From contig CALXUP010000008.1 of the NCBI GenBank assembly GCA_944391715.1, forward strand, positions 1,036 to 65,035: a stretch of DNA of 64,000 nucleotides. The letters are read 5' to 3'. Both the position numbers and the translations under genes were made by a program. Shown here one piece after another: positions 1-64,000 of the stretch. Below the pieces are notes generated by a model that saw only the letters and a list, made by a program, of their open reading frames with translations, made no database searches and was not told where the DNA came from. Each line of letters opens with the position of its first letter. Position 1 is the stretch's first letter. Source of the DNA: an uncultured Alphaproteobacteria bacterium. GTDB taxonomy: Bacteria > Pseudomonadota > Alphaproteobacteria > RF32 > CAG-239.

Positions 1-185
1 ACTTTCACATTAAAGATTGCTTCAACGGCAGCCTTAACTTCGTCTTTGGTCGCATTCAGCGGAACAAGAAAAGTTACTTTGCCGGCTTCCGATGCAATCA
101 TTGATTTTTCTGTGATTACCGGACGGGTCAATGTATCATACATTTTTGCAGTCACGTTATTGTTTGATTTCTTAGATTTTATCAT
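1..185 (-). CDS. rplW: 50S ribosomal protein L23, N-terminal part (gene runs off the window start)
   Basis: Manual minus-strand translation from the ATG at 183-185 gives MIKSKKSNNNVTAKMYDTLTRPVITEKSMIASEAGKVTFLVPLNATKDEVKAAVEAIFNVKV, which is L23-like. It has an ATGA overlap with the rplD stop and sits after rplD as in the S10 operon. Confidence 0.85.
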   Translation of the reverse strand, partial: MIKSKKSNNNVTAKMYDTLTRPVITEKSMIASEAGKVTFLVPLNATKDEVKAAVEAIFNVK

Positions 186-814
186 TTCAATCTATCCTCC
201 AAGCAAGCAACTGCATCTTTGGTCAAGACCAGTTTGTCTTTTCTCAAGATGTCGTATACATTGGCGCCGATAGTTGGCAATACATCGACTCCAATAATGT
301 TTCTGGATGCCAATGCAAAATTTGTATCAACCTCTTTGCCGTCAATGAACAAGCAGTTCTTCAACCCGCAGCTGTTCAATTTGCCAAGCAAATCTTTCGT
401 TTTCGGAGCTGATAATTTTGCTTCTTCGACAACAATCAGGTTGCCCTCTTTGGCCTTGGCCGAAAGAGCGGTTTTCAAACCAAGCTTTCTAAACTTCTTG
501 GTCAGTTCATGCGAATGGTCACGAACAACCGGACCAAACACAACACCACCTTTTCTAAACTGCGTTCCTTTGTAAGAACCCTGACGGGCACGTCCGCCGC
601 CTTTCTGCTTGAAAGGTTTGGAGCCGGTCAGAGCGACTTCGGAACGACCTTTAGTTTTGTGGTTGCCGCATTGCAGTCTGGCCAACTGCCAAACAACAAC
701 ACGATGCAAGATATCGGCACGAACTTCCAAACCGAAAATAGATTCGTTCAGTTCAATCTGGCCGACACTTTTATTGGTATCTAAACTTAAGATGTCCTGT
801 TTCATATTCTTCAA
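182..814 (-). CDS. rplD: 50S ribosomal protein L4
   Basis: 210-aa ORF with the L4 signature KQKGGGRARQGS...GGVVFGP. Lies between rplC and rplW. Confidence 0.97.
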   Translation of the reverse strand: MKNMKQDILSLDTNKSVGQIELNESIFGLEVRADILHRVVVWQLARLQCGNHKTKGRSEVALTGSKPFKQKGGGRARQGSYKGTQFRKGGVVFGPVVRDHSHELTKKFRKLGLKTALSAKAKEGNLIVVEEAKLSAPKTKDLLGKLNSCGLKNCLFIDGKEVDTNFALASRNIIGVDVLPTIGANVYDILRKDKLVLTKDAVACLEDRLK

Positions 815-824
815 TCCTTATCGC

Positions 825-1547
825 TTATGCATTTTCGGCCGGAGTTTCAGCCTGAGCTGCAACAGGTTCATCAACTTTTTTCAATCCTGCAGGCATCGGC
901 AATTCGACCTTGCTCGGGATTTTAACGGCATCGGTAACATATACCCAGGCATTTTCGCCGCCCGGTACGCCGCCTTTAACCATCAGCAACCCTCTGGCTG
1001 CATCCGTAGCGACAACTTTCAAATTTTGAACGGTTACGCGCTCGTCACCCATATGGCCGGCCATTTTCTTGCCTTTGAATACCTTACCGGGATCTTGTCT
1101 TTGTCCTGTAGAACCATGAGAACGGTGAGAAATAGATACACCGTGAGTTGCTTCCAAACCGGCAAAGTTATGACGTTTCATAACACCGGCAAAGCCTTTA
1201 CCTTTAGAAGTGCTGCAAACGTCAACATATTGACCGGCAACAAAATGTTCTACAGATAATTCATCTCCGACAGAAAGCAGGCAGTCTTCAGAAACTCTGA
1301 ACTCCGCCAGTTTTTTCTTCGGTTCAACATTAGCTTTGGCAAAATGTCCCTTCAGAGGTTTGGATACATTTTTAGCCTTAATGGCGCCGGTACCGAGTTG
1401 TACGGCAGTATATCCGTCTCTTTCTTTCGTTTTAACATCAACGACTTTCAAGTCTTCGACGCTGAGAACCGTTACCGGAACATGAGTTCCGTCGCTCTCA
1501 AAAATACGAGACATTCCAAGCTTTTTTGCGATTAGACCCGTACGCAT
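825..1547 (-). CDS. rplC: 50S ribosomal protein L3
   Basis: 240-aa ORF starting [16 protein letters not shown] and containing [13 protein letters not shown]...[24 protein letters not shown], typical of L3. Confidence 0.97.
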
Positions 1548-1613
1548 TATTATATTTTTCCTTTTCTTAATAGGTTGACCATTCTCAATTGAAAAGCCAA
1601 CATTAATTTATAA

Positions 1614-1925
1614 CTACAATTTGATCTCAACATTAACACCGGCAGCCAGATCCAGTTTCATCAAAGCATCTACGGTTTGCGGTGTCGGATCGACAATATC
1701 AAGAAGTCTTTTATGAGTACGGATTTCGAACTGCTCACGGGATTTCTTGTCAACGTGCGGAGAACGGTTTACCGTAAACTTCTCAATTCTGGTCGGCAGG
1801 GGGATCGGCCCTCTGACATTAGCCCCGGTTCTTTTGGCCGTATGCACGATTTCTTTGGTAGACAAGTCAAGCAAACGGTGGTCAAAAGCCTTGAGGCGAA
1901 TTCTGATATTCTGTGTTTCCATCAT
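1614..1925 (-). CDS. rpsJ: 30S ribosomal protein S10
   Basis: 103-aa ORF with [16 protein letters not shown]...[21 protein letters not shown], a canonical S10. Confidence 0.97.
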
Positions 1926-2331
1926 TTTTAATTTTTACCTTATAACTAGACGGCAACAGATTCGGTTATCTTATCCTTGCCATCTAAGAATTAAACTCAG
2001 CAAACCCTTGTTTCTCAATGGTTTGCGCTATGTTTTATATCCTCGCTGCCAGACAGATTCCACCTGTCTCACAGCTACTGTGCGCCTTTTGTAACATAGA
2101 CAAATTCTAAATGCAAGCAAAAAAATCAATTTTTTTCATTTTTTATACAAGAGTATATCACCGACTCAGACTCTTTTTGAGTCAGGTTGACAAATTTTAA
2201 AATACCGAGTCTAAAATCAAATTTCTGTTTCAATTATTGCCAGAATCCCCAAAACAGCATTTAATTATTGTAAGTCGGGATATTATTAAACCAAAGGGCT
2301 CCGAATATTCACTATTCAGAGCCCTTCAAAT

Positions 2332-3048
2332 TCAGACAACTTCGGCAAAGTCCTGCAAATTGCAAAACATCTCCGGAGAAGCAGGAAACCAGCTTGACGC
2401 GGGGATCCGTTTTTCGCAAACCTCACGCCAATATGCATCGCATTCCTCCTGGTTTATCCGGCGATATCCTTCTTTGTCGCGAATAAACAACACGTCTTTT
2501 TCACACGATGTTCCCCCCTGAGCCGTCAAAGAAATCTTTAATATGCCGTCATCATATTGCAGCGAAGAAATATGAACCTCCCGGTCGCTTCCAAGACTTG
2601 AAGAAACATCATCATATCTGCCGTCATCTGACAGCATATACACATTCCAGTTTTCCCCGACGTCATTTTGCACGTCTTCAAAGCAAATTTTTCCGTCTTC
2701 ATTAAGCCTGCGGGTTTCTCCAAGCCAGGCAACGGCAAAATCGGTCTGTCCCAACATTTGTATTTTATAAGGAAACAATTTTTTTCCAAACACGTCGGCA
2801 TACAATTTCCGTCCTCCGTCCGGCTCCGTTTTTACCGCAAAATAATACGGCTGAAAGATGCTCCGCTCAATTACAAAAATTTCAATATAATCATTTTTAT
2901 AACTTGGCTCAATCTCCCGGATTAAAAGTTTTCTGTTTCCGGAAAAAGACGCATCTTCTCTGTTATCACTGACAGGCTTGGTCTTAAAAAACCGAAAGTC
3001 CTCAGTCATAAAAGCATTTGCATTTGTCAAAAATTTCAATATTTTCAT
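2332..3048 (-). CDS. hypothetical protein (238 aa), lineage-specific insertion between tuf and rpsJ
   Basis: Long ORF with no motif I recognise. Same strand as its neighbours. Confidence 0.55.
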   Translation of the reverse strand: MKILKFLTNANAFMTEDFRFFKTKPVSDNREDASFSGNRKLLIREIEPSYKNDYIEIFVIERSIFQPYYFAVKTEPDGGRKLYADVFGKKLFPYKIQMLGQTDFAVAWLGETRRLNEDGKICFEDVQNDVGENWNVYMLSDDGRYDDVSSSLGSDREVHISSLQYDDGILKISLTAQGGTSCEKDVLFIRDKEGYRRINQEECDAYWREVCEKRIPASSWFPASPEMFCNLQDFAEVV

Positions 3049-3177
3049 ATCAATAATAATTAAAAATTATATTTAATAATAATTACAAAACCCGAAAAAC
3101 ATAGCACAGGAACCGGCATTGTCAATAATAAAGTTCCCCTTTTCATTAGACTTTCTCCCGCAACATCTTTTCTCTCC

Positions 3178-3214
3178 GCAAAAAAATCCGGCTTCCGCAA
3201 CAAGGAAACCGGAT
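3178..3214 (-). terminator. intrinsic terminator after the EF-Tu-like ORF
   Basis: 11-bp stem atccggcttcc (3186-3196) / ggaaaccggat (3204-3214), followed on the minus strand by a T-run (complement of the A-run at 3178-3185). Confidence 0.65.
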
Positions 3215-3229
3215 TTAAAACGATAAGGA

Positions 3230-3775
3230 CTAAAGTTCAGCGATTTTTCCTCGCAAGAGCTCTTTTCCTTTGTCAAAAATAATAACCTCAAAACCAGGTT
3301 GAAACCAAACAGGATAAAGCAAATCAACAATTATTTTACCCTCCGATATTTCAACCCCGCCAATCATATCAAAATCCAAATCAACAATCTTGACCGTTTC
3401 ATAACTCAGAGCTTCAAAAATTGGCTTCAAATTCTCCAAATCATTTTCAGGAAGCTGAACAGACAAGCAAAATCTTGATAAAATCCTGGTCCCTTCCCGA
3501 AACATAAACGATGCGCCCCTGATTTTACAATAAGCTTTGCCGTCAAAAAAAACAAAAACCTCATCTCCGGCGCACACCTTATCAACCATTTTAATGGTAG
3601 AACCACTTCCTTGCAGTGCCACTCCCCGGCAATGAGTTTTAACTAATTCCGAACCGACGCAAAACAACACGTCTTCCCCGGCGGACAAACTGCCGACAAG
3701 TACTTTTCCCAAAACGGCACAGCCCAAATTTCGGAGCTCACACTGTTTAACTCTTACACATAATTCTTCTGTCAT
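3230..3775 (-). CDS. EF-Tu domain II/III-like protein lacking a G domain (181 aa)
   Basis: By-eye alignment to the C-terminal half of the adjacent EF-Tu: GKVLVGSLSAGEDV vs [30 protein letters not shown] vs [16 protein letters not shown], and PGFEVIIFDKGKELLRGKIAEL vs [22 protein letters not shown]. Confidence 0.6.
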   Translation of the reverse strand: MTEELCVRVKQCELRNLGCAVLGKVLVGSLSAGEDVLFCVGSELVKTHCRGVALQGSGSTIKMVDKVCAGDEVFVFFDGKAYCKIRGASFMFREGTRILSRFCLSVQLPENDLENLKPIFEALSYETVKIVDLDFDMIGGVEISEGKIIVDLLYPVWFQPGFEVIIFDKGKELLRGKIAEL

Positions 3776-3894
3776 AATAAACTAAATTTAATAATACTTT
3801 TAGAACAGCACTTATACACCAATTCTCAAAAAATACAAGCCGGTATTCAAAATTTAACGCACAAAAAGCTTTGCCCATCAGCAAAGAAAGAAAA

Positions 3895-3950
3895 CAAACA
3901 AAGAAAAAGCTGAGAACTTTTGTACTAATCCGTACTTCCGCTCTCAGCTT
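3895..3950 (-). terminator. intrinsic terminator downstream of tuf
   Basis: Stem agctgaga (3908-3915) / tctcagct (3942-3949) with an inner gtac/gtac pairing. A T-rich tract follows on the minus strand. Confidence 0.5.
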
Positions 3951-3976
3951 TCTCTTATTTTTTGCGAATATCGATC

Positions 3977-5167
3977 TTACTTAATAATCTTCGATACAAC
4001 GCCGGCTCCGACCGTTCTGCCTCCTTCTCGAATAGCAAAACGCAAGCCTTCATTCATCGCAATCGGGTGAATCAACGTCGCTGTCATCCGAATGTTATCT
4101 CCGGGCATAACCATCTCTGTCCCTTCCGGCAACTCTATCGAACCGGTGACGTCTGTCGTTCTGAAATAGAACTGCGGACGATAGTTACTGAAGAACGGTG
4201 TATGACGGCCGCCTTCTTCTTTCGTCAGAATATAGCATTCACAGGTAAACGTTGTATGCGGTGTGATTGTTCCCGGTGCTGCCAATACCTGACCGCGCTC
4301 GACTTCTTCTCTCTTCGTTCCGCGAAGCAATACACCGATGTTGTCTCCAGCCTCTCCTTCATCCAACAACTTACGGAACATTTCAATTCCGGTACACGTT
4401 GTCTTCTGTGTCGGTTTAATACCTACGATTTCGATTTCATCGCCGACTTTCAATACGCCGCGTTCTACACGTCCCGTGACTACCGTACCACGGCCTGAAA
4501 TCGAAAAGACGTCTTCTATCGGCATCAGGAACGGTTTGTCTTTCGGACGATCCGGCTGCGGAATATAATCATCTACTGCCTTCATCAATTCTACTATCGA
4601 ATCATGTCCGATTTTCGGATCGCCGTTTTCCAATACTGCCAAAGCAGAACCTTTTATAATCGGAATCTCGTCTCCGGGGAAATCATAGGATTTCAACAAA
4701 TCACGAATTTCCATCTCTACCAATTCCAACAATTCAGGATCATCTACCTGGTCTACTTTGTTCATATAAACGACCAACGCCGGTACGCCTACCTGACGGG
4801 CCAACAAAATATGTTCACGGGTTTGCGGCATCGGACCGTCAGCTGCACTTACTACCAAAATTGCTCCGTCCATCTGCGCTGCACCAGTAATCATGTTCTT
4901 TACATAGTCCGCGTGTCCCGGGCAGTCTACGTGGGCATAGTGACGTTTCGGTGTTTCATATTCTACGTGTGATGTAGAAATCGTAATTCCGCGGGCTTTC
5001 TCTTCCGGCGCTTTATCAATTTGATCATACGCTGTAAAGTTGGCTCCGCCTTCTTCCGCCAATACCTTCGTGATTGCTGCTGTCAATGTCGTCTTACCAT
5101 GGTCTACGTGACCAATCGTTCCGATATTGCAGTGCGGTTTCGTCCGCTCAAACTTCTCTTTTGCCAT
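3977..5167 (-). CDS. tuf: elongation factor Tu
   Basis: 396-aa ORF with [18 protein letters not shown] and NKVD motifs. Full-length EF-Tu. Confidence 0.99.
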
Positions 5168-5339
5168 TTAGATTTACTCCAAATAAAAAATTATATATTA
5201 AAATAAATTTAGTATTTTTCACTTTTAAGATGGAAAGTAAAGTGGTTTTCAGTGGCGGTAAAAATTTTAGTGCACACAAACATACATAAATTTTTACCAA
5301 CCACGTAAAACCGCTTTAAATTTCCCTTAAAATGGGAAA

Positions 5340-7415
5340 TTACGCATTTTTTGCCTTCACCTTCTCAGCCACTTCTCTCGGTACTTCGGCATAATGATCG
5401 AAGACCATGGTAAACTGAGCACGTCCTTGAGACAAAGAACGCAACGTATTTACATAACCGAACATATTGGCCAGAGGAACACTCGCATCAACAACGCGGG
5501 CATTGGCTCTCTGATCCATACCGCTCACCAAACCGCGGCGGGAGTTCAGGTCACCGATAATATCACCCATATATTCTTCAGGGGTAACAACTTCAACCTT
5601 CATAATCGGCTCCAACAGTCTCGGCTCTGCCTGACGCATACCTTCGCGAAAAGCAGCGCGGGCAGCAATTTCAAAGCACATAACGTTAGAGTCGACTTCG
5701 TGATATGCACCGTCATAAAGGTTTGCTTTAACACCGGTTACCGGATATCCGGCCAATACACCGGCATCCATTGCGGAACGCAGACCTTTTTCAACACCCG
5801 GAATATACTCTTTCGGAACGTTACCACCGACAACAGTATTTTCAAACTCAAAACCGTTATAACCTTCAATCGGTTCAAATCTGATTTTGACTTTCGCAAA
5901 CTGTCCTGCACCGCCGGACTGTTTCTTGTGGGTATATTCGATATCACAAGGCTTGGTAATGGTTTCGCGATAAGCAACCTGCGGTTCACCGACATTAGCC
6001 TCGACTTTGAATTCACGGCGCAGACGGTCAACAATAATATCAAGGTGCAATTCACCCATACCTTTAATGATGGTCTGTCCGGAATCCGGATCGGAAGAAA
6101 CTTTGAAAGACGGATCTTCCATGGCCAGACGAGACAAAGCCAACCCCATTTTTTCAATATCGGCTTTGGTTTTCGGTTCAACGGCCAGCTCAATAACCGG
6201 ATCCGGAAATTCCATATTTTCCAAAACAATCGGATGAGCCTGATCGCACAAAGTATCACCGGTTGTGGTATCTTTCAAACCAGCCAAAGCAACGATATCA
6301 CCGGCATTAGCCTCTTTAAGTTCTTCACGCTTATTGGCATGCATCAAAAGCATACGGCCGACGCGTTCCTTTTTGTCTTTTACCGAATTGTAAATATAAG
6401 AACCAGCAGACATAGTACCGGAATAAATACGGGTAAAAGTCAAAGAACCGACAAACGGGTCGTTCATAATCTTAAAGGCCAAAGCAGACAACGGCTCGCT
6501 GTCAGACGGCTTACGGCTGATAACTTCATCCGTTCCCGGTTTAACGCCTTCAACGGCAGGAATGTCAACCGGAGACGGCAAAAAGTCAATAACGGCATCC
6601 AACAACGGCTGAACACCTTTGTTTTTAAAAGCCGTTCCGCACAAAACCGGAACAAAGTCTTGAGAAATCGTACCTTTACGGATACATTTCTTCAAAGTCT
6701 CAATAGAAACTTCCTTGCCTTCCAGATAATCTTCCATTGCCTGTTCGTCTTCTTCAACAGCCATTTCAATCAGCTGATGATGATATTCTTCGGCTCTGTC
6801 TTTCAGTTCGGCAGGAATTTCGGTAACATCAATCGGAGAGTCGGGATCATCGCCGGTATAAATAACGGCTTTCATCGCAATCAAATCAATAATACCCTTG
6901 AAAGAGGCTTCAGCACCGATTGGCAACTGAATAGCCATCGGACGGGCCCCCAGACGATCTTTGATCATCTCCAGGCAGCGATAGAAATTTGCACCGATAC
7001 GATCCATTTTATTGCAGAAACAAATACGGGGAACACCGTACTTATCTGCCTGTCTCCAAACGGTTTCGGACTGAGGTTCAACACCGGCAACCGAATCAAA
7101 TACGGTTATGGCGCCGTCCAAAACGCGCAAAGAACGCTCAACTTCAACGGTAAAGTCCACGTGACCCGGCGTGTCAATAATATTAATACGATGATTTTTC
7201 CAAAAACAGGTGGTTGCCGCAGAAGTAATGGTAATACCGCGTTCCTGTTCCTGTTCCATCCAGTCCATAGTGGCTGCACCGTCATGAGTTTCGCCGATTT
7301 TATGGTTTTGACCGGTATAATACAAAATACGTTCGGTAGTCGTTGTTTTACCGGCATCAATATGAGCCATAATACCGATGTTTCTGTACATTTCCAATTT
7401 ATGTGTACGAGCCAT
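5340..7415 (-). CDS. fusA: elongation factor G
   Basis: 691-aa ORF with [20 protein letters not shown] and NKMD motifs. str operon context. Confidence 0.99.
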
Positions 7416-7433
7416 TGTTTTTTATCCCCTGTA

Positions 7434-7907
<474 letters not shown>

Positions 7908-7916
7908 TCATTTCTC

Positions 7917-8288
7917 CTATTTAGGTCTCTTTGCGCCGTACAGAGAACGACGTTGACGACGTTTGGCAACACCTTGGGTATCCAAAGTACCGCGGATGAT
8001 ATGATAACGAACACCAGGCAAGTCTTTTACACGGCCTCCTCTAATCAGCACCACTGAGTGTTCTTGCAGGTTGTGACCTTCACCAGGGATATAGCTGATT
8101 ACTTCAAAGCCGTTTGTCAAGCGGATACGTGCCACTTTACGCAACGCAGAGTTCGGTTTTTTCGGGGTTGTAGTATAAACCCTCGTGCAAACACCGCGTT
8201 TTTGTGGACAAGCTTTCAAAGCCGGAACTTTGTTTCTTTTCACTTTGGGTGTTCGTGATTTACGAATTAACTGATTAATTGTAGGCAT
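7917..8288 (-). CDS. rpsL: 30S ribosomal protein S12
   Basis: I place the start at the internal ATG (8286-8288), giving [10 protein letters not shown]..., the canonical S12 N-terminus. The track ORF extends 19 codons further upstream. Confidence 0.95.
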
Positions 8289-8690
8289 CACTAATTTCCT
8301 TAAATTAAATAAAATTAAACTTCTCGCCTGAGAGTTTCCGGGCACACTGAACCCTTCGTTCTCAAATGAGTCTCGGCATACTAGAATCAGTTCCCCCGAA
8401 AGTCAACCCCATTTTTGCAATTTTTTTACATTTGAGTCTAAAAAGCATTTACCTTTGCTTAACCTTTGAGCACTTCCGAGTCGGGAAGGTATTGAAAAGA
8501 GTCGGGAAGAAAAATTTTCATTTTGGGCAGCTGTAAAAAATTTTTGAGTCAAATTGAGTCTATAAAAATCGGGATTTTCTCAGTCATTCTGGTCTGTTTT
8601 TTGCATAACGAACAAAAATATCTTGCAATCTCCGGCATAAAATAATACCCTCGCAGTCATAATGCAACATAAATAAAGGACTGTAAAATT

Positions 8691-9650
8691 ATGACACAAG
8701 AAGAGGATCTGCTGTCGGCCCGACGCACCATCGAGAAAGAAATTGACGCATTAAAAGTGCTGGAAAACGAAATCAGCGACAGTCTTTCTGCGGCTCTTGA
8801 CCTGATGCAAAACACCAAAGGCCGCGTAATCGTTACCGGCATGGGAAAATCCGGCCACATCGGAAGCAAAATTGCCGCAACGCTCGCCTCCACCGGAACA
8901 CCGTCCTTTTTTGTACATCCGGGAGAAGCCAGCCACGGCGACTTGGGAATGTTGACTGAGGAAGATGTCGTCATTGCCATTTCTAACTCCGGCGAGACCA
9001 AAGAACTTTCCGACATCATCCTTTATTGCAAACGTTACGGCATTCCGTTGATTGCCATAACCAAAAATCCGCAAAGCGCTTTGGGAAAAGCCGGCGATAT
9101 TGTTCTCAAACTTCCGGACAACGGCGAGGCTTGTCCGCTCGGGCTGGCACCGACTTCTTCCACAACGGCAACTTTGGTTTTGGGCGATATTCTGGCCATT
9201 GCTCTGCTTGAACGCAAAGGTTTTACCAAAACGGACTTCCGCCAGCGGCATCCGGGCGGCAAACTCGGTGCATTTTTGCAAAAAGTTGCCGATCTGATGC
9301 ACAAAGGCGATGAAATTCCGCTGATTCCGGATACGGCCTCCATGCAGGAAGCTTTGCTGACCATGACATCCAAAATGCTCGGCTGTGTCGGCATCATAAA
9401 CAGCAGCGGCTGTCTGGAAGGCATCATTACCGACGGAGACTTGCGCCGCTGTATGAGCGCCGATATTTTCAATAAAAAAGCCTCCGAAATCATGACACGC
9501 AATCCCAAAACGGTTGACGGCGATCTTCTGGTAGCCGAAGCCCTTAAAATGATGAACGAAAAACACATCACCCAGCTTTTTGTCTTAAAAGACCAAAAAC
9601 CCATCGGCATTTTGCATATGCATGACTGCCTGCGTATCGGAGTGGCATAA
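8691..9650 (+). CDS. kdsD: arabinose-5-phosphate isomerase (KpsF/GutQ family: SIS domain plus two CBS domains)
   Basis: 319 aa with VTGMGKSGHIG, SNSGET and a C-terminal CBS pair. Followed by lptC-lptA-lptB. Confidence 0.9.
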   Translation: MTQEEDLLSARRTIEKEIDALKVLENEISDSLSAALDLMQNTKGRVIVTGMGKSGHIGSKIAATLASTGTPSFFVHPGEASHGDLGMLTEEDVVIAISNSGETKELSDIILYCKRYGIPLIAITKNPQSALGKAGDIVLKLPDNGEACPLGLAPTSSTTATLVLGDILAIALLERKGFTKTDFRQRHPGGKLGAFLQKVADLMHKGDEIPLIPDTASMQEALLTMTSKMLGCVGIINSSGCLEGIITDGDLRRCMSADIFNKKASEIMTRNPKTVDGDLLVAEALKMMNEKHITQLFVLKDQKPIGILHMHDCLRIGVA

Positions 9651-10326
9651 CTTGTCAGACACACAAAAACTGGATAAATACTTTTATCAGGATACCGCTG
9701 TTCCGGCTCGCCCGAAAAGCGCTGAGAATAGACATACCCGTTTGATTCGACTTGCAAAACTTTTGTTGCCTGGAACAGCCGCACTGTTAATAAGCCTCCT
9801 GCTCATTTTTCCAAACCTGAAACAGCAGGCTTATGACATCAGATTAGATATCACTCGTCCCAAAAGCGGCGAACTGGAAAAGCTCCATATGGAAAAGACC
9901 ACTTTCTATATCACGGACAAAAACAACCGGGTAACTAACCTGACGGCTACCAATATCGACGAAACCTCGCCTGGCTCAAAACTGATAAAACTAAACCGTC
10001 CGGAAGGCATTATCCCAAACAGCGATACAACCTGGATCAACATCAAATCACCGACCGGATTTTTTAACCAGACCGAAAATATTTTAAGATTAACCGACGG
10101 CGTAGAAATGTTTTACAGCGACGGAATGACGGTCAACACGTTTGAAGCAGAATTCAATTTCGCAACATCTGTCGGCAGCGGCCGCAGCCATGTAAGCGGT
10201 CAGGGAATATTCGGAGACATAGAAGCCGAAGGCTTTGACTTGTATAACAAAACCGGTGTTCTGGTCTTCATTGGTCCGGCAGATTTAAAAATCAGAGAAG
10301 AAAGTTTTAAATCGGAGAAACAATAA
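9622..10326 (+). CDS. lptC: LPS export protein LptC (start uncertain; an alternative TTG lies at 9652)
   Basis: N-terminal membrane anchor (LLLPGTAALLISLLLIFPNL) followed by a beta-rich periplasmic domain. Lies between kdsD and lptA. Confidence 0.75.
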   Translation: MTACVSEWHNLSDTQKLDKYFYQDTAVPARPKSAENRHTRLIRLAKLLLPGTAALLISLLLIFPNLKQQAYDIRLDITRPKSGELEKLHMEKTTFYITDKNNRVTNLTATNIDETSPGSKLIKLNRPEGIIPNSDTTWINIKSPTGFFNQTENILRLTDGVEMFYSDGMTVNTFEAEFNFATSVGSGRSHVSGQGIFGDIEAEGFDLYNKTGVLVFIGPADLKIREESFKSEKQ

Positions 10327-11153
10327 TGCACAAACTATTATCTTTCACGGCCGTCTTAAGCATTCTGTTCTTTGCCCCGGCTGCAACAGCCGAAGAAATC
10401 AACATCCACGCCGATAACAAAGTGGAATGGCATTCAAAAGAACAAAAGATGGTAGCTGTCGGCAATGCCGTCGCCAGCAAAAAAGATATGAGCATTCGGG
10501 CGCAGGAACTGACGGCCTATTATCAAAAAGTTCCGTCAACCGGCAAACAGCAAATTTCCAAAGTCCTTGCCAAAGATAACGTCATTATGAAATCGGGACA
10601 GTCCTCCGCTTACGGAGACAATATGGACTATGACCTGATTGCCGACAAAGCCGTTTTGCGGGGCCGACCGGCAAAAGTAAAAACCGAAACGGACACCATT
10701 ACGGCCGAAGAGCATATTACTTATTATCCGTCACAGCAAAAAGCCGTCGCGGAAGGCAATGTTTTTGCCACCAACGGCGAAAGCAAAATTTACTCAGACA
10801 GTATGATTGCTTATTTTGAAAAAGACGCTGCCGGAAAAACAGCCATAAAGCAAGTTAAAGTTTTCGGAAACGTAAAAATATTAACCAAAGACGGAACAGT
10901 TTGGGCCGACCGGGGAACCTATTTGCCCAAACAGGGACTGATCAAGCTCTATGACAATATTACGCTGGATCAAAACGGCAACAAATTGCACGGCGACCTG
11001 GCCGAAACAGATTTAAACACCGGCATCAGTAAAATGTTAACGGCTCCCGGCACCAAAAAACGCGTTACCGGCGTCTTTATAGAAAAATCCAAAGAAAAAG
11101 ACAATAAAAAAACATCAACCCCGGCGGCGGAGGAAAAAAAGGATGCCCAATAA
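10326..11153 (+). CDS. lptA: LPS export periplasmic protein LptA (OstA-like)
   Basis: Signal peptide (FFAPAATAEE) and an OstA-like repetitive beta-jellyroll sequence. TAATG overlap with lptC, upstream of lptB. Confidence 0.85.
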   Translation: MHKLLSFTAVLSILFFAPAATAEEINIHADNKVEWHSKEQKMVAVGNAVASKKDMSIRAQELTAYYQKVPSTGKQQISKVLAKDNVIMKSGQSSAYGDNMDYDLIADKAVLRGRPAKVKTETDTITAEEHITYYPSQQKAVAEGNVFATNGESKIYSDSMIAYFEKDAAGKTAIKQVKVFGNVKILTKDGTVWADRGTYLPKQGLIKLYDNITLDQNGNKLHGDLAETDLNTGISKMLTAPGTKKRVTGVFIEKSKEKDNKKTSTPAAEEKKDAQ

Positions 11154-11883
11154 TTACAGCGATTCCAAATTAGAAATTTTCAACATCGGAAAAAAATACA
11201 AAAACCGTCCGGTACTGCGCAACGTTTCCCTTAACGTCCGCCGCGGTGAAGCCGTCGGACTGCTCGGGCCGAACGGTGCCGGAAAGACCACCTGTTTTTA
11301 CTGTGTAACCGGACTGATTACGCCTGATTACGGCGATGTTCATATTGACGGCAAAGACATTACCAATCTGCCGATGTACCGCCGCGCCAGAATGGGGATC
11401 GGCTACCTGCCGCAAGAGGCGTCTATCTTTCGCTCACTTTCGGTAGAAGACAATATCAAAGCGATTCTGGAACTGGTTGTGGATGACGAAAGCCAGCGGG
11501 AAAATATGCTGGAGGAACTATTGTCCGAATTCTCAATCTCCCATCTGCGCAAATCCCCGGCCATTGCCCTGTCCGGTGGTGAGCGCAGACGTCTGGAAAT
11601 TGCCCGCGCTTTGGCCAGCCAGCCGAACTTCATCTTGTTGGACGAGCCTTTGGCCGGTATTGACCCGATTGCCGTCGGAGAAATCCGCAATCTGGTTTCC
11701 CAACTCAAACACCGCGGGCTCGGCGTTTTGATTACCGACCACAATGTCCGCGAAACCCTTGATATTACGGACAGGGCCTATATCTTACATGGCGGCACCG
11801 TTTTAATGGAAGGCACGCCGGAAGAGATTATCGCCAACAAAGAAGTCAGAAAAGTTTACTTAGGCGATAATTTCTCAATGTAA
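11143..11883 (+). CDS. lptB: LPS export ABC transporter ATPase LptB
   Basis: Walker A GPNGAGKTT, ABC signature LSGGERRRLEIARAL, and Walker B ILLDEP. Confidence 0.95.
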   Translation: MPNNYSDSKLEIFNIGKKYKNRPVLRNVSLNVRRGEAVGLLGPNGAGKTTCFYCVTGLITPDYGDVHIDGKDITNLPMYRRARMGIGYLPQEASIFRSLSVEDNIKAILELVVDDESQRENMLEELLSEFSISHLRKSPAIALSGGERRRLEIARALASQPNFILLDEPLAGIDPIAVGEIRNLVSQLKHRGLGVLITDHNVRETLDITDRAYILHGGTVLMEGTPEEIIANKEVRKVYLGDNFSM

Positions 11884-11896
11884 GAGGAATTGATTA

Positions 11897-13369
11897 ATGG
11901 CCGTAACTCCGCATTTAGACCTGAAACAGACGCAGTCTCTGGTAATGACGCCGGAACTGCGCCGGGCAATCAATCTGCTTCAGGCCTCAAATCTGGAACT
12001 CAGCACCCTGATAGAAAAAGAACTGGAACAAAATCCGTTTTTAGAAAAAGAAGAAGACAACAGCGGCTTATTGCCAGAAAACGACATCCCAACGATTGAT
12101 GACTACGACCAAAGCACAGAAAGTGAAGAAAGCAGCACAGATACTGTTGCCTGTGATAATGAATTTGATGACTTCGGCAGTGACCGCGAAGGTTATGACG
12201 AGGCTGAATACGACTGGCAGGATTATGCTCTGGCCAAAACCCGCCGGGATGATGCCGATTATGACTATTTCGAACAAAAACTCTCCGACGAAAAATCGCT
12301 CTACCGGCTTTTGGAAGAACAAATCTCCCAGAAATTTCCCCTTCCGAAAGAAAGAGCCGTCGCCTTAAACCTGGTCGAACATCTGGACGATGCCGGCTAC
12401 TTCCGGGGCAATCTGTCGGAAATTTCCCAAAAGCTGAAAATCTCCCGCGACTTTGCCGAACAGATTTTAAGAAAAATGCAAGACTTTGAACCTTCCGGCA
12501 TCTTTGCCCGCTCTCTGGCCGAATGCCTGAAAATCCAGTTAAAAGATATGGACAGGCTGGATCCTGTTGCTGAAAAAGTCTTAAACAACCTGCCATTGCT
12601 CGGAGAAAAAAAATTTGCCGAACTAAAAAAAATCTGCCGGATTGATGACGAAGACCTGGCCTCCGTTTTGGCAGACATTAAAGCGCTCAATCCCAAACCG
12701 GCTGCCCGCTACCACCATGATTTGACCGCTTATATCATTCCCGACGTTTTCGTCCGCCGTAAAAAAGACGGCTCTTATCTGGTCGAACTGAACAATATGT
12801 CCCTGCCGAGAGTATTAATCAATCAGCAATATTATTCGGAGATCAAAAACAAAGGCAACAAAGAAGAACGCCGTTACCTCAAGCAACAGCTCGGCAGTGC
12901 CGGTTTTCTGGTCAGAGCCTTGCGGCAACGCGCCGAAACAATCTTACGCGTCAGCGAAGAAATCGTTAAAAATCAATATGATTTTTTTGAAAAAGGCATA
13001 GATTTTCTGCGTCCGATGCAGCTTAAAAACATCGCGGAACAGATTGAAATGCACGAAAGCACCGTCAGCCGCGTTACAACCAACAAATATATGCATACGC
13101 CGCTCGGCTTGTTTGAACTGAAGTACTTTTTCACCAATGCCGCCGGAAGCTACATCGGAGATGAAGGCACCTCAACTCTGACCATCAAACACAAAATAAA
13201 AAAGATGATTGAAGAAGAAAAAGCCGATAACATTCTTTCTGACGACAAAATCGTCGCCCTGCTCGAACAAAGCGGCATAAAAATTGCCCGCCGTACGGTT
13301 GCCAAATACCGTGATCAACTCGGCATAGCCTCATCCGCCGCCCGCAAAAAACAAAAAACAACGCTATAA
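11897..13369 (+). CDS. rpoN: RNA polymerase sigma-54 factor
   Basis: 490 aa with an N-terminal LxLKQxQxLxMTPxL region, an acidic region and a C-terminal RpoN box (ARRTVAKYR). Confidence 0.95.
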   Translation: MAVTPHLDLKQTQSLVMTPELRRAINLLQASNLELSTLIEKELEQNPFLEKEEDNSGLLPENDIPTIDDYDQSTESEESSTDTVACDNEFDDFGSDREGYDEAEYDWQDYALAKTRRDDADYDYFEQKLSDEKSLYRLLEEQISQKFPLPKERAVALNLVEHLDDAGYFRGNLSEISQKLKISRDFAEQILRKMQDFEPSGIFARSLAECLKIQLKDMDRLDPVAEKVLNNLPLLGEKKFAELKKICRIDDEDLASVLADIKALNPKPAARYHHDLTAYIIPDVFVRRKKDGSYLVELNNMSLPRVLINQQYYSEIKNKGNKEERRYLKQQLGSAGFLVRALRQRAETILRVSEEIVKNQYDFFEKGIDFLRPMQLKNIAEQIEMHESTVSRVTTNKYMHTPLGLFELKYFFTNAAGSYIGDEGTSTLTIKHKIKKMIEEEKADNILSDDKIVALLEQSGIKIARRTVAKYRDQLGIASSAARKKQKTTL

Positions 13370-13512
13370 CAAAGGGAAAGGCTCAGACACCAAAGTTTTA
13401 TATTGACTTTTCCCGAAATATGTTATTATCTGATTTTCTGATTGTAATAAGCATTAAACTGAAGTATATTAATGCTTATAAACATGGTTAATAATATTTG
13501 CAAGGAAAAATT

Positions 13513-14076
13513 ATGAAAATTACATTGACAGGAAAACAAGTAGACATTGGCGACAGACTGCGTTCACATGTTGAAGAAAATATTTTGAACTCTGTAAATA
13601 AATATTTTAGTGCACCAATCAGCTGCAACGTTTATTTCTCCAAAGAGCGTGATGATTTTTGTGCTGAAGTTACCGTTCATCCTGCCAAAAACATCGTTTT
13701 AAAAGGCAGCGGCATTGCTGGTGATCCCTACTCTGCATTTGATAATGCCAACGCACATATTGCCACCCGCCTGCGTCGCCATAAAACAAAATTAAATGAC
13801 CACAAAGGCAAAACCAGCCTGGCCGAAATTGCCAGCGAAGCTGTTTTCCGCATTGACGAATCACAGGAAGAAATCGACATTGATGATGCTCCGTTGACAA
13901 TTGCCGAAGTCGAAGCCAACATCCCGGTATGCACGGTTTCGGAAGCCGTTATGTTTATGGATCTGAACGAAGAATGTGCCTTAATGTTCAGAAACAGCGC
14001 CAACGGTCACATCAGCATGGTATACCGCCGCAAAGACGGCAACATTGGCTGGGTTGAGCCCAAAGCTGAAAATTAA
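13513..14076 (+). CDS. hpf: ribosome hibernation promoting factor (long HPF form)
   Basis: Starts MKITLTGKQVDIGDRLRSHVEE, typical of the sigma-54 modulation protein family. A C-terminal extension is present. I prefer the ATG at 13513 to the TTG at 13498. Confidence 0.88.
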   Translation: MKITLTGKQVDIGDRLRSHVEENILNSVNKYFSAPISCNVYFSKERDDFCAEVTVHPAKNIVLKGSGIAGDPYSAFDNANAHIATRLRRHKTKLNDHKGKTSLAEIASEAVFRIDESQEEIDIDDAPLTIAEVEANIPVCTVSEAVMFMDLNEECALMFRNSANGHISMVYRRKDGNIGWVEPKAEN

Positions 14077-14103
14077 GTTGAAATTACATAAGGCATACGA
14101 TTT

Positions 14104-14553
14104 ATGAAGATTTCAGAAATCATGAATGAAAATTGTATAGTTGTGGGATTAAAAGCTCAGAACAAACGTCAGCTTTTGCAGGAACTTGCTCAAAAAGCGG
14201 CTGAAATCACCAATATCTCGGAACGGACGATTTTTGACAGTCTTTTAGAGCGTGAAAATCTCGGTTCTACCGGGTTCGGCGGCGGAACGGCTCTTCCCCA
14301 CGCACGGATTGCAGAAGCTGAAAAAGTTTGCGGAATTTTTGCCAAACTCAATGCCCCGGTTGATTTTGAAGCTATTGACGGCAAGCCCGTTGATCTGATC
14401 TTTATGCTGATTTCTCCGGAAGGCAGCGGAGCAGATCACCTGACTGCTTTGGCTAAAGCCTCTCGCATTTTGAAAGATGAAGCGACCTGCAGCAAAATCC
14501 GCCAGATTTCCAAAAAAGAAGAAATCTATGCCCTGCTAAACAACCAGGATTAA
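14104..14553 (+). CDS. ptsN: nitrogen-related PTS IIA component (EIIA-Ntr)
   Basis: 149 aa with GFGGGTALPHARI around the active-site His. Canonical rpoN-hpf-ptsN order. Confidence 0.9.
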   Translation: MKISEIMNENCIVVGLKAQNKRQLLQELAQKAAEITNISERTIFDSLLERENLGSTGFGGGTALPHARIAEAEKVCGIFAKLNAPVDFEAIDGKPVDLIFMLISPEGSGADHLTALAKASRILKDEATCSKIRQISKKEEIYALLNNQD

Positions 14554-14570
14554 AGGCTCTGCCGTAAAAA

Positions 14571-14596
14571 GCCCCGGATTACCGGGGCTTTTTTTT
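14571..14596. terminator. bidirectional intrinsic terminator between convergent ptsN and the DUF1150 gene
   Basis: Stem gccccgg (14571-14577) / ccggggc (14582-14588), flanked by an A-run upstream and a T-run downstream. Confidence 0.8.
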
Positions 14597-14601
14597 AATT
14601 T

Positions 14602-14820
14602 TTAATGCACGCTGCAAGGCTCCAAATCTCTTTGCCTTGCTACAATAAAAGCAAAATCACGATTATCCGTTGCCGCAATCCTAGAACCGTCGGCACCATA
14701 AATCACCCACATCTTATCCCCGTCATAAGTATCATACTTGATAAAAGCCAAATTATCATCATTCCAACAACCATACCAAGCTGCCAATTCTTCCGGACTG
14801 AGTTGCATTTCTTTTTTCAT
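14602..14820 (-). CDS. DUF1150 family small protein
   Basis: 72 aa with the pattern ...WVIYGADGSRIAATDNRDFAFIVARQRDLEPCSVH, typical of the alphaproteobacterial DUF1150 family. Confidence 0.7.
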   Translation of the reverse strand: MKKEMQLSPEELAAWYGCWNDDNLAFIKYDTYDGDKMWVIYGADGSRIAATDNRDFAFIVARQRDLEPCSVH

Positions 14821-14907
14821 AATCTTTCCTCTTCCTTAACTATTCTCTTGTATACTGACAATAAGTTTCTATTTTGTTAAAATTTCGTTTTATTTTGCGA
14901 GACACCC

Positions 14908-16641
14908 ATGTTCATCAGCTTAAACAAAAAAATCTTATACACGATTGCCATATTCTTCATTTTAACCTGCGCTATATTTGTATATTCTTTTTACATTGTA
15001 TACGGCCAAAAATTTCAAGAAGAAGGCCAGCTGAACCTGCTGAATACCCGTCAGTTTTCAGAACTGAACTTTGAAAACGTCACGCTCCGACAAGAGTTGA
15101 ATACGCTTCTGCAAAAAAAAGAAGTTACGCAACTGTCACCCAACGTTATGGAAATCCTGCGCTATAATCAGGATCCTCGCTCCTTAAACGAAATCACAAC
15201 CGAACACAAACGCGTAGAAGAAATCATCCGCAACTACAACAGCCGTTACAATTCTTTCGCCCGCGCCGGAAAAGTAACACTTATCAGCACATTTCTGATT
15301 ATTCTGCTGATTATCATTTTAGGAATTCTGCTGCGAAAATGGATTCTGGAACCCATTGACAAACTATCCCACATCAGCGACCTTGCTGCCGCCGGAAACC
15401 TCTCCCAGCGTGTTGAACTAAACAACAATTGCCTATTTGAAGACGAAATCGACAAGCTAGCCCAAGCATTTAACCAAATGCTGGAAAATTTAAACAACAG
15501 CTTTAACGAAATTCAACAAAAAGAAAAATTCCAACAGGCCTTAATCAACAGCATTCCTGACGGTATACGCGTAATCGACGGCGATTATAACATTATCCTG
15601 GCCAATAACGCCTACTATAAACAAATCAACGCACCAGCCGGTTCTGGATTAAAATGTTATGAATCCTGCCAAAATCTGACACATCCGTGTCCGGAAAGCA
15701 GTTTCAGCTGCCCGCTGAGAGAAATCAGAAAAAACAAAAAAGAAAGCATAAAAGTCATTCAGCAGTTCCGGGCTTTCCCCAATCGCCATCTTTCCATTAA
15801 CGCAGCACCGCTTATCATTGACGATGCAGGACAAGATAAGTTTTACATTGTTGAAGCTATCCGGGATTTAAGCGACGACATTAAATTTTCTCATCAGCAA
15901 AAGCTTTCCTCCTTGGGTTTCCTGTCCACTTCCATCGCCCATGAGATGAAAAACAGCTTGGGCTCTATCAGAATGATTATAGAGAACATTTTGAGCAAAT
16001 ATTATACAAACGTCCCGGATAATAATGAAGCAAAAAAATATCTGATAATGATTCTGGAACAAATCACTGCTTGCTTAAACATTCCGGAACGCTTGCTGAA
16101 ACTGGCGCAAAATATCCACGACAGCGATGGTCCGGTCGACTGTATGGCCTCTGCTAAAGAAATTGCCGCATTACTTGATTATGAAGCCAAAAGAAAAGGT
16201 ATCGAACTGCAAATCGGAAAAACCGGCAGCAAAACCTATATTCTCGGAAATGCCTCCGATTTCAAAATGCTGCTTCTCAATTTGCTGCAAAATGCCATTA
16301 AGGCCACTGGAAGCGAAGGAAAAATAAAAATCACCTTCCAAAACTCCGACAACACGGCAACCATCAAAGTGCAGGATACCGGCCGCGGCATTCCTCCGCA
16401 AAACCTCCCTCATATTTTCGAACCGTTCTATTCCGAGGGACAAAAAGACAGCCAAAGCGGAACCGGACTTGGCCTGGCCATTGCCAAATCCATTGTCGAA
16501 AAGTTCCACGGCAACATCAGCGTTAAAAGCAAAGAAGGCAAAGGGACGGTGTTCACTATGGAATTTCCGCAATACACGGAAAATAAACCCGAGAAAACAA
16601 ATATCAAAAGCACAAAAAAAGCAAATTCGCAAAAAAAATAA
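14908..16641 (+). CDS. membrane sensor histidine kinase (TM, HAMP, PAS-like domain with a 4-Cys insert, HisKA, HATPase_c)
   Basis: 577 aa with an H-box SIAHEMKNSLG, an N-box LLQNAIKA, and G-boxes DTGRGI and GTGLGLAI. No adjacent response regulator. Confidence 0.9.
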   Translation: MFISLNKKILYTIAIFFILTCAIFVYSFYIVYGQKFQEEGQLNLLNTRQFSELNFENVTLRQELNTLLQKKEVTQLSPNVMEILRYNQDPRSLNEITTEHKRVEEIIRNYNSRYNSFARAGKVTLISTFLIILLIIILGILLRKWILEPIDKLSHISDLAAAGNLSQRVELNNNCLFEDEIDKLAQAFNQMLENLNNSFNEIQQKEKFQQALINSIPDGIRVIDGDYNIILANNAYYKQINAPAGSGLKCYESCQNLTHPCPESSFSCPLREIRKNKKESIKVIQQFRAFPNRHLSINAAPLIIDDAGQDKFYIVEAIRDLSDDIKFSHQQKLSSLGFLSTSIAHEMKNSLGSIRMIIENILSKYYTNVPDNNEAKKYLIMILEQITACLNIPERLLKLAQNIHDSDGPVDCMASAKEIAALLDYEAKRKGIELQIGKTGSKTYILGNASDFKMLLLNLLQNAIKATGSEGKIKITFQNSDNTATIKVQDTGRGIPPQNLPHIFEPFYSEGQKDSQSGTGLGLAIAKSIVEKFHGNISVKSKEGKGTVFTMEFPQYTENKPEKTNIKSTKKANSQKK

Positions 16642-16708
16642 ATTGCATAAATAAAATTTCGGAGCTATACAATAAAAAAATAAAAACAAATATAAAGGAA
16701 ACAACCGT

Positions 16709-16930
16709 ATGAGTAAGGAAGAACTTCTGGAATTAACCGGCGAAGTAATAGAAAAGCTGCCTAACGCAATGTTCCGTGTCAGATTGGAAAATGGCGTTGA
16801 GATTTTGGCACACACCGCCGGAAAAATGAGAAAATTCCGCATCCGCGTTATGGTCGGAGATAAAGTCGACATTGAAATGACGCCTTATGACCTCACCAAA
16901 GGACGAATTACTTTCCGCCATAAAGATTAA
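16709..16930 (+). CDS. infA: translation initiation factor IF-1
   Basis: 73 aa: [53 protein letters not shown]. Confidence 0.97.
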
Positions 16931-16934
16931 AAAA

Positions 16935-16971
16935 AACCGGATTATGATAAACAAACATAATCCGGTTTTTT
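16935..16971 (+). terminator. intrinsic terminator after infA
   Basis: 12-bp stem aaccggattatg / cataatccggtt followed by a T-run. Confidence 0.8.
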
Positions 16972-16986
16972 ATAGGCTGATATCTT

Positions 16987-17601
16987 CTATATAAACTTTA
17001 TTGCCGCAAAGCCGCCAACAAGCAACAACAAAAACAATACGGACAATAACCCGAGATTTTTCTCAATAAACACTTTCATCGGTTCACCGTATTTCTTCAA
17101 CAGCCACGCCACCAGATAAAAACGCATTCCACGTGCAATAACCGATGCAATACCGAAAACCCAGATATCCAAATGAACAACACCGCTGGCAATCGTTACG
17201 ACCTTATACGGAAAAGGAGTAATCCCCGCGCCAAACACAATCCAGGCACCCCATTGATGATAATAGTCTTTAAAAACATCAAACTGATGAAGATACCCGT
17301 AAAAAGCCAACACCGGTTTGGCAATCAAATCAAAGAAATATACTCCGATGATATAACCGAAATAACCGCCGAGCACACTGGCCACTGTTGCCACTCCGGC
17401 GATTTTCCAAGCTTTGGACGGAGTCGCCAAGACCATCGGAATAAGCATAATATCCGGCGGAATAGGGAAAAAAGAACTTTCAATAAAAGCAACCGCAAAT
17501 AAAAAATACAAAGCCTTCTCGCGGGAAGCCAAATCAATCATATAATCATAACAAGCACTTGTCATTTTGTGCCACAGATTCATTATATTTCTCAAAACCA
17601 T
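16987..17601 (-). CDS. DedA/YqaA family inner-membrane protein (start uncertain)
   Basis: Multi-TM ORF with FIESSFFPIPPD, a SNARE-associated/DedA signature. Confidence 0.75.
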   Translation of the reverse strand: MVLRNIMNLWHKMTSACYDYMIDLASREKALYFLFAVAFIESSFFPIPPDIMLIPMVLATPSKAWKIAGVATVASVLGGYFGYIIGVYFFDLIAKPVLAFYGYLHQFDVFKDYYHQWGAWIVFGAGITPFPYKVVTIASGVVHLDIWVFGIASVIARGMRFYLVAWLLKKYGEPMKVFIEKNLGLLSVLFLLLLVGGFAAIKFI

Positions 17602-17829
17602 TATAAAAACCCTGCTTTTAATATCCCAAAAACCGTTCGTTTCTGCACTTCATGCAAAATATTTTTCTTTGATTTGCACAAAAGCATTACAAACTTCGTT
17701 TGAGTATAAAGACAAATATCTATTTTAGCAACTCTTCGCGTTCAACAAATTGTTCATAACTTTCAATCTGAGGAATAACCGGATGTTTCAGCTCTTTTAT
17801 AGTTTGGATAAAACTATTTTGGGAAAAGA

Positions 17830-18690
17830 TTAAACGTTTTCTTTTTGACGTTTAAAAGCCAGCCAGGTATTTTCCAAAAGCATCGCCACCGTCATCGGAC
17901 CAACACCACCCGGAACCGGTGTAATCCGGATATTGCGCTTTTGCAATGCCTCAAAATCCGTATCGCCGCAAAGTTTTCCGTCCGCCATCCGGTTAATTCC
18001 CACATCAATCACAACGGCATTATCCTTTACCCAATCGCTTTTCACCAGTTTTGGACAACCGCAGGCTGACACGACAATATCCGCCTGACGGACAATATCC
18101 TTCAACCCGATCGTTTTGGAATGGGTTACCGTTACGGTACAATTATTGTTTAGAAGAAGGCTGGATAATGGCTTTCCGACAATATTTGATCGCCCGATAA
18201 TAACCGCATATTTTCCGGATAAATCAATTCCGGTACTTTCAATCAACCGAAGAACCCCTTTCGGTGTTGCAGCAATGACCGCCGAAGCATACCCGGCCTG
18301 CAAACGTCCTAGGTTCACCGGGCCGAAACCGTCAACGTCTTTTTCGGGACAAACGGCCTCAACCAAAACTTTTGCATCCAAATGTTTGGGTAAAGGCTGT
18401 TGAATAATAATCCCGTTAACCTCAGGATCCTCATTCAATGAACGAATCACATCCAGCAACTCATCTCCGGCAACATCTTCGCCAAATTGCAGCACCCGGC
18501 AGACAATGCCGATATCCGCTGCTGCCTTTTCCTTATTTCGGACATAAATGCGGCTGGCCTCGTCTGCACCGACCAGAACAACCGCCAACACCGGTTTTGC
18601 CCCCGCTGCCGCAATCTGCTCTTTCAATGTGGCCCGAATACGGGCAGCCTCTTTTTTCCCGTCGATAATACTGCTGTAGTCTGCTGTCAT
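17830..18690 (-). CDS. folD: bifunctional methylenetetrahydrofolate dehydrogenase/cyclohydrolase
   Basis: 286 aa with GIIIQQPLP, VIGRSNIVGKP and PVPGGVGPMT motifs. Confidence 0.95.
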   Translation of the reverse strand: MTADYSSIIDGKKEAARIRATLKEQIAAAGAKPVLAVVLVGADEASRIYVRNKEKAAADIGIVCRVLQFGEDVAGDELLDVIRSLNEDPEVNGIIIQQPLPKHLDAKVLVEAVCPEKDVDGFGPVNLGRLQAGYASAVIAATPKGVLRLIESTGIDLSGKYAVIIGRSNIVGKPLSSLLLNNNCTVTVTHSKTIGLKDIVRQADIVVSACGCPKLVKSDWVKDNAVVIDVGINRMADGKLCGDTDFEALQKRNIRITPVPGGVGPMTVAMLLENTWLAFKRQKENV

Positions 18691-18691
18691 A

Positions 18692-19009
18692 TTATGCCTT
18701 TCCGTTCAATTTCTTTTCTATTTCAAAAATCTCTTCACCTGCGGCCTCAATAAAAACCCGCTTAAATCTGTCAGTCTCACCACTGATAATCTGGAAACGC
18801 GACTTTGCCAGCCTCAAAAACTTAGCCAGAAAGGCAATCAGCTCTTTATTGGCCTTTCCTTTTTCCGGAACGGCATTAACGGAGATTTTCAAATAATCCA
18901 AACCCTTTGCATCGGTAAAAATGCCGTTTATAGAACAAGAAGAAGAGTTAGGGGCAATCCTAACTCTCAACATCAATCCATGATCTGTCTTTTCTGTGAT
19001 ATTTGCCAT
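18692..19009 (-). CDS. DUF167 (YggU-like) protein
   Basis: 105 aa with VPEKGKANKELIAFLAK...SGETDRFKRV, the typical DUF167 pattern. Lies next to yggT. Confidence 0.75.
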   Translation of the reverse strand: MANITEKTDHGLMLRVRIAPNSSSCSINGIFTDAKGLDYLKISVNAVPEKGKANKELIAFLAKFLRLAKSRFQIISGETDRFKRVFIEAAGEEIFEIEKKLNGKA

Positions 19010-19045
19010 CTAAAAAGACGAACCTTTTTGTTTTGCCGCTGCGAC

Positions 19046-19345
19046 TTACAAAATAATGTCGCTCAGTCTGTAAACCATCCGTTCAAGGAACAGCAAAATC
19101 AAAAGCAGGACAAACGGAGAAAAGTCAATTCCGGCAACCGGCGGCAGCTTGCTCCTGATTTTATCATAAACCGGATGTGTTACATTTTCCAAAATCTCCA
19201 TAGTTTTCTTGGCATATTTATTGGTAACATCCAAAATTTTGAAATGAATCAGCCAATAAAGCACAACCTCAACCACAACAATTTTGAAATAAATATTCAA
19301 AAGCAGTCCGATAATATACAAAAACGGCTCAAACAAAGCACCCAT
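19046..19345 (-). CDS. yggT: YggT family membrane protein
   Basis: 99-aa two-TM protein with YggT-like composition and the conserved yggT-yggU neighbourhood. Confidence 0.7.
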   Translation of the reverse strand: MGALFEPFLYIIGLLLNIYFKIVVVEVVLYWLIHFKILDVTNKYAKKTMEILENVTHPVYDKIRSKLPPVAGIDFSPFVLLLILLFLERMVYRLSDIIL

Positions 19346-19357
19346 AACTTTTATCTC

Positions 19358-20242
19358 CTAATTATAACTGTTCATATACTGCATGCTCAATTTTTCAAAC
19401 TGAGCCGCATTAAATTTTTGCTTATGTATTGACAATACTGGCTTATTAACATCCGATTGTCTACCTCTAAGTGCATTTATACGATCAATTGTTTGCTTTT
19501 TCGTTAACGGCACCCGGCCAATACGGTCATCAATCATCCGCTCGGCCACGCCGTCTTCAAACGTAATACCGTAATTCATTTCCAGCTTGGTTTTCAATCT
19601 GGCCGGAATTTCTTTGCCCTGACGCATAAAATACAAAGCCAGCAGATACAGCTTGGTCCGGTCATTGCCAACCCGCTTTGCACTTTTTTCATCGGCATAA
19701 TCCTGTGTTGAAAGTTTTACCGCACTGCGGATTTCCATAAGTTTTGCCCATTTTTTTTGCAAAAAGGCGATTTTTTCTTTCGCCACGTCAGCCAGATACC
19801 CGTTGCCGCGTGCAGCATTTCTGTAAAGAGAAATGCACATTTTGACTTCGGTTTCACGCTGATCCAAATCCGTCAGAAAATCATTGCGGCGCATGAGCTC
19901 CTCTTTTGTAACGCCGTCCGTTGACATATCTTTGATAATGTCAATTCCGTCCTCAATCCAGGAAAAATACTCATTTTTAGGGTCGGTTTCCGAAGTAATC
20001 GTCTGAATGGAATTTGCCACAATAAACTCAAGTTCGCCAACAGTAACTTCTTTATCGCCGATTTTAACCTTTCCATCCGGATGGTTTTCCATCTGCACTG
20101 CAATTTTTTCTCTGTCTTCCCGGTCAATCTGCGGATAAGCATGCGCTAATCCTTTCTGAATCAGCTCATTGCTGTTTTTGACTGTTCTGCCGTCGGAACC
20201 GCTCAACCCGCGCAATTCACTGATTTGGTTTGCCGTATTCAT
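19358..20242 (-). CDS. hypothetical protein (294 aa)
   Basis: Long ORF with good coding appearance. No recognisable motif. Confidence 0.55.
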   Translation of the reverse strand: MNTANQISELRGLSGSDGRTVKNSNELIQKGLAHAYPQIDREDREKIAVQMENHPDGKVKIGDKEVTVGELEFIVANSIQTITSETDPKNEYFSWIEDGIDIIKDMSTDGVTKEELMRRNDFLTDLDQRETEVKMCISLYRNAARGNGYLADVAKEKIAFLQKKWAKLMEIRSAVKLSTQDYADEKSAKRVGNDRTKLYLLALYFMRQGKEIPARLKTKLEMNYGITFEDGVAERMIDDRIGRVPLTKKQTIDRINALRGRQSDVNKPVLSIHKQKFNAAQFEKLSMQYMNSYN

Positions 20243-20254
20243 ACCAGCTCCTCT

Positions 20255-20701
20255 TCATACTTCTTCAAAAATAATCTTTCCTTCTTCCACCCAGATCAGC
20301 CTGTCTATAACCCATTGGCTGATTTGTTCGATTTTTTTCGGTTCAATCCCCATAGCCTGTCCGATTCGGCCGATAAGCAAAATCTCATTGTCCGAAAGCT
20401 CGTCATCGGCATGAGCCAGAACGCACATCTCTTTGACCAGTTCCAAAGCCGCCCGCCGGTTATCAATGATTTTAACGGCCTCGACCACCTCATCATCCGA
20501 TCCCTGCTTTAAAATTTCTTCCAACCGCCCTTCCGGAACACCATAAATTTTGGCAGCTTCGCGAATAAACTCTTTCTCATCATCGTCAAGTTTTCCGTCG
20601 GCATTTGCCAACCGTGCCAAAGCCTTCATAAAAGCGATTCGTTGTTCTTCATTAAGTTTGGTAAGATACTCCATATCCAGCTCCATGTTAAAATCTGCCA
20701 T
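20255..20701 (-). CDS. TerB-like (tellurite-resistance/DjlA N-terminal type) domain protein
   Basis: I place the start at the internal ATG (20699-20701), giving MADFNMELD. Two repeats of a DG/DD-x-L-x-x-x-E motif (ANADGKLDDDEKEFI and AHADDELSDNEILLI). Confidence 0.6.
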   Translation of the reverse strand: MADFNMELDMEYLTKLNEEQRIAFMKALARLANADGKLDDDEKEFIREAAKIYGVPEGRLEEILKQGSDDEVVEAVKIIDNRRAALELVKEMCVLAHADDELSDNEILLIGRIGQAMGIEPKKIEQISQWVIDRLIWVEEGKIIFEEV

Positions 20702-20878
20702 AATTAAATCTCCCGGCTGTTTCAAATTAATTCTAACAAAAGCTGCAATTTTTGCAACAAAAAAGGCAACGACAAACCGCCTCGGCACAAAATCAGCTGC
20801 AGATAATATAAAATTCGGTTGAAATCAACCGCTCTTTGGCTTAAAATATAAAGATAAAAAAATAACAGCGAGAAAAGC

Positions 20879-22228
20879 GTGAAACACTATTATATAAAAA
20901 CTTTCGGCTGCCAGATGAACGTATATGATTCCGAGCGCATTGCCGATATTCTGCAAACTCTTGGATACCGGGAAGCCTCTTCTCCCCGGGAAGCTGATTT
21001 GATTATATTCAACACCTGCCACATCAGGGAAAAAGCCGCCGAAAAAGTTTTTTCGGATCTCGGCCGCATAAACCTCATCAAAGAAGAACGCCGCGAACAG
21101 GGAAAAGAAACAACCATCGGTGTTGTCGGTTGTGTTGTCCAGGCCGAAGACGAACAAATTGCCAAACGGGCGCCGTTTGTTGATTTTGCCACCGGCCCGT
21201 TAACCTATCACCGCATTCCGGAAATCCTTGCAAAAGTCAACCGGAAAAAAGGTATTCCGGTTATTGATACCGAATTTCCGGCTGAATCAAAATTTGATTT
21301 TTTGCCGCAAAATTCCAACAGTCTGTCTTGCGCTTTTCTGGCCGTACAGGAAGGCTGCAATAATTTCTGCACCTATTGCGTTGTTCCCTACACCCGCGGA
21401 GCCGAATATTCCCGTCCGGTAAAAGAAATAGTCGAAGAAGCCCGCCGGCTGGTTCAAAACGGAGCATTGGAAATCAACCTGCTGGGTCAAAATGTCAATT
21501 CATACCACGGCGAAGACACCGCCGGAAAAGAACGCCCCTTGTCGTACCTTTTGCGTGAGCTGGCAAAAATAGACGGCTTAAAACGCCTGCGTTATACAAC
21601 CTCTTATCCGGCAGATATGACGGATGACTTAATCGAATGCCACCGAGACCTGGACAAACTGATGCCCTATCTGCATCTTCCGGTACAGTCCGGTTCCGAT
21701 AAAATTCTGAAAGCAATGAACCGCCGCCATACGTCGTCCGACTACCTGAAGGTCATCGAAAAATTGCACAAAGCCAATCCGGACATCGGAATGTCGTCAG
21801 ACTTCATTGTCGGTTTTCCCGGCGAAACGGATGAAGACTTTCAGGCCACGTTAGATATTGTCAATCAGGTAAAATACATTCAGGCTTTTTCATTCAAATA
21901 TTCCCGAAGAGCCGGAACGCCTGCCGCATTGTTAAAAAACCAGATAGAAGAAAAGGTCAAAAAAGAGCGGCTGGATATCCTGCAGAATTTGCTGTTCTCC
22001 TATCAGCTAAAGTTTAATAAAGATTCCGTCGGCAAAATAATGCCCGTACTTTTTGAAAGCCGGGGCCGCGGACGCAATCAGCTTTTCGGCCGGACACCTT
22101 ATATGCAAAACCTGCATGCCGAACTGGATAAAAGCTGCTTAAACAAAATCATAAACATAAAAATAACCGAAGCAACAACAAACTCCCTGATTGGGGTTAT
22201 GGAAGGGGGAACGCCATGTCAGAAATAA
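20879..22228 (+). CDS. miaB: tRNA-i6A37 methylthiotransferase MiaB
   Basis: GTG start. Starts MKHYYIKTFGCQMNVYDSE and has the radical-SAM motif CNNFCTYCVVP and a TRAM C-terminus. Confidence 0.95.
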   Translation: MKHYYIKTFGCQMNVYDSERIADILQTLGYREASSPREADLIIFNTCHIREKAAEKVFSDLGRINLIKEERREQGKETTIGVVGCVVQAEDEQIAKRAPFVDFATGPLTYHRIPEILAKVNRKKGIPVIDTEFPAESKFDFLPQNSNSLSCAFLAVQEGCNNFCTYCVVPYTRGAEYSRPVKEIVEEARRLVQNGALEINLLGQNVNSYHGEDTAGKERPLSYLLRELAKIDGLKRLRYTTSYPADMTDDLIECHRDLDKLMPYLHLPVQSGSDKILKAMNRRHTSSDYLKVIEKLHKANPDIGMSSDFIVGFPGETDEDFQATLDIVNQVKYIQAFSFKYSRRAGTPAALLKNQIEEKVKKERLDILQNLLFSYQLKFNKDSVGKIMPVLFESRGRGRNQLFGRTPYMQNLHAELDKSCLNKIINIKITEATTNSLIGVMEGGTPCQK

Positions 22229-23181
22229 ATCTTGAACTTTATAATAACCTCTTGGTACAACAAGTCGTCGGACCGCAAGATTCGCATTTGCGGCTGCTTG
22301 AGAAACTGTTAAATGTCGAAATTTCGTCTTTCGGCAATCAGATCAAAATCACCGGCGGAAAAGATGCTGCCGTACAGGCTCAGACCGCTATTGACATTTT
22401 ATACCACAAAGCCGGCAAAAATATTGACATTAACGAAGAAGAAGTCAAAGCCGCCGTTCGCATTTCCGGTGTCGGAGCCGAAAAAATCGCAGAAGACAAT
22501 ATGGAAGACATTGTTCTGAAAACCAAAAAGCGCCACATTTACCCGCGTTCAGCCACTCAGGCTGCCTATATCAAAGAGATGATGAAAAACGAGCTGGTCT
22601 TCGGTCTCGGGCCGGCCGGCACCGGCAAAACCTATTTGGCTGTTGCCCTGGCCGTATCAATGATGCTGGAAGGTAAAATCGATAAAATCATCTTATCCCG
22701 CCCGGCCGTTGAAGCAGGAGAAAATCTCGGTTTTCTGCCCGGTGACCTAAAGGAAAAAGTCGACCCTTACCTTCGTCCGTTGTATGATGCTTTATACGAA
22801 ATGCTGCCGGCAGAACAAGTTGATAAAAAACTTGCCCTCGGCGAAATCGAAATTGCACCGCTGGCTTTTATGCGCGGCCGCACATTGTCCAACTCTTTTA
22901 TCATTCTGGACGAGGCGCAAAATACCACCCCGATGCAGATGAAAATGTTTTTAACCCGTCTGGGCGAAAATTCCCGCATGGTTGTTAACGGCGACCTCAG
23001 CCAGGTTGACCTTCCCAAAGGAACAATCTCCGGCCTGCGCGATTCGTTGGAAACGTTAAAAGGCATTGACAACATCAGCTCTGTCCGTTTCAGTGCCGCC
23101 GACGTCGTCCGCCACGGACTGGTAGCCAAAATTGTAAAGGCTTATGAAGAAAGGAGCAAAAAAACATACGGCGATGAGTAA
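22216..23181 (+). CDS. phoH: PhoH-like ATPase (YbeZ)
   Basis: 321 aa with GPAGTGKTYLAVA and ILDEAQN. miaB-phoH-ybeY context. Confidence 0.92.
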   Translation: MSEINLELYNNLLVQQVVGPQDSHLRLLEKLLNVEISSFGNQIKITGGKDAAVQAQTAIDILYHKAGKNIDINEEEVKAAVRISGVGAEKIAEDNMEDIVLKTKKRHIYPRSATQAAYIKEMMKNELVFGLGPAGTGKTYLAVALAVSMMLEGKIDKIILSRPAVEAGENLGFLPGDLKEKVDPYLRPLYDALYEMLPAEQVDKKLALGEIEIAPLAFMRGRTLSNSFIILDEAQNTTPMQMKMFLTRLGENSRMVVNGDLSQVDLPKGTISGLRDSLETLKGIDNISSVRFSAADVVRHGLVAKIVKAYEERSKKTYGDE

Positions 23182-23692
23182 TACCCGTCTTTTAATCTCT
23201 GTTTCGGAAGACCGCTGGAACCGGGCTCTGCCCGATTTCGGAGGTCTGTCCAACAATGTTATGACAACGGTTTTTGCCCATGTTTCCGCCTTGGGCGAAA
23301 TTGATTTCTGGGACGAAAAAAAACCGTTAAGTGTCAACCTCTGCCTCAGTAATGATACGGAAGTCCAAAAGCTAAACAAAGAATTCCGCGGTATGGACAA
23401 ACCGACCAACGTCTTGTCTTTTGCCAATATTGATGATGAAAATTTTGCAGAGGACTGTGAACTTTATGAGGAAATAGAACTCGGTGATATCATCATCGCC
23501 CTGGAAACGCTGGAACGGGAAGCCGACCTAAAAAACATTCCGCTTGCCGACCACTATAGCCATCTTCTGACTCACGGCTTGCTGCACCTGCTCGGCTTCG
23601 ACCACATCGAAGACGACGAAGCCGAATATATGGAAAAATGCGAAATTGATATTCTGAAAAAACTGAATATCAAAAATCCCTATTCGGAATAA
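23174..23692 (+). CDS. ybeY: rRNA maturation endoribonuclease YbeY
   Basis: HGLLHLLGFDH zinc motif. The start at 23174 overlaps the end of phoH. Confidence 0.92.
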   Translation: MSNTRLLISVSEDRWNRALPDFGGLSNNVMTTVFAHVSALGEIDFWDEKKPLSVNLCLSNDTEVQKLNKEFRGMDKPTNVLSFANIDDENFAEDCELYEEIELGDIIIALETLEREADLKNIPLADHYSHLLTHGLLHLLGFDHIEDDEAEYMEKCEIDILKKLNIKNPYSE

Positions 23693-23728
23693 AAACCTTT
23701 TTTCACCTGCCGTTTCCGCGGCAAGAAA

Positions 23729-25279
23729 ATGAAAGCTGCACATATGTCCGCAAAGAACTTGATTGCCAAACTTGTTTCCTATCCCAAAATCTGTGCTTTT
23801 GTTTTGGGTTGGATAAGTGTCTATGCCCTGCCGCCTTTTTATATATTTCCGATTCTCTTTTTGAGCTTTTCCGGCCTCTTCCTGCTGCTGACAAAAACAG
23901 CCGACACACCGGGAAAAGCATGGAAACTCGGTTATTTTTTCGGATTTGGACATTTTGCTTTCGGCCTGTCCTGGATTGGCAATGCTCTGTTGCTGGACAT
24001 TGCAACCCTTGGCTGGCTCTATCCGCTCTGTCTGTTGGCCGGCGGGGCATTTTTCGGACTGTTCACGGCCGTTCCGCTCTGGCTCTCTTTTTATTTCTCT
24101 TCTCTGACGGCAAAAATACTGGCTTTCGCCGGTTTCTGGGGAATCAGCGAATGGCTGCGCAGTTTTATCCTCACCGGTTTTCCGTGGAATCTTCTCGGTT
24201 CGGTTTTTGCGTTTTCGGACACAATGCTGCAAACGGCTTCCATCTGGGGAACATATGGCCTTTCGGTCATCACAATCCTTATATCGTCCTTTCCGGCATT
24301 GTATCTATGCACGCCGCAAAAAAAGAAACTGTTACCGGCAATCGGCGTTCCGATTCTGCTGTTTTTCATACTTAGCGGATTCGGACTGTTAAGGCTGCAA
24401 AACGCTTCCGTTCAGCCCGGCAAGACAGCAATCCGCATTGTCCAACCCAGCATCCCGCAAAAAATGAAATGGGATAGCAAAGCTTTGGAAGAAAATCTTC
24501 AAAAATACATAGACTTAAGCCGTTCTCCGGGACTGGATAAAATCGATTTTGTCGTTTGGGGAGAGACTGCTGTTCCTTTCCCGCTGGATATTGACACCGC
24601 ACATCGCCGGGCCGTTACCCGGGCTATTCCGGACAACGGCTATCTGATAACCGGCGCCGTCCGTTACGAAGAAAGCCCCGACGGCCGCTACATTCCGTAC
24701 AATTCTATGTTCATCATTGATAAAAGCGGAACAATTTCCGCCGGTTACGACAAAAGTCATCTTGTCCCTTTCGGAGAATACATACCGCTGCGGCAATATC
24801 TGCCGGACTGGATACGACCGGTTACCAACACAATCGCCGATTTTCACCCCGGCTCCGGCCCGCAAAACATCAAAATCGGAGCACATCCGGAGTTAAATGT
24901 TACCATTTGTTATGAAATAATTTTTCCTCATCAGATCGTCAATCTTCAAAAAAAACCGTCCTGGATGGTAAATCTGACCAATGACGGCTGGTACGGCGAT
25001 TCGATGGGGCCTTATCAACACCTGACAGCTGCCCGGCTGCGCGCCGTTGAAGAAGGCATTACCATAATCCGCGCCGCAAACAGCGGTATCAGTGCGGCCA
25101 TCTCTCCGTATGGGCAAATCATATCGGAAATTCCGTTAAACATTCCGGATTTTACCGATTTATACCTGCCGCAAACAGCATACGTCTTTACATTCTATAA
25201 CAAATATGGTAACCGTTTACCTGTAGCATTATGTATTTTCAACATACTACTTGCTGGTTATATCTCACGGAAAAAATAA
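23729..25279 (+). CDS. lnt: apolipoprotein N-acyltransferase
   Basis: 516 aa with an N-terminal multi-TM region and a C-terminal nitrilase-like domain (VVWGETA, ICYE, NDGWY). Confidence 0.92.
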   Translation: MKAAHMSAKNLIAKLVSYPKICAFVLGWISVYALPPFYIFPILFLSFSGLFLLLTKTADTPGKAWKLGYFFGFGHFAFGLSWIGNALLLDIATLGWLYPLCLLAGGAFFGLFTAVPLWLSFYFSSLTAKILAFAGFWGISEWLRSFILTGFPWNLLGSVFAFSDTMLQTASIWGTYGLSVITILISSFPALYLCTPQKKKLLPAIGVPILLFFILSGFGLLRLQNASVQPGKTAIRIVQPSIPQKMKWDSKALEENLQKYIDLSRSPGLDKIDFVVWGETAVPFPLDIDTAHRRAVTRAIPDNGYLITGAVRYEESPDGRYIPYNSMFIIDKSGTISAGYDKSHLVPFGEYIPLRQYLPDWIRPVTNTIADFHPGSGPQNIKIGAHPELNVTICYEIIFPHQIVNLQKKPSWMVNLTNDGWYGDSMGPYQHLTAARLRAVEEGITIIRAANSGISAAISPYGQIISEIPLNIPDFTDLYLPQTAYVFTFYNKYGNRLPVALCIFNILLAGYISRKK

Positions 25280-25430
25280 TAAATCTGAAAAAAGAGATAA
25301 GTTCATCAACAATTGTTATATAAGCAAAAAACAATATAACATATTATATAAAAAATTTGTTGACGATAAGCTCTGAAAATCATATTTATAGTATAGAGTT
25401 AGATAAAAACGAAAGCATAAAGGAAAGAAA

Positions 25431-25928
25431 ATGACTGCTGAAACTTTTAAACGATCAAGTCGGGGGAGAACTCCAACAGGACAACCTAACCCCATCGATG
25501 TACATGTAGGCAACCGCATCCGCCTGCGTCGTACGCTTCTCGGATTAAGCCAGGAAAAAATGGCTTCTTTATTGGGACTGACTTTCCAACAGGTTCAAAA
25601 ATATGAACGTGGTATGAACCGAGTCGGAGCAAGCCGTTTGTGGGACATTAGTAAAGTTTTGGAAGTTCCTATCGGTTTCTTCTATGAAGATATGAATCAG
25701 GAAGTTGCCAACCAAAGCCCGAGAATGTTCAGCATACCTGACAGCACACCGTTAAGTTTGGCTGAAGATGATGCTGCTTTTGATACTGACCCGATGAACC
25801 GTCAGGAAACAATAGAACTTGTTCGCGCTTATTACAAAATTCCTAACCGTAAAGCTGCCAAACATGTCTATGATTTAATTATCGCCTTATCAAAAAGTAC
25901 TTACAACAAAGACGACGATAACGAATAA
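25431..25928 (+). CDS. XRE-family helix-turn-helix transcriptional regulator
   Basis: 165 aa with VGNRIRLRRTLLGLSQEKMASLLGLTFQQVQKYERGMNRV, a classic HTH_3. Confidence 0.85.
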   Translation: MTAETFKRSSRGRTPTGQPNPIDVHVGNRIRLRRTLLGLSQEKMASLLGLTFQQVQKYERGMNRVGASRLWDISKVLEVPIGFFYEDMNQEVANQSPRMFSIPDSTPLSLAEDDAAFDTDPMNRQETIELVRAYYKIPNRKAAKHVYDLIIALSKSTYNKDDDNE

Positions 25929-26013
25929 TCTATAGTATAACTGATAAAAAAAGCTGGATAAATTCCGGCTTTTTTTTATGCTGGCATAAACAAACACAAT
26001 AAAGGAAAAGCAA

Positions 26014-27168
26014 ATGCAAGATTATCTGTTTACAAGCGAATCCGTATCCGAAGGACATCCGGATAAAGTATGTGACCGCATTTCTGACGCAATAACCGAT
26101 CTGTATTTAAGCAAAGATTCCAATGCCCGTACGGCTGTTGAAACCCTGGCCACCACCAACCGGGTCATCATATCCGGAGAAACCGGCAGCAATGCCGTTA
26201 TCCTTCCGGAAGACATTACGGATACCGTCCGAAAGACAATTCGGGAAATCGGCTATGCCCAAAAAGGGTTCAACTGGCAAAATGTCCGCATTGATAACCT
26301 GCTGCACAGCCAGTCATCCGACATCGCGTTAGGCGTAAACAATGACGGAGCCGGAGACCAGGGCATTATGTTCGGCTATGCAAAAAAGGAAAAAGGCTTT
26401 GACAGCAATTATATGCCTCTGGCCATTTTCTGGGCTCATAAAATTCTTCAAAATCTCAGCCTTTCCCGCCATAACGGCGAAATTCCGGGAATCGAACCCG
26501 ATGCTAAAGCTCAGGTAACTCTGCGTTATGCCAACGGAAAAGCCGTCGGCATCACCAAACTGGTTGTCTCAACCCAACACGCCGAAGCCCTCAGCCAGGA
26601 ACAGGTTCACGAAATCGTAAAGCAAAATCTGCAAAAAACCATTCCGGCAGATTTTTTACCGTCTGAAAAAGACATTCTGATAAACCCGACCGGCCGGTTT
26701 GTCATCGGCGGCCCTGACGGAGATACCGGCTTGACCGGACGAAAAATCATCGTTGACACTTACGGCGGCTATGCCCCGCACGGCGGCGGCGCTTTTTCCG
26801 GTAAAGATGCCACCAAAGTAGACCGTTCGGCGGCTTATATGCTCCGCTACCTGGCAAAAAACGTTGTTGCTGCCGGATTAGCCGACGAATGTCTGCTCCA
26901 GCTTTCTTATGCCATCGGTATTAAAGAACCTTTGTCTTTCTTTATCGACTGCAAAGGAACCGCCAAAGTTGAAGAACAAAAAATCTTGTACATTTTGAAA
27001 GATATGGTAGATTTAAGCCCGAAAGGCATCATCCGCCGCCTTGGGCTTGACCGGCCGATTTACACACCGACATCGAGCTACGGACATTTCGGCAGACAAC
27101 CGGAAGCAAACGGATGCTTTTCCTGGGAAAAAACCGACTTATGCGAGGCCCTCAAAAAATGTTTCTGA
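26014..27168 (+). CDS. metK: S-adenosylmethionine synthetase
   Basis: 384 aa with FTSESVSEGHPDK, GAGDQG and GGGAFSGKD motifs. Confidence 0.98.
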   Translation: MQDYLFTSESVSEGHPDKVCDRISDAITDLYLSKDSNARTAVETLATTNRVIISGETGSNAVILPEDITDTVRKTIREIGYAQKGFNWQNVRIDNLLHSQSSDIALGVNNDGAGDQGIMFGYAKKEKGFDSNYMPLAIFWAHKILQNLSLSRHNGEIPGIEPDAKAQVTLRYANGKAVGITKLVVSTQHAEALSQEQVHEIVKQNLQKTIPADFLPSEKDILINPTGRFVIGGPDGDTGLTGRKIIVDTYGGYAPHGGGAFSGKDATKVDRSAAYMLRYLAKNVVAAGLADECLLQLSYAIGIKEPLSFFIDCKGTAKVEEQKILYILKDMVDLSPKGIIRRLGLDRPIYTPTSSYGHFGRQPEANGCFSWEKTDLCEALKKCF

Positions 27169-27905
27169 CAAACAGCCAACCAAAATTTTACGGCCGCCGG
27201 CAAGGCAGAAAATTGCGCAAAGCAAAATCAGCTTTGATTGATTCTTTTTTGCCGCAGCTGACAATCACCCCGGCAACCGTATTTGATAAAAAAAGCCTGT
27301 TCGGCCATCCGGTAGAAAAAATCTGCCTGGAAGTCGGTTTCGGCAACGGCGAACATATTGCCGGCCAGGCCTTAAAAAATCCCCAAGACGGATTTATCGG
27401 CGCAGAAGTTTTCAAAAACGGCATAGCCTCGCTGCTCAGCCTGCTGACCGGCATAAAAGAAGGTGCCGGTCTGCCGGAAAAAATAACGCTGCTCCCGGAA
27501 AGAACAGATAACGTCCGCATTTTTGACAATGATATACGACTGTTATTCTCCCGCATTCCGGATGGTTTTATCGATAAAGTCTTTATCCTTTTTCCGGATC
27601 CCTGGCCTAAAAAAAGACATGCTTTCCGCCGGTTTGTCAACCCGGAAAATCTGAAAGAAATTGCTCGCATCTTAAAAAAAGGAGGCCTGCTGCGCATTGC
27701 GACCGACCATAAAATATACAAAGGCTGGGCTCTCCGCCAAACCTGCAATTTTACCAATGACAAAGGAGAAAAAATTTTTCGTTGGACAGCTCGCAGCAGC
27801 AACGACTGGCGCTTGCCGCCTCAGGACTGGGTAGAAACAAAATATCAGCGTAAAGCCCTTGCTGAAGGACGCAAACCGGTATTTTTCGATTTTGAAAAAT
27901 TATAA
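27159..27905 (+). CDS. trmB: tRNA (guanine46-N7)-methyltransferase
   Basis: EVGFGNGEH and FPDPWPKKRH motifs. I prefer the ATG at 27159, which overlaps the metK stop. Confidence 0.88.
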   Translation: MFLTNSQPKFYGRRQGRKLRKAKSALIDSFLPQLTITPATVFDKKSLFGHPVEKICLEVGFGNGEHIAGQALKNPQDGFIGAEVFKNGIASLLSLLTGIKEGAGLPEKITLLPERTDNVRIFDNDIRLLFSRIPDGFIDKVFILFPDPWPKKRHAFRRFVNPENLKEIARILKKGGLLRIATDHKIYKGWALRQTCNFTNDKGEKIFRWTARSSNDWRLPPQDWVETKYQRKALAEGRKPVFFDFEKL

Positions 27906-28400
27906 TCACTGCGTAACGATTGCCGGCTGCGTATTAGGCGTCGTAACTTCATTAACGTCTTTAATCGGAAAAGCCTGCACATCAACAATATCATCACCCT
28001 GCTGGTACAATTCGTTTTCAATCTTTCCGTTTTCCGGTAAAGGGATTTGTCCCGGGCCTAACGCCTCTCCGACTTCATCATTGGCAATCAGTTTAGAAAC
28101 ATTTTTCTTTGGTTGGGAAGGAAGCGCCGGCATATTTGCCCCGGCTGCTTTTCCGAAATTATCATCACTCCCCATTTCGGCAATCGGATTTCCTAACGGA
28201 TTAGGCGCACCATCCGGCTGCTCAACTTCAAAAACGTTTTCTTTTCCTGAGGGCGTTTGTGCCGCACCATAAACAACCGTTTCCTGAGCAGGAGGAACCT
28301 CTTCGTTAATCGTAACCATTTTGGCTTCAACCGGTTTAGGACTGTTTACCGCACAATACGCCCACAAAATCATCGTCAGATTTCGCAAAGCCTCATCCAT
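27906..28400 (-). CDS. hypothetical Pro/Gly/Asn-rich, probably exported protein (164 aa)
   Basis: ORF downstream of the lysozyme-like gene. The sequence is low-complexity and acidic. Confidence 0.45.
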   Translation of the reverse strand: MDEALRNLTMILWAYCAVNSPKPVEAKMVTINEEVPPAQETVVYGAAQTPSGKENVFEVEQPDGAPNPLGNPIAEMGSDDNFGKAAGANMPALPSQPKKNVSKLIANDEVGEALGPGQIPLPENGKIENELYQQGDDIVDVQAFPIKDVNEVTTPNTQPAIVTQ

Positions 28401-28476
28401 TTTTACACCTTTCTGTTTTTTTGCTTTGCTATGCAGATAATCGCTTTTTCAAAAAAAACAAGAAGGTGAATAAAGA

Positions 28477-29688
28477 TTAAGCGCGGCAGGCCTTTTGCAA
28501 AGCGGCATATCTCTGGGCAAAATCGTTCAAAGCCAGAGTAGAACCGGCAAACAAATCCTGCTGGGCTTTTTCATCAATAATGTCTTTCAAACGCCGTTTT
28601 CCGGATTTGCAAACCTGCATAACCTTGCGCATTGTCGCCTCATCCATTTTGGGAGTATAATAACCGTCTTTGTCGGCACGTCCGTATTTATACAAATCAC
28701 GCACGCTCAGATTAAAATGTCCGCCCGGCGACATTTCCAAAAGTTCCTGAGGTTCCAGACGGTGGCAATACAACGCCATCTCAAGCCACCGGCGTTTCAA
28801 CAATCCTTCATGCAAAATCCCGCCGCCGGCAGTTTTCCAACCGCTCAATTTCCGTGCACATTCAAAATCGCTTTTCCCGCTGTTAACAGCTTTCAAGAAT
28901 TCGCTCGGTTGGCGTTTTCTACCGTTTTCATCATACCCAAGGCCGGCAAAATTAGCGCTTCCGACTGCGTAAATAAAGGCACTGACGGCCATCAACTGAC
29001 TATCATCCAAATCTTTCGTAACATACTTTTCAATGGCCGGAAAAACATCTTTCCGCAAATGAGCCTGCGTATACAAACGCGCCGTAGTCTTATCAATCGG
29101 AGCATCATTCATCGTTACCGGAGAACCGTCCGGTTTGTAACAGGAACCGTAACCGATGGTAGCAGCTCCGCCGCTCATATAAGGATACGGCTCATAATTT
29201 TCCATCAGGGCAATCATTGCCACAATCTTATTTTCAATTTGACACAAGCGCTGTCCGTTCTTTGTAGAAAATTTGTTTGCTGTCGACGGCAAAGTAATTT
29301 TCTGCCGGTTATAATGACGGTTAACCGCATTTTTAGCAGGAGCTGCTTTCAATTGAGCCAAAATTTTATTTGTTTTGCGAGTCTGAGACTTTTTCTTGAC
29401 TGTCGGCTTTTGAGCTACTGCCAAAATACGTTCAAATGATGTTGTCTCTATAAATTTTTCTATATTTCCCTTGTCCGAAGTTTCAACAACTTGCTGAGTC
29501 TTTTCTTTTATCTCCTGCTGTTGTACGTTTTTGGCAACTACTTCGGTTTTGACCTGCTGCTTTTCCTGCTGCTGCTTATTTTCAATAAAATTGCGAATAA
29601 AAAACGGCGCTGATAAAATAAGCGCACCTTGTAATACTTTCAAAACATTATTTTTAACTTTTTCTTTCTTAAATAAACGCATATTCAT
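28477..29688 (-). CDS. membrane-anchored protein with a C-terminal GH24 phage-lysozyme-like domain
   Basis: N-terminal TM (VLQGALILSAPFFI) and a Q/K-rich linker. Then ENYEPYPYMSGGAATIGYG and ...GLLKRRWLEMALY, resembling the GH24 E...TIGYG...GLxxRRxxE pattern. Confidence 0.55.
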   Translation of the reverse strand: MNMRLFKKEKVKNNVLKVLQGALILSAPFFIRNFIENKQQQEKQQVKTEVVAKNVQQQEIKEKTQQVVETSDKGNIEKFIETTSFERILAVAQKPTVKKKSQTRKTNKILAQLKAAPAKNAVNRHYNRQKITLPSTANKFSTKNGQRLCQIENKIVAMIALMENYEPYPYMSGGAATIGYGSCYKPDGSPVTMNDAPIDKTTARLYTQAHLRKDVFPAIEKYVTKDLDDSQLMAVSAFIYAVGSANFAGLGYDENGRKRQPSEFLKAVNSGKSDFECARKLSGWKTAGGGILHEGLLKRRWLEMALYCHRLEPQELLEMSPGGHFNLSVRDLYKYGRADKDGYYTPKMDEATMRKVMQVCKSGKRRLKDIIDEKAQQDLFAGSTLALNDFAQRYAALQKACRA

Positions 29689-29902
29689 TGACCCATCCGG
29701 TTAAAATCTTGAAACTGTCAGTTACTATACCACATTAGACAAATTTCGTCAATATATTTTGTCATTTTTCTTATTTTCTCCAAATAAGTCCCAAAGCTCA
29801 ATTTCACTCTACACAAAAAAAACCTCCCGGAAACGTTTCCGAAAGGCTTTTTTCAAATCAAATTTCTCAACTTAAAAAGCAATTCCAAGACCAAAATTTT
29901 CA

Positions 29903-30091
29903 TCACAATCCGGCCTTATAGCGCATAAACTCCAGCTGAAGAGCCTCCAGTTTATCACTAAGAGAACGGATTATTTTATTTTTTTCGTCCAGCTTATGTT
30001 GATAAATCTTAACTAAAACCAATGCCGCTACAGTACTAACGACAGAAACGGCAATAAAAATCCATGTTTCGGCATTCATACTCTTAAACAA
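29903..30091 (-). CDS. small single-TM protein with a coiled-coil tail (62 aa)
   Basis: N-terminal TM (WIFIAVSVVSTVAALVLV) followed by a heptad-like tail. Confidence 0.45.
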   Translation of the reverse strand: MFKSMNAETWIFIAVSVVSTVAALVLVKIYQHKLDEKNKIIRSLSDKLEALQLEFMRYKAGL

Positions 30092-30101
30092 TAAAAAAAA
30101 T

Positions 30102-30491
30102 TTAAATTATATTTGATTTCTGAATCTGCTCTGTTCCAAGATTTTTATTTTTGACATTTGCTTGTTCCTGAATTCGTTCTATTGCCCCCAAACAGTCAAA
30201 AGAACCGCCATTAGTCAAAATATCTTGTCTTCGTTTTTCCAAATCACAAAAATAATAGCCAACAAGCTCTTTATTTCCGTACTTTAAAACAACATCCAAC
30301 AAACGATTGGTTTCTTCCTGTTCGGCTTTTTTCCTGCGTTTAAGAACATCATACATTTCCTGATAAGCATCAACCCGATCTGAAAGTTTCACATTTTTGC
30401 GCTGTAAATAAACAATCCTGACCTGCTGCAAAATCACAATGCAAAGAAAAAGCAAAAAACAAACAACCACAAAAATAATTTGAACACCCAT
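30102..30491 (-). CDS. small single-TM protein with a charged coiled-coil domain (129 aa)
   Basis: N-terminal TM (QIIFVVVCFLLFLCIVIL) followed by a charged helical region. Confidence 0.5.
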   Translation of the reverse strand: MGVQIIFVVVCFLLFLCIVILQQVRIVYLQRKNVKLSDRVDAYQEMYDVLKRRKKAEQEETNRLLDVVLKYGNKELVGYYFCDLEKRRQDILTNGGSFDCLGAIERIQEQANVKNKNLGTEQIQKSNII

Positions 30492-30589
30492 AATAATAAA
30501 ATTTAAAAAGTTAATAATTCCGTTAATCGGATATAACTTACTATTTCAACAAAATTTTGTCAAACAAAAACATCCTCTAACTATATACG

Positions 30590-30624
30590 GTAAAAAAAAA
30601 TCCCCGATATTATCAGGGATTTTC
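30590..30624 (-). terminator. intrinsic terminator after rpoC
   Basis: Stem aaatccc / gggattt around 30598-30623. On the minus strand a run of 9 T follows (complement of 30592-30600). Confidence 0.7.
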
Positions 30625-30648
30625 TTCAGACTTTTTATCCAAAAACAA

Positions 30649-34824
<4,176 letters not shown>

Positions 34825-34845
34825 ATTTTTAAAACTCCTCTTACC

Positions 34846-37800
34846 TTAGGCTTCATCATTAAGCAATTCGACGTTCAGGCACAACGATTTGATTTCTTTA
34901 ACCAAAACGTTGAAGGATTCCGGAATACCGGCTTCAAAACCGTCATCACCGCGAACAATTGCCTCATAAACTTTCGTACGTCCGTTAACGTCATCGGATT
35001 TAACGGTGAGCATCTCCTGCAGGGTGTAGGCAGCACCGTAAGCCTGCAAAGCCCAAACTTCCATTTCACCGAAACGCTGGCCGCCGAATTGAGCCTTACC
35101 GCCCAGCGGCTGCTGGGTAACCAGGCTGTACGGACCGACGGAACGTGCGTGCATTTTCTCGTCAACAATGTGGTGCAGCTTAATCATATAGATGATACCG
35201 ACGGTAACCTTACGGTCAAATTTCTCACCGGTACGGCCGTCATACAGGTCAATCTGACCGGAAGTCGGCAACCCTGCCAGAGAAAGCATACGGTTGATAT
35301 CGTCTTCGTGAGCGCCGTCAAATACCGGAGTAGCCGTCGGCACACCGTTTTTGAGGTTGGAAATCATTTCCAGTTTCTCGGCTTCGCTCATCGGAACAAT
35401 ATCTCGCTTATACTGTTTTTCACCGTAAATTTCTTTCAGACGGTTGTTCAGTTCATCAATAGTCTTTTCACCGCGTTTGTACTGCTCACACATTTCGTTA
35501 AGCTGTTGGCCGAGTTCTTTAGCCGCCCAGCCCAGGTGGGTTTCCAAAATCTGTCCGACATTCATACGGGAAGGCACACCCAACGGGTTCAACACAATGT
35601 CAACCGGTGTACCGTCTTCCATATACGGCATGTCTTCAAGTTTCAGAACACGGGAAATCGTACCTTTGTTACCGTGGCGTCCGGCAATCTTATCACCGGA
35701 TTGAATCTTACGTTTGGTCGCAATGAAAACTTTAACCATTTTCAAAACGCCCGGCAGCAGATCATCACCGCGTTGAACTTTTTCAACCTTGTCTTCAAAA
35801 TGCTTCTGAATCTTCTCATTGCGGGCATCAAAAGCAGCCAGCAATTCTTCGATTCTGGCCATAACCTCTTCGTCTTTGACCACAATCTTACGCCATTGCG
35901 AAGACGGAACGGCAGCCAAAACTTCTTCGGTAACAACCGCATTTTTAGAAATACCTTTCGGTGCGTCAACCACGGTCTGTCCAAGCAGCATTGACTTCAA
36001 ACGGGCTTCAAAGTTCTTGCGGATAATTGCCAGCTCATCGTCGCGGTCTTTTGCCAGATTGGAAATTTCTTCCTGTTCGATGGACAAAGCACGCTCGTCT
36101 TTCTCAACGCCGCGGCGGGAGAAGACGTGAACGTCGACGACAATACCTTCAATACCCGGCTGAACACGCAGAGATGTATCGCGAACATCAGAGGCTTTTT
36201 CGCCAAAGATGGCACGCAGCAGTTTTTCTTCCGGCGTAACCGGCGATTCGCCCTTCGGCGTAACCTTACCGACCAGAATATCACCGGCCTTAACTTCAGC
36301 GCCGATATAAACGATACCGGCTTCGTCAAGGTTGCGCAAAGCTTCTTCACCGACGTTCGGAATATCGCGGGTAATTTCTTCCTGACCGAGCTTGGTATCA
36401 CGCGCCATAACTTCAAATTCTTCAATATGCAAAGAAGTAAAGACGTCATCGCGGGAAATTCTCTCGGACAGCAAAATTGCGTCTTCATAGTTCAAACCGT
36501 TCCACGGCATAAACGCAACCAGCACGTTTTTACCGAGAGCCAGCTCGCCCATATCGGTACAAGGACCGTCAGCCATAATGTCGCCGGCCTTAACCTCGTC
36601 GCCGACCTTAACCAGCGGAACCTGGTTAATGCAGGTATTCTGGTTGGAACGGCGGAATTTTTGCAGTTTGTAAATCTCAACACCGACGTCTTTGGTATCT
36701 TCGTTATGAGAACGAACCACAATACGGTTGGCATCAACCGCATCGACAACGCCGTCATATTTACAAACGACCGTCGCACCGGAATCTTTGGCAACAGCGG
36801 CTTCCATGCCGGTACCGACCAACGGAGCTTCCGAACGCAGCAAAGGAACGCCCTGGCGCTGCATGTTAGAACCCATCAATGCACGGTTTGCGTCATCGTT
36901 TTCCAGGAACGGAATCAAAGCCGTTGCAACCGAAACCAGCTGTTTCGGAGAAACGTCAATAAAGTCAATTTCTTCCGGATGAGCATATTCAAATTCACCG
37001 GCTTTGCGGCAGGCAATCAGCTCGTCTTCAAAATGGCCGTCGTCTTTAACTTTGGCGTTTGCTTCGGCGATTTTGAACTTGCCTTCCTCATCGGCTGACA
37101 GATAAACAACATCCGACGTAACCTTGCCGTTAACAACCTTGCGGTACGGACATTCAATAAAGCCGTATTTGTTAATGCGGGCATAAGTCGACAGCGAGTT
37201 AATCAAACCGATGTTCGGACCTTCCGGCGTCTCAATCGGGCAGATACGGCCGTAATGGGTCGGATGCACGTCGCGAACTTCAAAGCCTGCACGGTCACGG
37301 GACAAACCGCCCGGTCCCAATGCGGACAAACGGCGTTTGTGCGTAATTTCGGACAACGGGTTGTTCTGATCCATAAACTGCGACAACTGCGAAGAACCAA
37401 AGAACTCGCGGATAACGGCGGCAATCGGTTTGGCATTGACCAAATCCTGCGGCTTAACGTTAGCCAGAACTTCGGAAGACATTCTTTCGCGAATGGCTCT
37501 TTCCATACGCAGCAAACCCATACGATATTGATTTTCCATCAGTTCGCCGACCGAACGGACGCGGCGGTTGCCGAGGTGATCAATATCATCAACTTCGCCT
37601 TTGCCGTCACGCAGCTCAACCAGGCGTTTGACAATGCGCAAAATATCATCGGCGCGCAACGTTCTCAAAGTATCCGGAGCTTCCTCAAACGGAATATCCA
37701 GAGCCACATTCATCTTAACACGGCCGACCGATGAAAGGTCATAACGTTCCAAATCAAAAAACAGGGATTTGAACAACTGTTCGGCCGTTTCCAATGTCGG

Positions 37801-39030
37801 CGGTTCACCCGGGCGCATAACACGATAAATATCAAGCAAAGCCTCTTCGCGGCAGGAGTTTTTATCGGCTGCCAGCGTATTGCGGATATACGGACCGACA
37901 TTAACGCCGTCAATGTAAAGGGTATTAACCTCATTGACTTTGGCAGCGGCAATTTTACCCAACAATTCTTCGGTAATTTCATCACCGGCCTCGGCAATAA
38001 CCTCGCCGCTTTTCTTCTCAACAATTTCGTTAGCCAGGAACTTGCCGAGCATTTGTTTGGCATCGACCTTATAATATTCCAGACCTTCATCGGCAAGTTT
38101 CTGAGCCGTCCTCTGTGTCAGCTTTTTACCCTGCTCCAGCACAACGTCTCCGGTTTTGGCATTAACCAGGTCAAAGTCAAATTTAACGCCTTTCATTCTT
38201 TCCGGAACAAACTTGGCCTTCCAGGCTTTTTTATCGGCAATAAAGGTATCAATATCATAGAAATAAGCCAAAATCTCTTCTTTGGACATTCCTTTGATTT
38301 CAGACGGATCAATCTTCTTGCCTTCTTTGGCCAGCTTTTTGATTTTTTCTTCAGTTTCTTTGGAATACAAAGAATACAAGATAGATGTTACCGGCAGTTT
38401 GCGGCGGCGGTCAATACGGGCATACAGCAGGTCTTTGGCATCAAATTCAAAATCCAGCCAGGAACCGCGGTACGGAATAATACGGGCGGCAAACAAATAT
38501 TTACCGGAAGAAACGGTCTTGCCTTTGTCATGGTCAAAGAACACACCCGGAGAACGGTGCATCTGAGAAACGACAACACGTTCGGTACCATTGAAAATAA
38601 AGGTACCTTTGTCCGTCATCAACGGAATATCACCCATATAAACGTCTTGTTCCTTAATGTCATGGATAGACTTTGCCCCGGTGGCTTCATCCGTATCCCA
38701 AACCACCAAACGCAGCGTAGCCTTAATCGGAGCGGCATAAGTCATATCGCGCTTAATGCACTCTTCCACGTCATATTTCGGCTCTTCGAGCTCATATTTC
38801 ACAAATTCAAGCTCACCGTTACCGGAAAAATCTTTGATGGGAAAAACAGATTTGAAAACTTCTTCCAAACCAAATTCGCATTTCTCTGCATTTTTATCAG
38901 CTTCAATAAAGCTGTTATAAGAACCGGTTTGAACTTCGATTAAACTCGGCATTTCCGACACGGCGTCGATTTTGCCGAAGTTTCTTCTTACACGTCTTTT
39001 GCTCGTATAAGATGTCAGCATATACTTCAA
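34846..39030 (-). CDS. rpoB: DNA-directed RNA polymerase subunit beta
   Basis: 1394 aa with the rif region [30 protein letters not shown] and GRHGNKG. Confidence 0.99.
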
Positions 39031-39463
39031 TCCCTATAAGTTAGATTCTGCGACAATACCGTTGGATGACTCCAAACCCCGACCGCAGAAGGTTGTCAAA
39101 AATCGATTTTTAAAGGCGGGAACCCTGCCGAACCCCCGAATAAAAAATTCACTCGGCAGCGATTCGCAGAATAATAAATTTTAAATTCGTCTACTTTTAT
39201 ACCACTGAGTCTAAAATTGCAAGCACAATTATCACTAAAGAGGCAAGTTTTTTAACATCAAACTTAACATCTTTTTAACCTAAGCGATTCAAATTTCTTA
39301 TTTATTGTTTTTCAGAGCGTTATATCTAAGCCTCAACATTTTTCCGTTAAGATTCAGCTAATTTTGTCTCTCCCGTGTTAGTTTCACAAAAAACAATCTT
39401 CATAAATTGACAAATATAAGGAAATATACTATAGCATAAGGACAAAACCAATTATTAAAACTT

Positions 39464-40030
39464 ATGATTATGGAAACAATTATTATTTGCTGGCTTGCAC
39501 CTACTTGTGCGTATATCGGCGGCCTAATGTTAGCGGTATGTAACCAATATGGTAAAAACTCAAAAAGACGTTACCTGTTGTTTCTCAAAATTCTGCTCAG
39601 TATTTACTTCTTAATCTCATTAATCTTGGGATATTGGGGAAGTATGCACGGCATAACAGGACAAGAATATTCGTTCTGGTCAGGTTTGCTGGGCGCCGTA
39701 GCTATGGCTGTTCCCGCCTATCTGGGATATTCTGCCGGATATCCTAAATATTTGTTCTGTTACAAAAAATGGGAAGGACTAACTTTCAGCAACAAAGCAA
39801 ATTTTTTAGCCAACGTAATATATCTGGCTTTCTTTATTGCAGGTCTGATTTTGTGGAAGATTAAAATCGGATTAATAATCCCGGCCGCATTTTTTTGGAC
39901 AGCACTTGCTGCCGCCGTTGTCTTGATGATCGTCTGGGGAGTTATCATTTTTTGTGTTGTTCTGATAAGTGGAATTGTTTTTGCTTTCTATACACTGGCA
40001 AAAATCTATCATGAATGGCTTAAAGATTAA
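39464..40030 (+). CDS. hypothetical polytopic membrane protein (188 aa) on the opposite strand, inside the rplL-rpoB spacer
   Basis: About 6 hydrophobic segments. Followed by a clean terminator. Confidence 0.55.
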   Translation: MIMETIIICWLAPTCAYIGGLMLAVCNQYGKNSKRRYLLFLKILLSIYFLISLILGYWGSMHGITGQEYSFWSGLLGAVAMAVPAYLGYSAGYPKYLFCYKKWEGLTFSNKANFLANVIYLAFFIAGLILWKIKIGLIIPAAFFWTALAAAVVLMIVWGVIIFCVVLISGIVFAFYTLAKIYHEWLKD

Positions 40031-40043
40031 AAAGATTAAGAAA

Positions 40044-40073
40044 AACTCCGGAATCCCTTTCCGGAGTTTTTTG
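40044..40073 (+). terminator. intrinsic terminator
   Basis: Stem aactccgg (40044-40051) / ccggagtt (40061-40068) plus a T-run. Confidence 0.75.
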
Positions 40074-40077
40074 CATT

Positions 40078-40445
40078 TTTCACTCACCAAACAGTAAAAG
40101 TTCAAGATTTGGAACTTATAGCGTAAAAAACAAAGCGGTCAAAATTCTAGTAATCGCTAAGGAAAAATAACAACGATTTGTTATTTTTCTCTGCAAGGTC
40201 TTGACTTTCTTAATGAGAAAAGGATTGTGACAACTTCCTTTTCGAATTTAGAAACTCAAGCTGCACGGTACATGAATTTTGACCGTTCTGCAGTTTTTTC
40301 ACTGCCGCAAACAATAAAAGTTCGAAGAACAGTTTAGATAGAGTTAAAATAAAAAAGGAGAAAATTTTAATGTACAACGAGGTACATGAATTTTCTCCTT
40401 TTGCAATTTTAGCTCTAGATGAACTGTTATGCGAACTTTTAATTA
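40078..40445. repeat. nested palindromic / direct repeat block in the rplL-rpoB spacer
   Basis: Direct repeat ttttcact.cc.aaaca.taaaagttc.aga at 40078-40108 and 40297-40328. Inverted repeats at 40134-40146/40273-40285 and 40313-40342/40413-40443. Inner hairpin at 40353-40366/40389-40402. Confidence 0.8.
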
Positions 40446-40814
40446 CTTGAGTTCAACCTTAGCCCCAGCCTCTTCCAACTTCTTCTTCATTTCTTCGGCT
40501 TCAGCTTTGGCAACGCCTTCTTTGATCGTCTTCGGAGCACCGTCAACCAGATCTTTGGCTTCTTTCAGACCCAATTGAGTAATAGCGCGGATTTCCTTAA
40601 TAACGTTAATTTTGTTAGCGCCGGCTTCAGCAAGAATAACATCAAATTCTGTTTTTTCTTCTTCAGCAGCACCTGCGGCAGCACCACCGGCAGCTACGGC
40701 AACGGCAGCAGCGGCAGAAACGCCCCATTTTTCTTCCAACATTTTAGACAGGTCAGCAGCTTCCATAACGGTCAAAGCTGACAATTCATCAACTAATTTG
40801 GCTAAATCGGCCAT
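40443..40814 (-). CDS. rplL: 50S ribosomal protein L7/L12
   Basis: 123 aa starting [22 protein letters not shown], with an Ala-rich hinge and ending ...EAGAKVELK. Confidence 0.98.
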
Positions 40815-40974
40815 ATTTTTTCTCCAATAAATAAATTAAATCTTAAATTCTAAAAATTAATATCACAACAATTTTGCATTTTAGGCGAGGCAATGCACCA
40901 TAAGTTTTGAGCGAAACGTACAATAGAGTACATAGGCAAAAAACTCACAAACAGAACCTGCATAAAACCAAAAT

Positions 40975-41457
40975 TTAAGCAGCTTCTTTTTCGCTGTAAG
41001 CCTTGGTAACTCTTGCCAACTGAGCTCCCGGAGCCTGCAACAGACCAATAATCTTGGCGCGCAGTTCGTCCATGGAAGGAATGGTGGCCAGCTTGTTGAT
41101 TTCGGCAACGGAGAGAACGCCCGTTCCCATCGCACCGCCGACAACAATCAGCTTCTCATTGGTTTTGGCAAATTGAACACAAGCTTTGCAGGCCGAAACC
41201 GGATCATTGGCGAAAGCAATTGCCGTCGGACCTTTGAACAAGTCAGTCAGGCCTTCAAATTTTGTGTCTTTAAGAGCAAGACGAGTGATACGATTTTTAG
41301 TAACTCTAAAGCCAGCGCCTGCTTTTCTGATATTGTCGCGCAATTCCGAAACCTCGGCCACAGTCAGACCTTTATAGTGCGAAACGACTATAATTTCGGC
41401 ATTGTTAAACAACTCATTCAGTTCGCTGAGCAATTGTGCTTTTTCTTCGCGATTCAC
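40975..41457 (-). CDS. rplJ: 50S ribosomal protein L10
   Basis: I place the start at a GTG (41455-41457) preceded by GGAGAC, giving VNREEKAQLL... The track ORF carries a 21-codon non-L10 extension. Confidence 0.92.
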   Translation of the reverse strand: MNREEKAQLLSELNELFNNAEIIVVSHYKGLTVAEVSELRDNIRKAGAGFRVTKNRITRLALKDTKFEGLTDLFKGPTAIAFANDPVSACKACVQFAKTNEKLIVVGGAMGTGVLSVAEINKLATIPSMDELRAKIIGLLQAPGAQLARVTKAYSEKEAA

Positions 41458-41720
41458 TAATTGTCTCCAATAAAAACATTGCTCATCACAATGCATTTCA
41501 ACACTTAACCGCCAAGACAAAAAGGTTAGAAAATTTAATTTGCTTAATCTCCCAACCGCCTCAGCGGGACCTAATCTGTCCAGGAGAAAAAAGATATTAA
41601 AATGTCTCTACTCCCGTCTGCGTAGGATATTTAAGATATGCCCGTTTTTTATGCCGGTTTTCCGGCTTTTCCGGTCAGACCACCTACGGTCTTGGACAGT
41701 TTTCAGAAAATTATCCGGTT
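41458..41720 (-). promoter_or_regulatory. candidate rplJ (L10) leader / 5' UTR
   Basis: Unusually long rplA-rplJ spacer (430 nt) with hairpins, e.g. agacc-gtaggt-ggtct near 41680. L10 operons commonly carry an autoregulatory leader. I could not verify the class. Confidence 0.3.
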
Positions 41721-41947
41721 CTTTAACGAACTCTTGTTAGAATTTTCTGAAGAGCGGGCGGTGATAAAGCTCACCACCCAAAACTTTCTTATGCTTTGTA
41801 AAATTTGTCTGCGTTTTTTTAATCAATCAAACCATCTATGGCTTTGATAAAATGCTTTGCTACGCAGTTGATTTTGAGTGAAGTGTACAAAAAAGTACAT
41901 AAACGAAAAATCAACAAGTATGAAAGTATTTTTGCAAAGCCCCTATC

Positions 41948-42631
41948 TTACAAAGCGGAAGAATCAACCTTCAAACCAACACCCATCGTGCTGCTCAAAG
42001 AAATCTTCTTCATATAAACGCCTTTGGCACCGGCAGGTTTTGCCTTGATGATAGCATCAATAAAGGTTTTGGCGTTGTCATAAATCTGCTCTTCGCTAAA
42101 GCTTGCTTTGGCGATACCGGCATGAACAATACCGTTTTTCTCAACACGATATTGAACTTCACCGGCTTTGGCCTTTTTAACGGCATTGGCAACATCCGTC
42201 GTTACCGTACCCAGTTTCGGGTTCGGCATCAGTCCTTTCGGACCGAGAACGCGGGCAACGCGGCCGGCCAGGCCCATCATATCCGGCGTAGCGATACATC
42301 TGTCAAAATCAATCTTTCCGGACAAAATGGAATCAATCAGATTCTCGGCACCGACGATATCAGCACCGGCGGCTTTAGCCTCATCAGCTTTTTCGCCCTG
42401 AGCCAAAACGGCAACGCGAACGGTTTTGCCGTTTCCGTGCGGCAGAGAGCATACGCCGCGAACCATCTGGTCGGCATGTTTCGGATCAACACCCAGATTG
42501 ATAGCCAAATCAATCGTTTCGTCAAACTTGGCTTTTGCATTTTCTTTAACGAGCTTAACAGCATCTTTCAGAGAATAGCTCTGCATTTTATCAACTGTTT
42601 TATAAGCATTTACAATTCTTTTTCCGTGCAT
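41948..42631 (-). CDS. rplA: 50S ribosomal protein L1
   Basis: 227 aa containing [23 protein letters not shown]. Confidence 0.97.
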
Positions 42632-42635
42632 AGCC

Positions 42636-43073
42636 TTACTCCACTACCTTAACACCCATAGAACGAGCCTGACCTTTAACCATATTCATAGCGGCTTCGA
42701 CTGTCGAGCAGTTCAAATCCGGCAATTTGGCTTCGGCGATTTCCTTAACCTGAGCCAGAGTCAGCTGACCGGCAACAGATTTGCTGGGTTCTTTGGAACC
42801 GCTCTTAATATTGGCGGCTTTTTTAATGTAGAAAGAAACCGGCGGCAGTTTGGTAACAAAAGTAAAACTCTTGTCTTCAAAAGCCGTAATGATAACCGGT
42901 ACCGGAATTCCCGGCTCCATTTTCTGGGTAGCAGCATTAAAAGCTTTGCAGAATTCCATAATATTCAAGCCTTTTTGGCCCAGAGCCGGACCAACTGGAG
43001 GAGAAGGATTAGCTTTTCCTGCAGGGATCTGAAGCTTGATTAATCCTAAAATTTTCTTTTTAGTTTTAGCCAT
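42636..43073 (-). CDS. rplK: 50S ribosomal protein L11
   Basis: 145 aa containing [34 protein letters not shown]. Confidence 0.98.
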
Positions 43074-43379
43074 TTCATACCTCTGTTTAGGGTCGTGGTA
43101 CAGGGCGATGGCCCGCCTCCCACGAAATTATTACAATACGATTCGCGCTCTTAAAGACAGAATCCCGCCTTCAAGAGTCGCCTCTGTATACCACAAACAT
43201 TTAAAATTACAAGCACTTTTTTAAATTTTCTTCATTTTGAGTCGCATTTCAGCCCTAATGCATTGAAAAGACTCGCTCTCGCAGCGCAACATCCGTCCAT
43301 TTTTGACAAAATCCTTGCACATCCGATAAGATTGGTATATACTACAAGTACTATTTTATTATTCTTAAATAATTTTTTT

Positions 43380-43862
43380 ATGGAACATGGTATCGTCAGA
43401 TACGGCTTTGCCCAAGGTTCTGTATATCAGGCCACCGTATCAAAAATCGAAAATGACCGGGTATTTTTCAAAATCAAAAACCCGTTGGGAGAGACCTTCC
43501 AGGCTGCCTATTTTGTCAGCGGAGGAAAGATGAACCTGCATAAGGTTTTTAAAAAGGGAAATCTAACGGAAGTTGCCGTAGTCAGCCATTGCAATCCTAG
43601 CAAAACCCACTACGGACTGCATCTTCTGGTTTCGCCAAAAGTATTGCCGACCGACGAGTACATTGATGCCCATGCCGTAGGCAGTATCGTAAAAGCGACA
43701 ATAGAGTCGTTCCAGGGTTCCCTGATGATTCTGCGCCTGGCCGACAACGTTTTTTGCCTTGTCAAACGTTGTAAAAGAGCCAAAACGGGTAAGGAAATCG
43801 CTTGCAAAATAGAACGGTATAATTCTAACAAACGGACAATATCCGTTAAAGTTTTGCAATAA
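43380..43862 (+). CDS. hypothetical protein with S1/OB-fold-like repeats (about 160 aa from the ATG at 43380)
   Basis: The second half, VGSIVKATIESFQGSLMILRLADNVFCLVKR...GKEIACKIERYNSNKRTISVKV, fits the S1-domain pattern. It is on the opposite strand between rplK and nusG. Confidence 0.45.
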   Translation: MEHGIVRYGFAQGSVYQATVSKIENDRVFFKIKNPLGETFQAAYFVSGGKMNLHKVFKKGNLTEVAVVSHCNPSKTHYGLHLLVSPKVLPTDEYIDAHAVGSIVKATIESFQGSLMILRLADNVFCLVKRCKRAKTGKEIACKIERYNSNKRTISVKVLQ

Positions 43863-43917
43863 ACAACAAAAAACATCCCCGGCAACGCCGAGGATGTTTT
43901 TTTTACATTCAACAAAA

Positions 43918-44451
43918 TTAGGAAACTTTCTCAACCTGAGAAAATTCCAATTCTACCGGCGTAGAACGTCCGAAAATGGAAACCGACACTTTCAGGCGGG
44001 ATTTTTCCAAATCAACTTCTTCAACCAATCCGATGAAAGATGCAAATGGACCGTCGCAAACCCGGATTTGCTCGCCGACTTCATAATCGACCACCGTCTG
44101 CGGACGCTCAATACCTTCCTGCATCTGGGTAATAATCCGCTGCGCCTCGGCTTCGGTAATCGGAAACGGCTTGTTTCTGCTGCCGAGGAAATTTGTTACT
44201 TTCGGATTATTCTTAATCAGATGCCATGCATCATCGGTCATAATCATTTTAACCAGGATATATCCCGGAAAGAACTTGCGTTCGCTGCTGACCTTGGTGC
44301 CTTTCTTAACCTCAACAACCTCTTCGGTCGGCACCATAATATCCAAAATCTTATCGTCCATTTTTTTCAAAACGGCTTGTTCTTTAATCGATTCGGCCAC
44401 TTTTTTCTCCGAACCGGAATGAACGTTTACAACATACCAGCGAGCATCCAT
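43918..44451 (-). CDS. nusG: transcription termination/antitermination factor NusG
   Basis: 177 aa starting [14 protein letters not shown], with a KOW motif ([16 protein letters not shown]). Confidence 0.97.
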
Positions 44452-44454
44452 ACC

Positions 44455-44661
44455 CTATTCTCCAATCATAAAAATCTTCTGCACGCCCCAGCCCAAAATC
44501 TGGTCGACGACAAAGAAAAAGGCAGCTGCGATTGCCACAATGACCAAAACCATAATCGAGGTCTGTACAACCTCTTTTTTTGTAGGCCAGGTTACTTTTT
44601 TAACTTCCTGCTTCACCTGCCTGAAAAATTGTATCGGACTAACTTTTGCCATGGAACCCAT
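44455..44661 (-). CDS. secE: preprotein translocase subunit SecE
   Basis: 68 aa with FFRQVKQEVKKVTWPTKKEV followed by a single TM. Lies upstream of nusG. Confidence 0.93.
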   Translation of the reverse strand: MGSMAKVSPIQFFRQVKQEVKKVTWPTKKEVVQTSIMVLVIVAIAAAFFFVVDQILGWGVQKIFMIGE

Positions 44662-44881
44662 CCACCTATTTAAAATTAAACCATCTTCTATCTGACTTTT
44701 GCAGACAAATCTGCCTGTTTTTTATATCATTAATCCCGCCTTGTCAATCTTAAATTCAAAATCGCCCCGATATTCATGCGCTTTTTCTGCCCCTAAAATT
44801 TCTGCCAACACCCCTCATCCTCAAAACCAAATTTGAATCGCCTTAACAAAAAAGTTACCACTCTAAAAAACGGCCAATAAA

Positions 44882-44914
44882 AAAAACCGCCCTTTCGGAC
44901 GGCTCTTTTTATTG
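44882..44914. repeat. 33-nt direct repeat, copy A (hairpin terminator module)
   Basis: aaaaaccgccctttcggacggctctttttattg is identical to 46312-46344. On the minus strand it forms a gagccgtccgaaagggcgg hairpin plus T-run after the 142-aa gene. Confidence 0.9.
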
Positions 44915-44948
44915 CCAACACATTGGGCCACCCACAAATATCTGTCCC

Positions 44949-45377
44949 TTAGCCCACAAAAATAAATCCTTTTCTTTGTATAGGTTCCCATTCTTCACCT
45001 GGCTTTCCAATTTTAAGACCATTCCAAATTTCATATTTGCCTGAGCCAAAAAATTCTAAAGCCTTCTCTGAGACAATAGAAAGAACTTCTTCTGTTATAC
45101 TCTCAATGGGTACAAATTCTAAAGTTTTATAAAAAACTATTCTACCCGGTTTAATATACCCTCTTGTCAGATTTTCAAATTCGTCAAAAGATATTCCGAA
45201 ATCTTCTTGAAGATAAATTTTATGCTCCCTGACATCTTTAACATTTATTGCACATCTTCCATCATCAAGAAAAGCAAATGCAATACGGCTTTTATGAAAT
45301 TCATCAACCATTTTTTTCTCCTTAGGAGTTAATGCTATTTGCTTTCCGTTTATAATAGTTGTTTCGTTACAGGACAT
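44949..45377 (-). CDS. hypothetical protein (142 aa), cassette 1
   Basis: ORF 4 nt downstream of the transglutaminase-like gene. No recognisable motif. Confidence 0.55.
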   Translation of the reverse strand: MSCNETTIINGKQIALTPKEKKMVDEFHKSRIAFAFLDDGRCAINVKDVREHKIYLQEDFGISFDEFENLTRGYIKPGRIVFYKTLEFVPIESITEEVLSIVSEKALEFFGSGKYEIWNGLKIGKPGEEWEPIQRKGFIFVG

Positions 45378-45380
45378 ATT

Positions 45381-46175
45381 CTATAAGTTTCTTTCTTGTG
45401 AAATCGGTTGTTGAATATTATGTTTTGAAATAATAAACGATGGAAAAATATTAGCGCCATCTCCACAGCCATAATACCAACTTGTTTTTGTTAATATGTT
45501 TTTTGCCTCTAAAAATGCACAATTGCGCCTTACGCTCTGTGTATGGATTTTATTTTCAAATTGTTGTTTTTGAGCCTGTGTTGCCTCTATTGATGATATC
45601 CTGGGTAAGAACATTCCATTATAAGGAATGGGATTTGCAGGATCATAAAAATAATCATCTTTACCCGTTTTTATAGAAATAAAACTATGTGCTTCTCCAA
45701 AATCTTCTTCTAAAGAACGTAACAATTCACCACCAAAATATTTTGTTTCAAAACCACATTTTTGAAAATATGCCTGTGCTAAAATGGATATTTCAGCACA
45801 TTGACAAACGCCATCTTCAAACGATTGAGATAATTTTTTACTACCTTCTGTACCATAATATCCCTGTCTTTTTGATACATTTAAGGATAAATCAGGATAC
45901 ATTTTTCTTAAAACATTGTCAAAAGCATACATATGAGCAAATGTTTTAACATCAAAATCTGGAGCAACGCCATTTAACCATTTTTTCATGCTTTCATTAT
46001 TCTCAATATTTATTGCATTTTTTTTAACTTTTTGAAAAAAAACTTCAAAACTATCAATATCAGCCGTAATCTTAAGATCCAACTTACCTAAACAAGAACC
46101 TCCAATTAACACTTTATCATTGTTTTGAATATTAGATATACGACAATTTGTTTCATTTAGTTTTTCAAAATCCAT
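45381..46175 (-). CDS. transglutaminase-like (papain-fold) cysteine peptidase family protein, cassette 1
   Basis: Candidate Cys-His-Asp triad with typical spacing: GVCQCAEISILAQAYFQKCGF ... GEAHSFISI ... YFYDPANP. Confidence 0.5.
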   Translation of the reverse strand: MDFEKLNETNCRISNIQNNDKVLIGGSCLGKLDLKITADIDSFEVFFQKVKKNAINIENNESMKKWLNGVAPDFDVKTFAHMYAFDNVLRKMYPDLSLNVSKRQGYYGTEGSKKLSQSFEDGVCQCAEISILAQAYFQKCGFETKYFGGELLRSLEEDFGEAHSFISIKTGKDDYFYDPANPIPYNGMFLPRISSIEATQAQKQQFENKIHTQSVRRNCAFLEAKNILTKTSWYYGCGDGANIFPSFIISKHNIQQPISQERNL

Positions 46176-46311
46176 GATATATTCCTCATTTTTTTTAATT
46201 TAGTATCAGTATATCATGATTTTTATCGAATGTAAATTCGTAACCAGAAATGGCATATCAAATACTATCCATAATAACTAAGATAACCCTATTGATAACT
46301 TCATTAATGCA

Positions 46312-46348
46312 CAAAAACCGCCCTTTCGGACGGCTCTTTTTATTGGCA
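46312..46348. repeat. 33-nt direct repeat, copy B, ending in a tRNA-Trp 3'-end mimic TGGCAG (46343-46348)
   Basis: Identical to 44882-44914. It then reads tggcag, matching the complement of the tRNA 3' terminus at 59900-59905. Confidence 0.9.
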
Positions 46349-46445
46349 GAAGATATTAGGACAATAAGCGGACTTTATTCACAACAAAAGTCCTTGACTT
46401 TTATTTCTAACTTTTATAACTTAACAACAATAAAATTTATAATTT

Positions 46446-46706
46446 ATGAATTACTGTGGAATACTAATCCTGCTTTGTCTGTTTGCCCTTATCATTTATG
46501 ATATAGCCAAATTAAAACAAATTCAGGATTATGGTGAACCCAAATATTTACCCCCTCTGGTGTCAAGTTACTTAAAGAGGAAAGTAATGACAGTTCTAGA
46601 CGATATTAGAGGGATTTTCCTCAATGTAAAAATTCGTTCACCAACAAAGCTTAAAGGAATGCAGTCAACGCCTTGGGTATTTTATCCTAAAGACTGTATG
46701 TGTTAA
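46446..46706 (+). CDS. small membrane-anchored hypothetical protein (86 aa), cassette 2
   Basis: N-terminal TM (ILILLCLFALIIYDI). Followed by a terminator. Confidence 0.4.
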   Translation: MNYCGILILLCLFALIIYDIAKLKQIQDYGEPKYLPPLVSSYLKRKVMTVLDDIRGIFLNVKIRSPTKLKGMQSTPWVFYPKDCMC

Positions 46707-46734
46707 TTAACCAAATTATTAATTCTGCGACATC

Positions 46735-46767
46735 CCCGCGAAATACCTGTTTCGCGGGTTTTCTTTT
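46735..46767 (+). terminator. intrinsic terminator
   Basis: Stem cccgcgaaa (46735-46743) / tttcgcggg (46750-46758) plus a T-run. Confidence 0.75.
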
Positions 46768-46894
46768 ATTCATTAAACTAAATATTCCCCAAAACCTATG
46801 TTTTTTTAATAGCTGAAACGTTTGATAAATAAGGAAAAGAATATGAAAATATTTTTAACTAACTTATTAAAAAATAAGGAAATTTGAAAATAAA

Positions 46895-47100
46895 AGTCCG
46901 TGTAACAAGCGGGAAACTTCTCTTAGTTTTGCTAGGCTTTAGCCGCAGCAAAACTTAGTTGTTCGCGCAAGTAGAAAGCTTAAAGCTTTCGTAGTGGCGC
47001 AAACAGCCTCTTTGATAACATCGCACACGGACTCGATTAACTTATTGATTTATAAAGAAAAAAAGACGCTTTTCGGCGTCTTTATCTTGATTGGCAGGGG
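46895..47100. repeat. boundary module C: ~140-nt multi-hairpin element, then a hairpin terminator, then TGGCAGGGG (47092-47100)
   Basis: Closing stem agtccgtgt (46895-46903) / acacggact (47025-47033). Internal 12-bp hairpin 46922-46933/46947-46958 and hairpin 46974-46990. Terminator aagacgc-ttttc-ggcgtctt. The last 9 nt are identical to 59900-59908. Confidence 0.8.
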
Positions 47101-47304
47101 ATATAGGATAATATACGGACTACTATCTTATAAAAATCATTGCCATTTTATGAAAGCTCAACATAATATATGTTGAAAAACTTCACCTAAAACAAATCTC
47201 AATAAGCGACAAATAGAAAAAAATTATCTATTCTGCAAAACTTTTAATTCCTTAAATCCCCAAAAAAAAATCCGCCCATATTAAAAATACGGAACGGAAT
47301 TTTT

Positions 47305-47520
47305 TTAAGACTTTTTCAGCAAATTTTTAATGTCTTTTATGTCCTCTGAAATCTCATCTAATTTGTTAGGTGCTTTCGGAATAGGTGCATTTCCAGTTGC
47401 CGACATCATTTTTACCAGATAGCAAAGACAAATAAAGATACCTACAAACATTCCTATAATACTTAATGTTTCTGAATTAGCCCGTAAATCGGCTATGATA
47501 AAAGTAATAAATTCTTTCAT
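47305..47520 (-). CDS. small single-TM hypothetical protein (71 aa), cassette 3
   Basis: Central TM (IIGMFVGIFICLCYLV). Confidence 0.4.
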   Translation of the reverse strand: MKEFITFIIADLRANSETLSIIGMFVGIFICLCYLVKMMSATGNAPIPKAPNKLDEISEDIKDIKNLLKKS

Positions 47521-47544
47521 AAAAAAATAAAATTTAGAAAATTT

Positions 47545-47667
47545 TTAATACAGAATAAAACCACAAAAGGAACACTCAATATATCCAGGACGGATTAGAT
47601 GAGCAATTCTACCGCACTCCGGACAAATAACAATACGAAAATAGCCATGTTCTTTTTTAGACATCAT
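47545..47667 (-). CDS. possible 40-aa zinc-ribbon peptide (below the track cut-off)
   Basis: Manual translation gives MMSKKEHGYFRIVICPECGRIAHLIRPGYIECSFCGFILY, with a CPEC...CSFC pair. No clear SD. Confidence 0.3.
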   Translation of the reverse strand: MMSKKEHGYFRIVICPECGRIAHLIRPGYIECSFCGFILY

Positions 47668-47845
47668 AATTTTAAATAATTTAAGTGATACAATAATTTT
47701 ATTTAGTATTTTTTATATATACATATTTCTATTAAATATCAAGTAAATTATTCATCATGATTTAGCTGCTTATTTCAAGCGTCCCAAAACAAAATATAAT
47801 TTCATCTAATTAACTACTTATAAATCATAGAATTTTGTTTTGATT

Positions 47846-47960
47846 AGTCCGTATAATAAGCGGGAATTGATGTCTATGACAACACTTCACACGGACTCAA
47901 CTAACTTATTGAATTATAATAAAAAAAGACGCCTTAAAGCGTCTTCATCTTGAGTGGCAG
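47846..47960. repeat. boundary module D: short version of module C, then a hairpin terminator, then TGGCAG (47955-47960)
   Basis: agtccgt (47846-47852) ... cacacggact (47888-47897). The stretch cacacggactcaactaacttattgaattataat...aagacgccttaaagcgtctt...tggcag is about 80% identical to 47024-47097. Confidence 0.8.
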
Positions 47961-48074
47961 CGCAAACTTTATGACCTTAGGAAAAAATACTCTGATGAAT
48001 TAACTGAATTATACCCTATTGTTCAAAGTTTAGAAGACGATCCTCAAGTTCAGAAAATTCTAAAAACGAATTGA
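47955..48074 (+). other. start-less open frame continuing from TGG-CAG (WQ RKLYDLRKKYSDELTELYPIVQSLEDDPQVQKILKTN stop); candidate detached C-terminal coding segment of the large serine recombinase
   Basis: The frame is open from 47913 to the TGA at 48072-48074 with no ATG/GTG/TTG or SD. The TGG-CAG phase is identical to that of the recombinase ORF at 59900-59905. Confidence 0.4.
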
Positions 48075-48122
48075 GCTCAATATTTTTATTATATAATCAA
48101 TGGCTAAAGGAAATAAGAAAAA

Positions 48123-48374
48123 ATGATTAAAGACTTTTATATTTGCCTGGACGATAAGGCATTAAATTACGCACTAAAGCATTTTAGCAATTCTTTTACA
48201 AAGATATTGCGTTGTTATACTGGGTTAGAAGTTGAAATGATTGTTAAAACAATGGAATCCAATAAAAGCAAGAACTTCTATACGCTTCGAGCAACACAAA
48301 GTAGAATTTTAAAAGCAACCATTAAAAACCTTGAAGTCTTAGGTGCTATTTTTGAAAGAGCGGATAAAGAATAA
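48123..48374 (+). CDS. hypothetical protein (83 aa)
   Basis: ORF with an upstream aaggaaataagaaaaaATG. A hairpin follows (cccac...gtggg). Confidence 0.45.
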   Translation: MIKDFYICLDDKALNYALKHFSNSFTKILRCYTGLEVEMIVKTMESNKSKNFYTLRATQSRILKATIKNLEVLGAIFERADKE

Positions 48375-48572
48375 AAAGCAACCCACCAGCTAAGCTAGTG
48401 GGTATTCATAAGTGTGGGTACCCCTTACGGTACCAGTGAATGCCTAAAAGTAGGACTTTCAATTTCCAGTAACTCCTTGATTTTTCTTTGAAGAACACTC
48501 TAGTCGATATTCAAAGAAAACATCACAAAGAGTTGCTAAAAATTTATGAGCAAGTAAAAAAGTTAGAATTTA

Positions 48573-48974
48573 CTAAAACCCATGACTAAGCAAGTACTCA
48601 ATATATTTTTCAAATCCCATTTTCGAAAGATATTTTAAAAATACATCTCTTGGTGGAGTATTAGCCATATAGGGTTTACCAGAACCAGTATACAAACCGC
48701 CACCAGGACCGGTATACAAACCGCCACCAGGCCCCGTATATAATCCACCTCCTGGACCAGTATACAAACCTCCACCAGGTCCTGTGTACAGTCCACCTCC
48801 TGGTCCCGTATACAAACCGCCACCAGGCCCCGTATACAAACCACCTCCAGGACCGGTGTATAAACCACCACCGGGTCCGGTATATGCACCTCCTCCAGGA
48901 CCAGTATATAATCCACCACCAGGACCAGTGTATAATCCCCCACCAGGTCCAGTATATCTATTTCTCGGCCACAT
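48573..48974 (-). CDS. glycine-rich repeat protein: 11 tandem GPGGGLYT octapeptides plus a 37-aa unique C-terminal domain
   Basis: ATG preceded by AAGGAG (8-nt spacing). The unique C-terminus is ...PPRDVFLKYLSKMGFEKYIEYLLSHGF. The repeat units differ almost only at synonymous sites. Confidence 0.7.
   Translation of the reverse strand: MWPRNRYTGPGGGLYTGPGGGLYTGPGGGAYTGPGGGLYTGPGGGLYTGPGGGLYTGPGGGLYTGPGGGLYTGPGGGLYTGPGGGLYTGPGGGLYTGSGKPYMANTPPRDVFLKYLSKMGFEKYIEYLLSHGF
48687..48950. repeat. 24-nt tandem repeat x 11 (coding, imperfect at third codon positions)
   Basis: Read directly from the sequence. All frames are open on both strands because of the periodicity. Confidence 0.95.
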
Positions 48975-49037
48975 AATTTAACTCCTTATTCTAAATATAT
49001 TAAATGGGTGCCCAATTTGAGTTGGGCACCCTGACTC

Positions 49038-49184
49038 TTATTTTTTCTTAGAAGGTTTCTGACTTAAAGCAGAACCTGCTGCAGTTTTACTGGTACTACT
49101 AAAGCGACCATCGCGAAGAACTTTTGATGCTGCGGAAGCTGCTTTTGCACTAGTTACTTTGCAAGTTTTAGAACATTTATTCAT
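49038..49184 (-). CDS. possible 48-aa Lys/Ser/Ala-rich small protein
   Basis: Manual translation gives MNKCSKTCKVTSAKAASAASKVLRDGRFSSTSKTAAGSALSQKPSKKK. AAGGA lies about 9 nt upstream. Flanked by hairpins at 49004-49031 and 49218-49245. Confidence 0.4.
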   Translation of the reverse strand: MNKCSKTCKVTSAKAASAASKVLRDGRFSSTSKTAAGSALSQKPSKKK

Positions 49185-49250
49185 TTTTCTATTCCTTTCT
49201 TATTAATAGGAGAAGATGGGTTGGAGGAAATTTATCCTCCAACCAAGATG

Positions 49251-49391
49251 CTATCTATCAGGTACAAGAAAGCAAAAAGCCTTCCATCCGTAGTCTCTAG
49301 CATACAAAATCACACCATTTTTCAGGCGAATCTTGGCTGTGTAGAGCCAGCGATAACCGATAGGAGCAGCTTCACGACAACTATGTGTCAT
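49251..49391 (-). CDS. possible 46-aa small protein
   Basis: Manual translation gives MTHSCREAAPIGYRWLYTAKIRLKNGVILYARDYGWKAFCFLVPDR. A strong SD, AAGGAG, lies 7 nt upstream. Confidence 0.45.
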   Translation of the reverse strand: MTHSCREAAPIGYRWLYTAKIRLKNGVILYARDYGWKAFCFLVPDR

Positions 49392-49536
49392 GTTATTTCT
49401 CCTTGTTAAGAGCCAAAAATTAGTTGATTTTTAATAAATAGGACTGTAGAATAGAATCTGCTAAGATTTAGAAACGACAGTTTCTATTTACCAAAAGGGG
49501 AAAAGCTGGCTCTGTTTAGCTTTTCCTCAAAACTTT

Positions 49537-49860
49537 TTAAATTAACTCATAAATGCCTTTTCTGTTTTCAACACTCCTAATTAATGGATGTTCTTCCCTC
49601 GACATATTATACGCCTTAAGGGTGATTTGTCGTTTTGTCTTTTTCCCATCATCTTCGTCCTTATATTTACGATAAAATCCGACTGTCAGCTCATCCACAG
49701 AAAGAGGTCTTCCTGCTAATTTAAGCAATTCAATGATTCTTTTCGCAAATATATCCGTGTTAATTCCATCAGCTATATCTGCCGGAATGTCATCTATGGA
49801 GAACAAATCAAATATATCTTTTTCTTTAGTCTCTTCTTCGGATATCAGCGAATCACTCAT
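49537..49860 (-). CDS. hypothetical protein (107 aa), possibly a winged-helix DNA-binding protein
   Basis: Acidic N-terminus followed by IIELLKLAGRPLSVDELTVGFYRKY, which is HTH-like. First gene of a minus-strand string of small ORFs. Confidence 0.45.
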   Translation of the reverse strand: MSDSLISEEETKEKDIFDLFSIDDIPADIADGINTDIFAKRIIELLKLAGRPLSVDELTVGFYRKYKDEDDGKKTKRQITLKAYNMSREEHPLIRSVENRKGIYELI

Positions 49861-50306
49861 TATGTCAACCTTTCATAAATAGACTCGATTATGTCGATGA
49901 TGGTAGCATCATACTTACCCCATGTCAATCCAAAATTATTTTGAATCATGTTTTTTTATTTTTTTGAACACTTGAAAATATTTTAACAGTATTTTTTCGA
50001 GTCTTATGTGGCAAAGTACTTTTCTATATAAACTGCATATTTTTATCCAGATATTTTGTTTTCATTAAGACCTAGTTATTTCAATATGTTATACAAAACA
50101 AATACTATTTTATAAGAATTCTGTATAAATTATATAGATACAAAACATATCTTGCGCAAAGACAAAACGATAAATTTGCGAAAATTTTGATTATTTTAAA
50201 AAGTTAATAAAGCATTAATTGTTGAGTATTAAATTGATGATATCCACAGTTTTTTATCAAAAATGGCAAAACAGAAAAATAATTTTAAAGATTAACACCC
50301 TTTTCC

Positions 50307-50906
50307 TCACACCATCTCAATAATTTTCTTTTGTGCATCGGTGTTGTATTCAATATAGCGTTGAGTCGTGGCAAGAGTGGAATGTCCGGCAAGCATACGG
50401 ATGTCGTTTAAGGTTCCGCCTGCCAAGCTGATATTTTTTGCTGCGGTGGTGATAAAGGTTCTACGTCCACTATGTGAGGAGCAACCTTCGAAGCCGATTT
50501 CTTTATATAAATTATAAAAGAAGTTCACGATTGCTTGTGGGCTGGTCTTGTTGGTACGTTCTGTGGTGATAATCCGATTCGTTAGAGCAAAATGCTCATT
50601 TTTCTTCTGCTCAGCCAACAATTCTGCCAGTAAAATTGCCAAATCCTTATGCAGAGGAATAATGCGGCCGGATTGTTTACCTTTAGAGGCTTTATTAATA
50701 AGATTAATTTCTTGGCTTAATTGTCCTTCTGAATCACAAACCATCAGCCAATTCAAACTTGCGATTTCTTTAGCTCGTAATCCTGCTTTATAACTCAACA
50801 TAAAAATAATTTTATTGCGGAGCGGATATCTTGTCCGTTCCAAGTAACCCAATGTTAGCTCTTGCTGTTTTGGGGTAAGTATTTTTGCTTGTTTATTAAG
50901 TGCCAT
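50307..50906 (-). CDS. short tyrosine recombinase (catalytic domain only, 199 aa)
   Basis: GLRAKEI (Arg I), HSGRRTF (His-x-x-Arg) and LAGHSTLATTQRYIE (His/Tyr nucleophile). No N-terminal SAM-like domain. Confidence 0.8.
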   Translation of the reverse strand: MALNKQAKILTPKQQELTLGYLERTRYPLRNKIIFMLSYKAGLRAKEIASLNWLMVCDSEGQLSQEINLINKASKGKQSGRIIPLHKDLAILLAELLAEQKKNEHFALTNRIITTERTNKTSPQAIVNFFYNLYKEIGFEGCSSHSGRRTFITTAAKNISLAGGTLNDIRMLAGHSTLATTQRYIEYNTDAQKKIIEMV

Positions 50907-50916
50907 TTCTTCTAAA

Positions 50917-51039
50917 ACTCATTATGTTATTGAAAGTACATCATAAATTATAATGAGTATAAAATAAAAGTCCAGGTATAAAGTCTTGTAACGCTTGAAA
51001 AATAAGGACTCATTATAAAACTTAGATTATATAATGAGT
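50917..51039. repeat. two inverted-repeat pairs ACTCATTAT/ATAATGAGT plus an ATAAAAGTCC...GGACTC module
   Basis: Repeat pairs at 50917-50925/50950-50958 and 51008-51016/51031-51039. ataaaagtcc at 50964-50973 is identical to 46891-46899 plus one base, and ggactc is at 51006-51011. Located immediately upstream of the tyrosine recombinase gene. Confidence 0.8.
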
Positions 51040-51252
51040 TTATCCGCCACAGACTTTGCAAGGTCTGGCACCTTGTGATTTTGCCTTGTCGTTGGTGGTT
51101 TTTATACAGTTTTTGGTACAACGTTTTGCCCATTTACAGGTTGGGCTATGATAAATATAAGTCTTGGTATTCATAACCACGGTTGAGTTGTCGGCAGCCA
51201 AAACAGGTGCGGATAAATGCAGGAAAATTAAGAAACATACGGCTCTTTTCAT
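51040..51252 (-). CDS. small secreted Cys-rich protein with an Ada-like YH..C...C zinc motif
   Basis: Signal peptide ending VLAADN, then YIYHSPTCKWAKRC...ARPCKVCGG. Confidence 0.55.
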   Translation of the reverse strand: MKRAVCFLIFLHLSAPVLAADNSTVVMNTKTYIYHSPTCKWAKRCTKNCIKTTNDKAKSQGARPCKVCGG

Positions 51253-51998
51253 CTTTCGCTCCAGACTTTATTATAAATTTTTCCCCAGCCTTCATTATGG
51301 CTTGCTCCATCAACTTCTATAATTAAATCATCGTTTCCGACAAATTCACGTGCCAATATCGGTGGCATAACTTTATCATCACTGCCGACATAATGGATTT
51401 GCGGAATTTTGGCGAACTGTTTGCGATAGCTTTCCAAATTCATTGATTCATTAAGCGGCGGCAGATTATGATATTGTGTCCATACCAAGTGGTCGAGATT
51501 TCCGGCAATGGTTATAATTTTTTTGACATTCAGCCCCAGTTTTGTTGTGGCAACCAAACTAGCAACCTGTGCTCCTCCGGAAAATCCGATTAAAATAACA
51601 GGATTGTTACCGACAATATTTTTAATTGCCTCATATTCTGCATTAATAACTTCTGGCGCGAAACGGGCAGTTGTCCAATGTCTTTTGGAACAAATCGGAC
51701 TTTTAATATATTGGCACGGTCTGGCAAGGTAAATTACGTTCGGGCTGTTGTCGCCAAAAGCCAGTTCACGAGCTAAGGTTCCGCGAGGTGTCGGATTTTG
51801 TGTTGCTTTGCCTCGGGCATTAAAAGCATAACCGTCGCCTTCTATATATATTTTATAAGGAGCCGCCGGATTTGTAACCTTTTGCCAACTGGCAAGGATA
51901 AAATCCCGTGTTTCAACCTCTTTATACACAAAGTCAGCCGGCACCTTGATTGCTGTGCATCCGGTCAGAAACAGCAATGTTATTAATGCTTTTATCAT
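51249..51998 (-). CDS. lipoprotein alpha/beta-hydrolase (VirJ/AcvB-like by pattern)
   Basis: Lipobox LFLTGC, GxSxG nucleophile elbow GFSGGAQVA, and later D/H candidates (GSDD, GASHNEGW). Confidence 0.6.
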   Translation of the reverse strand: MIKALITLLFLTGCTAIKVPADFVYKEVETRDFILASWQKVTNPAAPYKIYIEGDGYAFNARGKATQNPTPRGTLARELAFGDNSPNVIYLARPCQYIKSPICSKRHWTTARFAPEVINAEYEAIKNIVGNNPVILIGFSGGAQVASLVATTKLGLNVKKIITIAGNLDHLVWTQYHNLPPLNESMNLESYRKQFAKIPQIHYVGSDDKVMPPILAREFVGNDDLIIEVDGASHNEGWGKIYNKVWSER

Positions 51999-52099
51999 AC
52001 GTTAAGCCCCTTATAAAAGGATTATATCGGCTTATTTATAAAAATTCCAGAGGGTTTTTGACTTTTAGCTTGATTGTCTTCAAAAGGCTTTATAATATA

Positions 52100-52423
52100 A
52101 ATTCAGGTTCAGAATTTTTCTGGGCTTAGTACCTTTAGTGGTACGGGGCTTTCATCGGCTCTTATAGTCGTCGGTGTTGGATATAACATCGTCATATTGT
52201 CAGCTACTCATCATAGCCGACAGTAAATATATCCCCGATACATAGCAATATGGTCGGGGAGCTTTTAGCGAATGTTCAGGAACCATATTACTATCTCTGA
52301 AAGAATATGGTTCTAAAGGTTAAAAGAATCATTTACGACTATATGATTGATGAACTCTCCGACCACCTCTAATACAGGTGGTTTTCTTTTAATTGCAATT
52401 AAAGAAGAAGGGATTCTAATCAT
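52100..52423 (+). promoter_or_regulatory. structured ~320-nt leader upstream of the autotransporter, ending in a terminator-like hairpin
   Basis: Mutually exclusive pairings cgggg (52144-52148)/ccccg (52233-52237) versus tccccga (52232-52238)/tcgggga (52254-52260). A 10-bp hairpin at 52280-52289/52304-52313. accacct/aggtggt plus a T-run at 52362-52390. Confidence 0.35.
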
Positions 52424-54907
52424 ATGAGAAAATCTTTATTAATGACAACGGCATTGGTGGCACTTTCGATGTCTGGCAATGCTTATGCAGATGTAACCAT
52501 CAATTCAGACACAGTTCTGGAAAGTGAATATGCCGACAATGTAATAATTTCCGGCGGTAATGTTACAGCTAAAGACAGCTCTACAGTCAGCCTTAATTAT
52601 CCTGACGGAAAAAATTTAACAGTAAACGGCGGGAACTTATCTTTAAACGATTCCACCATTTACACTTTTAACGGCAATACAGAAATCAGTGGAGATGCTG
52701 TTCTTAATTTAAATAATGACAGCGATATCGACACCAACAAATTAACTATCAGCGGAGGGACAATCAACCTTAATAAGGGGGAACTTCGCCAGAATAATAG
52801 TTTTACCATGACCGGCGGTACAATTAACGCAAACGGCCAAACGCAAATAGGTTCTGTCGGAAGAGATACCGAAAAAGTCGAAGGAACCGTCACAAGCTAT
52901 GCCGGAGGCACAACAGATATCAGCGGCGGCGTGATAAATGTTAAAGGCGGCGTAGGTCTTGGCAGTTCTGCCAATGATGTTTACGATAATGGTAATGTTA
53001 TTTTTGGTACCTCTATTAAATTAAGAGGTGATGCAACTCTGGATATTAAAGAGGGAGCAACCTTATTTGCTTATGAAAATTACAAAATTAATGAGCCGGA
53101 TTTAGATAATTCTGACCTTGATGTTGTAACCTTTGGTAATAAAGCCACAATAACAATGAATGACAACACTTCAAAAATTAATCTGGCCGGAACGTTAAGT
53201 GCCAATATTAATGGTGATGACCGCGGCAAAATTCATTTTCAAAATTCCGGTGCTCAGATTGACGGTGATGTTGAAGCTGCCAGCCTGATTTTTGAAGACA
53301 GCCATACCTTAAGCCAAGCTGTTTCCGGTGAAATCGGTGGCTTGGATATTTTTGAAATTAAAAAAGGCACCATGGTTTATGATAAGGAAATCAACGGCGG
53401 CGCTTCCAGCGTTATTGTCGGCGAAGGTGCAACGCTTGATATAGGAACAAATACTTTGCATTCCGGCGGTGAAAAAGCCGTTTCCGGTGAAGGTGTTCAC
53501 TTCAAAGACAATTCGACTTTAGCCTTTACCGTAACCGATAAAGACACTTATGGTAAAATCCACGCCAATTACGTTAATATCAGCGAAAACGGTACAAATT
53601 TAAATATGACCTTAAACGGAGCCGCTTTGGCCAAAGGTGAAACAACAACCTTAAAATTATTTAATGGTGAAGATTCCGATACGGTAGAAATCGAAGGTAA
53701 GTTTGCCAACCTGAGCCAAAATTCCCGTTATGAATTTATCGATAATGGCGACGGAACTTTTGATGTTACTTCTGTCGGTTCTGCCACAGATGCAGTAGTT
53801 GATGCCGGTGGTTCTGCCAATAATGCCGGAACAGCCGAGGCATGGGACAGCGTCAGTGCTTCAACCAGCTCTCCGGTTGCTGCCGCAGTTACGGAACAAT
53901 TGGCACAGCTTTCCAACAGCACAAATGCTGCTGAGCAGAAAGCCTATGTTGACGCTTTGACGGCGGTTGCTCCGGAAGTTGCTCCGATGGTTCAAAAGAC
54001 ACAGACAGAAACAGCTAATCAGGTCTTTGGTGCCGTATCAACCCGTTTAACCGGTGGTTCAATCTCAACAGGTGGCGAAGGTATGGCTTCCGGCGATAAT
54101 ATTTTCAAACGTGGTGCAATGTGGGTTCAGGGCTTGTTCAACAAATCCAAACTGGACGACACATCCAAGGCGAAGGGTTTTGATGCAGATTCTCAAGGTA
54201 TTGCTTTCGGTGCCGAGAAGTTTGTAACCGATGATACCAAAGTTGGTATCGGTTACGCTTATACCAACACCGATATTGATGGTTTCATGCGTGATACGGA
54301 TGTTGATACACATACTGCCATCTTGTATGGTGAATATAAACCATCCAACTGGTATGTAAATGGTATTGCGACCTATGGCTGGTCTGATTATGAAGAAAGC
54401 AAGAGTGTCGCCGGAGTTGGTGTCAAAGCTGACTACGATGTCGAAACTTTTGGCTTACAGGCAATGACTGGTTACGATATGAACATCAACGGCTTAGGCA
54501 TTACGCCGGAAGCTGGCTTGCGTTATGTTCATATCAAACAGGATGCTTATAAAGATTCTGCCGACCAACGTGTATCTGCCAATGACAGCGACATTTTGAC
54601 CGGTGTTATTGGTGCTAAGGTTAGCAAGAACTTTGAGCTGTCCAATGGTATGAACATTAAGCCGGAAGCCAGAATTGCCGCGACTTATGACCTGTTTAAC
54701 GATGACGTTAATTCTGTCGTAACCTTGGCTAATAGTTCAGCTTATGCTGTTGAAGGTGAAGCTCTTGACCGCTTCGGAATGGAATTTGGTGCCGGTGTAA
54801 CTGCGGAAGTCAACGACAATGTCGAACTCTCGCTTGGTTATGAAGGCAAATTCCGTGAGGATTACCAAGACCATACAGGCTTGATTAACGCCAAGTATAA
54901 ATTTTAA
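52424..54907 (+). CDS. autotransporter (type Va) outer-membrane protein
   Basis: Signal peptide ...GNAYA/DV. Gly/Asn/Thr-rich beta-helix-like passenger. C-terminal ~270-aa beta-barrel with alternating pattern, ending ...GLINAKYKF. Confidence 0.88.
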   Translation: MRKSLLMTTALVALSMSGNAYADVTINSDTVLESEYADNVIISGGNVTAKDSSTVSLNYPDGKNLTVNGGNLSLNDSTIYTFNGNTEISGDAVLNLNNDSDIDTNKLTISGGTINLNKGELRQNNSFTMTGGTINANGQTQIGSVGRDTEKVEGTVTSYAGGTTDISGGVINVKGGVGLGSSANDVYDNGNVIFGTSIKLRGDATLDIKEGATLFAYENYKINEPDLDNSDLDVVTFGNKATITMNDNTSKINLAGTLSANINGDDRGKIHFQNSGAQIDGDVEAASLIFEDSHTLSQAVSGEIGGLDIFEIKKGTMVYDKEINGGASSVIVGEGATLDIGTNTLHSGGEKAVSGEGVHFKDNSTLAFTVTDKDTYGKIHANYVNISENGTNLNMTLNGAALAKGETTTLKLFNGEDSDTVEIEGKFANLSQNSRYEFIDNGDGTFDVTSVGSATDAVVDAGGSANNAGTAEAWDSVSASTSSPVAAAVTEQLAQLSNSTNAAEQKAYVDALTAVAPEVAPMVQKTQTETANQVFGAVSTRLTGGSISTGGEGMASGDNIFKRGAMWVQGLFNKSKLDDTSKAKGFDADSQGIAFGAEKFVTDDTKVGIGYAYTNTDIDGFMRDTDVDTHTAILYGEYKPSNWYVNGIATYGWSDYEESKSVAGVGVKADYDVETFGLQAMTGYDMNINGLGITPEAGLRYVHIKQDAYKDSADQRVSANDSDILTGVIGAKVSKNFELSNGMNIKPEARIAATYDLFNDDVNSVVTLANSSAYAVEGEALDRFGMEFGAGVTAEVNDNVELSLGYEGKFREDYQDHTGLINAKYKF

Positions 54908-54928
54908 GCGTTAAACAGTCCAAACGAA

Positions 54929-54966
54929 GCCGCCCCGGATATTTTTTTATTCGGGGCTGCTTTTTC
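54929..54966 (+). terminator. intrinsic terminator after the autotransporter
   Basis: Stem 54929-54938 / 54951-54960 (gccgccccgg / tcggggctgc) plus a T-run. Confidence 0.7.
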
Positions 54967-55161
54967 TTTTAAAAGTGCTCTTGACAATGAAATTTTTTTA
55001 TTATATCGATTCCAACAAATCCCACCGGGTCAAGCATATTCCGGGTCTTGCTGCTTGAAAAGAAAACATGATGAACCCATTGGCTCTACAGCTTAGATTC
55101 CTCATGTTTTTTGGTTCTCTATGGCTGTAGTTATTTTAACCACATAATCATGGAGAAACGC

Positions 55162-55944
55162 ATGACAAAAGAAAAGAAAATGTTAAGTTTGCAGCAAACA
55201 CTTGAATTTTTTGCTGATGATGTAAAACCTCTCCCGTATCATTTAGATAAAGAACGTCCTCATCACATCGAAGATGAAGAAATGGACACGGCAAAAGTTA
55301 CTTTGCGTTCTTGGATTGAAACAGGCCTCTTGAAACTCTACGGTATTCCCGGCAAAATCGAAATTAACGATGTCTCCTCGTTGGATGACAATTTTTTAAA
55401 GGTCACGCAAGAGAACGGACACCAAGCATTATATCCGTACAACGACTGGATTGAACTGAACACACCGACTTCTTTCTTTAGCCACCGCTACCCGCTGGAA
55501 ATAATCCGCGACAATAAAGGGGAACCGTTGAAACGAGTTCTTTTACCCAAAGAATTATCCGGTTATGATTTTGACTGGCAACATAGCATAGTCGCCCAAA
55601 ATCTGACCTGCGTGTCATTAACCGACAATGGCATATATATTCGTACAGAAGGATTCGCCTTCATCACGGTCCAATTTGATGAATTGGATGTGTTGTGCAG
55701 AGCCGATTCTATTGATTTTGAAAAGGCAGAAGAACAATTGAAGGATGCTATATGCCAGAAATGCGGAAAACTGGAACTGAAGCAACATTACCGGAGCTGG
55801 GCCATTAAGATGAAAGAAGCCGGTTACACTCTAAATCAAGCGGCAATAGAGATTCGAAGAATCTTTGACCACTACCGCACACCATATCCAACGGAGCGGA
55901 CAATCAGGAATCACATTCAAGATATTATTCCGCCAAAACAGTAA
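55162..55944 (+). CDS. hypothetical protein (260 aa from the ATG at 55162) with a C-terminal HTH-like segment
   Basis: GGAG lies 6 nt upstream of the ATG at 55162. The C-terminus AGYTLNQAAIEIRRIF...TERTIRNHI is HTH-like. Confidence 0.5.
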   Translation: MTKEKKMLSLQQTLEFFADDVKPLPYHLDKERPHHIEDEEMDTAKVTLRSWIETGLLKLYGIPGKIEINDVSSLDDNFLKVTQENGHQALYPYNDWIELNTPTSFFSHRYPLEIIRDNKGEPLKRVLLPKELSGYDFDWQHSIVAQNLTCVSLTDNGIYIRTEGFAFITVQFDELDVLCRADSIDFEKAEEQLKDAICQKCGKLELKQHYRSWAIKMKEAGYTLNQAAIEIRRIFDHYRTPYPTERTIRNHIQDIIPPKQ

Positions 55945-55962
55945 AGCAAGCAAACACCAACC

Positions 55963-55995
55963 AAATGACCTCAAACTTTGAGGTCATTTTTTTTG
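55963..55995 (+). terminator. intrinsic terminator
   Basis: Stem aatgacctc / gaggtcatt plus a run of 8 T. Confidence 0.8.
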
Positions 55996-56010
55996 AATTT
56001 TTGCATTTTT

Positions 56011-56059
56011 CTAAAAAGTTCAGAAAAACGTCTGATTTTTTCAAAAAACATCCGATTTT
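56011..56059. repeat. iteron-like 20-nt-period direct repeats upstream of the Rep-like gene
   Basis: aaaaacgtctgatttt (56024-56039) and aaaaacatccgatttt (56044-56059), 13/16 identical. A partial third copy, aaaaagttcag, starts at 56013. Confidence 0.6.
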
Positions 56060-56158
56060 CTTCAATTCGCTTCAAATGACACAGCAGCCGCCTTCTGATA
56101 TTCTTTTGTCATAACAACAGCTTAGCGGCTACAAACAAGCAACCAAAGGATAAGGAAA

Positions 56159-56344
56159 TTGAGCAAACACCTTAAAGAATATTACGAAGAAATTCGCAGT
56201 TTCTGCCCCGAGCTTTCCGAAGAGGAAGCCATCGAGGCTGGTGATGCTCTGCTCCAAATCGCTAAGCTGCTGTCTGACACGGTTCAGGAAACACCGGAAC
56301 TGAAAACGTTAATTGAAACAGGAAAGGAGAACGAAATCGAATAA
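56159..56344 (+). CDS. small acidic hypothetical protein (61 aa, TTG start)
   Basis: AAGGATAAGGAAA lies upstream. The ORF overlaps the start of the next ORF. Confidence 0.4.
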   Translation: MSKHLKEYYEEIRSFCPELSEEEAIEAGDALLQIAKLLSDTVQETPELKTLIETGKENEIE

Positions 56345-57455
56345 AAAAAATGTTGCCGACACCTTCATTCTGCTAATTCCATACCAAGACATTAAGATTA
56401 CAAAACCTGAACGGTTTTCGCCCAATCTTGAAACTTTATGGAATTTAGGCAACGCACAATCGGTAAATTGCTCTAGCTACGCGACAGCAATTGAAAAGCA
56501 GAAACATTATTATCCTAAATTATCATTAACTGCTCATCGCCGCGTTGGAGAATATAGCGTCATGTTGCGAATAGAATTTTCGGCTATGAAACTGATTAAC
56601 CAACCGTCAAACAACCTTGAAGAAGTTTGTGATGAGGATTTTGAAACCATCGTTAAGACCTTGCAAAAGCGTATATCTGAACTTGGAGCAAGAGTTTCGC
56701 CAGAAAGCATCCGAAAGGCAAAAGTCACTCGTGTCGATTATGGCAAAAATTGCAAAGTACAGATAAAGCCTGCATTGCTGCTGCAAGAATTAGCTAAAGC
56801 AGACATAAGCAAACGCCTAGACTCTGCCAACAAAACTTACCGTAATGACGGACATTCATTGCATTTTTTAACAACGCATAAGAACGTCGTACTTTATGAT
56901 AAGTTAGCAGACATAAGAAAAGCTAATTTTAGCCCACGCCGGGCTGTAGGTGAGAATGCTCAATTACTTGATTGGACATCTCTAGCCGACGAGCAATATC
57001 TGCGTTTTGAGGTTCAGCTCGGTAATTCAGACACAATTCGGCAAACCTTAAATAAAGCAGAGGTTAACGTCCCAGAATTGACTTTTGAAAATCTATTTCA
57101 AAGTGAAATCTGTCGCAAGGTTAACCTTTATTACTGGGGTGAACTTATGCAAGCGTGCCTGATACACCATCTCTGCAATGAAAATGTCGCAGATTTGTTC
57201 AAGCAGCTACTTAACAACGGCTACAAAATCTTAAAAGCTCTGCAACTCATCGGACTAACCAGTGTCTTAAGTGAAATGGGCATGAGAGAATTTCGCTTCC
57301 ATGCCGGAAAAACACTATCACCTGCAATTTACGACTTGCTGCGGAAAATTAAAGACATCACCCCAAGAGAGGATTGGCTCATGAAGCATTATTTAGAAAT
57401 TCAGAGGATAATAGAAGAAAATAACATAATTCAACTTAAAAGGATGAAAAAATGA
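56313..57455 (+). CDS. putative replication-initiation / Rep_trans-like protein (start uncertain)
   Basis: Pattern KVTRVDYGKN ... VVLYDKLADIRK ... YLRFEVQLGN resembles the RxDxxxD / YDK / RxExxL blocks of the phage CRI / replication initiation factor families. Iteron-like repeats lie upstream. Confidence 0.45.
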   Translation: MKQERRTKSNKKNVADTFILLIPYQDIKITKPERFSPNLETLWNLGNAQSVNCSSYATAIEKQKHYYPKLSLTAHRRVGEYSVMLRIEFSAMKLINQPSNNLEEVCDEDFETIVKTLQKRISELGARVSPESIRKAKVTRVDYGKNCKVQIKPALLLQELAKADISKRLDSANKTYRNDGHSLHFLTTHKNVVLYDKLADIRKANFSPRRAVGENAQLLDWTSLADEQYLRFEVQLGNSDTIRQTLNKAEVNVPELTFENLFQSEICRKVNLYYWGELMQACLIHHLCNENVADLFKQLLNNGYKILKALQLIGLTSVLSEMGMREFRFHAGKTLSPAIYDLLRKIKDITPREDWLMKHYLEIQRIIEENNIIQLKRMKK

Positions 57456-58285
57456 ACAATTTGAACGATTCAATAAAACATATTATTTTGCTAACCAGAG
57501 TGTCCTGCTCCAAACAGGACGTTGAAGAATCAACGGAACAGCAATTGGCTATATGCCAAAAATATATCAAAAACCTCGGCATTAACAAATTTGAGGTTTA
57601 TACGCTGAAAGAAAGTTCTTCACGCGGTAACCGAAAAGAATTTCAGCAAATGATCAACGATATAAAAAAATGTGACGGCTGTACGGCTCTGGTTTTTACC
57701 AAGGTAGACAGGCTCCTACGTAGATTCAATGAGGTACCGGAACTAGACAAACTCCGACAGCAAGGAAAAATTCAGCTTCATGCCGTTAAAGACAATCTGG
57801 TACTTACTAAAGATTCTACGGCTTCAGACATCCACAGATTTCGTCTTCTTGCTGCTGATGCGGAAATGTTTAGTAACCGGATTTCTGAAGAAACCCGTGA
57901 AAAAATATTGATTTGTTGCCAACAAGGTCGCTATCCGGGACTAGCCCCCATTGGGTACAGGAATCAACGAAACAAATATGGGCTGGCGTGGATTTATACC
58001 GATGTACAAAAAGCTTTATTGGTTGCCGAAATATTTAAAAAATTTGTAGAAGGTAACAGTCTTAAACAACTTGCTGTTTGGTGCCTTAAGACAGGATTAA
58101 CTTCTGTCAAGAATAACCCTCTGGGCACTAAAGCCATAATTCGGATTTTGCAAAATCCGTTTTATATGGGGCAATTCCGCCATAACGGAAAACTTTACGC
58201 CCATTATTATGAGCGGTTGGTTAAGGAAGATGTTTGGAAAAAATGCCAAATCCGTCTGAAACATAACCGAGAAAATAAGGAATAA
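57452..58285 (+). CDS. serine recombinase, truncated type (resolvase catalytic domain plus recombinase domain; no zinc ribbon or coiled coil)
   Basis: LLTRVSCSKQD catalytic Ser region. Collinear with the first ~280 aa of the downstream large serine recombinase (VDRLLRR, APIGY, ILQNPFYMG). Confidence 0.8.
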   Translation: MNNLNDSIKHIILLTRVSCSKQDVEESTEQQLAICQKYIKNLGINKFEVYTLKESSSRGNRKEFQQMINDIKKCDGCTALVFTKVDRLLRRFNEVPELDKLRQQGKIQLHAVKDNLVLTKDSTASDIHRFRLLAADAEMFSNRISEETREKILICCQQGRYPGLAPIGYRNQRNKYGLAWIYTDVQKALLVAEIFKKFVEGNSLKQLAVWCLKTGLTSVKNNPLGTKAIIRILQNPFYMGQFRHNGKLYAHYYERLVKEDVWKKCQIRLKHNRENKE

Positions 58286-58393
58286 GGGCACCTACCTTGT
58301 CAAATGAAGGCTGGATTAAATTCCGGCCTTCATTGACTTTAAGAAACCAGCAATCCATTAATTAAAAAAACAGACAAAAAAAGGAACAACAAT

Positions 58394-59914
58394 ATGCCAA
58401 GACAGATAAAGAAATTTCAAGCAACAGCAACAAAAGGTATCATTTGGGCAAGAGTTTCATCAAGAGAACAAGAGGATGGCTACTCTTTAGATGCTCAGAT
58501 TGAAAATTCAAAAAGCTACGCCGAGCGTAGAGGAATTGAAATTATTAAAATTTTTGAGATTATTGAAAGTTCAACACAGGGGGATAGAAAACAGTTTCAT
58601 GATATGATTAACTGGGTAAAACGGCAAAAACAACGCATAGCAATTATTTCCGATAAAGTTGACAGACTACAACGACGAGTTTCAGAAGTTCCGGTGCTGG
58701 AAGAATTACGAAAAGCCGGAAAAATCGAACTGCATTTTTCGCGAGAAAATAAAGTCATAGAAAAAGATACAAACGGTTCTGATTTAGCCTGCTACAGAAT
58801 GATTGTTGTTATGGCTGAAAACTATACGGACTGTATTTCGGATAACGTAAAACGGAGCCTTAAACAGATGAGAAAAGAGGGGAAATGGGCTCATAGAGCA
58901 CCCGTAGGTTACCTAAATGTAAAAGACAGCAAAGGTAACAGTGATGTTATTATTGACCCTGACAGGGGGTTCCTTATAACGGCTCTGTTCAAAGAATACG
59001 CAAGCGGAATTTATAACTTAGAACAGATAACGAAAAAAGCACAGGAAATAGGTCTGACAATGCCCGGAAGCAAAAAATTGTACAAACAGACAATACGAAA
59101 TATCTTAAGCAATCGCTTTTATGCCGGAGAGATGTACGGTTATGGCGAGTATTACAAACATCAATATAAAACTTTAATTGACTGGAAGACATTTAACCGG
59201 TGCCAAGAAGTTTTAGAAGGACGCATGAATCATAAAGAACAAAAACACGAACATCTGTTCAAAGGAATAATGAAATGCAAAGAATGCGGTACGATGATAT
59301 CGCCTTACATCAGTATTCATGCGGCAAAAAAGAAAGGCGGAGAAAAAATCGCTTATAAATACCTTTTTTGCCCGAAATGCAAGGGTACGCACATAAATGA
59401 AGGGAAAGGCATTGAAAAAATAAAACAGGCCTTAGGCTCGCTTAAATCGCTTCCTAACGGCGTGTTAGAAAAGATGACGCATTGCCTTCAGGATTTAGTA
59501 TATGAAGACCATAGGATTGAGCTTGAACATAAAAAATATTTAGAGCGAAAATTGCTTGAATGTGACACGAAACAAGAACGGTGGCATGAGCTGTATGCCG
59601 AAGCTAGTATTACACGGAATATACATAGCAAAAAAATAAAAGAACTAGCCCAAGAAAAAGAAAAAATAGCCGAGCAGCTTTTAGGCTACAGTTACTTAGC
59701 ACAACAGAACTTTATAACACTTAAATACTTGACTAGCCTATATTTTCATGCAGACCAGATTTGGGATTTTCCGAAAAATGAGCAAAAACAGAAGATTTTA
59801 AAATTACTCTGTTCGGAAATTTTATTAGACGGGAAAAACATAGTTATTTCAATAAGAAAGCCTATCTTAGAACTGGCTAAAATAGGCTCTTGTCAAATAT
59901 GGCAGGGGCAGTAA
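58394..59914 (+). CDS. large serine recombinase (integrase)
   Basis: 506 aa with WARVSSREQ, VDRLQRR, a recombinase domain, zinc ribbon CKECG...CPKCKG and a coiled-coil region. The last 5 codons (TGG CAG GGG CAG TAA) overlap the 3' end of tRNA-Trp. Confidence 0.88.
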   Translation: MPRQIKKFQATATKGIIWARVSSREQEDGYSLDAQIENSKSYAERRGIEIIKIFEIIESSTQGDRKQFHDMINWVKRQKQRIAIISDKVDRLQRRVSEVPVLEELRKAGKIELHFSRENKVIEKDTNGSDLACYRMIVVMAENYTDCISDNVKRSLKQMRKEGKWAHRAPVGYLNVKDSKGNSDVIIDPDRGFLITALFKEYASGIYNLEQITKKAQEIGLTMPGSKKLYKQTIRNILSNRFYAGEMYGYGEYYKHQYKTLIDWKTFNRCQEVLEGRMNHKEQKHEHLFKGIMKCKECGTMISPYISIHAAKKKGGEKIAYKYLFCPKCKGTHINEGKGIEKIKQALGSLKSLPNGVLEKMTHCLQDLVYEDHRIELEHKKYLERKLLECDTKQERWHELYAEASITRNIHSKKIKELAQEKEKIAEQLLGYSYLAQQNFITLKYLTSLYFHADQIWDFPKNEQKQKILKLLCSEILLDGKNIVISIRKPILELAKIGSCQIWQGQ

Positions 59915-59975
59915 GATTCGAACTCACGACCCTCGGTTTTGGAGACCGATGCTCTACCAACTGAGCTATACCCCT
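59900..59975 (-). tRNA. trnW: tRNA-Trp (anticodon CCA)
   Basis: Manual fold of the reverse complement: AGGGGTA-TA-GCTC-AGTTGGTA-GAGC-A-TCGGT-CTCCAAA-ACCGA-GGGTC-GTGAG-TTCGAAT-CTTAC-TGCCCCT-G-CCA. 76 nt with an encoded CCA. All stems pair, with one G-U in the acceptor stem and one in the T stem. Confidence 0.9.
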
Positions 59976-60061
59976 ATCTATTCGGCCATTTCAGCCGGAC
60001 TTTTCTTTCATACACAACAACGCGCAAGAAATCAAGTACTTTTTTACATCTCGCACTATTT

Positions 60062-60613
60062 TTAACAATCTTCTTCCGGCCGATAATCCATCACTGCCGC
60101 AACCGTATCATAATCAAAACCGGCCCGGACCAAAACGCCCATATCTTTCTGCCGCATTTCTTTGCGCTCGGTCTCATCCTTACGAAACCCGGCAATTCTC
60201 TTTTTCTTTGCCAATTTTAATGCCGCATCAAAAGCACTGTATTCCTGTTCGGCAAAACATTGCTCAATAATATCTTCGCTCACACCTTTTTCTTTAAGTT
60301 TGCCGATAATATAGCGTTTGGCCTTGCCGGCGGCAATATAATCCCGGCAACGGTTTTCGGCAAAACGCTTGTCATCCAGATACCCGTAACGCTCAAAATC
60401 CGAGATAATATTCTCCACCCAACCGATTGCCTCCGTTTTATCATACCCGGGATTATAATAAGCATATTCGTTCACTCTTTTCATCAAAACCTGCCGCAAA
60501 GCCGCCTTTGTCGTATCAAACCGTTTCAGATAATAAAGCGCAATATTTTTCAGCCGCACTGACGTAATTTTTTTAACGGTTTTGACCTTTTTTGTTTCTT
60601 CTGCCGCAAACAC
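60062..60613 (-). CDS. recX: RecX family regulatory protein
   Basis: 183 aa of helical repeats. The N-terminal KNIALYYLKRFDTTKAALRQVLMKR pattern is typical of RecX. Confidence 0.7.
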   Translation of the reverse strand: MFAAEETKKVKTVKKITSVRLKNIALYYLKRFDTTKAALRQVLMKRVNEYAYYNPGYDKTEAIGWVENIISDFERYGYLDDKRFAENRCRDYIAAGKAKRYIIGKLKEKGVSEDIIEQCFAEQEYSAFDAALKLAKKKRIAGFRKDETERKEMRQKDMGVLVRAGFDYDTVAAVMDYRPEEDC

Positions 60614-60680
60614 TTGAAAATTCTCCGCCCATACATTATAAACTTATTAAACGGTTATAATTTAGCAAAGGAATAAGATT

Positions 60681-61598
60681 TTGCCTAACAATAATTTTGA
60701 TAATTGTGTATCTTTTCACATTGATAACGGCGCCTTTCGCGGGCGTCTGGTTCGTCTTGACAGCGTCATCAACACAATTTTGGAAAAGCATAAATACCCG
60801 CTGCCGGTTTCTGCCGTCTTGGCCGAAAGTTCCGCTCTGGCTGTTTTGCTGGCCTCGGCGCTGAAATATGACGGACTGTTCACTTTGCAAATTCAGGGAA
60901 ACGGCCCGGTATCCCTGGTTGTCATCGATGTAACTTCCGACGGCAAAGTCCGAGCCTGCGCCCGCTTTGATGAAGAGCGCTTAAAAAAATCGCAGCGCTT
61001 ACGCAAAACCGATGACCAGATAGAACCCGCACCGCATTTTCTGGGCGAGGGTTTTCTGGCCTTTACCGTAGATCAGGGGCCGGATACCGAACTTTATCAG
61101 GGAATTGTTGACCTGCAGGGAAAAACGTTAAGCGAATGTGCCTTACGCTATTTTAAGCAGTCCGAGCAAATTGATACGGATTTGAAGCTGTTTTTCCACA
61201 CACCCGGCCAAGAAGGCAAAGACTGGTACGCCGCCGGCATTATGATTCAGAAAATTCCGGAAATCGGAGGGAAGATTAAAGAAAACGAAGAAATCTCCGA
61301 AAGCTGGGACGAAGCCAAAATCTTTATGGAAAGCCTGAAAGATGATGAAGTCTTCAATGCCGGCTTAACATCGGAAAACATTTTAACCCGGCTGTTTCAC
61401 ACACATTCTCTCGCAGTTACGGAAAGCAAAGCCTACCGTTTCGGCTGCCGCTGCTCGCGGGAAAAGCTGCGGGACACATTGGCCTCTTTCAAACCGGAAG
61501 AAATCGATGCCATGTGTGAAAACGGCAAAATCTCAGCCACCTGCCATTTCTGCTCGGAAAATTATGTTTACGACAGGGCAGAACTGCAAAAACAATAG
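60681..61598 (+). CDS. hslO: redox-regulated chaperone Hsp33
   Basis: 305 aa (TTG start) with the C-terminal zinc centre CRCSREK...CHFCSENY. Confidence 0.9.
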   Translation: MPNNNFDNCVSFHIDNGAFRGRLVRLDSVINTILEKHKYPLPVSAVLAESSALAVLLASALKYDGLFTLQIQGNGPVSLVVIDVTSDGKVRACARFDEERLKKSQRLRKTDDQIEPAPHFLGEGFLAFTVDQGPDTELYQGIVDLQGKTLSECALRYFKQSEQIDTDLKLFFHTPGQEGKDWYAAGIMIQKIPEIGGKIKENEEISESWDEAKIFMESLKDDEVFNAGLTSENILTRLFHTHSLAVTESKAYRFGCRCSREKLRDTLASFKPEEIDAMCENGKISATCHFCSENYVYDRAELQKQ

Positions 61599-61705
61599 CC
61601 AAAGCCCCGTAATGCAGGTTTAAAACCTTAAGGTTTTTTTAATGTATAATTGTTATAGTTACGCTAATCTATGGTGTAACTATAACTTTCACAGGCCCGT
61701 TAAAA

Positions 61706-62320
61706 ATGATGAAATTAAACAAAATATTCAGTATTTTGGCCGTCGCGGCATTTATTTCAGGCTGCGCTAACAACAACACTCCGGAAATTGAAAAATACAA
61801 TGCACCGCGTTATCTTGATTCCGGTGTAATTGAACTCAAAGTCAACAAAGTTGACGTTATCTCCGAATTCATCCCGGAATTTGAACGTCCGCATGTGGAA
61901 CAGCTCTTTCCGGTTTCGATTGAAAAAACTGCTCGCCTCTGGGCAAAAGACCGCTTGGATGCCGTTGACTATTCCAGCAACAAAATTGCCTCTTTCATCA
62001 TCAAAGACGCCAGCGTAACCGAAGAAGTTGAGGAATCCGGCCAGTTATTTTACAAAGACCGTCTGGTTTATAAAGCCAACCTGAATGTTGTCTTAAAAAT
62101 ATCAGACGAACTCGGAACAGATTCCGCTCAAACAGAAATCGTCGCCTGGCGTGAACTTGCCATCCCAGCAGATACTGACATTATCGAAAAAGAAAAATAC
62201 TGGAATAATATGGTACAAAAACTCTTCGATGAATTTAACGTCAAAATGGAAGAGAACATTCACAAATACTTAAATATGTATGTAGCAAACAACACCTACA
62301 TTCACACTTACGACAATTAA
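61706..62320 (+). CDS. hypothetical lipoprotein (204 aa)
   Basis: Lipobox AAFISGC. Confidence 0.6.
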   Translation: MMKLNKIFSILAVAAFISGCANNNTPEIEKYNAPRYLDSGVIELKVNKVDVISEFIPEFERPHVEQLFPVSIEKTARLWAKDRLDAVDYSSNKIASFIIKDASVTEEVEESGQLFYKDRLVYKANLNVVLKISDELGTDSAQTEIVAWRELAIPADTDIIEKEKYWNNMVQKLFDEFNVKMEENIHKYLNMYVANNTYIHTYDN

Positions 62321-62733
62321 TGTACTAACATATGTTTTTGTTTATCTGCTGAAAGGCAAAAGGTCGGGATTTTCACTTCTTGGGCAAAATCCTGGCCTTC
62401 TGTTTTAATCCGGCAGCTGCCGTAAAAAACCGCATTTGCCGCCGCTACCGGTGCCGTACTGGTATATTCAAAACATTCCCCCGGTTCCAATTCGGGAATT
62501 TCTCCTTTAAACCCGCAGGTATCGTCAGAAAAAGAATTGCCCTTATCATCCGTAATTTTCCAATTCTTACCGAGCAGACTGATTTTTCTGGAAGAATTGT
62601 TCTCAATACACAGATAATACCCCCAAAGAAAGCACTCATCATTTTTGCTTTTTTCTTCATCAATCAAAACCGGGCAGGCCGAAACCACAATCCCGTCTGT
62701 CTGGCTGAACAAGAACTCACTTTCATTGAACAT
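62317..62733 (-). CDS. apaG: ApaG (DUF525) protein
   Basis: 138 aa with ...LLGKNWKITDDKGN...GEIPELEPGECFEYTS, the ApaG pattern. Confidence 0.85.
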   Translation of the reverse strand: MFNESEFLFSQTDGIVVSACPVLIDEEKSKNDECFLWGYYLCIENNSSRKISLLGKNWKITDDKGNSFSDDTCGFKGEIPELEPGECFEYTSTAPVAAANAVFYGSCRIKTEGQDFAQEVKIPTFCLSADKQKHMLVH

Positions 62734-62957
62734 TTAGGCACTCTCTTGCAATTCGTTAATGATTAGTTAATTTTTATTTAAGCTTTTTAAGATTCGCAAC
62801 AGCCGTCTGCGTCCGACTCGCAACTTATTCACAAAAAACTCGCCTCCAAATTTTATAACTATTTTATCCCCAGAAAAATTTCCGATTCTCTGTTTTTTCA
62901 AACCGTTATTGTAGCAAAAATTTTCCCGATTCTTTTTCAAATCTGCCTGCCGGGCAC

Positions 62958-62985
62958 AAAAAAACGGGGTAAAAACCCCGTTTTA
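62958..62985 (-). terminator. intrinsic terminator after the ACP gene
   Basis: Stem cgggg (62965-62969) / ccccg (62976-62980), flanked by A/T runs on both sides. Confidence 0.65.
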
Positions 62986-63016
62986 TTCCACACTTTCTGA
63001 CATTTGTCCCAGTCGG

Positions 63017-63313
63017 TTATTCCGGATTTATCCTGCCGACAAGTTCCAATTTTCCCCGGCACAGATTATACATATCATCAACGGTCTGCACCCGGTTGTT
63101 CTCCTCATCTAAGATAACAATATTAAACTTCTTCTCTAACAGAATAAGTGTCTCCATGATATCCAAAGAATCTGCCCCGAAATCATTTTTAAGATTAGAA
63201 GTCAAATCCACCCTATCAATCTCCACACAAAACTTGTCTGCCACAATCTGTTTAATTTCTTGTTCCAATTGAGATTTAGTCAAATTTCCTTTCATGTTTT
63301 TTACATTTTTCAT
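63017..63313 (-). CDS. acyl carrier protein homologue (98 aa)
   Basis: The phosphopantetheine site motif FGADSLDIMETLILLEKKF. Confidence 0.8.
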   Translation of the reverse strand: MKNVKNMKGNLTKSQLEQEIKQIVADKFCVEIDRVDLTSNLKNDFGADSLDIMETLILLEKKFNIVILDEENNRVQTVDDMYNLCRGKLELVGRINPE

Positions 63314-63448
63314 AATAAATATTTATAAGATTAATAATTTTTCAGGCGGCAAAATGCCGTCTTCTGTCAGTCGTTCCTTTTTCCGGACAAGCGGATATGT
63401 TCATAAAAAAGAACTGTCTCCCTGTCTGCTTCCGGCATAAGATGGCGT

Positions 63449-63916
63449 TTATTTTCCGTCTTTCGTCTTTTTTGCTGCCTTTTCTGACAGTCGTTGGACG
63501 CAAAAGCGCTGAAAATCTGCAACAGTCTTCAAAGATTCGATTACGGTATTAGGTATGCGTATATCAAACTCTTTTTCCAAACTCATAACCACCTCAATTA
63601 CATCCAAAGAATCAGCTCCGAGATCCCAGGTTAAAACCGCGGACGGCACCACCTCCGTATCCGAAGAACAAAGTGTTTTCATAATCACGGTTTTTACGCG
63701 GATACAAACTTCCTGTTCAGTTTCCTTTCCCGAAAGAGAAGAAAAATCTTCAGCTTTTTCAAAAGGATTTTTCCAAATACAACCAATTGCACCAAGCTGG
63801 TTTTTTGTGTCGCAATAAAATTTATTGGCTGTTTCATCCCAATAAAAATAAATCGGGAAACTCCCATTTTCAATCAGAGCCGCCAACTGTTTGTTATCAA
63901 TTTCTACCATAATCAT
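63449..63916 (-). CDS. acyl carrier protein domain with a ~70-aa N-terminal extension
   Basis: LGADSLDVIEVVMSLEKEF. I place the start at the ATG at 63914-63916, which overlaps the stop of the upstream ORF (ATGA). Confidence 0.7.
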   Translation of the reverse strand: MIMVEIDNKQLAALIENGSFPIYFYWDETANKFYCDTKNQLGAIGCIWKNPFEKAEDFSSLSGKETEQEVCIRVKTVIMKTLCSSDTEVVPSAVLTWDLGADSLDVIEVVMSLEKEFDIRIPNTVIESLKTVADFQRFCVQRLSEKAAKKTKDGK

Positions 63917-64000
63917 AAAGATTTTAAACGTCCTTGCTCCATAAGTTTTTGTTTGCACAAACCATACAAATCACCGACTGTCTGAATTTCCTCAACTTCT
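63913..64000 (-). CDS. C-terminal end of a third ACP-like gene (partial; runs off the window)
   Basis: Manual translation gives ...EVEEIQTVGDLYGLCKQKLMEQGRLKSL stop. The ACP-like C-terminal helix pattern matches the two downstream paralogues (TVDDMYNLCRGKL, TVADFQRFCVQRL). Confidence 0.55.
   Translation of the reverse strand, partial: EVEEIQTVGDLYGLCKQKLMEQGRLKSL

Follow-up and report, generated by a model that had tools for sequence, protein, structure and literature searches.

Stacked elements, probably acquired by repeated integration at the end of tRNA-Trp, separate this gene from secE in a gut alphaproteobacterium

The 15 kb between tRNA-Trp and secE very probably constitute an accretion array, formed by a series of site-specific integrations into the final six bases of the tRNA gene (CTGCCA), which are its acceptor end plus CCA. 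In the window (the whole 64,000-nucleotide stretch of DNA analysed) the two genes were 15,238 nt apart, in agreement with the ~15 kb noted in a previous sequence-only reading, whereas in more distant relatives the gap was mostly 34-330 nt. This interval was occupied by one ~12-kb mobile element, named BIG, and three small gene cassettes (A, B and C), with a G+C content of 27-33% in the cassettes and 39% in BIG, compared with 42-45% in the flanks (Table 1). The tRNA-Trp(CCA) gene, which that reading had placed on the minus strand at 59900-59975, was recovered there by ARAGORN; its last 6 nt appear on the plus strand as TGGCAG (59900-59905), which we take as the recombination core and attL copy.

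Table 1. Features of the tRNA-Trp/secE interval and its anchors, in window coordinates
Feature	Position	Strand	Basis or remark
nusG	43918-44451	-	Pfam; chromosomal anchor of the array
secE	44455-44661	-	Pfam; chromosomal anchor of the array
secE upstream region	44662-44874		Beyond the ancestral tRNA-Trp terminator
Ancestral tRNA-Trp terminator, hairpin CCGTCCGAAAGGGCGG	44875-44914	-	Terminator scan; same hairpin in empty site L007
Cassette A, 1430 nt	44914-46343	-	
Cassette A, 142-aa ORF	44949-45377		
Cassette A, 264-aa ORF	45381-46175		
TGGCAG, tRNA-end copy	46344-46349		Separates cassettes B and A
Cassette B, 742 nt	46350-47091		
Cassette B, P arm	46350-46380		
Cassette B, 86-aa ORF	46446-46706	+	Own terminator, 46735-46758
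Cassette B, stem-loop	46895-47033		Carries a ~100-nt insertion
Cassette B, terminator	47062-47083		
TGGCAGGGG (9 nt), tRNA-end copy	47092-47100		Separates cassettes C and B
Cassette C, 854 nt	47101-47954	-	
Cassette C, P arm (AGTCCGT...)	47101-47135		
Cassette C, 71-aa membrane ORF	47305-47520		
Cassette C, 40-aa Zn-ribbon ORF	47545-47667		
Cassette C, stem-loop	47846-47897		P' arm, with a promoter-like stretch
Cassette C, terminator	47925-47946		P' arm
TGGCAG, tRNA-end copy	47955-47960		attR core of BIG; heads cassette C
BIG, integrative element, 11,939 nt, 38.9% G+C	47961-59899		blastn breakpoints, att reconstruction
BIG, variable end	47961-50306		Same end and junction kept in L017, L105
Variable end, 83-aa ORF	48123-48374	+	
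Variable end, YTGPGGGL-repeat ORF	48573-48974	-	
Variable end, 107-aa ORF	49537-49860	-	
Short tyrosine recombinase, 199 aa	50307-50906	-	Pfam; cargo or maintenance
Ada-like Zn protein	51040-51252	-	Pfam; cargo or maintenance
Alpha/beta-hydrolase lipoprotein	51249-51998	-	Pfam; cargo or maintenance
Autotransporter, 827 aa	52424-54907	+	Pfam Autotransporter beta-domain, 1.7e-54; cargo
Integration-module genes, 277 aa, 61 aa (56159-56344) and 380 aa	55111-57455	+	Synteny
Second serine recombinase, 277 aa, Resolvase+Recombinase	57452-58285	+	Pfam; paired with the large enzyme
Large serine recombinase, 506 aa, Resolvase+Recombinase	58394-59914	+	Pfam; PHROG 95 integrase, 1e-55
tRNA-Trp(CCA), intact	59900-59975	-	ARAGORN; empty-site junction in L001/L002

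Two conspecific contigs (L001 and L002) lacked positions 47961-59899, with blastn breakpoints at 59900 and 47960 and a 6-nt overlap inside TGGCAG. The attL, attR and attB sites of BIG were reconstructed together with an inferred attP, CTGCCA being the junction sequence common to the element and tRNA-Trp; BIG, the newest insert, was shown to be a discrete element, and members of its family were present at tRNA-Trp in L126-L130. The whole array was absent from a sister-species contig (L007), in which tRNA-Trp, a terminator and secE lie within 251 nt; in this empty site the hairpin directly follows the tRNA, and none of the arm motifs described below was detected. Among contigs 95-100% identical in their flanks, the arrays BIG-C-B-A, C-B-A, C-A, D-C-A and X-Y-unit-Z-A were observed, so that conspecific arrays differed by whole cassettes, with breaks always at tRNA-end copies; cassette B was missing from L088/L146, L139, L144 and L003. 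Cassettes A, B and C were thus shown to be separate units bounded by tRNA-end copies, which are present, absent or replaced in close relatives. The relatives therefore do not share one invariant 15-kb block, and the empty sites, the array polymorphism and the breakpoints at the copies support the serial integration into the tRNA 3' end proposed from the sequence alone.

The host of the window is a human-gut alphaproteobacterium, and the relatives were all metagenome assemblies, in which repeats interrupt contigs (L014, L020 and L021 begin within an arm), so some arrays could be misassembled; several array configurations recurred in independent samples.

Displaced copies of the tRNA 3' end were located at 47955 (6 nt), 47092 (9 nt) and 46344 (6 nt); the earlier positions of the first two (47955-47960 and 47092-47100) were correct, while the third copy had been placed one base off, at 46343. 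Copies of 16-19 nt were found at junctions in relatives, and the internal junctions of L003 held longer decayed tRNA copies, matching 17/19 and 16/18 nt. The hexamer was not enriched: TGGCAG was observed nine times on the plus strand of the window against 8.5 expected, and the hexamer by itself is thus no evidence; the 9-mer was seen twice against 0.06 expected. The significance of the copies comes from their context and from the comparison with relatives, where presence/absence breakpoints fall on them. The hexamer frequency is what would be seen if the copies were coincidental and the hairpins ordinary terminators or a genome-wide REP-like family, but this reading, whose probability we regard as negligible, was refuted by the breakpoints, by the empty site and by the arm motifs, which were not found in the other ~60 kb of the window nor in the flanks of all loci.

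A terminator hairpin had also been claimed beside each copy. The terminator scan (8 sites found vs 1.5 expected) called minus-strand terminator-like hairpins at 47946-47925, 47083-47062 and 44914-44875, the first two lying beside copies; it missed the hairpin at 46317-46346, yet this is a 97% copy of 44882-44917, and the claim stands. The sequences after the copies at 46344 and 47092 proved homologous, as reported, and are part of a family that recurs at numerous junctions in relatives; the ~90 nt ahead of 47097 and of 47960 were 82-84% identical.

The small cassettes share two conserved arms, one of about 180 nt and one of about 35 nt, which contain the tRNA-end copy, a terminator, a 51-nt stem-loop and the motif GTCCGTG. 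In our interpretation, the P' arm combines the initial ~12-30 nt of the sequence natively downstream of the tRNA with the terminator, the conserved stem-loop and a promoter-like stretch, while in the P arm GATAGTAGTCCGT precedes what would be a decayed copy of the T-arm and acceptor end of the tRNA. The arms were 73-97% identical to one another, and their motifs were confined to the tRNA-Trp/secE interval in many species, with varied cargos between complete P' and P arms; the median junction spacing was ~0.86 kb over 49 intervals, as given by an automated junction caller with some false calls. The pattern that we read as site-specific accretion is widespread in gut Alphaproteobacteria. A tRNA-like unit of ~140 nt was also observed in relatives.

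Cassettes B and C have both arms and only small ORFs. Cassette A starts with a truncated P' arm, in which the terminator copy overlaps the core, and on its secE side the core is degenerate (TTGGCA in tRNA orientation) with no P arm; in L003 and L088 the same cargo lies behind a full P' arm, and in L138 more array, not secE, was found beyond cassette A. A member of the 264-aa protein family of cassette A was located in a prophage accessory region.

Cassette C was also present in a contig from another species (L145) with 97.6% identity, the homology beginning and ending at the CTGCCA cores, and no other match to the window was obtained for L145 at the blastn threshold used. The core genes of that species were ~73-77% identical to those of the window, and the secE-nusG region of L028, conspecific with L145, ~73%. 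Judged from these comparisons, cassette C has crossed a species boundary as an intact unit bounded by tRNA-end copies, and this core-to-core transfer implies mobility. Such a distribution argues against the view, in our opinion unlikely, that the small cassettes are immobile leftovers of large recombinase islands after internal deletion, with strain differences due only to recombination between arms or deletion. C-terminal fragments of the L119-type recombinase gene (see below) lie within the arrays of L103 and L115, so some small units are indeed decay products; the tRNA-proximal arm of L002 is a chimera, as arm-arm recombination predicts, and the P' arm that is truncated in cassette A of the window is complete in L003/L088. 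Against immobility also stand the many cargos enclosed by complete arms in many species, and the ORFs of cassettes A-C, among which neither recombinase domains nor recombinase remnants were found.

BIG carries two serine recombinases, which agrees with the earlier description of one 11.9-kb element with recombinases and three cassettes without them. The large recombinase gene is antisense to tRNA-Trp, its last 15 nt, including the stop codon, lying within the tRNA 3' end; its homologues (506-632 aa) are likewise encoded by ORFs reading through the tRNA, as in L126. The recombinase pair was conserved in L126-L130, where a 276-aa orthologue of the small enzyme was kept and syntenic genes of 255/274, 65 and 373 aa adjoin the pair. 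The 277-, 61- and 380-aa module proteins had no significant match in Pfam, NCBIfam, PHROG, PADLOC or PDB, the 380-aa protein giving one insignificant PHROG match (E = 0.0065). Homologues of the autotransporter were found in L017, L119 and L126-L129, and the trio of hydrolase lipoprotein, Ada-like protein and tyrosine recombinase in L017, L127 and L129. The P arm of BIG (...GGTCATAAAGTTTGCG) directly abuts the core. BIG would have been inserted by its own serine recombinase pair, with a crossover presumably within CTGCCA that leaves tRNA-Trp intact.

The enzyme that moves the small cassettes could instead be a tyrosine recombinase, either the 199-aa protein of BIG or one encoded elsewhere, possibly acting on BIG too, with CTGCCA as overlap region and GTCCGTG as arm-type sites; we consider this somewhat less likely still than the leftover model. 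According to the Islander report (PMC4383910), tRNA targets are usually used by tyrosine integrases. The attP-like region is long (~250 nt) with repeated motifs, including GTCCGTG three times, a layout that tyrosine integrases show more often than serine recombinases do, and an identical 6-nt core suits a tyrosine-recombinase overlap. Other elements at tRNA-Trp carry integrase-like genes (L024), and a prophage uses the anticodon-loop half of the same tRNA. However, the 199-aa protein, the only tyrosine recombinase in BIG, is just a catalytic domain (Pfam residues 9-188), located 2.3 kb from the end opposite the serine recombinases, which sit at the att end; arrays without BIG also lack it, and in BIG as in L126-L130 it is a serine recombinase gene that runs across the core. 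Moreover, L119, a larger element with both cassette-type arms and a full ORF listing, has serine recombinases and no tyrosine integrase, and homologous serine recombinase genes were found near the P-arm junction in L090, L109 and L013, at 1.2-2.7 kb from the P arm across the larger same-arm elements.

This second large serine recombinase (L119, L090, L109 and L013 type), ~40% identical to the BIG enzyme, is probably the helper that acts in trans, to judge from its association with the arms. Since no recombinase with cassette-type arms was seen in this species, mobilisation in trans is inferred here, and searches of IMG/VR and of the contigs analysed yielded neither an excised circle nor an attP junction. 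Under serial integration, each small cassette would be a non-autonomous element whose two ends jointly form an attP-like site, the recombinase being provided by larger elements with the same arms. As the P' arm mimics the native downstream sequence, each integration would regenerate a tRNA with its terminator and a reusable target, and would shift older cassettes toward secE; homologous recombination between the similar arms may add cassette loss and chimeric arms.

The likeness to an integron pointed out in the sequence-only reading holds for what results, namely an array of small cassettes without recombinases, but not for the mechanism. A true integron-like platform, in which a resident integrase by the tRNA captures promoterless cassettes via a folded attC-like 51-nt stem-loop, is highly improbable. 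There is indeed one conserved hairpin per sub-kilobase cassette, with stem changes biased to G.U pairs on one strand; nevertheless, the stem is conserved in sequence without compensatory changes, and the crossover lies in the tRNA-end copy, ~65 nt away from the hairpin. Neither IntI nor attI lies next to the array, and in arrays without BIG no integrase adjoins the tRNA (L001, L002, L003 and L088). The cassettes, moreover, face both ways, with the ORFs of B, D and X on the opposite strand, and each brings terminators and promoter-like sequences of its own. Integrons share with this locus an array of small cassettes at a single chromosomal site, most of them with one gene and no recombinase, as well as their strain-level turnover, and differ from it in having IntI, attI and attC.

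The closest mechanistic analogues are the serine-recombinase cassette-chromosome or ssrA islands with cis-mobilizable elements. As in these, an adjacent recombinase pair (506 + 277 aa) was found, with a module abutting attL and an att repeat inside the large gene. The ssrA islands of Dehalococcoides (DsiB/DsiA; McMurdie et al. 2011, PMC3146451) are a published precedent for this exact architecture: tandem islands downstream of a structured-RNA gene, bounded by direct repeats of its 3' end, with a module by attL on the reverse strand that encodes two serine recombinases, one of ~540 aa and one smaller, the larger gene containing the att repeat; many of those islands lack the module and were interpreted as cis-mobilizable elements. 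At the present locus the CCA end of tRNA-Trp takes the place of tmRNA as target, and the repeats measure 6-9 nt, reaching 17 nt in relatives, instead of 20 nt. Units without a recombinase mostly span 0.5-2 kb and have long conserved arms, instead of forming multi-kb islands; the RecF, ParB and Mom module genes have no recognisable equivalents, and the hosts are gut Alphaproteobacteria.

SCCmec and the Enterococcus cassette chromosome (CcrAB; PMC6222049) also combine a large serine recombinase pair, integration at the 3' end of a conserved single-copy gene, and composite tandem arrays including ccr-less pseudo-elements with the same short repeats. Their target is not a tRNA gene, however, and the second recombinase of BIG has only 277 aa; the small enzyme gave weak NCBIfam CcrA/CcrB/XisF matches below cutoff, and with CcrA and CcrB scores of 50-64 bits against cutoffs of 700-900 the BIG recombinases are not Ccr orthologues. 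Cassettes B and C, flanked by att-like arms, devoid of recombinase and transfer genes, and sharing those arms with a larger recombinase element, resemble the CIMEs of the ICE/IME literature (PMC5704250; cited in PMC3146451), which are att-flanked, lack recombination and transfer genes, have autonomous kin at the same site and build up in tandem; classical CIMEs are several kb long and rely on ICE tyrosine integrases, whereas here the candidate helper is a serine enzyme and the units are often a single small gene. Islander-type islands share the intact tRNA, the displaced 3'-end copy and the unoccupied sites (L001/L002 for BIG, L007 for the whole array), but carry a tyrosine integrase where BIG has serine recombinases at the att end. 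In the tycheposons of Prochlorococcus (Hackl et al., bioRxiv 10.1101/2020.12.28.424599) successive tRNA integrations also push older elements inward, with scattered partial tRNAs and plug-in cassette cargo; these elements reach several kb, encode replication genes together with a recombinase of their own, of the tyrosine and rarely of the serine type, and have no described counterpart of the conserved stem-loop arm.

A broader proposal, which we advance tentatively and hold as somewhat less than an even chance, is that the tRNA-Trp 3' end of human-gut Alphaproteobacteria is a dedicated gene-cassette capture site run by large serine recombinases, a functional analogue of integrons. Sub-kilobase recombinase-less cassettes with ~180 + 35-nt arms would rebuild the tRNA end, the terminator and the target, and recombinases acting in trans would integrate and excise these cassettes and pass them from species to species. 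Both the 51-nt stem-loop and the ~140-nt tRNA-like unit would be structured parts of the machinery.

That elements integrate serially at tRNA and tmRNA genes, and that some passengers lack a recombinase, is already established; the locus studied here represents an extreme form, with single-gene cassettes of 0.5-1.5 kb that have standardised arms and are stacked at the CCA end of one tRNA. These cassettes undergo turnover among the strains of a single species, and at least one of them has been exchanged between species of uncultured gut Alphaproteobacteria. The locus is also a hypervariable site by which strains could be tracked in gut metagenomes. Should the serine-recombinase helper be confirmed, the integron problem of handling small cassettes at one site with a recombinase in trans would have a second answer, independent in mechanism, and the locus would provide natural matched attP/attB pairs for a tRNA-targeting serine recombinase family.

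The window contained a single tRNA according to ARAGORN, tRNA-Trp(CCA), located 15.2 kb from secE-nusG, in agreement with the sequence-only reading, which had placed about 15 kb between them (Table). The source organism is an uncultured alphaproteobacterium from the human gut. Among the more distant relatives, which were fetched via NusG, most had the tRNA 34-330 nt upstream of secE. Closer relatives were found by lookup of the exact SecE, RecX and 71-aa proteins in public assemblies; all of those compared are metagenome assemblies, in which repeats fragment the contigs. The empty or differently filled tRNA-Trp/secE sites that the reading had called for were present among the relatives. In a sister species (L007; NusG 99%, ~93% DNA identity) the tRNA, one terminator (CCGTCCGAAAGGGCGG, corresponding to window 44875-44914) and secE were contained within 251 nt, and this interval is the ancestral empty site.

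Conspecific contigs carried different arrays of the large element (BIG) and small cassettes, with a tRNA-end copy between units: BIG-C-B-A in the window and L143; C-B-A in L001/L140 and L141, and the same with a chimeric first arm in L002/L142 and L147; C-A in L139 and L144; D-C-A in L088/L146; an upstream element, D-C-A and then more array in L138; and X-Y-unit-Z-A in L003. Since more array, not secE, followed cassette A in L138, A is also an internal unit. All the breakpoints among conspecifics fell at a tRNA-end copy or inside the adjoining conserved arm, so that module boundaries and presence/absence breakpoints coincide. BIG was missing from contigs 95-100% identical in the flanks, whose alignments with the window stopped at 59900 and resumed at 47960 with a 6-nt overlap, CTGCCA, the last six nucleotides of tRNA-Trp. 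These breakpoints gave attB, attL and attR directly and allowed attP to be deduced, with a predicted BIG junction of ...GGTCATAAAGTTTGCG-CTGCCA-TATTTGACAAGAGCC..., for which IMG/VR yielded 0 matches. The BIG far end (GGTCATAAAGTTTGCG followed by CTGCCA) was conserved in L017 and L105. At 100% identity to the window across 10.2 kb, L143 may share its source, and therefore lends no independent support for BIG.

Table. Features of the tRNA-Trp/secE locus and of related contigs (window positions unless a contig is named)
Feature	Position	Strand	Remarks
tRNA-Trp(CCA)	59900-59975	minus	ARAGORN
Large serine recombinase ORF	58394-59914	antisense to tRNA	506 aa; ends 15 nt inside tRNA
BIG	47961-59899		11,939 nt
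YTGPGGGL ORF	48573-48974	minus	133 aa, inside BIG
TGGCAG copy	47955-47960	plus
Cassette C	47101-47954
Terminator	47946-47925	minus	called by scan
Stem-loop	47846-47897		P' arm
9-mer tRNA-end copy	47092-47100		TGGCAGGGG
Terminator	47083-47062	minus	called by scan
Cassette B	46350-47091
Stem-loop	46895-47033		P' arm
TGGCAG copy	46344-46349	plus
Hairpin	46317-46346		97% copy of 44882-44917
Cassette A	44914-46343
Hairpin	44882-44917
Terminator	44914-44875	minus	called by scan
secE	44455-44661	minus	Pfam
nusG	43918-44451	minus	Pfam
rplL-rpoB interval	39031-40442
Multi-transmembrane ORF	39464-40030	opposite	188 aa
Inverted repeat	40315-40441		53 nt
tRNA-like unit	L010:2367-2700; L003:1205-1367; L138:7020-7160
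Prophage homologue of cassette A protein	L131-L136: 10001-10795		77% identical to the 264-aa protein
Phage-like DNA	L115:1-3460
Other element type	L024:2254-8290; L138:1-3630

The tRNA-end copies reported by the sequence-only reading were recovered, the third one base away from the coordinate it had assigned. TGGCAG was not enriched on the plus strand of the window (9 observed vs 8.5 expected), whereas the 9-mer copy had an expectation of 0.06. The terminators claimed beside the copies were also there, two called by the scan (8 sites vs 1.5 expected) and one as a 97% hairpin copy, and the ~90-nt stretches before 47097 and before 47960 shared 82-84% identity. The non-random part of the tRNA-end copies is their context, not the hexamer count. 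G+C content was 27-33% in the small units, 39% in the large unit and 42-45% in the flanks.

In tRNA reading direction, a small cassette starts just past CTGCCA and comprises ~10 nt (sTyAAGATrAAG) similar to what natively follows the tRNA, a terminator hairpin (two types occur), an AT-rich segment of ~22 nt, a 51-nt stem-loop (GAGTCCGTGTGAG...TTCCCGCTTGTTACACGGACT), ~60 promoter-like nt, the cargo, and a P arm, in which GATAGTAGTCCGT is joined to a decayed T-arm and acceptor copy of the tRNA, up to the next CTGCCA. At internal junctions of relatives the tRNA-end remnants reached 16-19 nt. Many species had the arm motifs between tRNA-Trp and secE; the motifs were found neither elsewhere in the 64-kb window nor in the flanks of ~120 loci. 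Junction spacing had a median of ~0.86 kb (49 intervals from an automated junction caller, including some false calls). Cassette ORFs had no match in Pfam, NCBIfam, PHROGs, PADLOC or PDB searches. An Rfam search at permissive E-values of 44400-48700 and one relative's array matched only the tRNA, ruling out the arms as a known RNA family.

The stem-loop was present in every cassette P' arm (GAGTCCGTGTGAG...ACACGGACT), with 41 unique copies in relatives and a sequence-conserved stem of 8-11 bp; cassette B tolerated an insertion of ~100 nt in the loop. RNAalifold on 37 copies returned a conserved 8-bp stem with no double compensatory changes, and stem substitutions, biased toward G.U on the tRNA-sense strand, kept pairing in 29 cases and broke it in 7, a result that neither proves nor excludes an RNA.

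Cassette C was also found in L145, from a species with a differing tRNA T-arm, at 97.6% identity and with homology running exactly core to core (window 47960-47091). It had other neighbours there, with a tRNA-like unit on its upstream side and a peptidase-S51 cassette on its downstream side; the window had no other match to L145 at the threshold applied, and the secE-nusG region of L028, a conspecific of L145, was ~73% identical to the window. These sequence comparisons imply that the small cassettes are mobile units. The predicted cassette C attP junction is ...TATTATCCTATATCCC-CTGCCA-CTCAAGATGAAGACGC...; dyad symmetry in the reconstructed attP sites was weak, as judged by eye, and a terminal-overlap test of the fetched contigs detected no circular ones. 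A 264-aa family member, 77% identical to the cassette A protein, was encoded in a prophage accessory region, adjoining terminase and portal genes and surrounded by Fic, peptidase S41, APH and methylase genes.

BIG encodes the 506-aa large serine recombinase followed by a second one of 277 aa, conserved genes without an assigned role (380, 61 and 277 aa), and a cargo of autotransporter, hydrolase, Ada-like protein, 199-aa tyrosine recombinase, repeat protein and small ORFs. For the 277- and 380-aa module proteins, Pfam, NCBIfam, PHROG, PADLOC and PDB returned nothing beyond one insignificant PHROG match. BIG also holds an ORF consisting almost entirely of tandem YTGPGGGL octapeptides (24-nt repeat, ~13 units). 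At least 23 contigs had a BIG-type module with recombinases 82% identical beside tRNA-Trp and recX; in these the recombinase ORF read through the whole tRNA, accounting for the 506-632 aa range of homologues. In the window this ORF terminates at a TAA that the tRNA T-stem of the species supplies, and orthologues from species with another T-stem (P0002-P0075 compared) continued antisense across the tRNA for 30-120 further codons, so that the position of the annotated C-termini is an artefact of the integration site.

BIG enzymes are unlikely helpers of the small cassettes, because the BIG arms are unrelated to theirs. A 12.4-kb element in L119, in contrast, ended in cassette-type P' and P arms, and its ORFs encoded a large serine recombinase distinct from that of BIG (~40% identity) and no tyrosine integrase. 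A homologous recombinase gene lay on the tRNA strand in L090, L109 and L013, 1.2-2.7 kb from the P-arm junction. The shared arms and recombinase suggest to us that the small cassettes are non-autonomous relatives of this element type, which would, we infer, mobilise them in trans. A tyrosine-recombinase helper is still conceivable, as long arms bearing three GTCCGTG motifs would also fit such an enzyme. Decay yields small units as well, as the gene fragments of the L119-type recombinase in L103 and L115 show, and the chimeric arm in L002 shows removal of cassettes by homologous recombination between arms. IS200/IS605-type single-strand transposition, considered in view of a target that is short and fixed and of hairpins near the ends, was rejected: the ends of the cassettes are decayed copies of the tRNA, and the same-arm elements whose ORFs were examined had serine recombinases, with no TnpA-like gene seen.

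Arrays of related species also contained a recurrent ~140-nt tRNA-like unit, absent from the window (Table; further carriers L008, L023, L028, L089, L095, L096, L101, L117, L124 and L145). Its start resembles the tRNA-Trp acceptor 5' strand (AGGGGAAG), its T-arm halves (GTGAGTTCGAC ... AATCTTAC) are separated by ~85 GC-rich nt, and the complete tRNA 3' end closes the unit; in L028 and L145 the two T-stem halves vary in concert with the tRNA of the host. RNAalifold gave only two local hairpins with almost no covariation, and Rfam no match. A split pseudo-tRNA, an att relic and an ncRNA are candidates. A hammerhead ribozyme or tmRNA, prompted by CUGAUGAG-like and GGGG...UUCGAC motifs, was dropped, the core being incomplete and Rfam finding nothing.

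Other elements were observed at the same tRNA. In L137 (IMG/VR UViG), L115 and L098, phage-like DNA adjoined a 52-nt tRNA-Trp 3' half, running from the anticodon stem onward and followed by a cassette arm, so a prophage also uses tRNA-Trp, crossing over around the anticodon loop, a different site from CTGCCA. L024 and L138 carried another element type, in which a 587-aa integrase-like ORF adjoined the tRNA, small resolvases were encoded, and the far end held a 16-nt copy of the tRNA end (CTTACTGCCCCTGCCA). In one related species (L130) the secE-nusG-rplKAJL cluster was inverted, on the recX side of tRNA-Trp, which breaks the tRNA-secE linkage there and may reflect an inversion involving the array. 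The rplL-rpoB interval, with its multi-transmembrane ORF and inverted repeat, was rearranged among conspecifics L001-L005, and is a second site of strain variation, within the ribosomal-protein/rpoB cluster.

The BIG architecture is that of the Dehalococcoides ssrA islands, which occur in tandem and have a ~540-aa serine recombinase and a smaller one beside attL, with the repeat lying inside the gene for the large one; half of those islands do not carry the module (PMC3146451). That architecture was itself likened to SCCmec CcrAB (PMC3146451), although the BIG recombinases are not Ccr orthologues. Precedents exist for serial integration at tRNA/tmRNA genes that leaves displaced copies of the 3' end, and for passengers lacking a recombinase (accretion, CIMEs) (PMC3146451; tycheposons; Islander), and tRNA-Trp is a known island site in Shewanella (PMC8978831). 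The integron-like platform proposed by the sequence-only reading holds for the outcome of the array, whereas every defining integron feature that could be tested fails here. In the literature collection searched, no paper joined tRNA-Trp, secE and a genomic island. What appears to be new is a family of elements with serine recombinases that target the tRNA-Trp CCA end, in this combination, together with arrays made up mainly of cassettes below 1 kb that hold a single gene and have standardised ~180-nt and ~35-nt arms, and the spread of such arrays over a clade of gut Alphaproteobacteria.

Follow-up and report, generated by a model that had tools for sequence, protein, structure and literature searches.

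A gene for a capped repeat protein in a mobile island

The repeat gene lies in a composite island beside tRNA-Trp in the window (the whole stretch of 64,000 nucleotides that was analysed), where it closes a run of ORFs (107, 46, 48 and 133 aa) that share its orientation and are parted by hairpins; the earlier note, made from this DNA alone, had likewise seen it as the last of a string of small ORFs. The features of the locus are as follows.

48573 to 48974, minus strand: gene for the 133-aa capped glycine-octad repeat protein (from the ORF and its translation, homologues and polymorphism)
48951 to 48974, minus strand: head cap MWPRNRYT, with the family motif W-P-R-[DN]-x-Y (from conservation and an AF2 contact)
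48687 to 48950, minus strand: eleven 24-nt units for GPGGG(L/A)YT (from translation, Tandem Repeats Finder and conservation)
48576 to 48686, minus strand: tail cap GSGKPYMANTPP, with the family motif P-Y-x-S-N-x-P-P, then a two-helix hairpin at residues 109-118 and 122-130 (motif from conservation, helices from AF2 models)
48982 to 48987, minus strand: Shine-Dalgarno AAGGAG, 7 nt before the ATG (read from the sequence)
49006 to 49031, minus strand: 10-bp GC-rich hairpin in the gap that separates the repeat gene from the 48-aa gene; its T tail is weak
48381 to 48403, minus strand: terminator-like hairpin with a T-run, downstream of the repeat gene in a convergent gap
49038 to 49184, minus strand: 48-aa Lys/Ser/Ala-rich ORF, directly upstream of the repeat gene
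49251 to 49391, minus strand: 46-aa ORF (APxGxxW...YGxxAxxFLVP)
49537 to 49860, minus strand: 107-aa ORF, the first of the string; sister strains carry XRE (CapH-like) and M78 ImmA/IrrE (CapP-like) genes in this slot
49900 to 49928, minus strand: best sigma-70-like match, TTGACA-17-TACCAT with a TG, upstream of the 107-aa ORF (consensus match only)
48123 to 48374, plus strand: convergent 83-aa ORF

The product reads MWPRNRYT, eleven copies of GPGGG[L/A]YT with Ala in unit 3 alone, and then the 37-residue tail GSGKPYMANTPPRDVFLKYLSKMGFEKYIEYLLSHGF. Translation of the ORF thus reproduces the head, eleven octads and tail that the earlier note described, and the good Shine-Dalgarno that it mentioned is the AAGGAG listed above; an in-frame TAA stands 6 nt upstream of the ATG. 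Since the same layout recurs in hundreds of proteins across many phyla, this architecture is far beyond chance. The match at 49900 to 49928 is a candidate promoter for the whole string, and because no promoter-like site follows the hairpin at 49006 to 49031, the latter is probably an attenuator or processing element.

Both the 48-aa ORF and the convergent 83-aa ORF accompany it throughout the source species (the former always linked to it, the latter in all same-species loci), and none of its small neighbours in the window (48, 46, 107, 83, 40 and 71 aa) was found beside distant family members, with the exception of the 46-aa ORF. A homologue of the latter occupies the same slot in a module on an Acinetobacter baumannii plasmid (33% identity by BLASTP, E=1e-8), and a word-index search with it returned close relatives only. 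The 107-aa ORF has no significant Pfam or PADLOC match, its sub-threshold Pfam E-values being 0.02-0.05.

The repeats are diverse in DNA and constrained in protein

Tandem Repeats Finder describes the array as a 24-nt period in 11.6 copies, with 77% matches and 0 indels. What the earlier note had said of adjacent units extends to every pair, as no two units are identical in DNA: any two of them agree at 15-23 of their 24 nt, neighbours at 16-22, and exact repeats inside the array reach 29 nt at most. The note's further observation, that unit differences are nearly all synonymous, also stands, the Leu-to-Ala codon of unit 3 being the sole one to change a residue. Its interpretation of these diversified units held in part. 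Selection on the peptide is supported by the polymorphism considered below, but a special diversification of codons is not, as the mean identity between units (18.8 of 24 nt) equals what random codon draws would give (18.5 ± 0.33), and this match holds in most other lineages of the family. We read the repeats as old and saturated at silent sites, with a codon diversity that needs no special selection. Proline is encoded by CCT in 8 of the 11 units, a foreign usage when set against the 75% CCG of the window's long genes.

A small antisense ORF of 65 aa exists over the repeat gene, and a few homologous loci carry frameshifts (L048, L051, L012, L024 and P0116), which had been named beforehand as a sign of non-coding repeat DNA. 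Could the array be non-coding, or could the antisense PPPGPVYK frame be the real gene? The polymorphism says otherwise: across eight same-species alleles, the sense frame has 59 synonymous and 5 non-synonymous variable sites, whereas the antisense frame has 48 and 16. Furthermore, the annotated frame is the sole frame open in all 22 of 22 distant homologues, stops interrupting the other five in nearly all of them, and the conserved, non-repetitive tail is present in the sense frame only. Frameshifted loci are few beside the copies that are intact and constrained, and L046, L047, L049 and L050 encode 133-aa translations identical to that of the window. The chance that this DNA is non-coding, or is read from the other strand, therefore seems negligible to us; the evidence from sequence shows that the ORF is a genuine gene under strong purifying selection, as the earlier note had proposed in calling it protein-coding and selected on its peptide.

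A large bacterial family with a fixed layout

A word-index search with the repeat protein gave 818 matches, and the family amounts to 960, 357 and 57 representative clusters (defined at 50% identity) at E<=1e-3, 1e-10 and 1e-30, respectively; a search driven by a 10-sequence alignment found 36 loci, the genomes of which span at least 10 phyla. Scans of the 133-aa protein returned no families from Pfam-A or NCBIfam at E<=10 and none from PADLOC at E<=1, a profile search against PDB sequences gave low-complexity matches only (Plasmodium), and a literature search for the peptide strings found no report. The claim that no characterised bacterial counterpart is known thus survives each of these searches, and the repeat protein belongs to a large, widespread and unnamed bacterial family, undescribed so far. 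Gene-annotation pipelines often miss, truncate or misframe its members, and the family is therefore largely invisible in current databases. The long 'fusion' matches P0207, P0216, P0258, P0273, P0287 and P0292 were set aside as unrelated low-complexity proteins, and P0189 looks like an over-extended start call.

The family layout consists of a WPRxxY head, usually eleven octads of the form G-x-G-G-G-[LMA]-[YS]-T, a PYxSNxPP tail and a helical end of ~25 aa. No gaps are needed to align the window protein with 54 relatives (55-80% identity), and it carries every family feature looked for (W2, R4, A30, P101, Y102, N105, P107, P108 and L116). Across these 55 sequences the caps are the most conserved parts: W2, R4 and P107 are invariant, Y7 is present in 52, and P108, Y102, N105 and L116 are nearly invariant. 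Within the octads, Gly fills position 4 of all eleven units in all 55 sequences, every unit of the window protein has GGG at positions 3-5, and Asp at position 3 is only sporadic in the family. The units are not interchangeable, as units 6, 8, 9 and 10 carry Leu in 52-54 of the 55 sequences and unit 3 carries Ala in 45; the Leu-to-Ala change that the earlier note reported is a family signature and not incidental. In some subfamilies Ser replaces Tyr in most units, and in some relatives (P0055, P0065 and P0078) we observed a 16-residue, two-unit alternation. The alignment holds no conserved residue of catalytic type.

Comparison of repeat number across the family, one of the checks suggested at the outset, gave a mode of exactly 11: head and tail most often lie 11 units apart, and a second peak stands at 5. 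Counts of 7-10 and 12 also occur, and a 5-unit allele is common in the source species. We judged it unlikely that this allele is an assembly collapse, considering that only ~14 nt are shared at the junction and that many samples carry it.

Eleven near-identical peptide units in tandem are what one would expect of a precursor that is cut into eleven octapeptides, be they signalling peptides or a ribosomally made natural product. Yet a leader or export signal is absent, the gene has no recurrent neighbour that encodes a maturation enzyme, protease or transporter, the units are not equivalent (the Ala of unit 3, the pattern of Leu versus Met), and conservation is highest in the caps. We regard such a precursor as very improbable.

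A compact fold is predicted

With 55 sequences, AF2 predicted the structure at pLDDT 96.6 and pTM 0.87 (all five models at 95-97, the repeat region at 94-97), although AF2 can be overconfident on idealised repeats and the fold is here a prediction; an earlier run with 37 sequences was far less confident, its best model reaching 79.3 and the others 55-64. DSSP assigns no helix or strand over residues 5-100, a β-bridge pairs residues 2-3 of the head with 103-104 of the tail, and two helices span residues 109-118 and 122-130. Independent support for the head-to-tail contact comes from covariation in exported relatives, where a Cys that precedes the head Trp tends to come together with one that follows the tail Tyr (14 sequences with both, 5 with the head Cys only, 2 with the tail Cys only and 84 with neither; Fisher p=1.4e-11).

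Foldseek searches with both AF2 models against the PDB gave a best E of 2.5, with helical-hairpin matches only, and did not retrieve the known polyproline-II (PPII) bundles, Foldseek being weak on coil-like folds; the first model found no match in BFVD. The repeat protein is thus predicted, with high confidence, to fold compactly and unlike any solved structure. In the models the eleven octads would pack as one compact domain that is neither α-helix nor β-sheet, best read as a glycine-packed bundle of polyproline-II/polyglycine-II (PGII) type, closed by the direct contact of head and tail and backed by the C-terminal helices. Such closed packing would explain both the fixed unit number and the signature residues of single units, even though a strictly closed 11-unit fold does not obviously fit the shorter and longer members (5, 7-10 or 12 units).

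The earlier note had drawn an analogy with elastic proteins such as spider flagelliform silk. This eukaryotic silk consists of tens to hundreds of GPGGX pentapeptides, for which elastic β-spirals have been proposed, between spidroin terminal domains. The repeat protein shares the GPGGx string and a Gly/Tyr-rich composition, and one could imagine an elastomeric, silk-like or phase-separating low-complexity protein. However, its unit is an octapeptide present in a modal count of 11, with unit-specific residues that are conserved across phyla, bacterial, family-specific caps whose Cys residues covary, a confident compact model, and neither a spidroin domain nor any Pfam match. The likeness is superficial, and we give an elastomer hardly any credence.

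Single-gene cargo of mobile elements

The source genome holds one copy of the repeat gene, and 36 other genomes of the same taxonomic family hold no credible copy; a match at E=2.5e-4 inside a 707-aa frame in these genomes is weak and probably spurious. Elsewhere the gene travels on diverse carriers. Tyrosine integrases lie near it in 12 of 82 loci; in a P2-like prophage of E. coli it comes last, after CI, an AAA ATPase, a DUF4276 protein and int; on the Weissella plasmid pJY33 (2,365 bp) the repeat gene and rep are all the genes there are; and further copies sit on plasmids of Enterococcus, Bacillus, Clostridium and Acinetobacter. The plasmid and E. coli copies were recovered with a DNA query from a Silvania locus (L037) in distant mode, while tblastn of the protein against phage and plasmid collections, in which the low-complexity filter masks the repeats, gave no match. 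Viral contigs seldom carry a member of the family (3 loci among 2.9 million contigs). The repeat gene hence spreads horizontally, as a cargo of one self-sufficient gene, on integrative elements, prophages and plasmids, and its typical site is the integrase/immunity-repressor end of the element, often behind an XRE + ImmA/IrrE (CapH/CapP-like) switch. Many family loci have ordinary metabolic neighbours (nitroreductase, LysE, CPSase, SDR, P450), so a role in conflict is not implied everywhere.

In sister strains, XRE (capH, 5e-8) and M78 (capP, 1e-19) genes stand upstream of the repeat gene; in gut Firmicutes, an XRE gene and an M78-Fic fusion do so; and in A. baumannii a syntenic four-gene module runs XRE, M78, small ORF and repeat gene, its three partners all being homologous at E=9e-16, 3e-22 and 1e-8. 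Among 150 immediate neighbours the commonest PADLOC matches are RmrA, capP and capH. ImmA-protease antitoxins act as a hub paired with many unrelated toxins (PMC10440598), and all of this would fit a Rosmer-type toxin-antitoxin or abortive-infection module, in which the repeat protein is the effector (an RmrT-like toxin) that the XRE/ImmA-protease silences or neutralises until phage attack or DNA damage. Against this stands the window copy itself, which has the 107-aa ORF and no XRE/M78 pair in that slot. An M78 protein occurs in 9 of 82 loci, most loci thus being without one, and the RmrA-type XRE-M78 neighbour that marks RosmerTA is found in some relatives only. Moreover, pJY33 has the repeat gene as its sole cargo, and in the E. 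coli prophage the gene follows int with no partner beside it, which argues against a self-toxic protein, as this would not persist alone. Since XRE/ImmA pairs are an ordinary immunity module of integrative elements (10.1101/2022.04.27.489752), the adjacency may reflect only location on such elements, and we hold a Rosmer-type toxin to be unlikely.

The neighbouring enzymes raise another possibility, namely that the protein is a multi-site acceptor or decoy, whose 22 Tyr/Thr hydroxyls are AMPylated or phosphorylated by a Fic enzyme or kinase encoded nearby. In L016, L033 and L044 the gene immediately upstream encodes an M78-Fic fusion, a Fic gene lies 2.5 kb upstream in the same-species locus L052 and another is present on an E. 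faecium plasmid, and a Hanks-type kinase gene is found two genes downstream in a Bacteroides locus. (A CapK/CapS identity for this kinase was rejected, as CapK is of the anti-sigma-factor kinase type.) Most loci, that of the window included, nevertheless have neither a Fic nor a kinase gene, whole subfamilies have Ser in place of Tyr in most units, and the fixed unit number and cap clasp point to a folded domain and not to a flexible acceptor array. We regard such an acceptor as quite unlikely.

A proposed role in mobile-element conflict

Instead, we posit a protein that would act stoichiometrically, binding a partner through the Leu, Tyr and Thr side chains at the ends of its glycine segments, and that may serve as a maintenance-state accessory factor in the conflict between mobile elements, phages and their hosts, be it in exclusion and defence or in counter-defence. 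We infer, with low confidence, a non-enzymatic binding protein, and not an enzyme, a self-toxic toxin or an elastomer. The overall reading, that of a selected gene from a capped 11-octad family, with a predicted compact fold, carried as mobile cargo and with a role in binding, strikes us as reasonably probable. We are considerably more hesitant about the stronger proposal that the protein combines a closed, glycine-packed fold not seen before with a new, purely binding, single-gene player in conflict, expressed from the maintenance (integrase/immunity) operon; this is possible, but rather unlikely.

Members are found time and again behind XRE/ImmA switches and next to integrases and defence genes, which makes the family a candidate for a single-gene function, as yet undescribed, in the biology of mobile elements. 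If the structural prediction holds, it would also offer a new and naturally abundant way of building a small, stable protein from glycine segments, with a design rule that can be counted, namely eleven octads with two caps and a single Ala, and that bears on protein folding and design. Intact copies in P2-like prophages of E. coli, on the 2.4-kb plasmid of a lactic acid bacterium and on plasmids of Enterococcus, Bacillus and Acinetobacter make the family easy to study.

Comparison with known systems

Pentapeptide-repeat proteins (Qnr/MfpA) are spread by plasmids, act by binding a partner and fold as a quadrilateral β-helix. They serve as an analogy for the mode of action only: the repeat protein is likewise a small, stand-alone repeat protein without catalytic residues, but its repeat and fold are different and there is no homology between the two. 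The RTX β-roll, for its part, is built from the nonapeptide GGxGxDxUx, with a conserved Asp for calcium, and is recognised by the Pfam family HemolysinCabind. The repeat protein shares with it a short, glycine-rich period in which one position is hydrophobic, and the two-unit alternation of some relatives recalls a two-sided roll; however, the period here is 8 and not 9, no Asp is conserved, the modelled repeats are without β-strands, and neither HemolysinCabind nor any other Pfam family matches the protein.

In its genetic setting, the repeat gene is reminiscent of the operons governed by XRE + ImmA/IrrE pairs (ImmR/ImmA, CapH/CapP, RmrA), which control mobile-element genes and many immune operons (PMC10440598, 10.1101/2022.04.27.489752). 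The order of XRE, M78 peptidase and small cargo is common to sister strains, Firmicutes and Acinetobacter. Unlike the capH/capP pairs of CBASS, which are usually divergent from their operon (10.1101/2022.04.27.489752), those of the repeat gene are co-oriented with it; furthermore, the window copy is without a pair, and the repeat protein resembles no known effector.

As for the fold, glycine-rich PPII/PGII bundles are known from the snow-flea antifreeze protein (3BOG), the Obg N-domain (1LNZ) and the phage S16 adhesin (6F45), as well as from the glycine-rich domain of ALK and acetophenone carboxylase (PMC12227593). The repeat protein differs from these in its period of 8 (GPGGGLYT) where they have Gly-x-x triplets, and in having its own head/tail clasp and helical hairpin; it matches them neither in sequence nor in Foldseek, and its function may be unrelated to theirs. 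Yet like the bundles it is composed of short glycine-rich segments with Gly at the packing points, as seen in the GGG of each unit and the invariant Gly at position 4; it is predicted to be compact with neither α-helix nor β-strand in its repeats; and its segment number, eleven plus head and tail, falls within the 6-14 known for such bundles.

The repeat gene and the selection acting upon it

The repeat gene is real, constrained and horizontally mobile, and comes from an undescribed family with a fixed, capped architecture of eleven octads.

48573..48974, minus strand: repeat gene, 133 aa

By direct reading and translation, its product runs from MWPRNRYT through eleven GPGGGLYT units (unit 3 being GPGGGAYT) to the tail GSGKPYMANTPPRDVFLKYLSKMGFEKYIEYLLSHGF. 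The start is unambiguous, since an in-frame TAA lies 6 nt, and AAGGAG 7 nt, 5' of the ATG. Tandem Repeats Finder gives the array a period of 24, 11.6 copies, 77% matches and zero indels. Every pair of DNA units differs (15-23 of 24 nt identical pairwise), exact internal repeats run to 29 nt at most, and differences between units are synonymous throughout, with the unit-3 Ala codon as the sole exception. Re-translation, Tandem Repeats Finder and unit comparison found the earlier note's description of this ORF accurate; it had left the minus strand unstated.

Same-species loci were reached through flanking genes, giving 19 further loci of the species group and six short-allele loci. The 133-aa, 11-unit gene is intact in 14 of the 19, has 12 units in one (one unit being duplicated in tandem), is frameshifted in two and is cut at contig ends in two. 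Eight distinct 402-nt alleles contain 64 variable sites, 56 of them at codon position 3; in the annotated frame 59 are synonymous and five non-synonymous, all five within the tail, as against 48 and 16 in the antisense PPPGPVYK frame. In a comparison of 22 homologues whose genomes differ widely (GC 44-75%), every one has the annotated frame open, and each other frame is open in at most two. Because of these site counts and the open sense frame, we rejected both non-coding repeat DNA and an antisense PPPGPVYK gene; the claim of selection on the peptide, made earlier from the sequence, is borne out. Frameshifts in homologous loci, which had been thought liable to point to non-coding DNA, do exist sporadically within the repeat array, in a small minority of copies. 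They occur in the same species (L048, L051; L numbers are homologous loci, P numbers family proteins), in Neobacillus (L012), and in L024, P0116 (E. coli-like) and P0107, and may be true pseudogenes, slippage variants or assembly errors.

Special diversifying selection is not needed to account for the codon diversity from which the earlier note had argued: mean identity between window units is 18.8 of 24 nt, and drawing codons at random for this peptide yields 18.5 +/- 0.33 under the codon usage of the window and 19.1 +/- 0.35 under that of the array. The units of 19 family members share codons at about the random rate in most cases (mean 0.42, against 0.39 expected), and the clearly homogenised arrays belong to two lineages, L044 and L030. 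As inter-unit identity is close to the random codon expectation, the units are old and saturated at silent sites, with no concerted evolution. Proline in the array (48687-48950) is encoded by CCT in 8/11 units, otherwise by CCA or CCC and never by CCG, the codon used for 75% in the window's long genes. This is consistent with a foreign origin, and suggests that the array was acquired recently from a donor of different codon usage.

A family with a preferred number of units

A word-index search with the repeat protein gave 818 matches, and searching 1.84 billion representatives exhaustively with a profile yielded 960 clusters at E<=1e-3 (357 at 1e-10; 57 at 1e-30). Members share a W-P-R-[DN]-x-Y head, G-x-G-G-G-[LMA]-[YS]-T octads and a P-Y-x-S-N-x-P-P tail, followed by ~25 residues that include a conserved L116 and G120; loci from the pattern search are skewed towards members with canonical GPGGGLYT units. 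When repeat number was compared among relatives, head-to-tail distance peaked sharply at 11 units (43/70 complete proteins, first set), with a second mode at 5, smaller classes at 7-10 and a maximum of 12. The 5-unit, 85-aa allele (L001:6001-6258 and relatives, P0042) is a separate clade, present in many samples and common in the window's species; it equals the 11-unit allele of L055 type minus units 5-10 exactly.

An alignment of 55 sequences shows that the units are not interchangeable. Position 4 is Gly in 55/55, in every unit, while position 6 is Leu in 52-54/55 in units 6, 8, 9 and 10, and Leu or Met in units 2, 4, 5 and 11. Unit 3 has Ala there in 45/55, so the 'single Leu to Ala change' recorded earlier is indeed present, as a family signature and not as a mere change.

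In about a third of complete members the N-terminus is greatly extended, and many of these extensions resemble signal peptides; the window protein, like most copies taken from genomes, begins directly at the head motif. A related exported architecture places N-terminal FKBP (E=1.7e-15) or weak PEGA/TPR domains before a Cys-capped array. In P0231, P0232, P0242, P0274 and P0213 this array takes the form C.GYSGPGGPC ... GPGGPC ... WNRP.P.CK, with eleven units counted and without the WPRxxY and PYxSNxPP caps.

Mobile contexts and possible role

Four ORFs of 107, 46, 48 and 133 aa are strung together in one orientation, the repeat gene being the last, and the best promoter-like site precedes the 107-aa ORF. 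There are hairpins between the cistrons and a terminator-like one 3' of the repeat gene, on which an 83-aa gene converges. The string adjoins a 199-aa tyrosine recombinase (Phage_integrase, 1.3e-17), within a composite island running from secE-nusG to tRNA-Trp (59900-59975) that also holds two serine recombinase genes.

44882-44917/46313-46348 and 47055-47097/47918-47960: hairpin boundaries of short cassettes, downstream of the repeat gene
50307-50906: tyrosine recombinase, catalytic domain only
57452-58285 and 58394-59914: two adjacent serine recombinase genes (Resolvase + Recombinase domains), just before tRNA-Trp

Each downstream cassette is edged by a hairpin and then TTGCCA, TTGGCA or TGGCAG, near the catalytic-domain-only tyrosine recombinase, and together they look like an array of inserted cassettes. 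The gene is single-copy in its own 1.55-Mb genome, and neither the 10 other species of its genus nor 26 further genomes from its taxonomic family yielded a credible copy; one weak match (E=2.5e-4, inside a 707-aa frame) was set aside as probably spurious. The proteins encoded nearby fall into clusters with a human-gut MAG labelled 'Acetobacter sp. 46_36', and the related contigs derive from human-gut metagenomes; the host is therefore probably an uncultured gut alphaproteobacterium.

In sister strains, an XRE regulator (capH model, 5e-8) and an M78 ImmA/IrrE peptidase (capP model, 1.2e-19) replace the 107-aa ORF, and the 45/46-aa, 48-aa, 133-aa and 83-aa genes keep their place (swapped head: window 49537-49860 vs L046:1174-2116; breakpoint at the 5' end of the 45/46-aa ORF). 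The Acinetobacter baumannii plasmid NZ_CP038501.1 (L131:2399-4402) carries XRE, ImmA/IrrE, a 48-aa ORF and the repeat gene in synteny with these strains, its first three proteins matching at E=9e-16, 3e-22 and 1e-8 (partners 33-40% identical); the small ORF (APxGxxW...YGxxAxxFLVP) had no match among the family models searched. On another Acinetobacter plasmid a related XRE-ImmA pair heads different cargo, and in gut Firmicutes the repeat gene is preceded by a gene for an XRE protein and one for an M78-Fic fusion, at spacings of ~12 nt.

Recurrent neighbours at 82 loci are tyrosine integrases (12), M78 peptidases (9) and XRE regulators (8), as raw, uncontrolled counts; no further recurrent type was found among them. 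The commonest PADLOC matches in 150 genes at most two positions from a family gene are RmrA, capP, capH, SoFic, PDC-S04 and GajB. Individual loci have a dCMP-deaminase protein, AIPR, DUF4145, a reverse transcriptase with DUF4062, or RelE/ParE and HipA pairs, and many others have ordinary metabolic neighbours. In Clostridium perfringens pJIR4150 (L130) a block of conjugation genes encloses the family member, with two ydcP genes on one side and FtsK/SpoIIIE with a MobT relaxase on the other. Viral contigs rarely carry the family (3 loci in 2.9 million).

Of 5,426 complete E. coli genomes, 18 have an intact 11-unit copy. One of these contexts was inspected: there the copy comes last, behind CI, AAA ATPase, DUF4276 and int of a P2-like prophage, and is read in the same direction as the repressor and integrase genes. 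Plasmid pJY33 of Weissella cibaria (2,365 bp) has no genes other than the repeat gene and rep. Public annotation treats the family gene badly: the CDS of E. coli 300709 (L126:8977-9399) is in the wrong frame, that of pJY33 (L127:208-609) is truncated to an internal Met, and four of the ten E. coli records listed have no annotation under the match.

Judging from pJY33 and the E. coli prophage, the repeat protein would be able to function alone and would not be self-toxic; that it acts as a Rosmer-type toxin is the weaker reading, as is the proposal that it serves as a substrate of Fic proteins or kinases. We posit that the gene is typically co-transcribed with the integrase/immunity module of integrative elements, a position that is the usual site for lysogenic-conversion, exclusion and defence cargo. 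Perhaps, then, the protein serves in host or element protection or in counter-defence, or it may do something unrelated. Parallels for such a regulated position are ImmR/ImmA and CapH/CapP (PMC10440598; 10.1101/2022.04.27.489752).

Predicted fold

The family alignment has zero conserved catalytic-type residues, from which we infer that the repeat protein is a non-enzymatic binder. With 37 sequences, the best AF2 model reached pLDDT 79.3 and the remaining four 55-64; with 55 sequences all five lay at 95-97 (best pLDDT 96.6, pTM 0.87), although AF2 can be overconfident on regular repeats. In the latter model, DSSP assigns neither helix nor strand to the confidently placed residues 5-100; there is a two-residue bridge between head residues 2-3 and tail residues 103-104, and helices occupy residues 109-118 and 122-130. 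The octads are thus predicted to pack into a compact, glycine-packed domain that head-tail contact would close. In exported relatives, a Cys before the head ('ECPxGT-W') co-occurs with one directly after the tail Tyr (both 14, head only 5, tail only 2, neither 84; Fisher p=1.4e-11, inflated by sequence relatedness), which lends independent support to this contact.

The fixed capped architecture and compact prediction make the elastomer reading, drawn earlier from spider silk, a weaker one than a folded binder; a peptide precursor is likewise weaker. Foldseek of the models against PDB and BFVD gave a best E=2.5, with matches limited to the helical hairpin, and a profile search of PDB sequences with the family gave low-complexity matches only. 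Bundles of 6-14 polyproline-II/polyglycine-II helices are known from the snow-flea antifreeze protein, Obg, the phage S16 adhesin and ALK (PMC12227593). Since such bundles look like compact, glycine-rich domains that are neither alpha nor beta, as the repeat domain is predicted to be, it could well be a bundle of this polyproline-II/polyglycine-II type.

Follow-up and report, generated by a model that had tools for sequence, protein, structure and literature searches.

Introduction

Serine integrases are usually pictured as simple enzymes with external att sites and protein-coding targets; in the canonical ones attP is not part of the int ORF, and the element enters a protein-coding gene or an intergenic site. 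Islands carried by tyrosine integrases are inserted at the 3′ end of a tRNA gene, which stays functional, and further islands accrete in tandem at the same tRNA; the 3′ part of the tRNA is restored from a copy in attP, and a displaced tRNA fragment is left behind. In mycobacteriophages of clusters G, N and P, Broussard and colleagues reportedly described in 2013 an attP inside the repressor gene, from which integration is said to remove an ssrA-like degradation tag, so that the protein behaves differently.

Attachment sites within the integrase gene itself have been described as well. In Myxococcus phage Mx8, attP lies within int and integration provides the gene with a new 3′ end (PMC6070905, PMC4383910); the prophage-encoded enzyme retains activity, though in altered form (PMC6070905; Tojo et al. 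1996 as cited in PMC4383910). In the "suicidal" SSV-type integrases of archaeal viruses and plasmids, the site is located within the ORF, and the integrase gene is partitioned when the element enters a tRNA gene (PMC7253208). Both tRNA targeting and an int-spanning attP are regarded as tyrosine-recombinase traits, and a 2015 survey knew of no serine integrase with a tRNA gene as its target (PMC4383910). Here we describe an integrated element in which both traits belong to a serine integrase, one of a large and apparently undescribed clade, which marks a gap in the textbook picture.

Results

The window analysed here is a DNA stretch of 64,000 nt, and all coordinates refer to positions in it (Table 1). 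Its recombinase ORF translates into a protein with the C-terminus ...GSCQIWQGQ, whose last three codons (QGQ) are antisense tRNA. Pfam assigned PF00239 to residues 16-165 (E 1.6e-19), including the R-x-S nucleophile motif of the resolvase-type catalytic domain, and PF07508 (Recombinase domain, DBD1) with E 4e-10; the zinc ribbon PF13408 (DBD2) reached only 17.8 bits, under its cut-off. R20, S22 and Q26 are invariant in 28 homologues, and the four zinc-ribbon cysteines (C295, C298, C326 and C329) are invariant in alignments of 14 and 28 sequences. A coiled-coil insert in DBD2 appears in the AlphaFold2 model as helices 336-352, 355-372, 374-402 and 408-451. The best Foldseek matches were the SPbeta, Bxb1, PhiC31 and A118 integrases, with full-length matches to SPbeta integrase chains at E 3e-20; comparison of the profile with the C-terminal domain of A118 integrase (4kis) gave E 4.5e-15 and an alignment reaching position 478, and the PHROG 95 match spans residues 9-488. 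The window recombinase is a large serine recombinase (LSR) of canonical fold, which occupies residues about 1-487. The gene is split at the attachment site after residue 503, family matches to canonical LSRs stop at about 478-488, and the integrated 506-aa form keeps all catalytic and DNA-binding domains.

Directly upstream of the LSR lies a short serine recombinase without zinc ribbon or coiled coil. It is confined to a subclade whose LSRs share 54% identity or more with that of the window, and in the Enterousia group another, different second recombinase takes its place. A suspected insertion of ~900 bp in int of L017, L018 and L020 was rejected because the 2.4-kb tblastn matches had merged the short recombinase and the LSR in one match.

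Table 1. Positions of the integrase, its attachment sites and neighbouring features in the window
Feature	Position	Strand	Basis
Displaced tRNA-Trp terminator, hairpin and T-run	47925..47946	-	terminator scan
attL core TGGCAG, left copy of the 6-bp identity block	47955..47960	+	alignments
Integrated element body, 11,939 bp	47961..59899	.	absent from conspecific strains
Orphan 37-codon tail RKLYDLRKKYSDELTELYPIVQSLEDDPQVQKILKTN and stop	47961..48074	+	translation
83-aa ORF, unknown function	48123..48374	+	ORF list
Fossil second tail (LKNTLVDIQRKHHKELLKIYEQVKKLEFTKTHD and stop), decayed core TTGAAG	48488..48589	+	tblastn, HMM
Tyrosine-recombinase-like gene, 199 aa	50307-50906	-	Pfam
Alpha/beta-hydrolase-like gene	51249-51998	-	Pfam
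Autotransporter gene	52424-54907		
Element ORFs of unknown function, 277 aa and 380 aa			
Short serine recombinase, 277 aa, Resolvase and Recombinase domains	57452..58285	+	Pfam
Large serine recombinase, integrated (attR) form, 506 aa	58394..59914	+	Pfam, PHROG, Foldseek
attP P arm within the last ~20 integrase codons, DNA-level conserved block	59843..59899	+	third-position identity
attR core TGGCAG, integrase W-Q codons	59900..59905	+	alignments
tRNA-Trp(cca), intact target gene, attB B′ arm	59900..59975	-	ARAGORN
attP junction sequence: TGTCAAATATGGCAGCGCAAACTTTATGACC			
Restored attB sequence: CATCTTGAGTGGCAGGGGCAG			

The boundaries of the element were given by the conspecific strains L007 and L010, which carry the empty site with both flanks 99% identical to the window. 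Counting one core copy, the element measures 11,945 bp, and its gene set recurs in L001, L005, L020, L097 and L101. The 83-, 107-, 277- and 380-aa ORFs were searched against protein families with the aim of classifying the element as phage, satellite or mobilizable and of finding a directionality factor; none of the four matched a family in Pfam, NCBIfam or PHROG, and no recombination directionality factor was recognised among the element ORFs by family searches.

Since tRNA-Trp lies on the minus strand, the TGG at 59900-59902 is the complement of its CCA end, and the CAG of the attR core is the complement of the discriminator and the first two acceptor-stem bases. Alignments of the empty-site contigs and of the attP-type contigs (below) to the window overlap by exactly 6 bp, TGGCAG, and strand exchange must fall inside this identity block. 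A crossover at this place had been taken as a condition in an earlier, sequence-only reading of the DNA, and the breakpoints of attB, attL, attR and the attP-type junctions all lie within the core. The LSR placed the 11.9-kb element precisely where tRNA-Trp ends in CCA. The terminator sequence comes directly after the tRNA 3′ end in L007 and L010; in the window the tRNA is intact after integration and its own terminator is now 12 kb distant, and we infer that read-through from tRNA-Trp now runs antisense into int.

At attL, the core stands in the same codon phase as the attR core and opens a frame of W-Q plus 37 codons with its stop at 48072-48074. An in-frame TGA (47910-47912) precedes the TGG of this frame by 14 codons, none of which (0/14) is ATG, GTG or TTG, and no start-bearing ORF of at least 20 aa overlaps 47961-48071 on either strand. 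Translation and ARAGORN agree with the sequence-only reading that the recombinase ORF ends W-Q-G-Q-stop with a TGG complementary to the tRNA CCA, and the coordinates of the in-phase, startless frame at the other end hold as well. That reading had predicted that attP would encode a 541-aa fusion. Because the attachment site falls within the 3′-terminal part of the integrase coding sequence, the integrated copy encodes 506 aa and the attP arrangement 541 aa: the P arm codes for integrase residues about 484-503 (...ILELAKIGSCQIW), the core TGG-CAG for W-Q, and the P′ arm for the start of the tail, the first ~30 nt of which are the P′ arm with TTAGGA at 47977-47982. In this configuration the 83-aa ORF follows the integrase stop by 48 nt on the same strand. 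It also follows the tail in L001, L003-L005 and L097-L101, with 62-89% amino-acid identity.

The predicted fusion was found in metagenome contigs, in which one unbroken ORF, 537-543 aa long and ending in a homologous tail, runs through the attP-type junction. The tail is contiguous with the integrase in L001-L005 and L096-L102, and the exact 31-nt predicted junction occurs verbatim in one contig, L099. Homologues P0002 (541 aa, 82% identity), P0017-19 (543 aa, 57-58%), P0004 (537 aa) and P0111 (516 aa, 39%) continue past W into tails that align with that of the window. The tail is complete at attL of the integrated relatives L020, L023, L027 and L030, and no stop or frameshift interrupts its frame in any related element, either of which would have spoken against the prediction. 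No free circular copy of a window-type element was found in the contig search. L001-L004 are fragments; L005, L096, L097 and L101 are tandem arrays; and in L098-L100 and L102 the attP-type junction adjoins integrase 3′ relics of 58-85 aa. The attP-type junctions with readable context are therefore arrays or stand beside relics, and are not proven circles.

A fossil second tail in the window resembles the P0004-type tail. Its origin from an older element decayed by internal deletion is not supported, because the segment 48375-49037 is a window-specific insert that the otherwise 97%-identical L020 element does not have.

This layout is seen throughout the family. Both alignments (14 and 28 sequences, with identities as low as 37%) show W503 without exception, and its codon coincides with a tRNA 3′ (CCA) end in 38/80 genome loci, the tRNAs being Trp, Gln, Pro, His and Asn; in viral contigs the 3′ end of tRNA-Arg is found at the W codon. 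Two related phages, L183 (attP form) and L185 (attR form), share the core TGGCTG and are 86% identical to the left of TGG versus 28% to the right, where tRNA-Gln begins at the W codon. This pair is an independent replicate of the C-terminal swap. At E<=1e-30 the clade comprises 655 clusters at 50% identity, from uncultured gut Alphaproteobacteria, Melainabacteria, Rickettsiales and phages. This is a large and apparently undescribed clade of tRNA-targeting serine integrases with one layout: a literature search turned up no serine integrase with a tRNA gene as target or with attP within int, and the consulted part of the LSR survey of Durrant et al. 2022 contains no occurrence of "tRNA" and no relevant passage on overlap of attP with an ORF. 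Integrase ORFs of the clade that carry 30-120 aa of extra "GRQDSNPRH..."-type sequence represent antisense-tRNA read-through and not real domains.

The T-loop palindrome of tRNA-Trp, TTCGAA, is found at 59917-59922, 12-17 nt from the core. TTCGAA or CTCGAA occupies nt 12-17 in 8 tRNA-side (attB) arms, and TTCGAA, TTAGAA or TTAGGA occupies nt 17-22 in 7 attP P′ arms, so that the motif is offset by 5 bp between attB and attP arms in 15/15 sites. It is a rule for LSRs that the DBD2 motif lies 5 bp nearer to the centre in attB than in attP (PMC11722253); judged by motif positions, the site geometry here is that of a standard LSR. The attP/attB identity block has only 6 bp, which is compatible with the 2-bp central crossover of LSRs, and TGG comprises the only core bases invariant across the clade. 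We infer that the crossover dinucleotide is probably within TGG, the exact dinucleotide being unresolved; such a crossover would allow lineages to switch tRNA species. The host-side B arm is poorly conserved from host to host, and a dyad-symmetry scan of attP and attB revealed weak half-site symmetry (best 10-11/26 matches, with inconsistent centres).

Between the window and L005, third-codon-position identity is 0.95 in the P-arm block, compared with 0.70 in the preceding 40-codon block and 0.23-0.55 in most of the gene body. Synonymous-site identity is 0.90 over the first 10 tail codons and then falls to background. The best-conserved stretch of the tail, KLYDLRKKY, is conserved at synonymous sites as well, and the L-R-T/K tail motif is what the TTCGAA/TTAGGA DNA motif encodes. 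Because DNA-level constraint as the attP P′ arm acts here, amino-acid conservation of the proximal third is not evidence of protein function, and that of KLYDLRKKY reflects the DNA site, not necessarily the protein. In the distal 27 codons pN/pS is about 0.10-0.17 within lineages (12.2 synonymous vs 8.8 non-synonymous changes, and 8.5 vs 3.5) and higher, 0.5-1.0, between tail types. The frame is open with an identical stop position in 8 sequences representing at least 4 tail variants, and the two other frames of the region contain 3-8 stops each. The sequence-only reading had cautioned that 37 open codons might arise by chance, which was fair on the window alone (~0.04, at a stop probability of 0.082 per codon; shuffles 0.043), but the 8 sequences compared here remove this concern. 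Tails of 22-48 aa recur in distant clusters. The tail of the AlphaFold2 model of P0002 has a pLDDT of 28-63, which permits no conclusion on where it packs. Integrated forms carry arbitrary C-termini of 2 to >120 aa; the core enzyme evidently needs no defined tail, given this tolerance.

Discussion

Taken as a whole, the data are best explained by an element at tRNA-Trp whose integrase gene spans attP, so that recombination in the core switches the protein between 506 and 541 aa, and we regard this explanation as likely. Recombination within the 6-bp core cuts the integrase gene. The frame of the integrated copy continues from W into the antisense tRNA and meets a stop three codons later, yielding 506 aa; wherever the P arm meets a P′ arm, be it on a free circle, within a phage genome or between two neighbouring elements of a tandem array, the gene reads through to 541 aa. 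The distal tail would be translated and selected and would modulate the full-length enzyme, an inference from its conservation pattern, as the function of the tail is untested. A regulatory role of some kind, such as the tuning of stability or directionality suggested in the sequence-only reading, is conceivable, although we would not yet call it probable. We favour integration bias or directionality control, by analogy with SPbeta SprA, whose extreme C-terminus has been implicated in directionality control (Abe et al. 2021 as cited in PMC11722253). Proteolytic tagging might be an alternative in lineages with tails ending -LAA, as in P0043, L090 and P0167. Some distant tails end LAA, MAA, SAA or EAA; an ssrA-like tag stays possible for those lineages only, because tails of the window type end otherwise (...KILKTN in the window, KKD in P0002, EKG in P0017).

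Could the tail be a by-product of an ORF that runs across attP, without function of its own and conserved only as the footprint of the P′ arm? The fall of synonymous-site identity behind the tenth tail codon, the L-R-T/K motif mirroring its DNA counterpart, the low pLDDT, the arbitrary tails on integrated forms and the strong distal difference between tail types are all in line with this. It leaves unexplained, however, why 27 codons past the DNA-conserved block stay open to the same stop in 8 sequences, when ~8% of random codons are stops, why these codons show low pN/pS within lineages and why tails of similar length exist in distant clusters too; we consider such a by-product unlikely. Still less can be said for assigning the tail frame to another gene, whether a small independent ORF, an opposite-strand gene or a leader that precedes the 83-aa gene. 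The frame ends 48 nt before the 83-aa ORF and always occurs together with it, but with no start codon after the upstream TGA, no overlapping ORF on either strand and an in-frame fusion to the integrase in every attP-type sequence, this assignment is highly improbable.

The full-length form might also never arise from a free circle, the 541-aa protein being encoded only by the inner member of a head-to-tail array at the tRNA. Elements would accumulate head to tail because the resident attR (P arm, core and tRNA) stands in for attB when a new attP arrives. Some arrays do contain hybrid junctions: the body of P0004 resembles that of P0002 (95% identical) but has a different tail, and behind it comes another element that carries an LSR of its own. 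The decayed copy in L097, L099 and L100 is always located away from the intact element, and the poor conservation of the B arm between hosts points the same way. Against an exclusive origin in arrays, empty sites indicate that elements come and go as units, and phage contig L183 has the attP form beside lysis and baseplate genes without any array. An exclusively array-borne long form is in our view doubtful, though not as weakly placed as a functionless tail, and it is compatible with, rather than exclusive of, the core-recombination switch favoured above.

More tentatively, and with the balance of our judgement against it for now, the widespread clade may record its recombination state in its own gene: a selected C-terminal module, present on the enzyme made from attP and absent from that of the integrated copy, would serve as a built-in switch of directionality or dosage and take over part of the task of a separate directionality factor, while CCA and the T-loop would offer a portable target across tRNA species and phyla. 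For one and the same enzyme, the elements naturally supply a version that bears a C-terminal module and a version that lacks it, depending on integration state, which makes the connection between the LSR C-terminus and directionality directly testable. The attP arm that mimics a T-loop suggests how these enzymes recognise a conserved structural RNA gene, and may interest prospectors of integrases for genome engineering.

The window LSR resembles SPbeta SprA, A118/LI, Bxb1 and PhiC31 integrases in domain order, short att sites and the 5-bp offset of the DBD2 motif; unlike canonical serine integrases, it has attP within int and a tRNA gene as target. With tyrosine-integrase islands the element shares insertion at a tRNA 3′ end, a functional tRNA and tandem accretion, whereas the sequence held in common with the tRNA is only CCA, the discriminator and two bases. 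As in SSV-type systems, the recombination site is inside the integrase ORF and a tRNA gene is the target; however, SSV-type integration separates essential parts and inactivates the enzyme, which is not the case here, as the split falls after residue 503 and residues 1-503, with all known domains, remain in one piece.

The sequence-only reading had compared the locus with the G/N/P mycobacteriophages. This likeness stands in so far as attP is inside a gene and integration takes off a C-terminal segment, but the gene split here is the integrase, and the tails of the window, P0002 and P0017 lack the -LAA or similar terminus of an ssrA-like degradation tag. Phage Mx8 (and Mx9), rather than the repressor system, is the closest precedent: its IntP/IntX arrangement likewise combines attP in int, a tRNA-gene target and a recombinant int. 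Mx8 Int belongs to the tyrosine recombinases and has a long identity block, whereas the window enzyme is an LSR with a 6-bp block; no tRNA sequence is duplicated in the window element, because the crossover lies at the CCA end, and in contrast to Mx8 the exchange affects no more than 37 aa past the canonical fold.

The integrase frame runs into a tRNA gene at the element boundary

The large serine recombinase (LSR) ORF, which matches the Resolvase and Recombinase domains and, weakly, the zinc ribbon, ends in ...GSCQIWQGQ. ARAGORN places the sole tRNA gene of the window on the opposite strand at this end, and TGG of the integrase is thus complementary to the tRNA CCA. A second copy of the six-base core TGGCAG lies in the identical codon phase and is followed by 37 further open codons (the tail). 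A sequence-only reading had predicted a swap of the integrase C-terminus between these cores; the ORF end, core positions and shared phase that it gave all hold on ORF translation and ARAGORN. It was also correct that the tail frame has no start codon, as 14 codons, none of them ATG, GTG or TTG, intervene between an upstream TGA and the core. No ORF of at least 20 aa overlaps the tail on either strand.

Features of the element and its flanks (window positions)
Feature	Position	Strand	Remark
Terminator + TGGCAG modules	47063-47097; about 46310-46349; about 44880-44917		extra copies
Hairpin terminator	47925-47946
Core, attL	47955-47960		TGGCAG
Tail frame	47961-48074	+	stop 48072-48074
Segment absent from L020	48375-49037		660 bp
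Fossil second tail	48488-48589		P0004 type, decayed; core mutated to TTGAAG
133-aa ORF	48573-48974	-	~12 GPGGGLYT repeats
Tyrosine-recombinase-like protein	50307-50906	-	199 aa, compact
Alpha/beta-hydrolase-like protein	51249-51998	-
Autotransporter	52424-54907		827 aa, main cargo gene
Serine recombinase	57452-58285		277 aa, directly upstream of LSR; no zinc ribbon, no coiled coil
LSR ORF	58394-59914	+	506 aa
Terminator-like site	58516-58530	-	tRNA strand
tRNA-Trp(cca)	59900-59975	-

A look-up of contigs encoding the exact NusG protein of the window yielded the conspecific strains L007 and L010 (both flanks 99% identical) as well as L008 and L009. In these strains the hairpin terminator directly follows tRNA-Trp. 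Flank alignments of empty-site strains to the window overlap by exactly six bases, TGGCAG, so the inserted element, 11,945 bp long, comprises 47961-59899 and a single copy of the core. Insertion leaves tRNA-Trp intact and displaces its terminator by 12 kb; we infer that its transcription is now stopped by no terminator before it enters int in antisense. On the tRNA strand the closest terminator-like site is a consensus match only.

The AT-rich (~30% GC) 3 kb between secE/nusG and attL holds three extra modules of a hairpin terminator plus (A/T)TCTTGA(T/G)TGGCAG, the one at 47063 running on into GGGG and so resembling the 3′ end of the tRNA. Strains with the empty site have these modules as well, and past events at tRNA-Trp may have left them behind.

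Natural homologues carry the predicted fusion

Searching with the hypothetical 541-aa fusion protein revealed integrases that read past W into tails homologous to that of the window: P0002 (541 aa, 82% identity, junction ...SCQIWQ/TKLYDLRKKYSDELAEMH...), P0017-19 (543 aa, 57-58%, ...SCQVWL/TKVYDLRKKYEQELAEMY...), P0004 (537 aa, 81%) and P0111 (516 aa, 39%). Homologue C-termini thus do align with the tail, which had been proposed as a check. Alignments of contigs L001-L005 to the window reach 59903-59905 and restart at 47955, overlapping by the core only, which agrees with the empty-site flanks in placing the crossover inside TGGCAG, as had been proposed. A degenerate junction pattern retrieved six further human-gut contigs, L097-L102, and L099 contains the predicted 31-nt attP junction verbatim. 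Most other homologues diverge directly after W into antisense-tRNA translations (GRQDSNPRHSVLETDALPAELHP, GWLDSNQRM...ALPLGDTP), their total length of 506 to 632 aa being set by the position of a chance stop.

The tail frame is intact in relatives

If only the window is considered, a frame open for this long has a probability of ~0.04, and to that extent the caveat that it could arise by chance stands; the comparative data speak against it, since the tail frame has no stops in eight sequences versus three to eight in each other frame. Intact 37-codon tails with an unchanged stop occur at attL of the integrated relatives L020, L023, L027 and L030 and also at attP-type junctions, so the search for broken tails in relatives went in favor of the prediction.

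When the window is compared with the L005 gene (57% identical), identity at third codon positions is 0.23-0.55 over most of the gene body, 0.70 at codons -64 to -25, 0.95 in the last 20 codons ahead of W and 0.90 in the first 10 past it, returning to background farther downstream. Hence ~90 bp round the core are conserved as DNA, and this block is the attP site, embedded in coding sequence. Because of this DNA-level conservation, that of KLYDLRKKY cannot be read with certainty as a protein-level signal. Within lineages, pN/pS over the distal 27 codons is 0.10-0.17 (8.5 synonymous and 3.5 non-synonymous changes between the window and L099; 12.2 and 8.8 between L023 and L030), climbing to 0.5-1.0 across tail types. 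We conclude that the tail is translated and that purifying selection acts on it.

Site geometry and enzyme identity

Aligning 15 sites outward from the core placed the tRNA T-loop palindrome TTCGAA (or CTCGAA) at nt 12-17 in all tRNA-side arms, while all P′ arms carry TTCGAA (L096, L184, L183), TTAGAA (L090) or TTAGGA (window, L001, L005) at nt 17-22. In the accepted serine-integrase distinction the DBD2 motif lies 5 bp nearer the centre in attB than in attP (PMC11722253), and by this offset they qualify as genuine LSR att sites. The P′ arm resembles a T-loop mimic that has been displaced, and the L-R-T/K of the tail is its counterpart at the coding level. Clade cores are TGGCAG, TGGCTG, TGGTCG, TGGGGC, TGGCTC and TGGCGT; TGG alone is constant, and the crossover dinucleotide is inferred, without proof, to lie within it.

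Foldseek grouped the P0002 model with the SPbeta, Bxb1, PhiC31 and A118 integrases. Matches of the family to canonical LSRs stop at residue 478-488, so residues 488-541 are an appended extension. The integrated form retains the first 16 of these and has lost no recognised domain. We infer that it is probably active, since excision would depend on that.

Family-wide pattern

W503 is invariant in alignments of 14 and of 28 sequences, the latter reaching down to 37% identity. Among 80 loci from species-representative genomes, 38 have an opposite-strand tRNA (Trp, Gln, Pro, His or Asn) that starts exactly where the W codon starts, and ~13 more have one within a few codons, now including Ala and Glu. 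Most hosts are uncultured gut Alphaproteobacteria of humans and ruminants; Ca. Enterousia, Gastranaerophilales/Melainabacteria and Rickettsiales are represented as well. Distant integrases (24-35% identity) on viral contigs likewise have C-termini antisense to tRNA-Arg, -Pro or -Glu. An exhaustive search gave 655 clusters at E<=1e-30; in the best 150 of these, 45 run into an antisense tRNA, 20 end within 4 aa past W and ~15 have tail-like extensions, usually bearing [LIFV]-R-[TKN] 6-9 residues past W, several ending in -AA.

In phage L183 the integrase has the 516-aa form, with endolysin and baseplate genes after it, and the integrase of phage L185, 87% identical to it, ends in tRNA-Gln. Their DNAs are 86% identical left of TGG versus 28% right of it, with TGGCTG as common core, which makes the pair an independent replicate, read from sequence, of the C-terminal swap.

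Two further groups were noted. Several distant attP-form tails (P0043, P0111, L090, P0162, P0167, P0168, P0226) end in -LAA, -SAA, -MAA or -EAA, recalling ssrA-type degradation tags, which window-type tails do not. A large group of IMG/VR viral contigs (L116-L157) encodes serine integrases 24-30% identical, with ends ...SRGDRI or GRGGRIRT..., that run antisense into tRNA-Pro genes; their junction lies a few bases into the acceptor stem, not at an in-frame TGG.

Settings of the full-length form

Counting only cases with readable context, the attP-type junction lies between two tandem elements in L096, L097, L101 and L005, adjacent members of the L005 array having two different autotransporter genes, or after a short integrase 3′ relic in L098-L100 and L102. 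In these four, integrase 3′ fragments of 58-85 aa are fused to core, tail and an 83-aa ORF, and L099 occupies the same chromosomal place as the window attL. P0004 combines a body like that of P0002 with another tail, which comes from the neighbouring element. Such a hybrid is consistent with incoming elements accreting at attR, as is the poor conservation of the host-side arm. The P0004 and array junctions show that stable encoding of the 541-aa form is possible. We looked for a free circle of a window-type element and found none; the L183 phage contig is the sole clearly unintegrated example.

L100 (687-1233) holds a tandem duplicate of a ~250-bp unit, TGGCTG closing each copy. In L101 (reverse-complement about 13540-13560) the LSR of a complete element ends ...WQGT at TGGCAGGGCAcatag, a target without a tRNA gene that mimics the tRNA-Trp 3′ end over its first 10 nt only and may be a secondary site.

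Other contents of the element

Elements whose LSR is at least 54% identical to that of the window form a subclade in which the 277-aa recombinase and LSR are kept as a pair; Ca. Enterousia elements pair their LSR with another recombinase, and the group at 37-46% identity lacks a second one. The 277-aa protein might serve as partner, directionality factor or resolvase. The tyrosine-recombinase-like and hydrolase-like proteins are the best-conserved cargo (~90% aa identity in L005, L097 and L101), and both recombinase families thus occur in one element. Related elements have diverged autotransporter versions (72-97% aa identity). The 660-bp segment containing the fossil tail and the 133-aa ORF is missing from the otherwise 97%-identical L020 element.

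Comparison with known systems

The comparisons demonstrate, at the level of sequence, an attP inside int, a C-terminal swap, a tRNA/CCA target and LSR site geometry. That the tail would modulate the full-length enzyme is inferred, as is the placement, in the attP arrangement, of the 83-aa ORF on the int strand, starting 48 nt past the end of int. As far as open-access papers, bioRxiv and term searches of the main LSR survey extend, no description of such a serine-integrase arrangement was found, and according to a 2015 survey no serine integrase was known to have a tRNA gene as its target (PMC4383910). For SprA, the extreme C-terminus reportedly belongs to the directionality switch (Abe et al. 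2021, as cited in PMC11722253), and the activity of the Mx8 prophage Int is altered (PMC6070905). An int-spanning attP is already known in Mx8 and SSV, where, in contrast to the element described here, it belongs to tyrosine recombinases.
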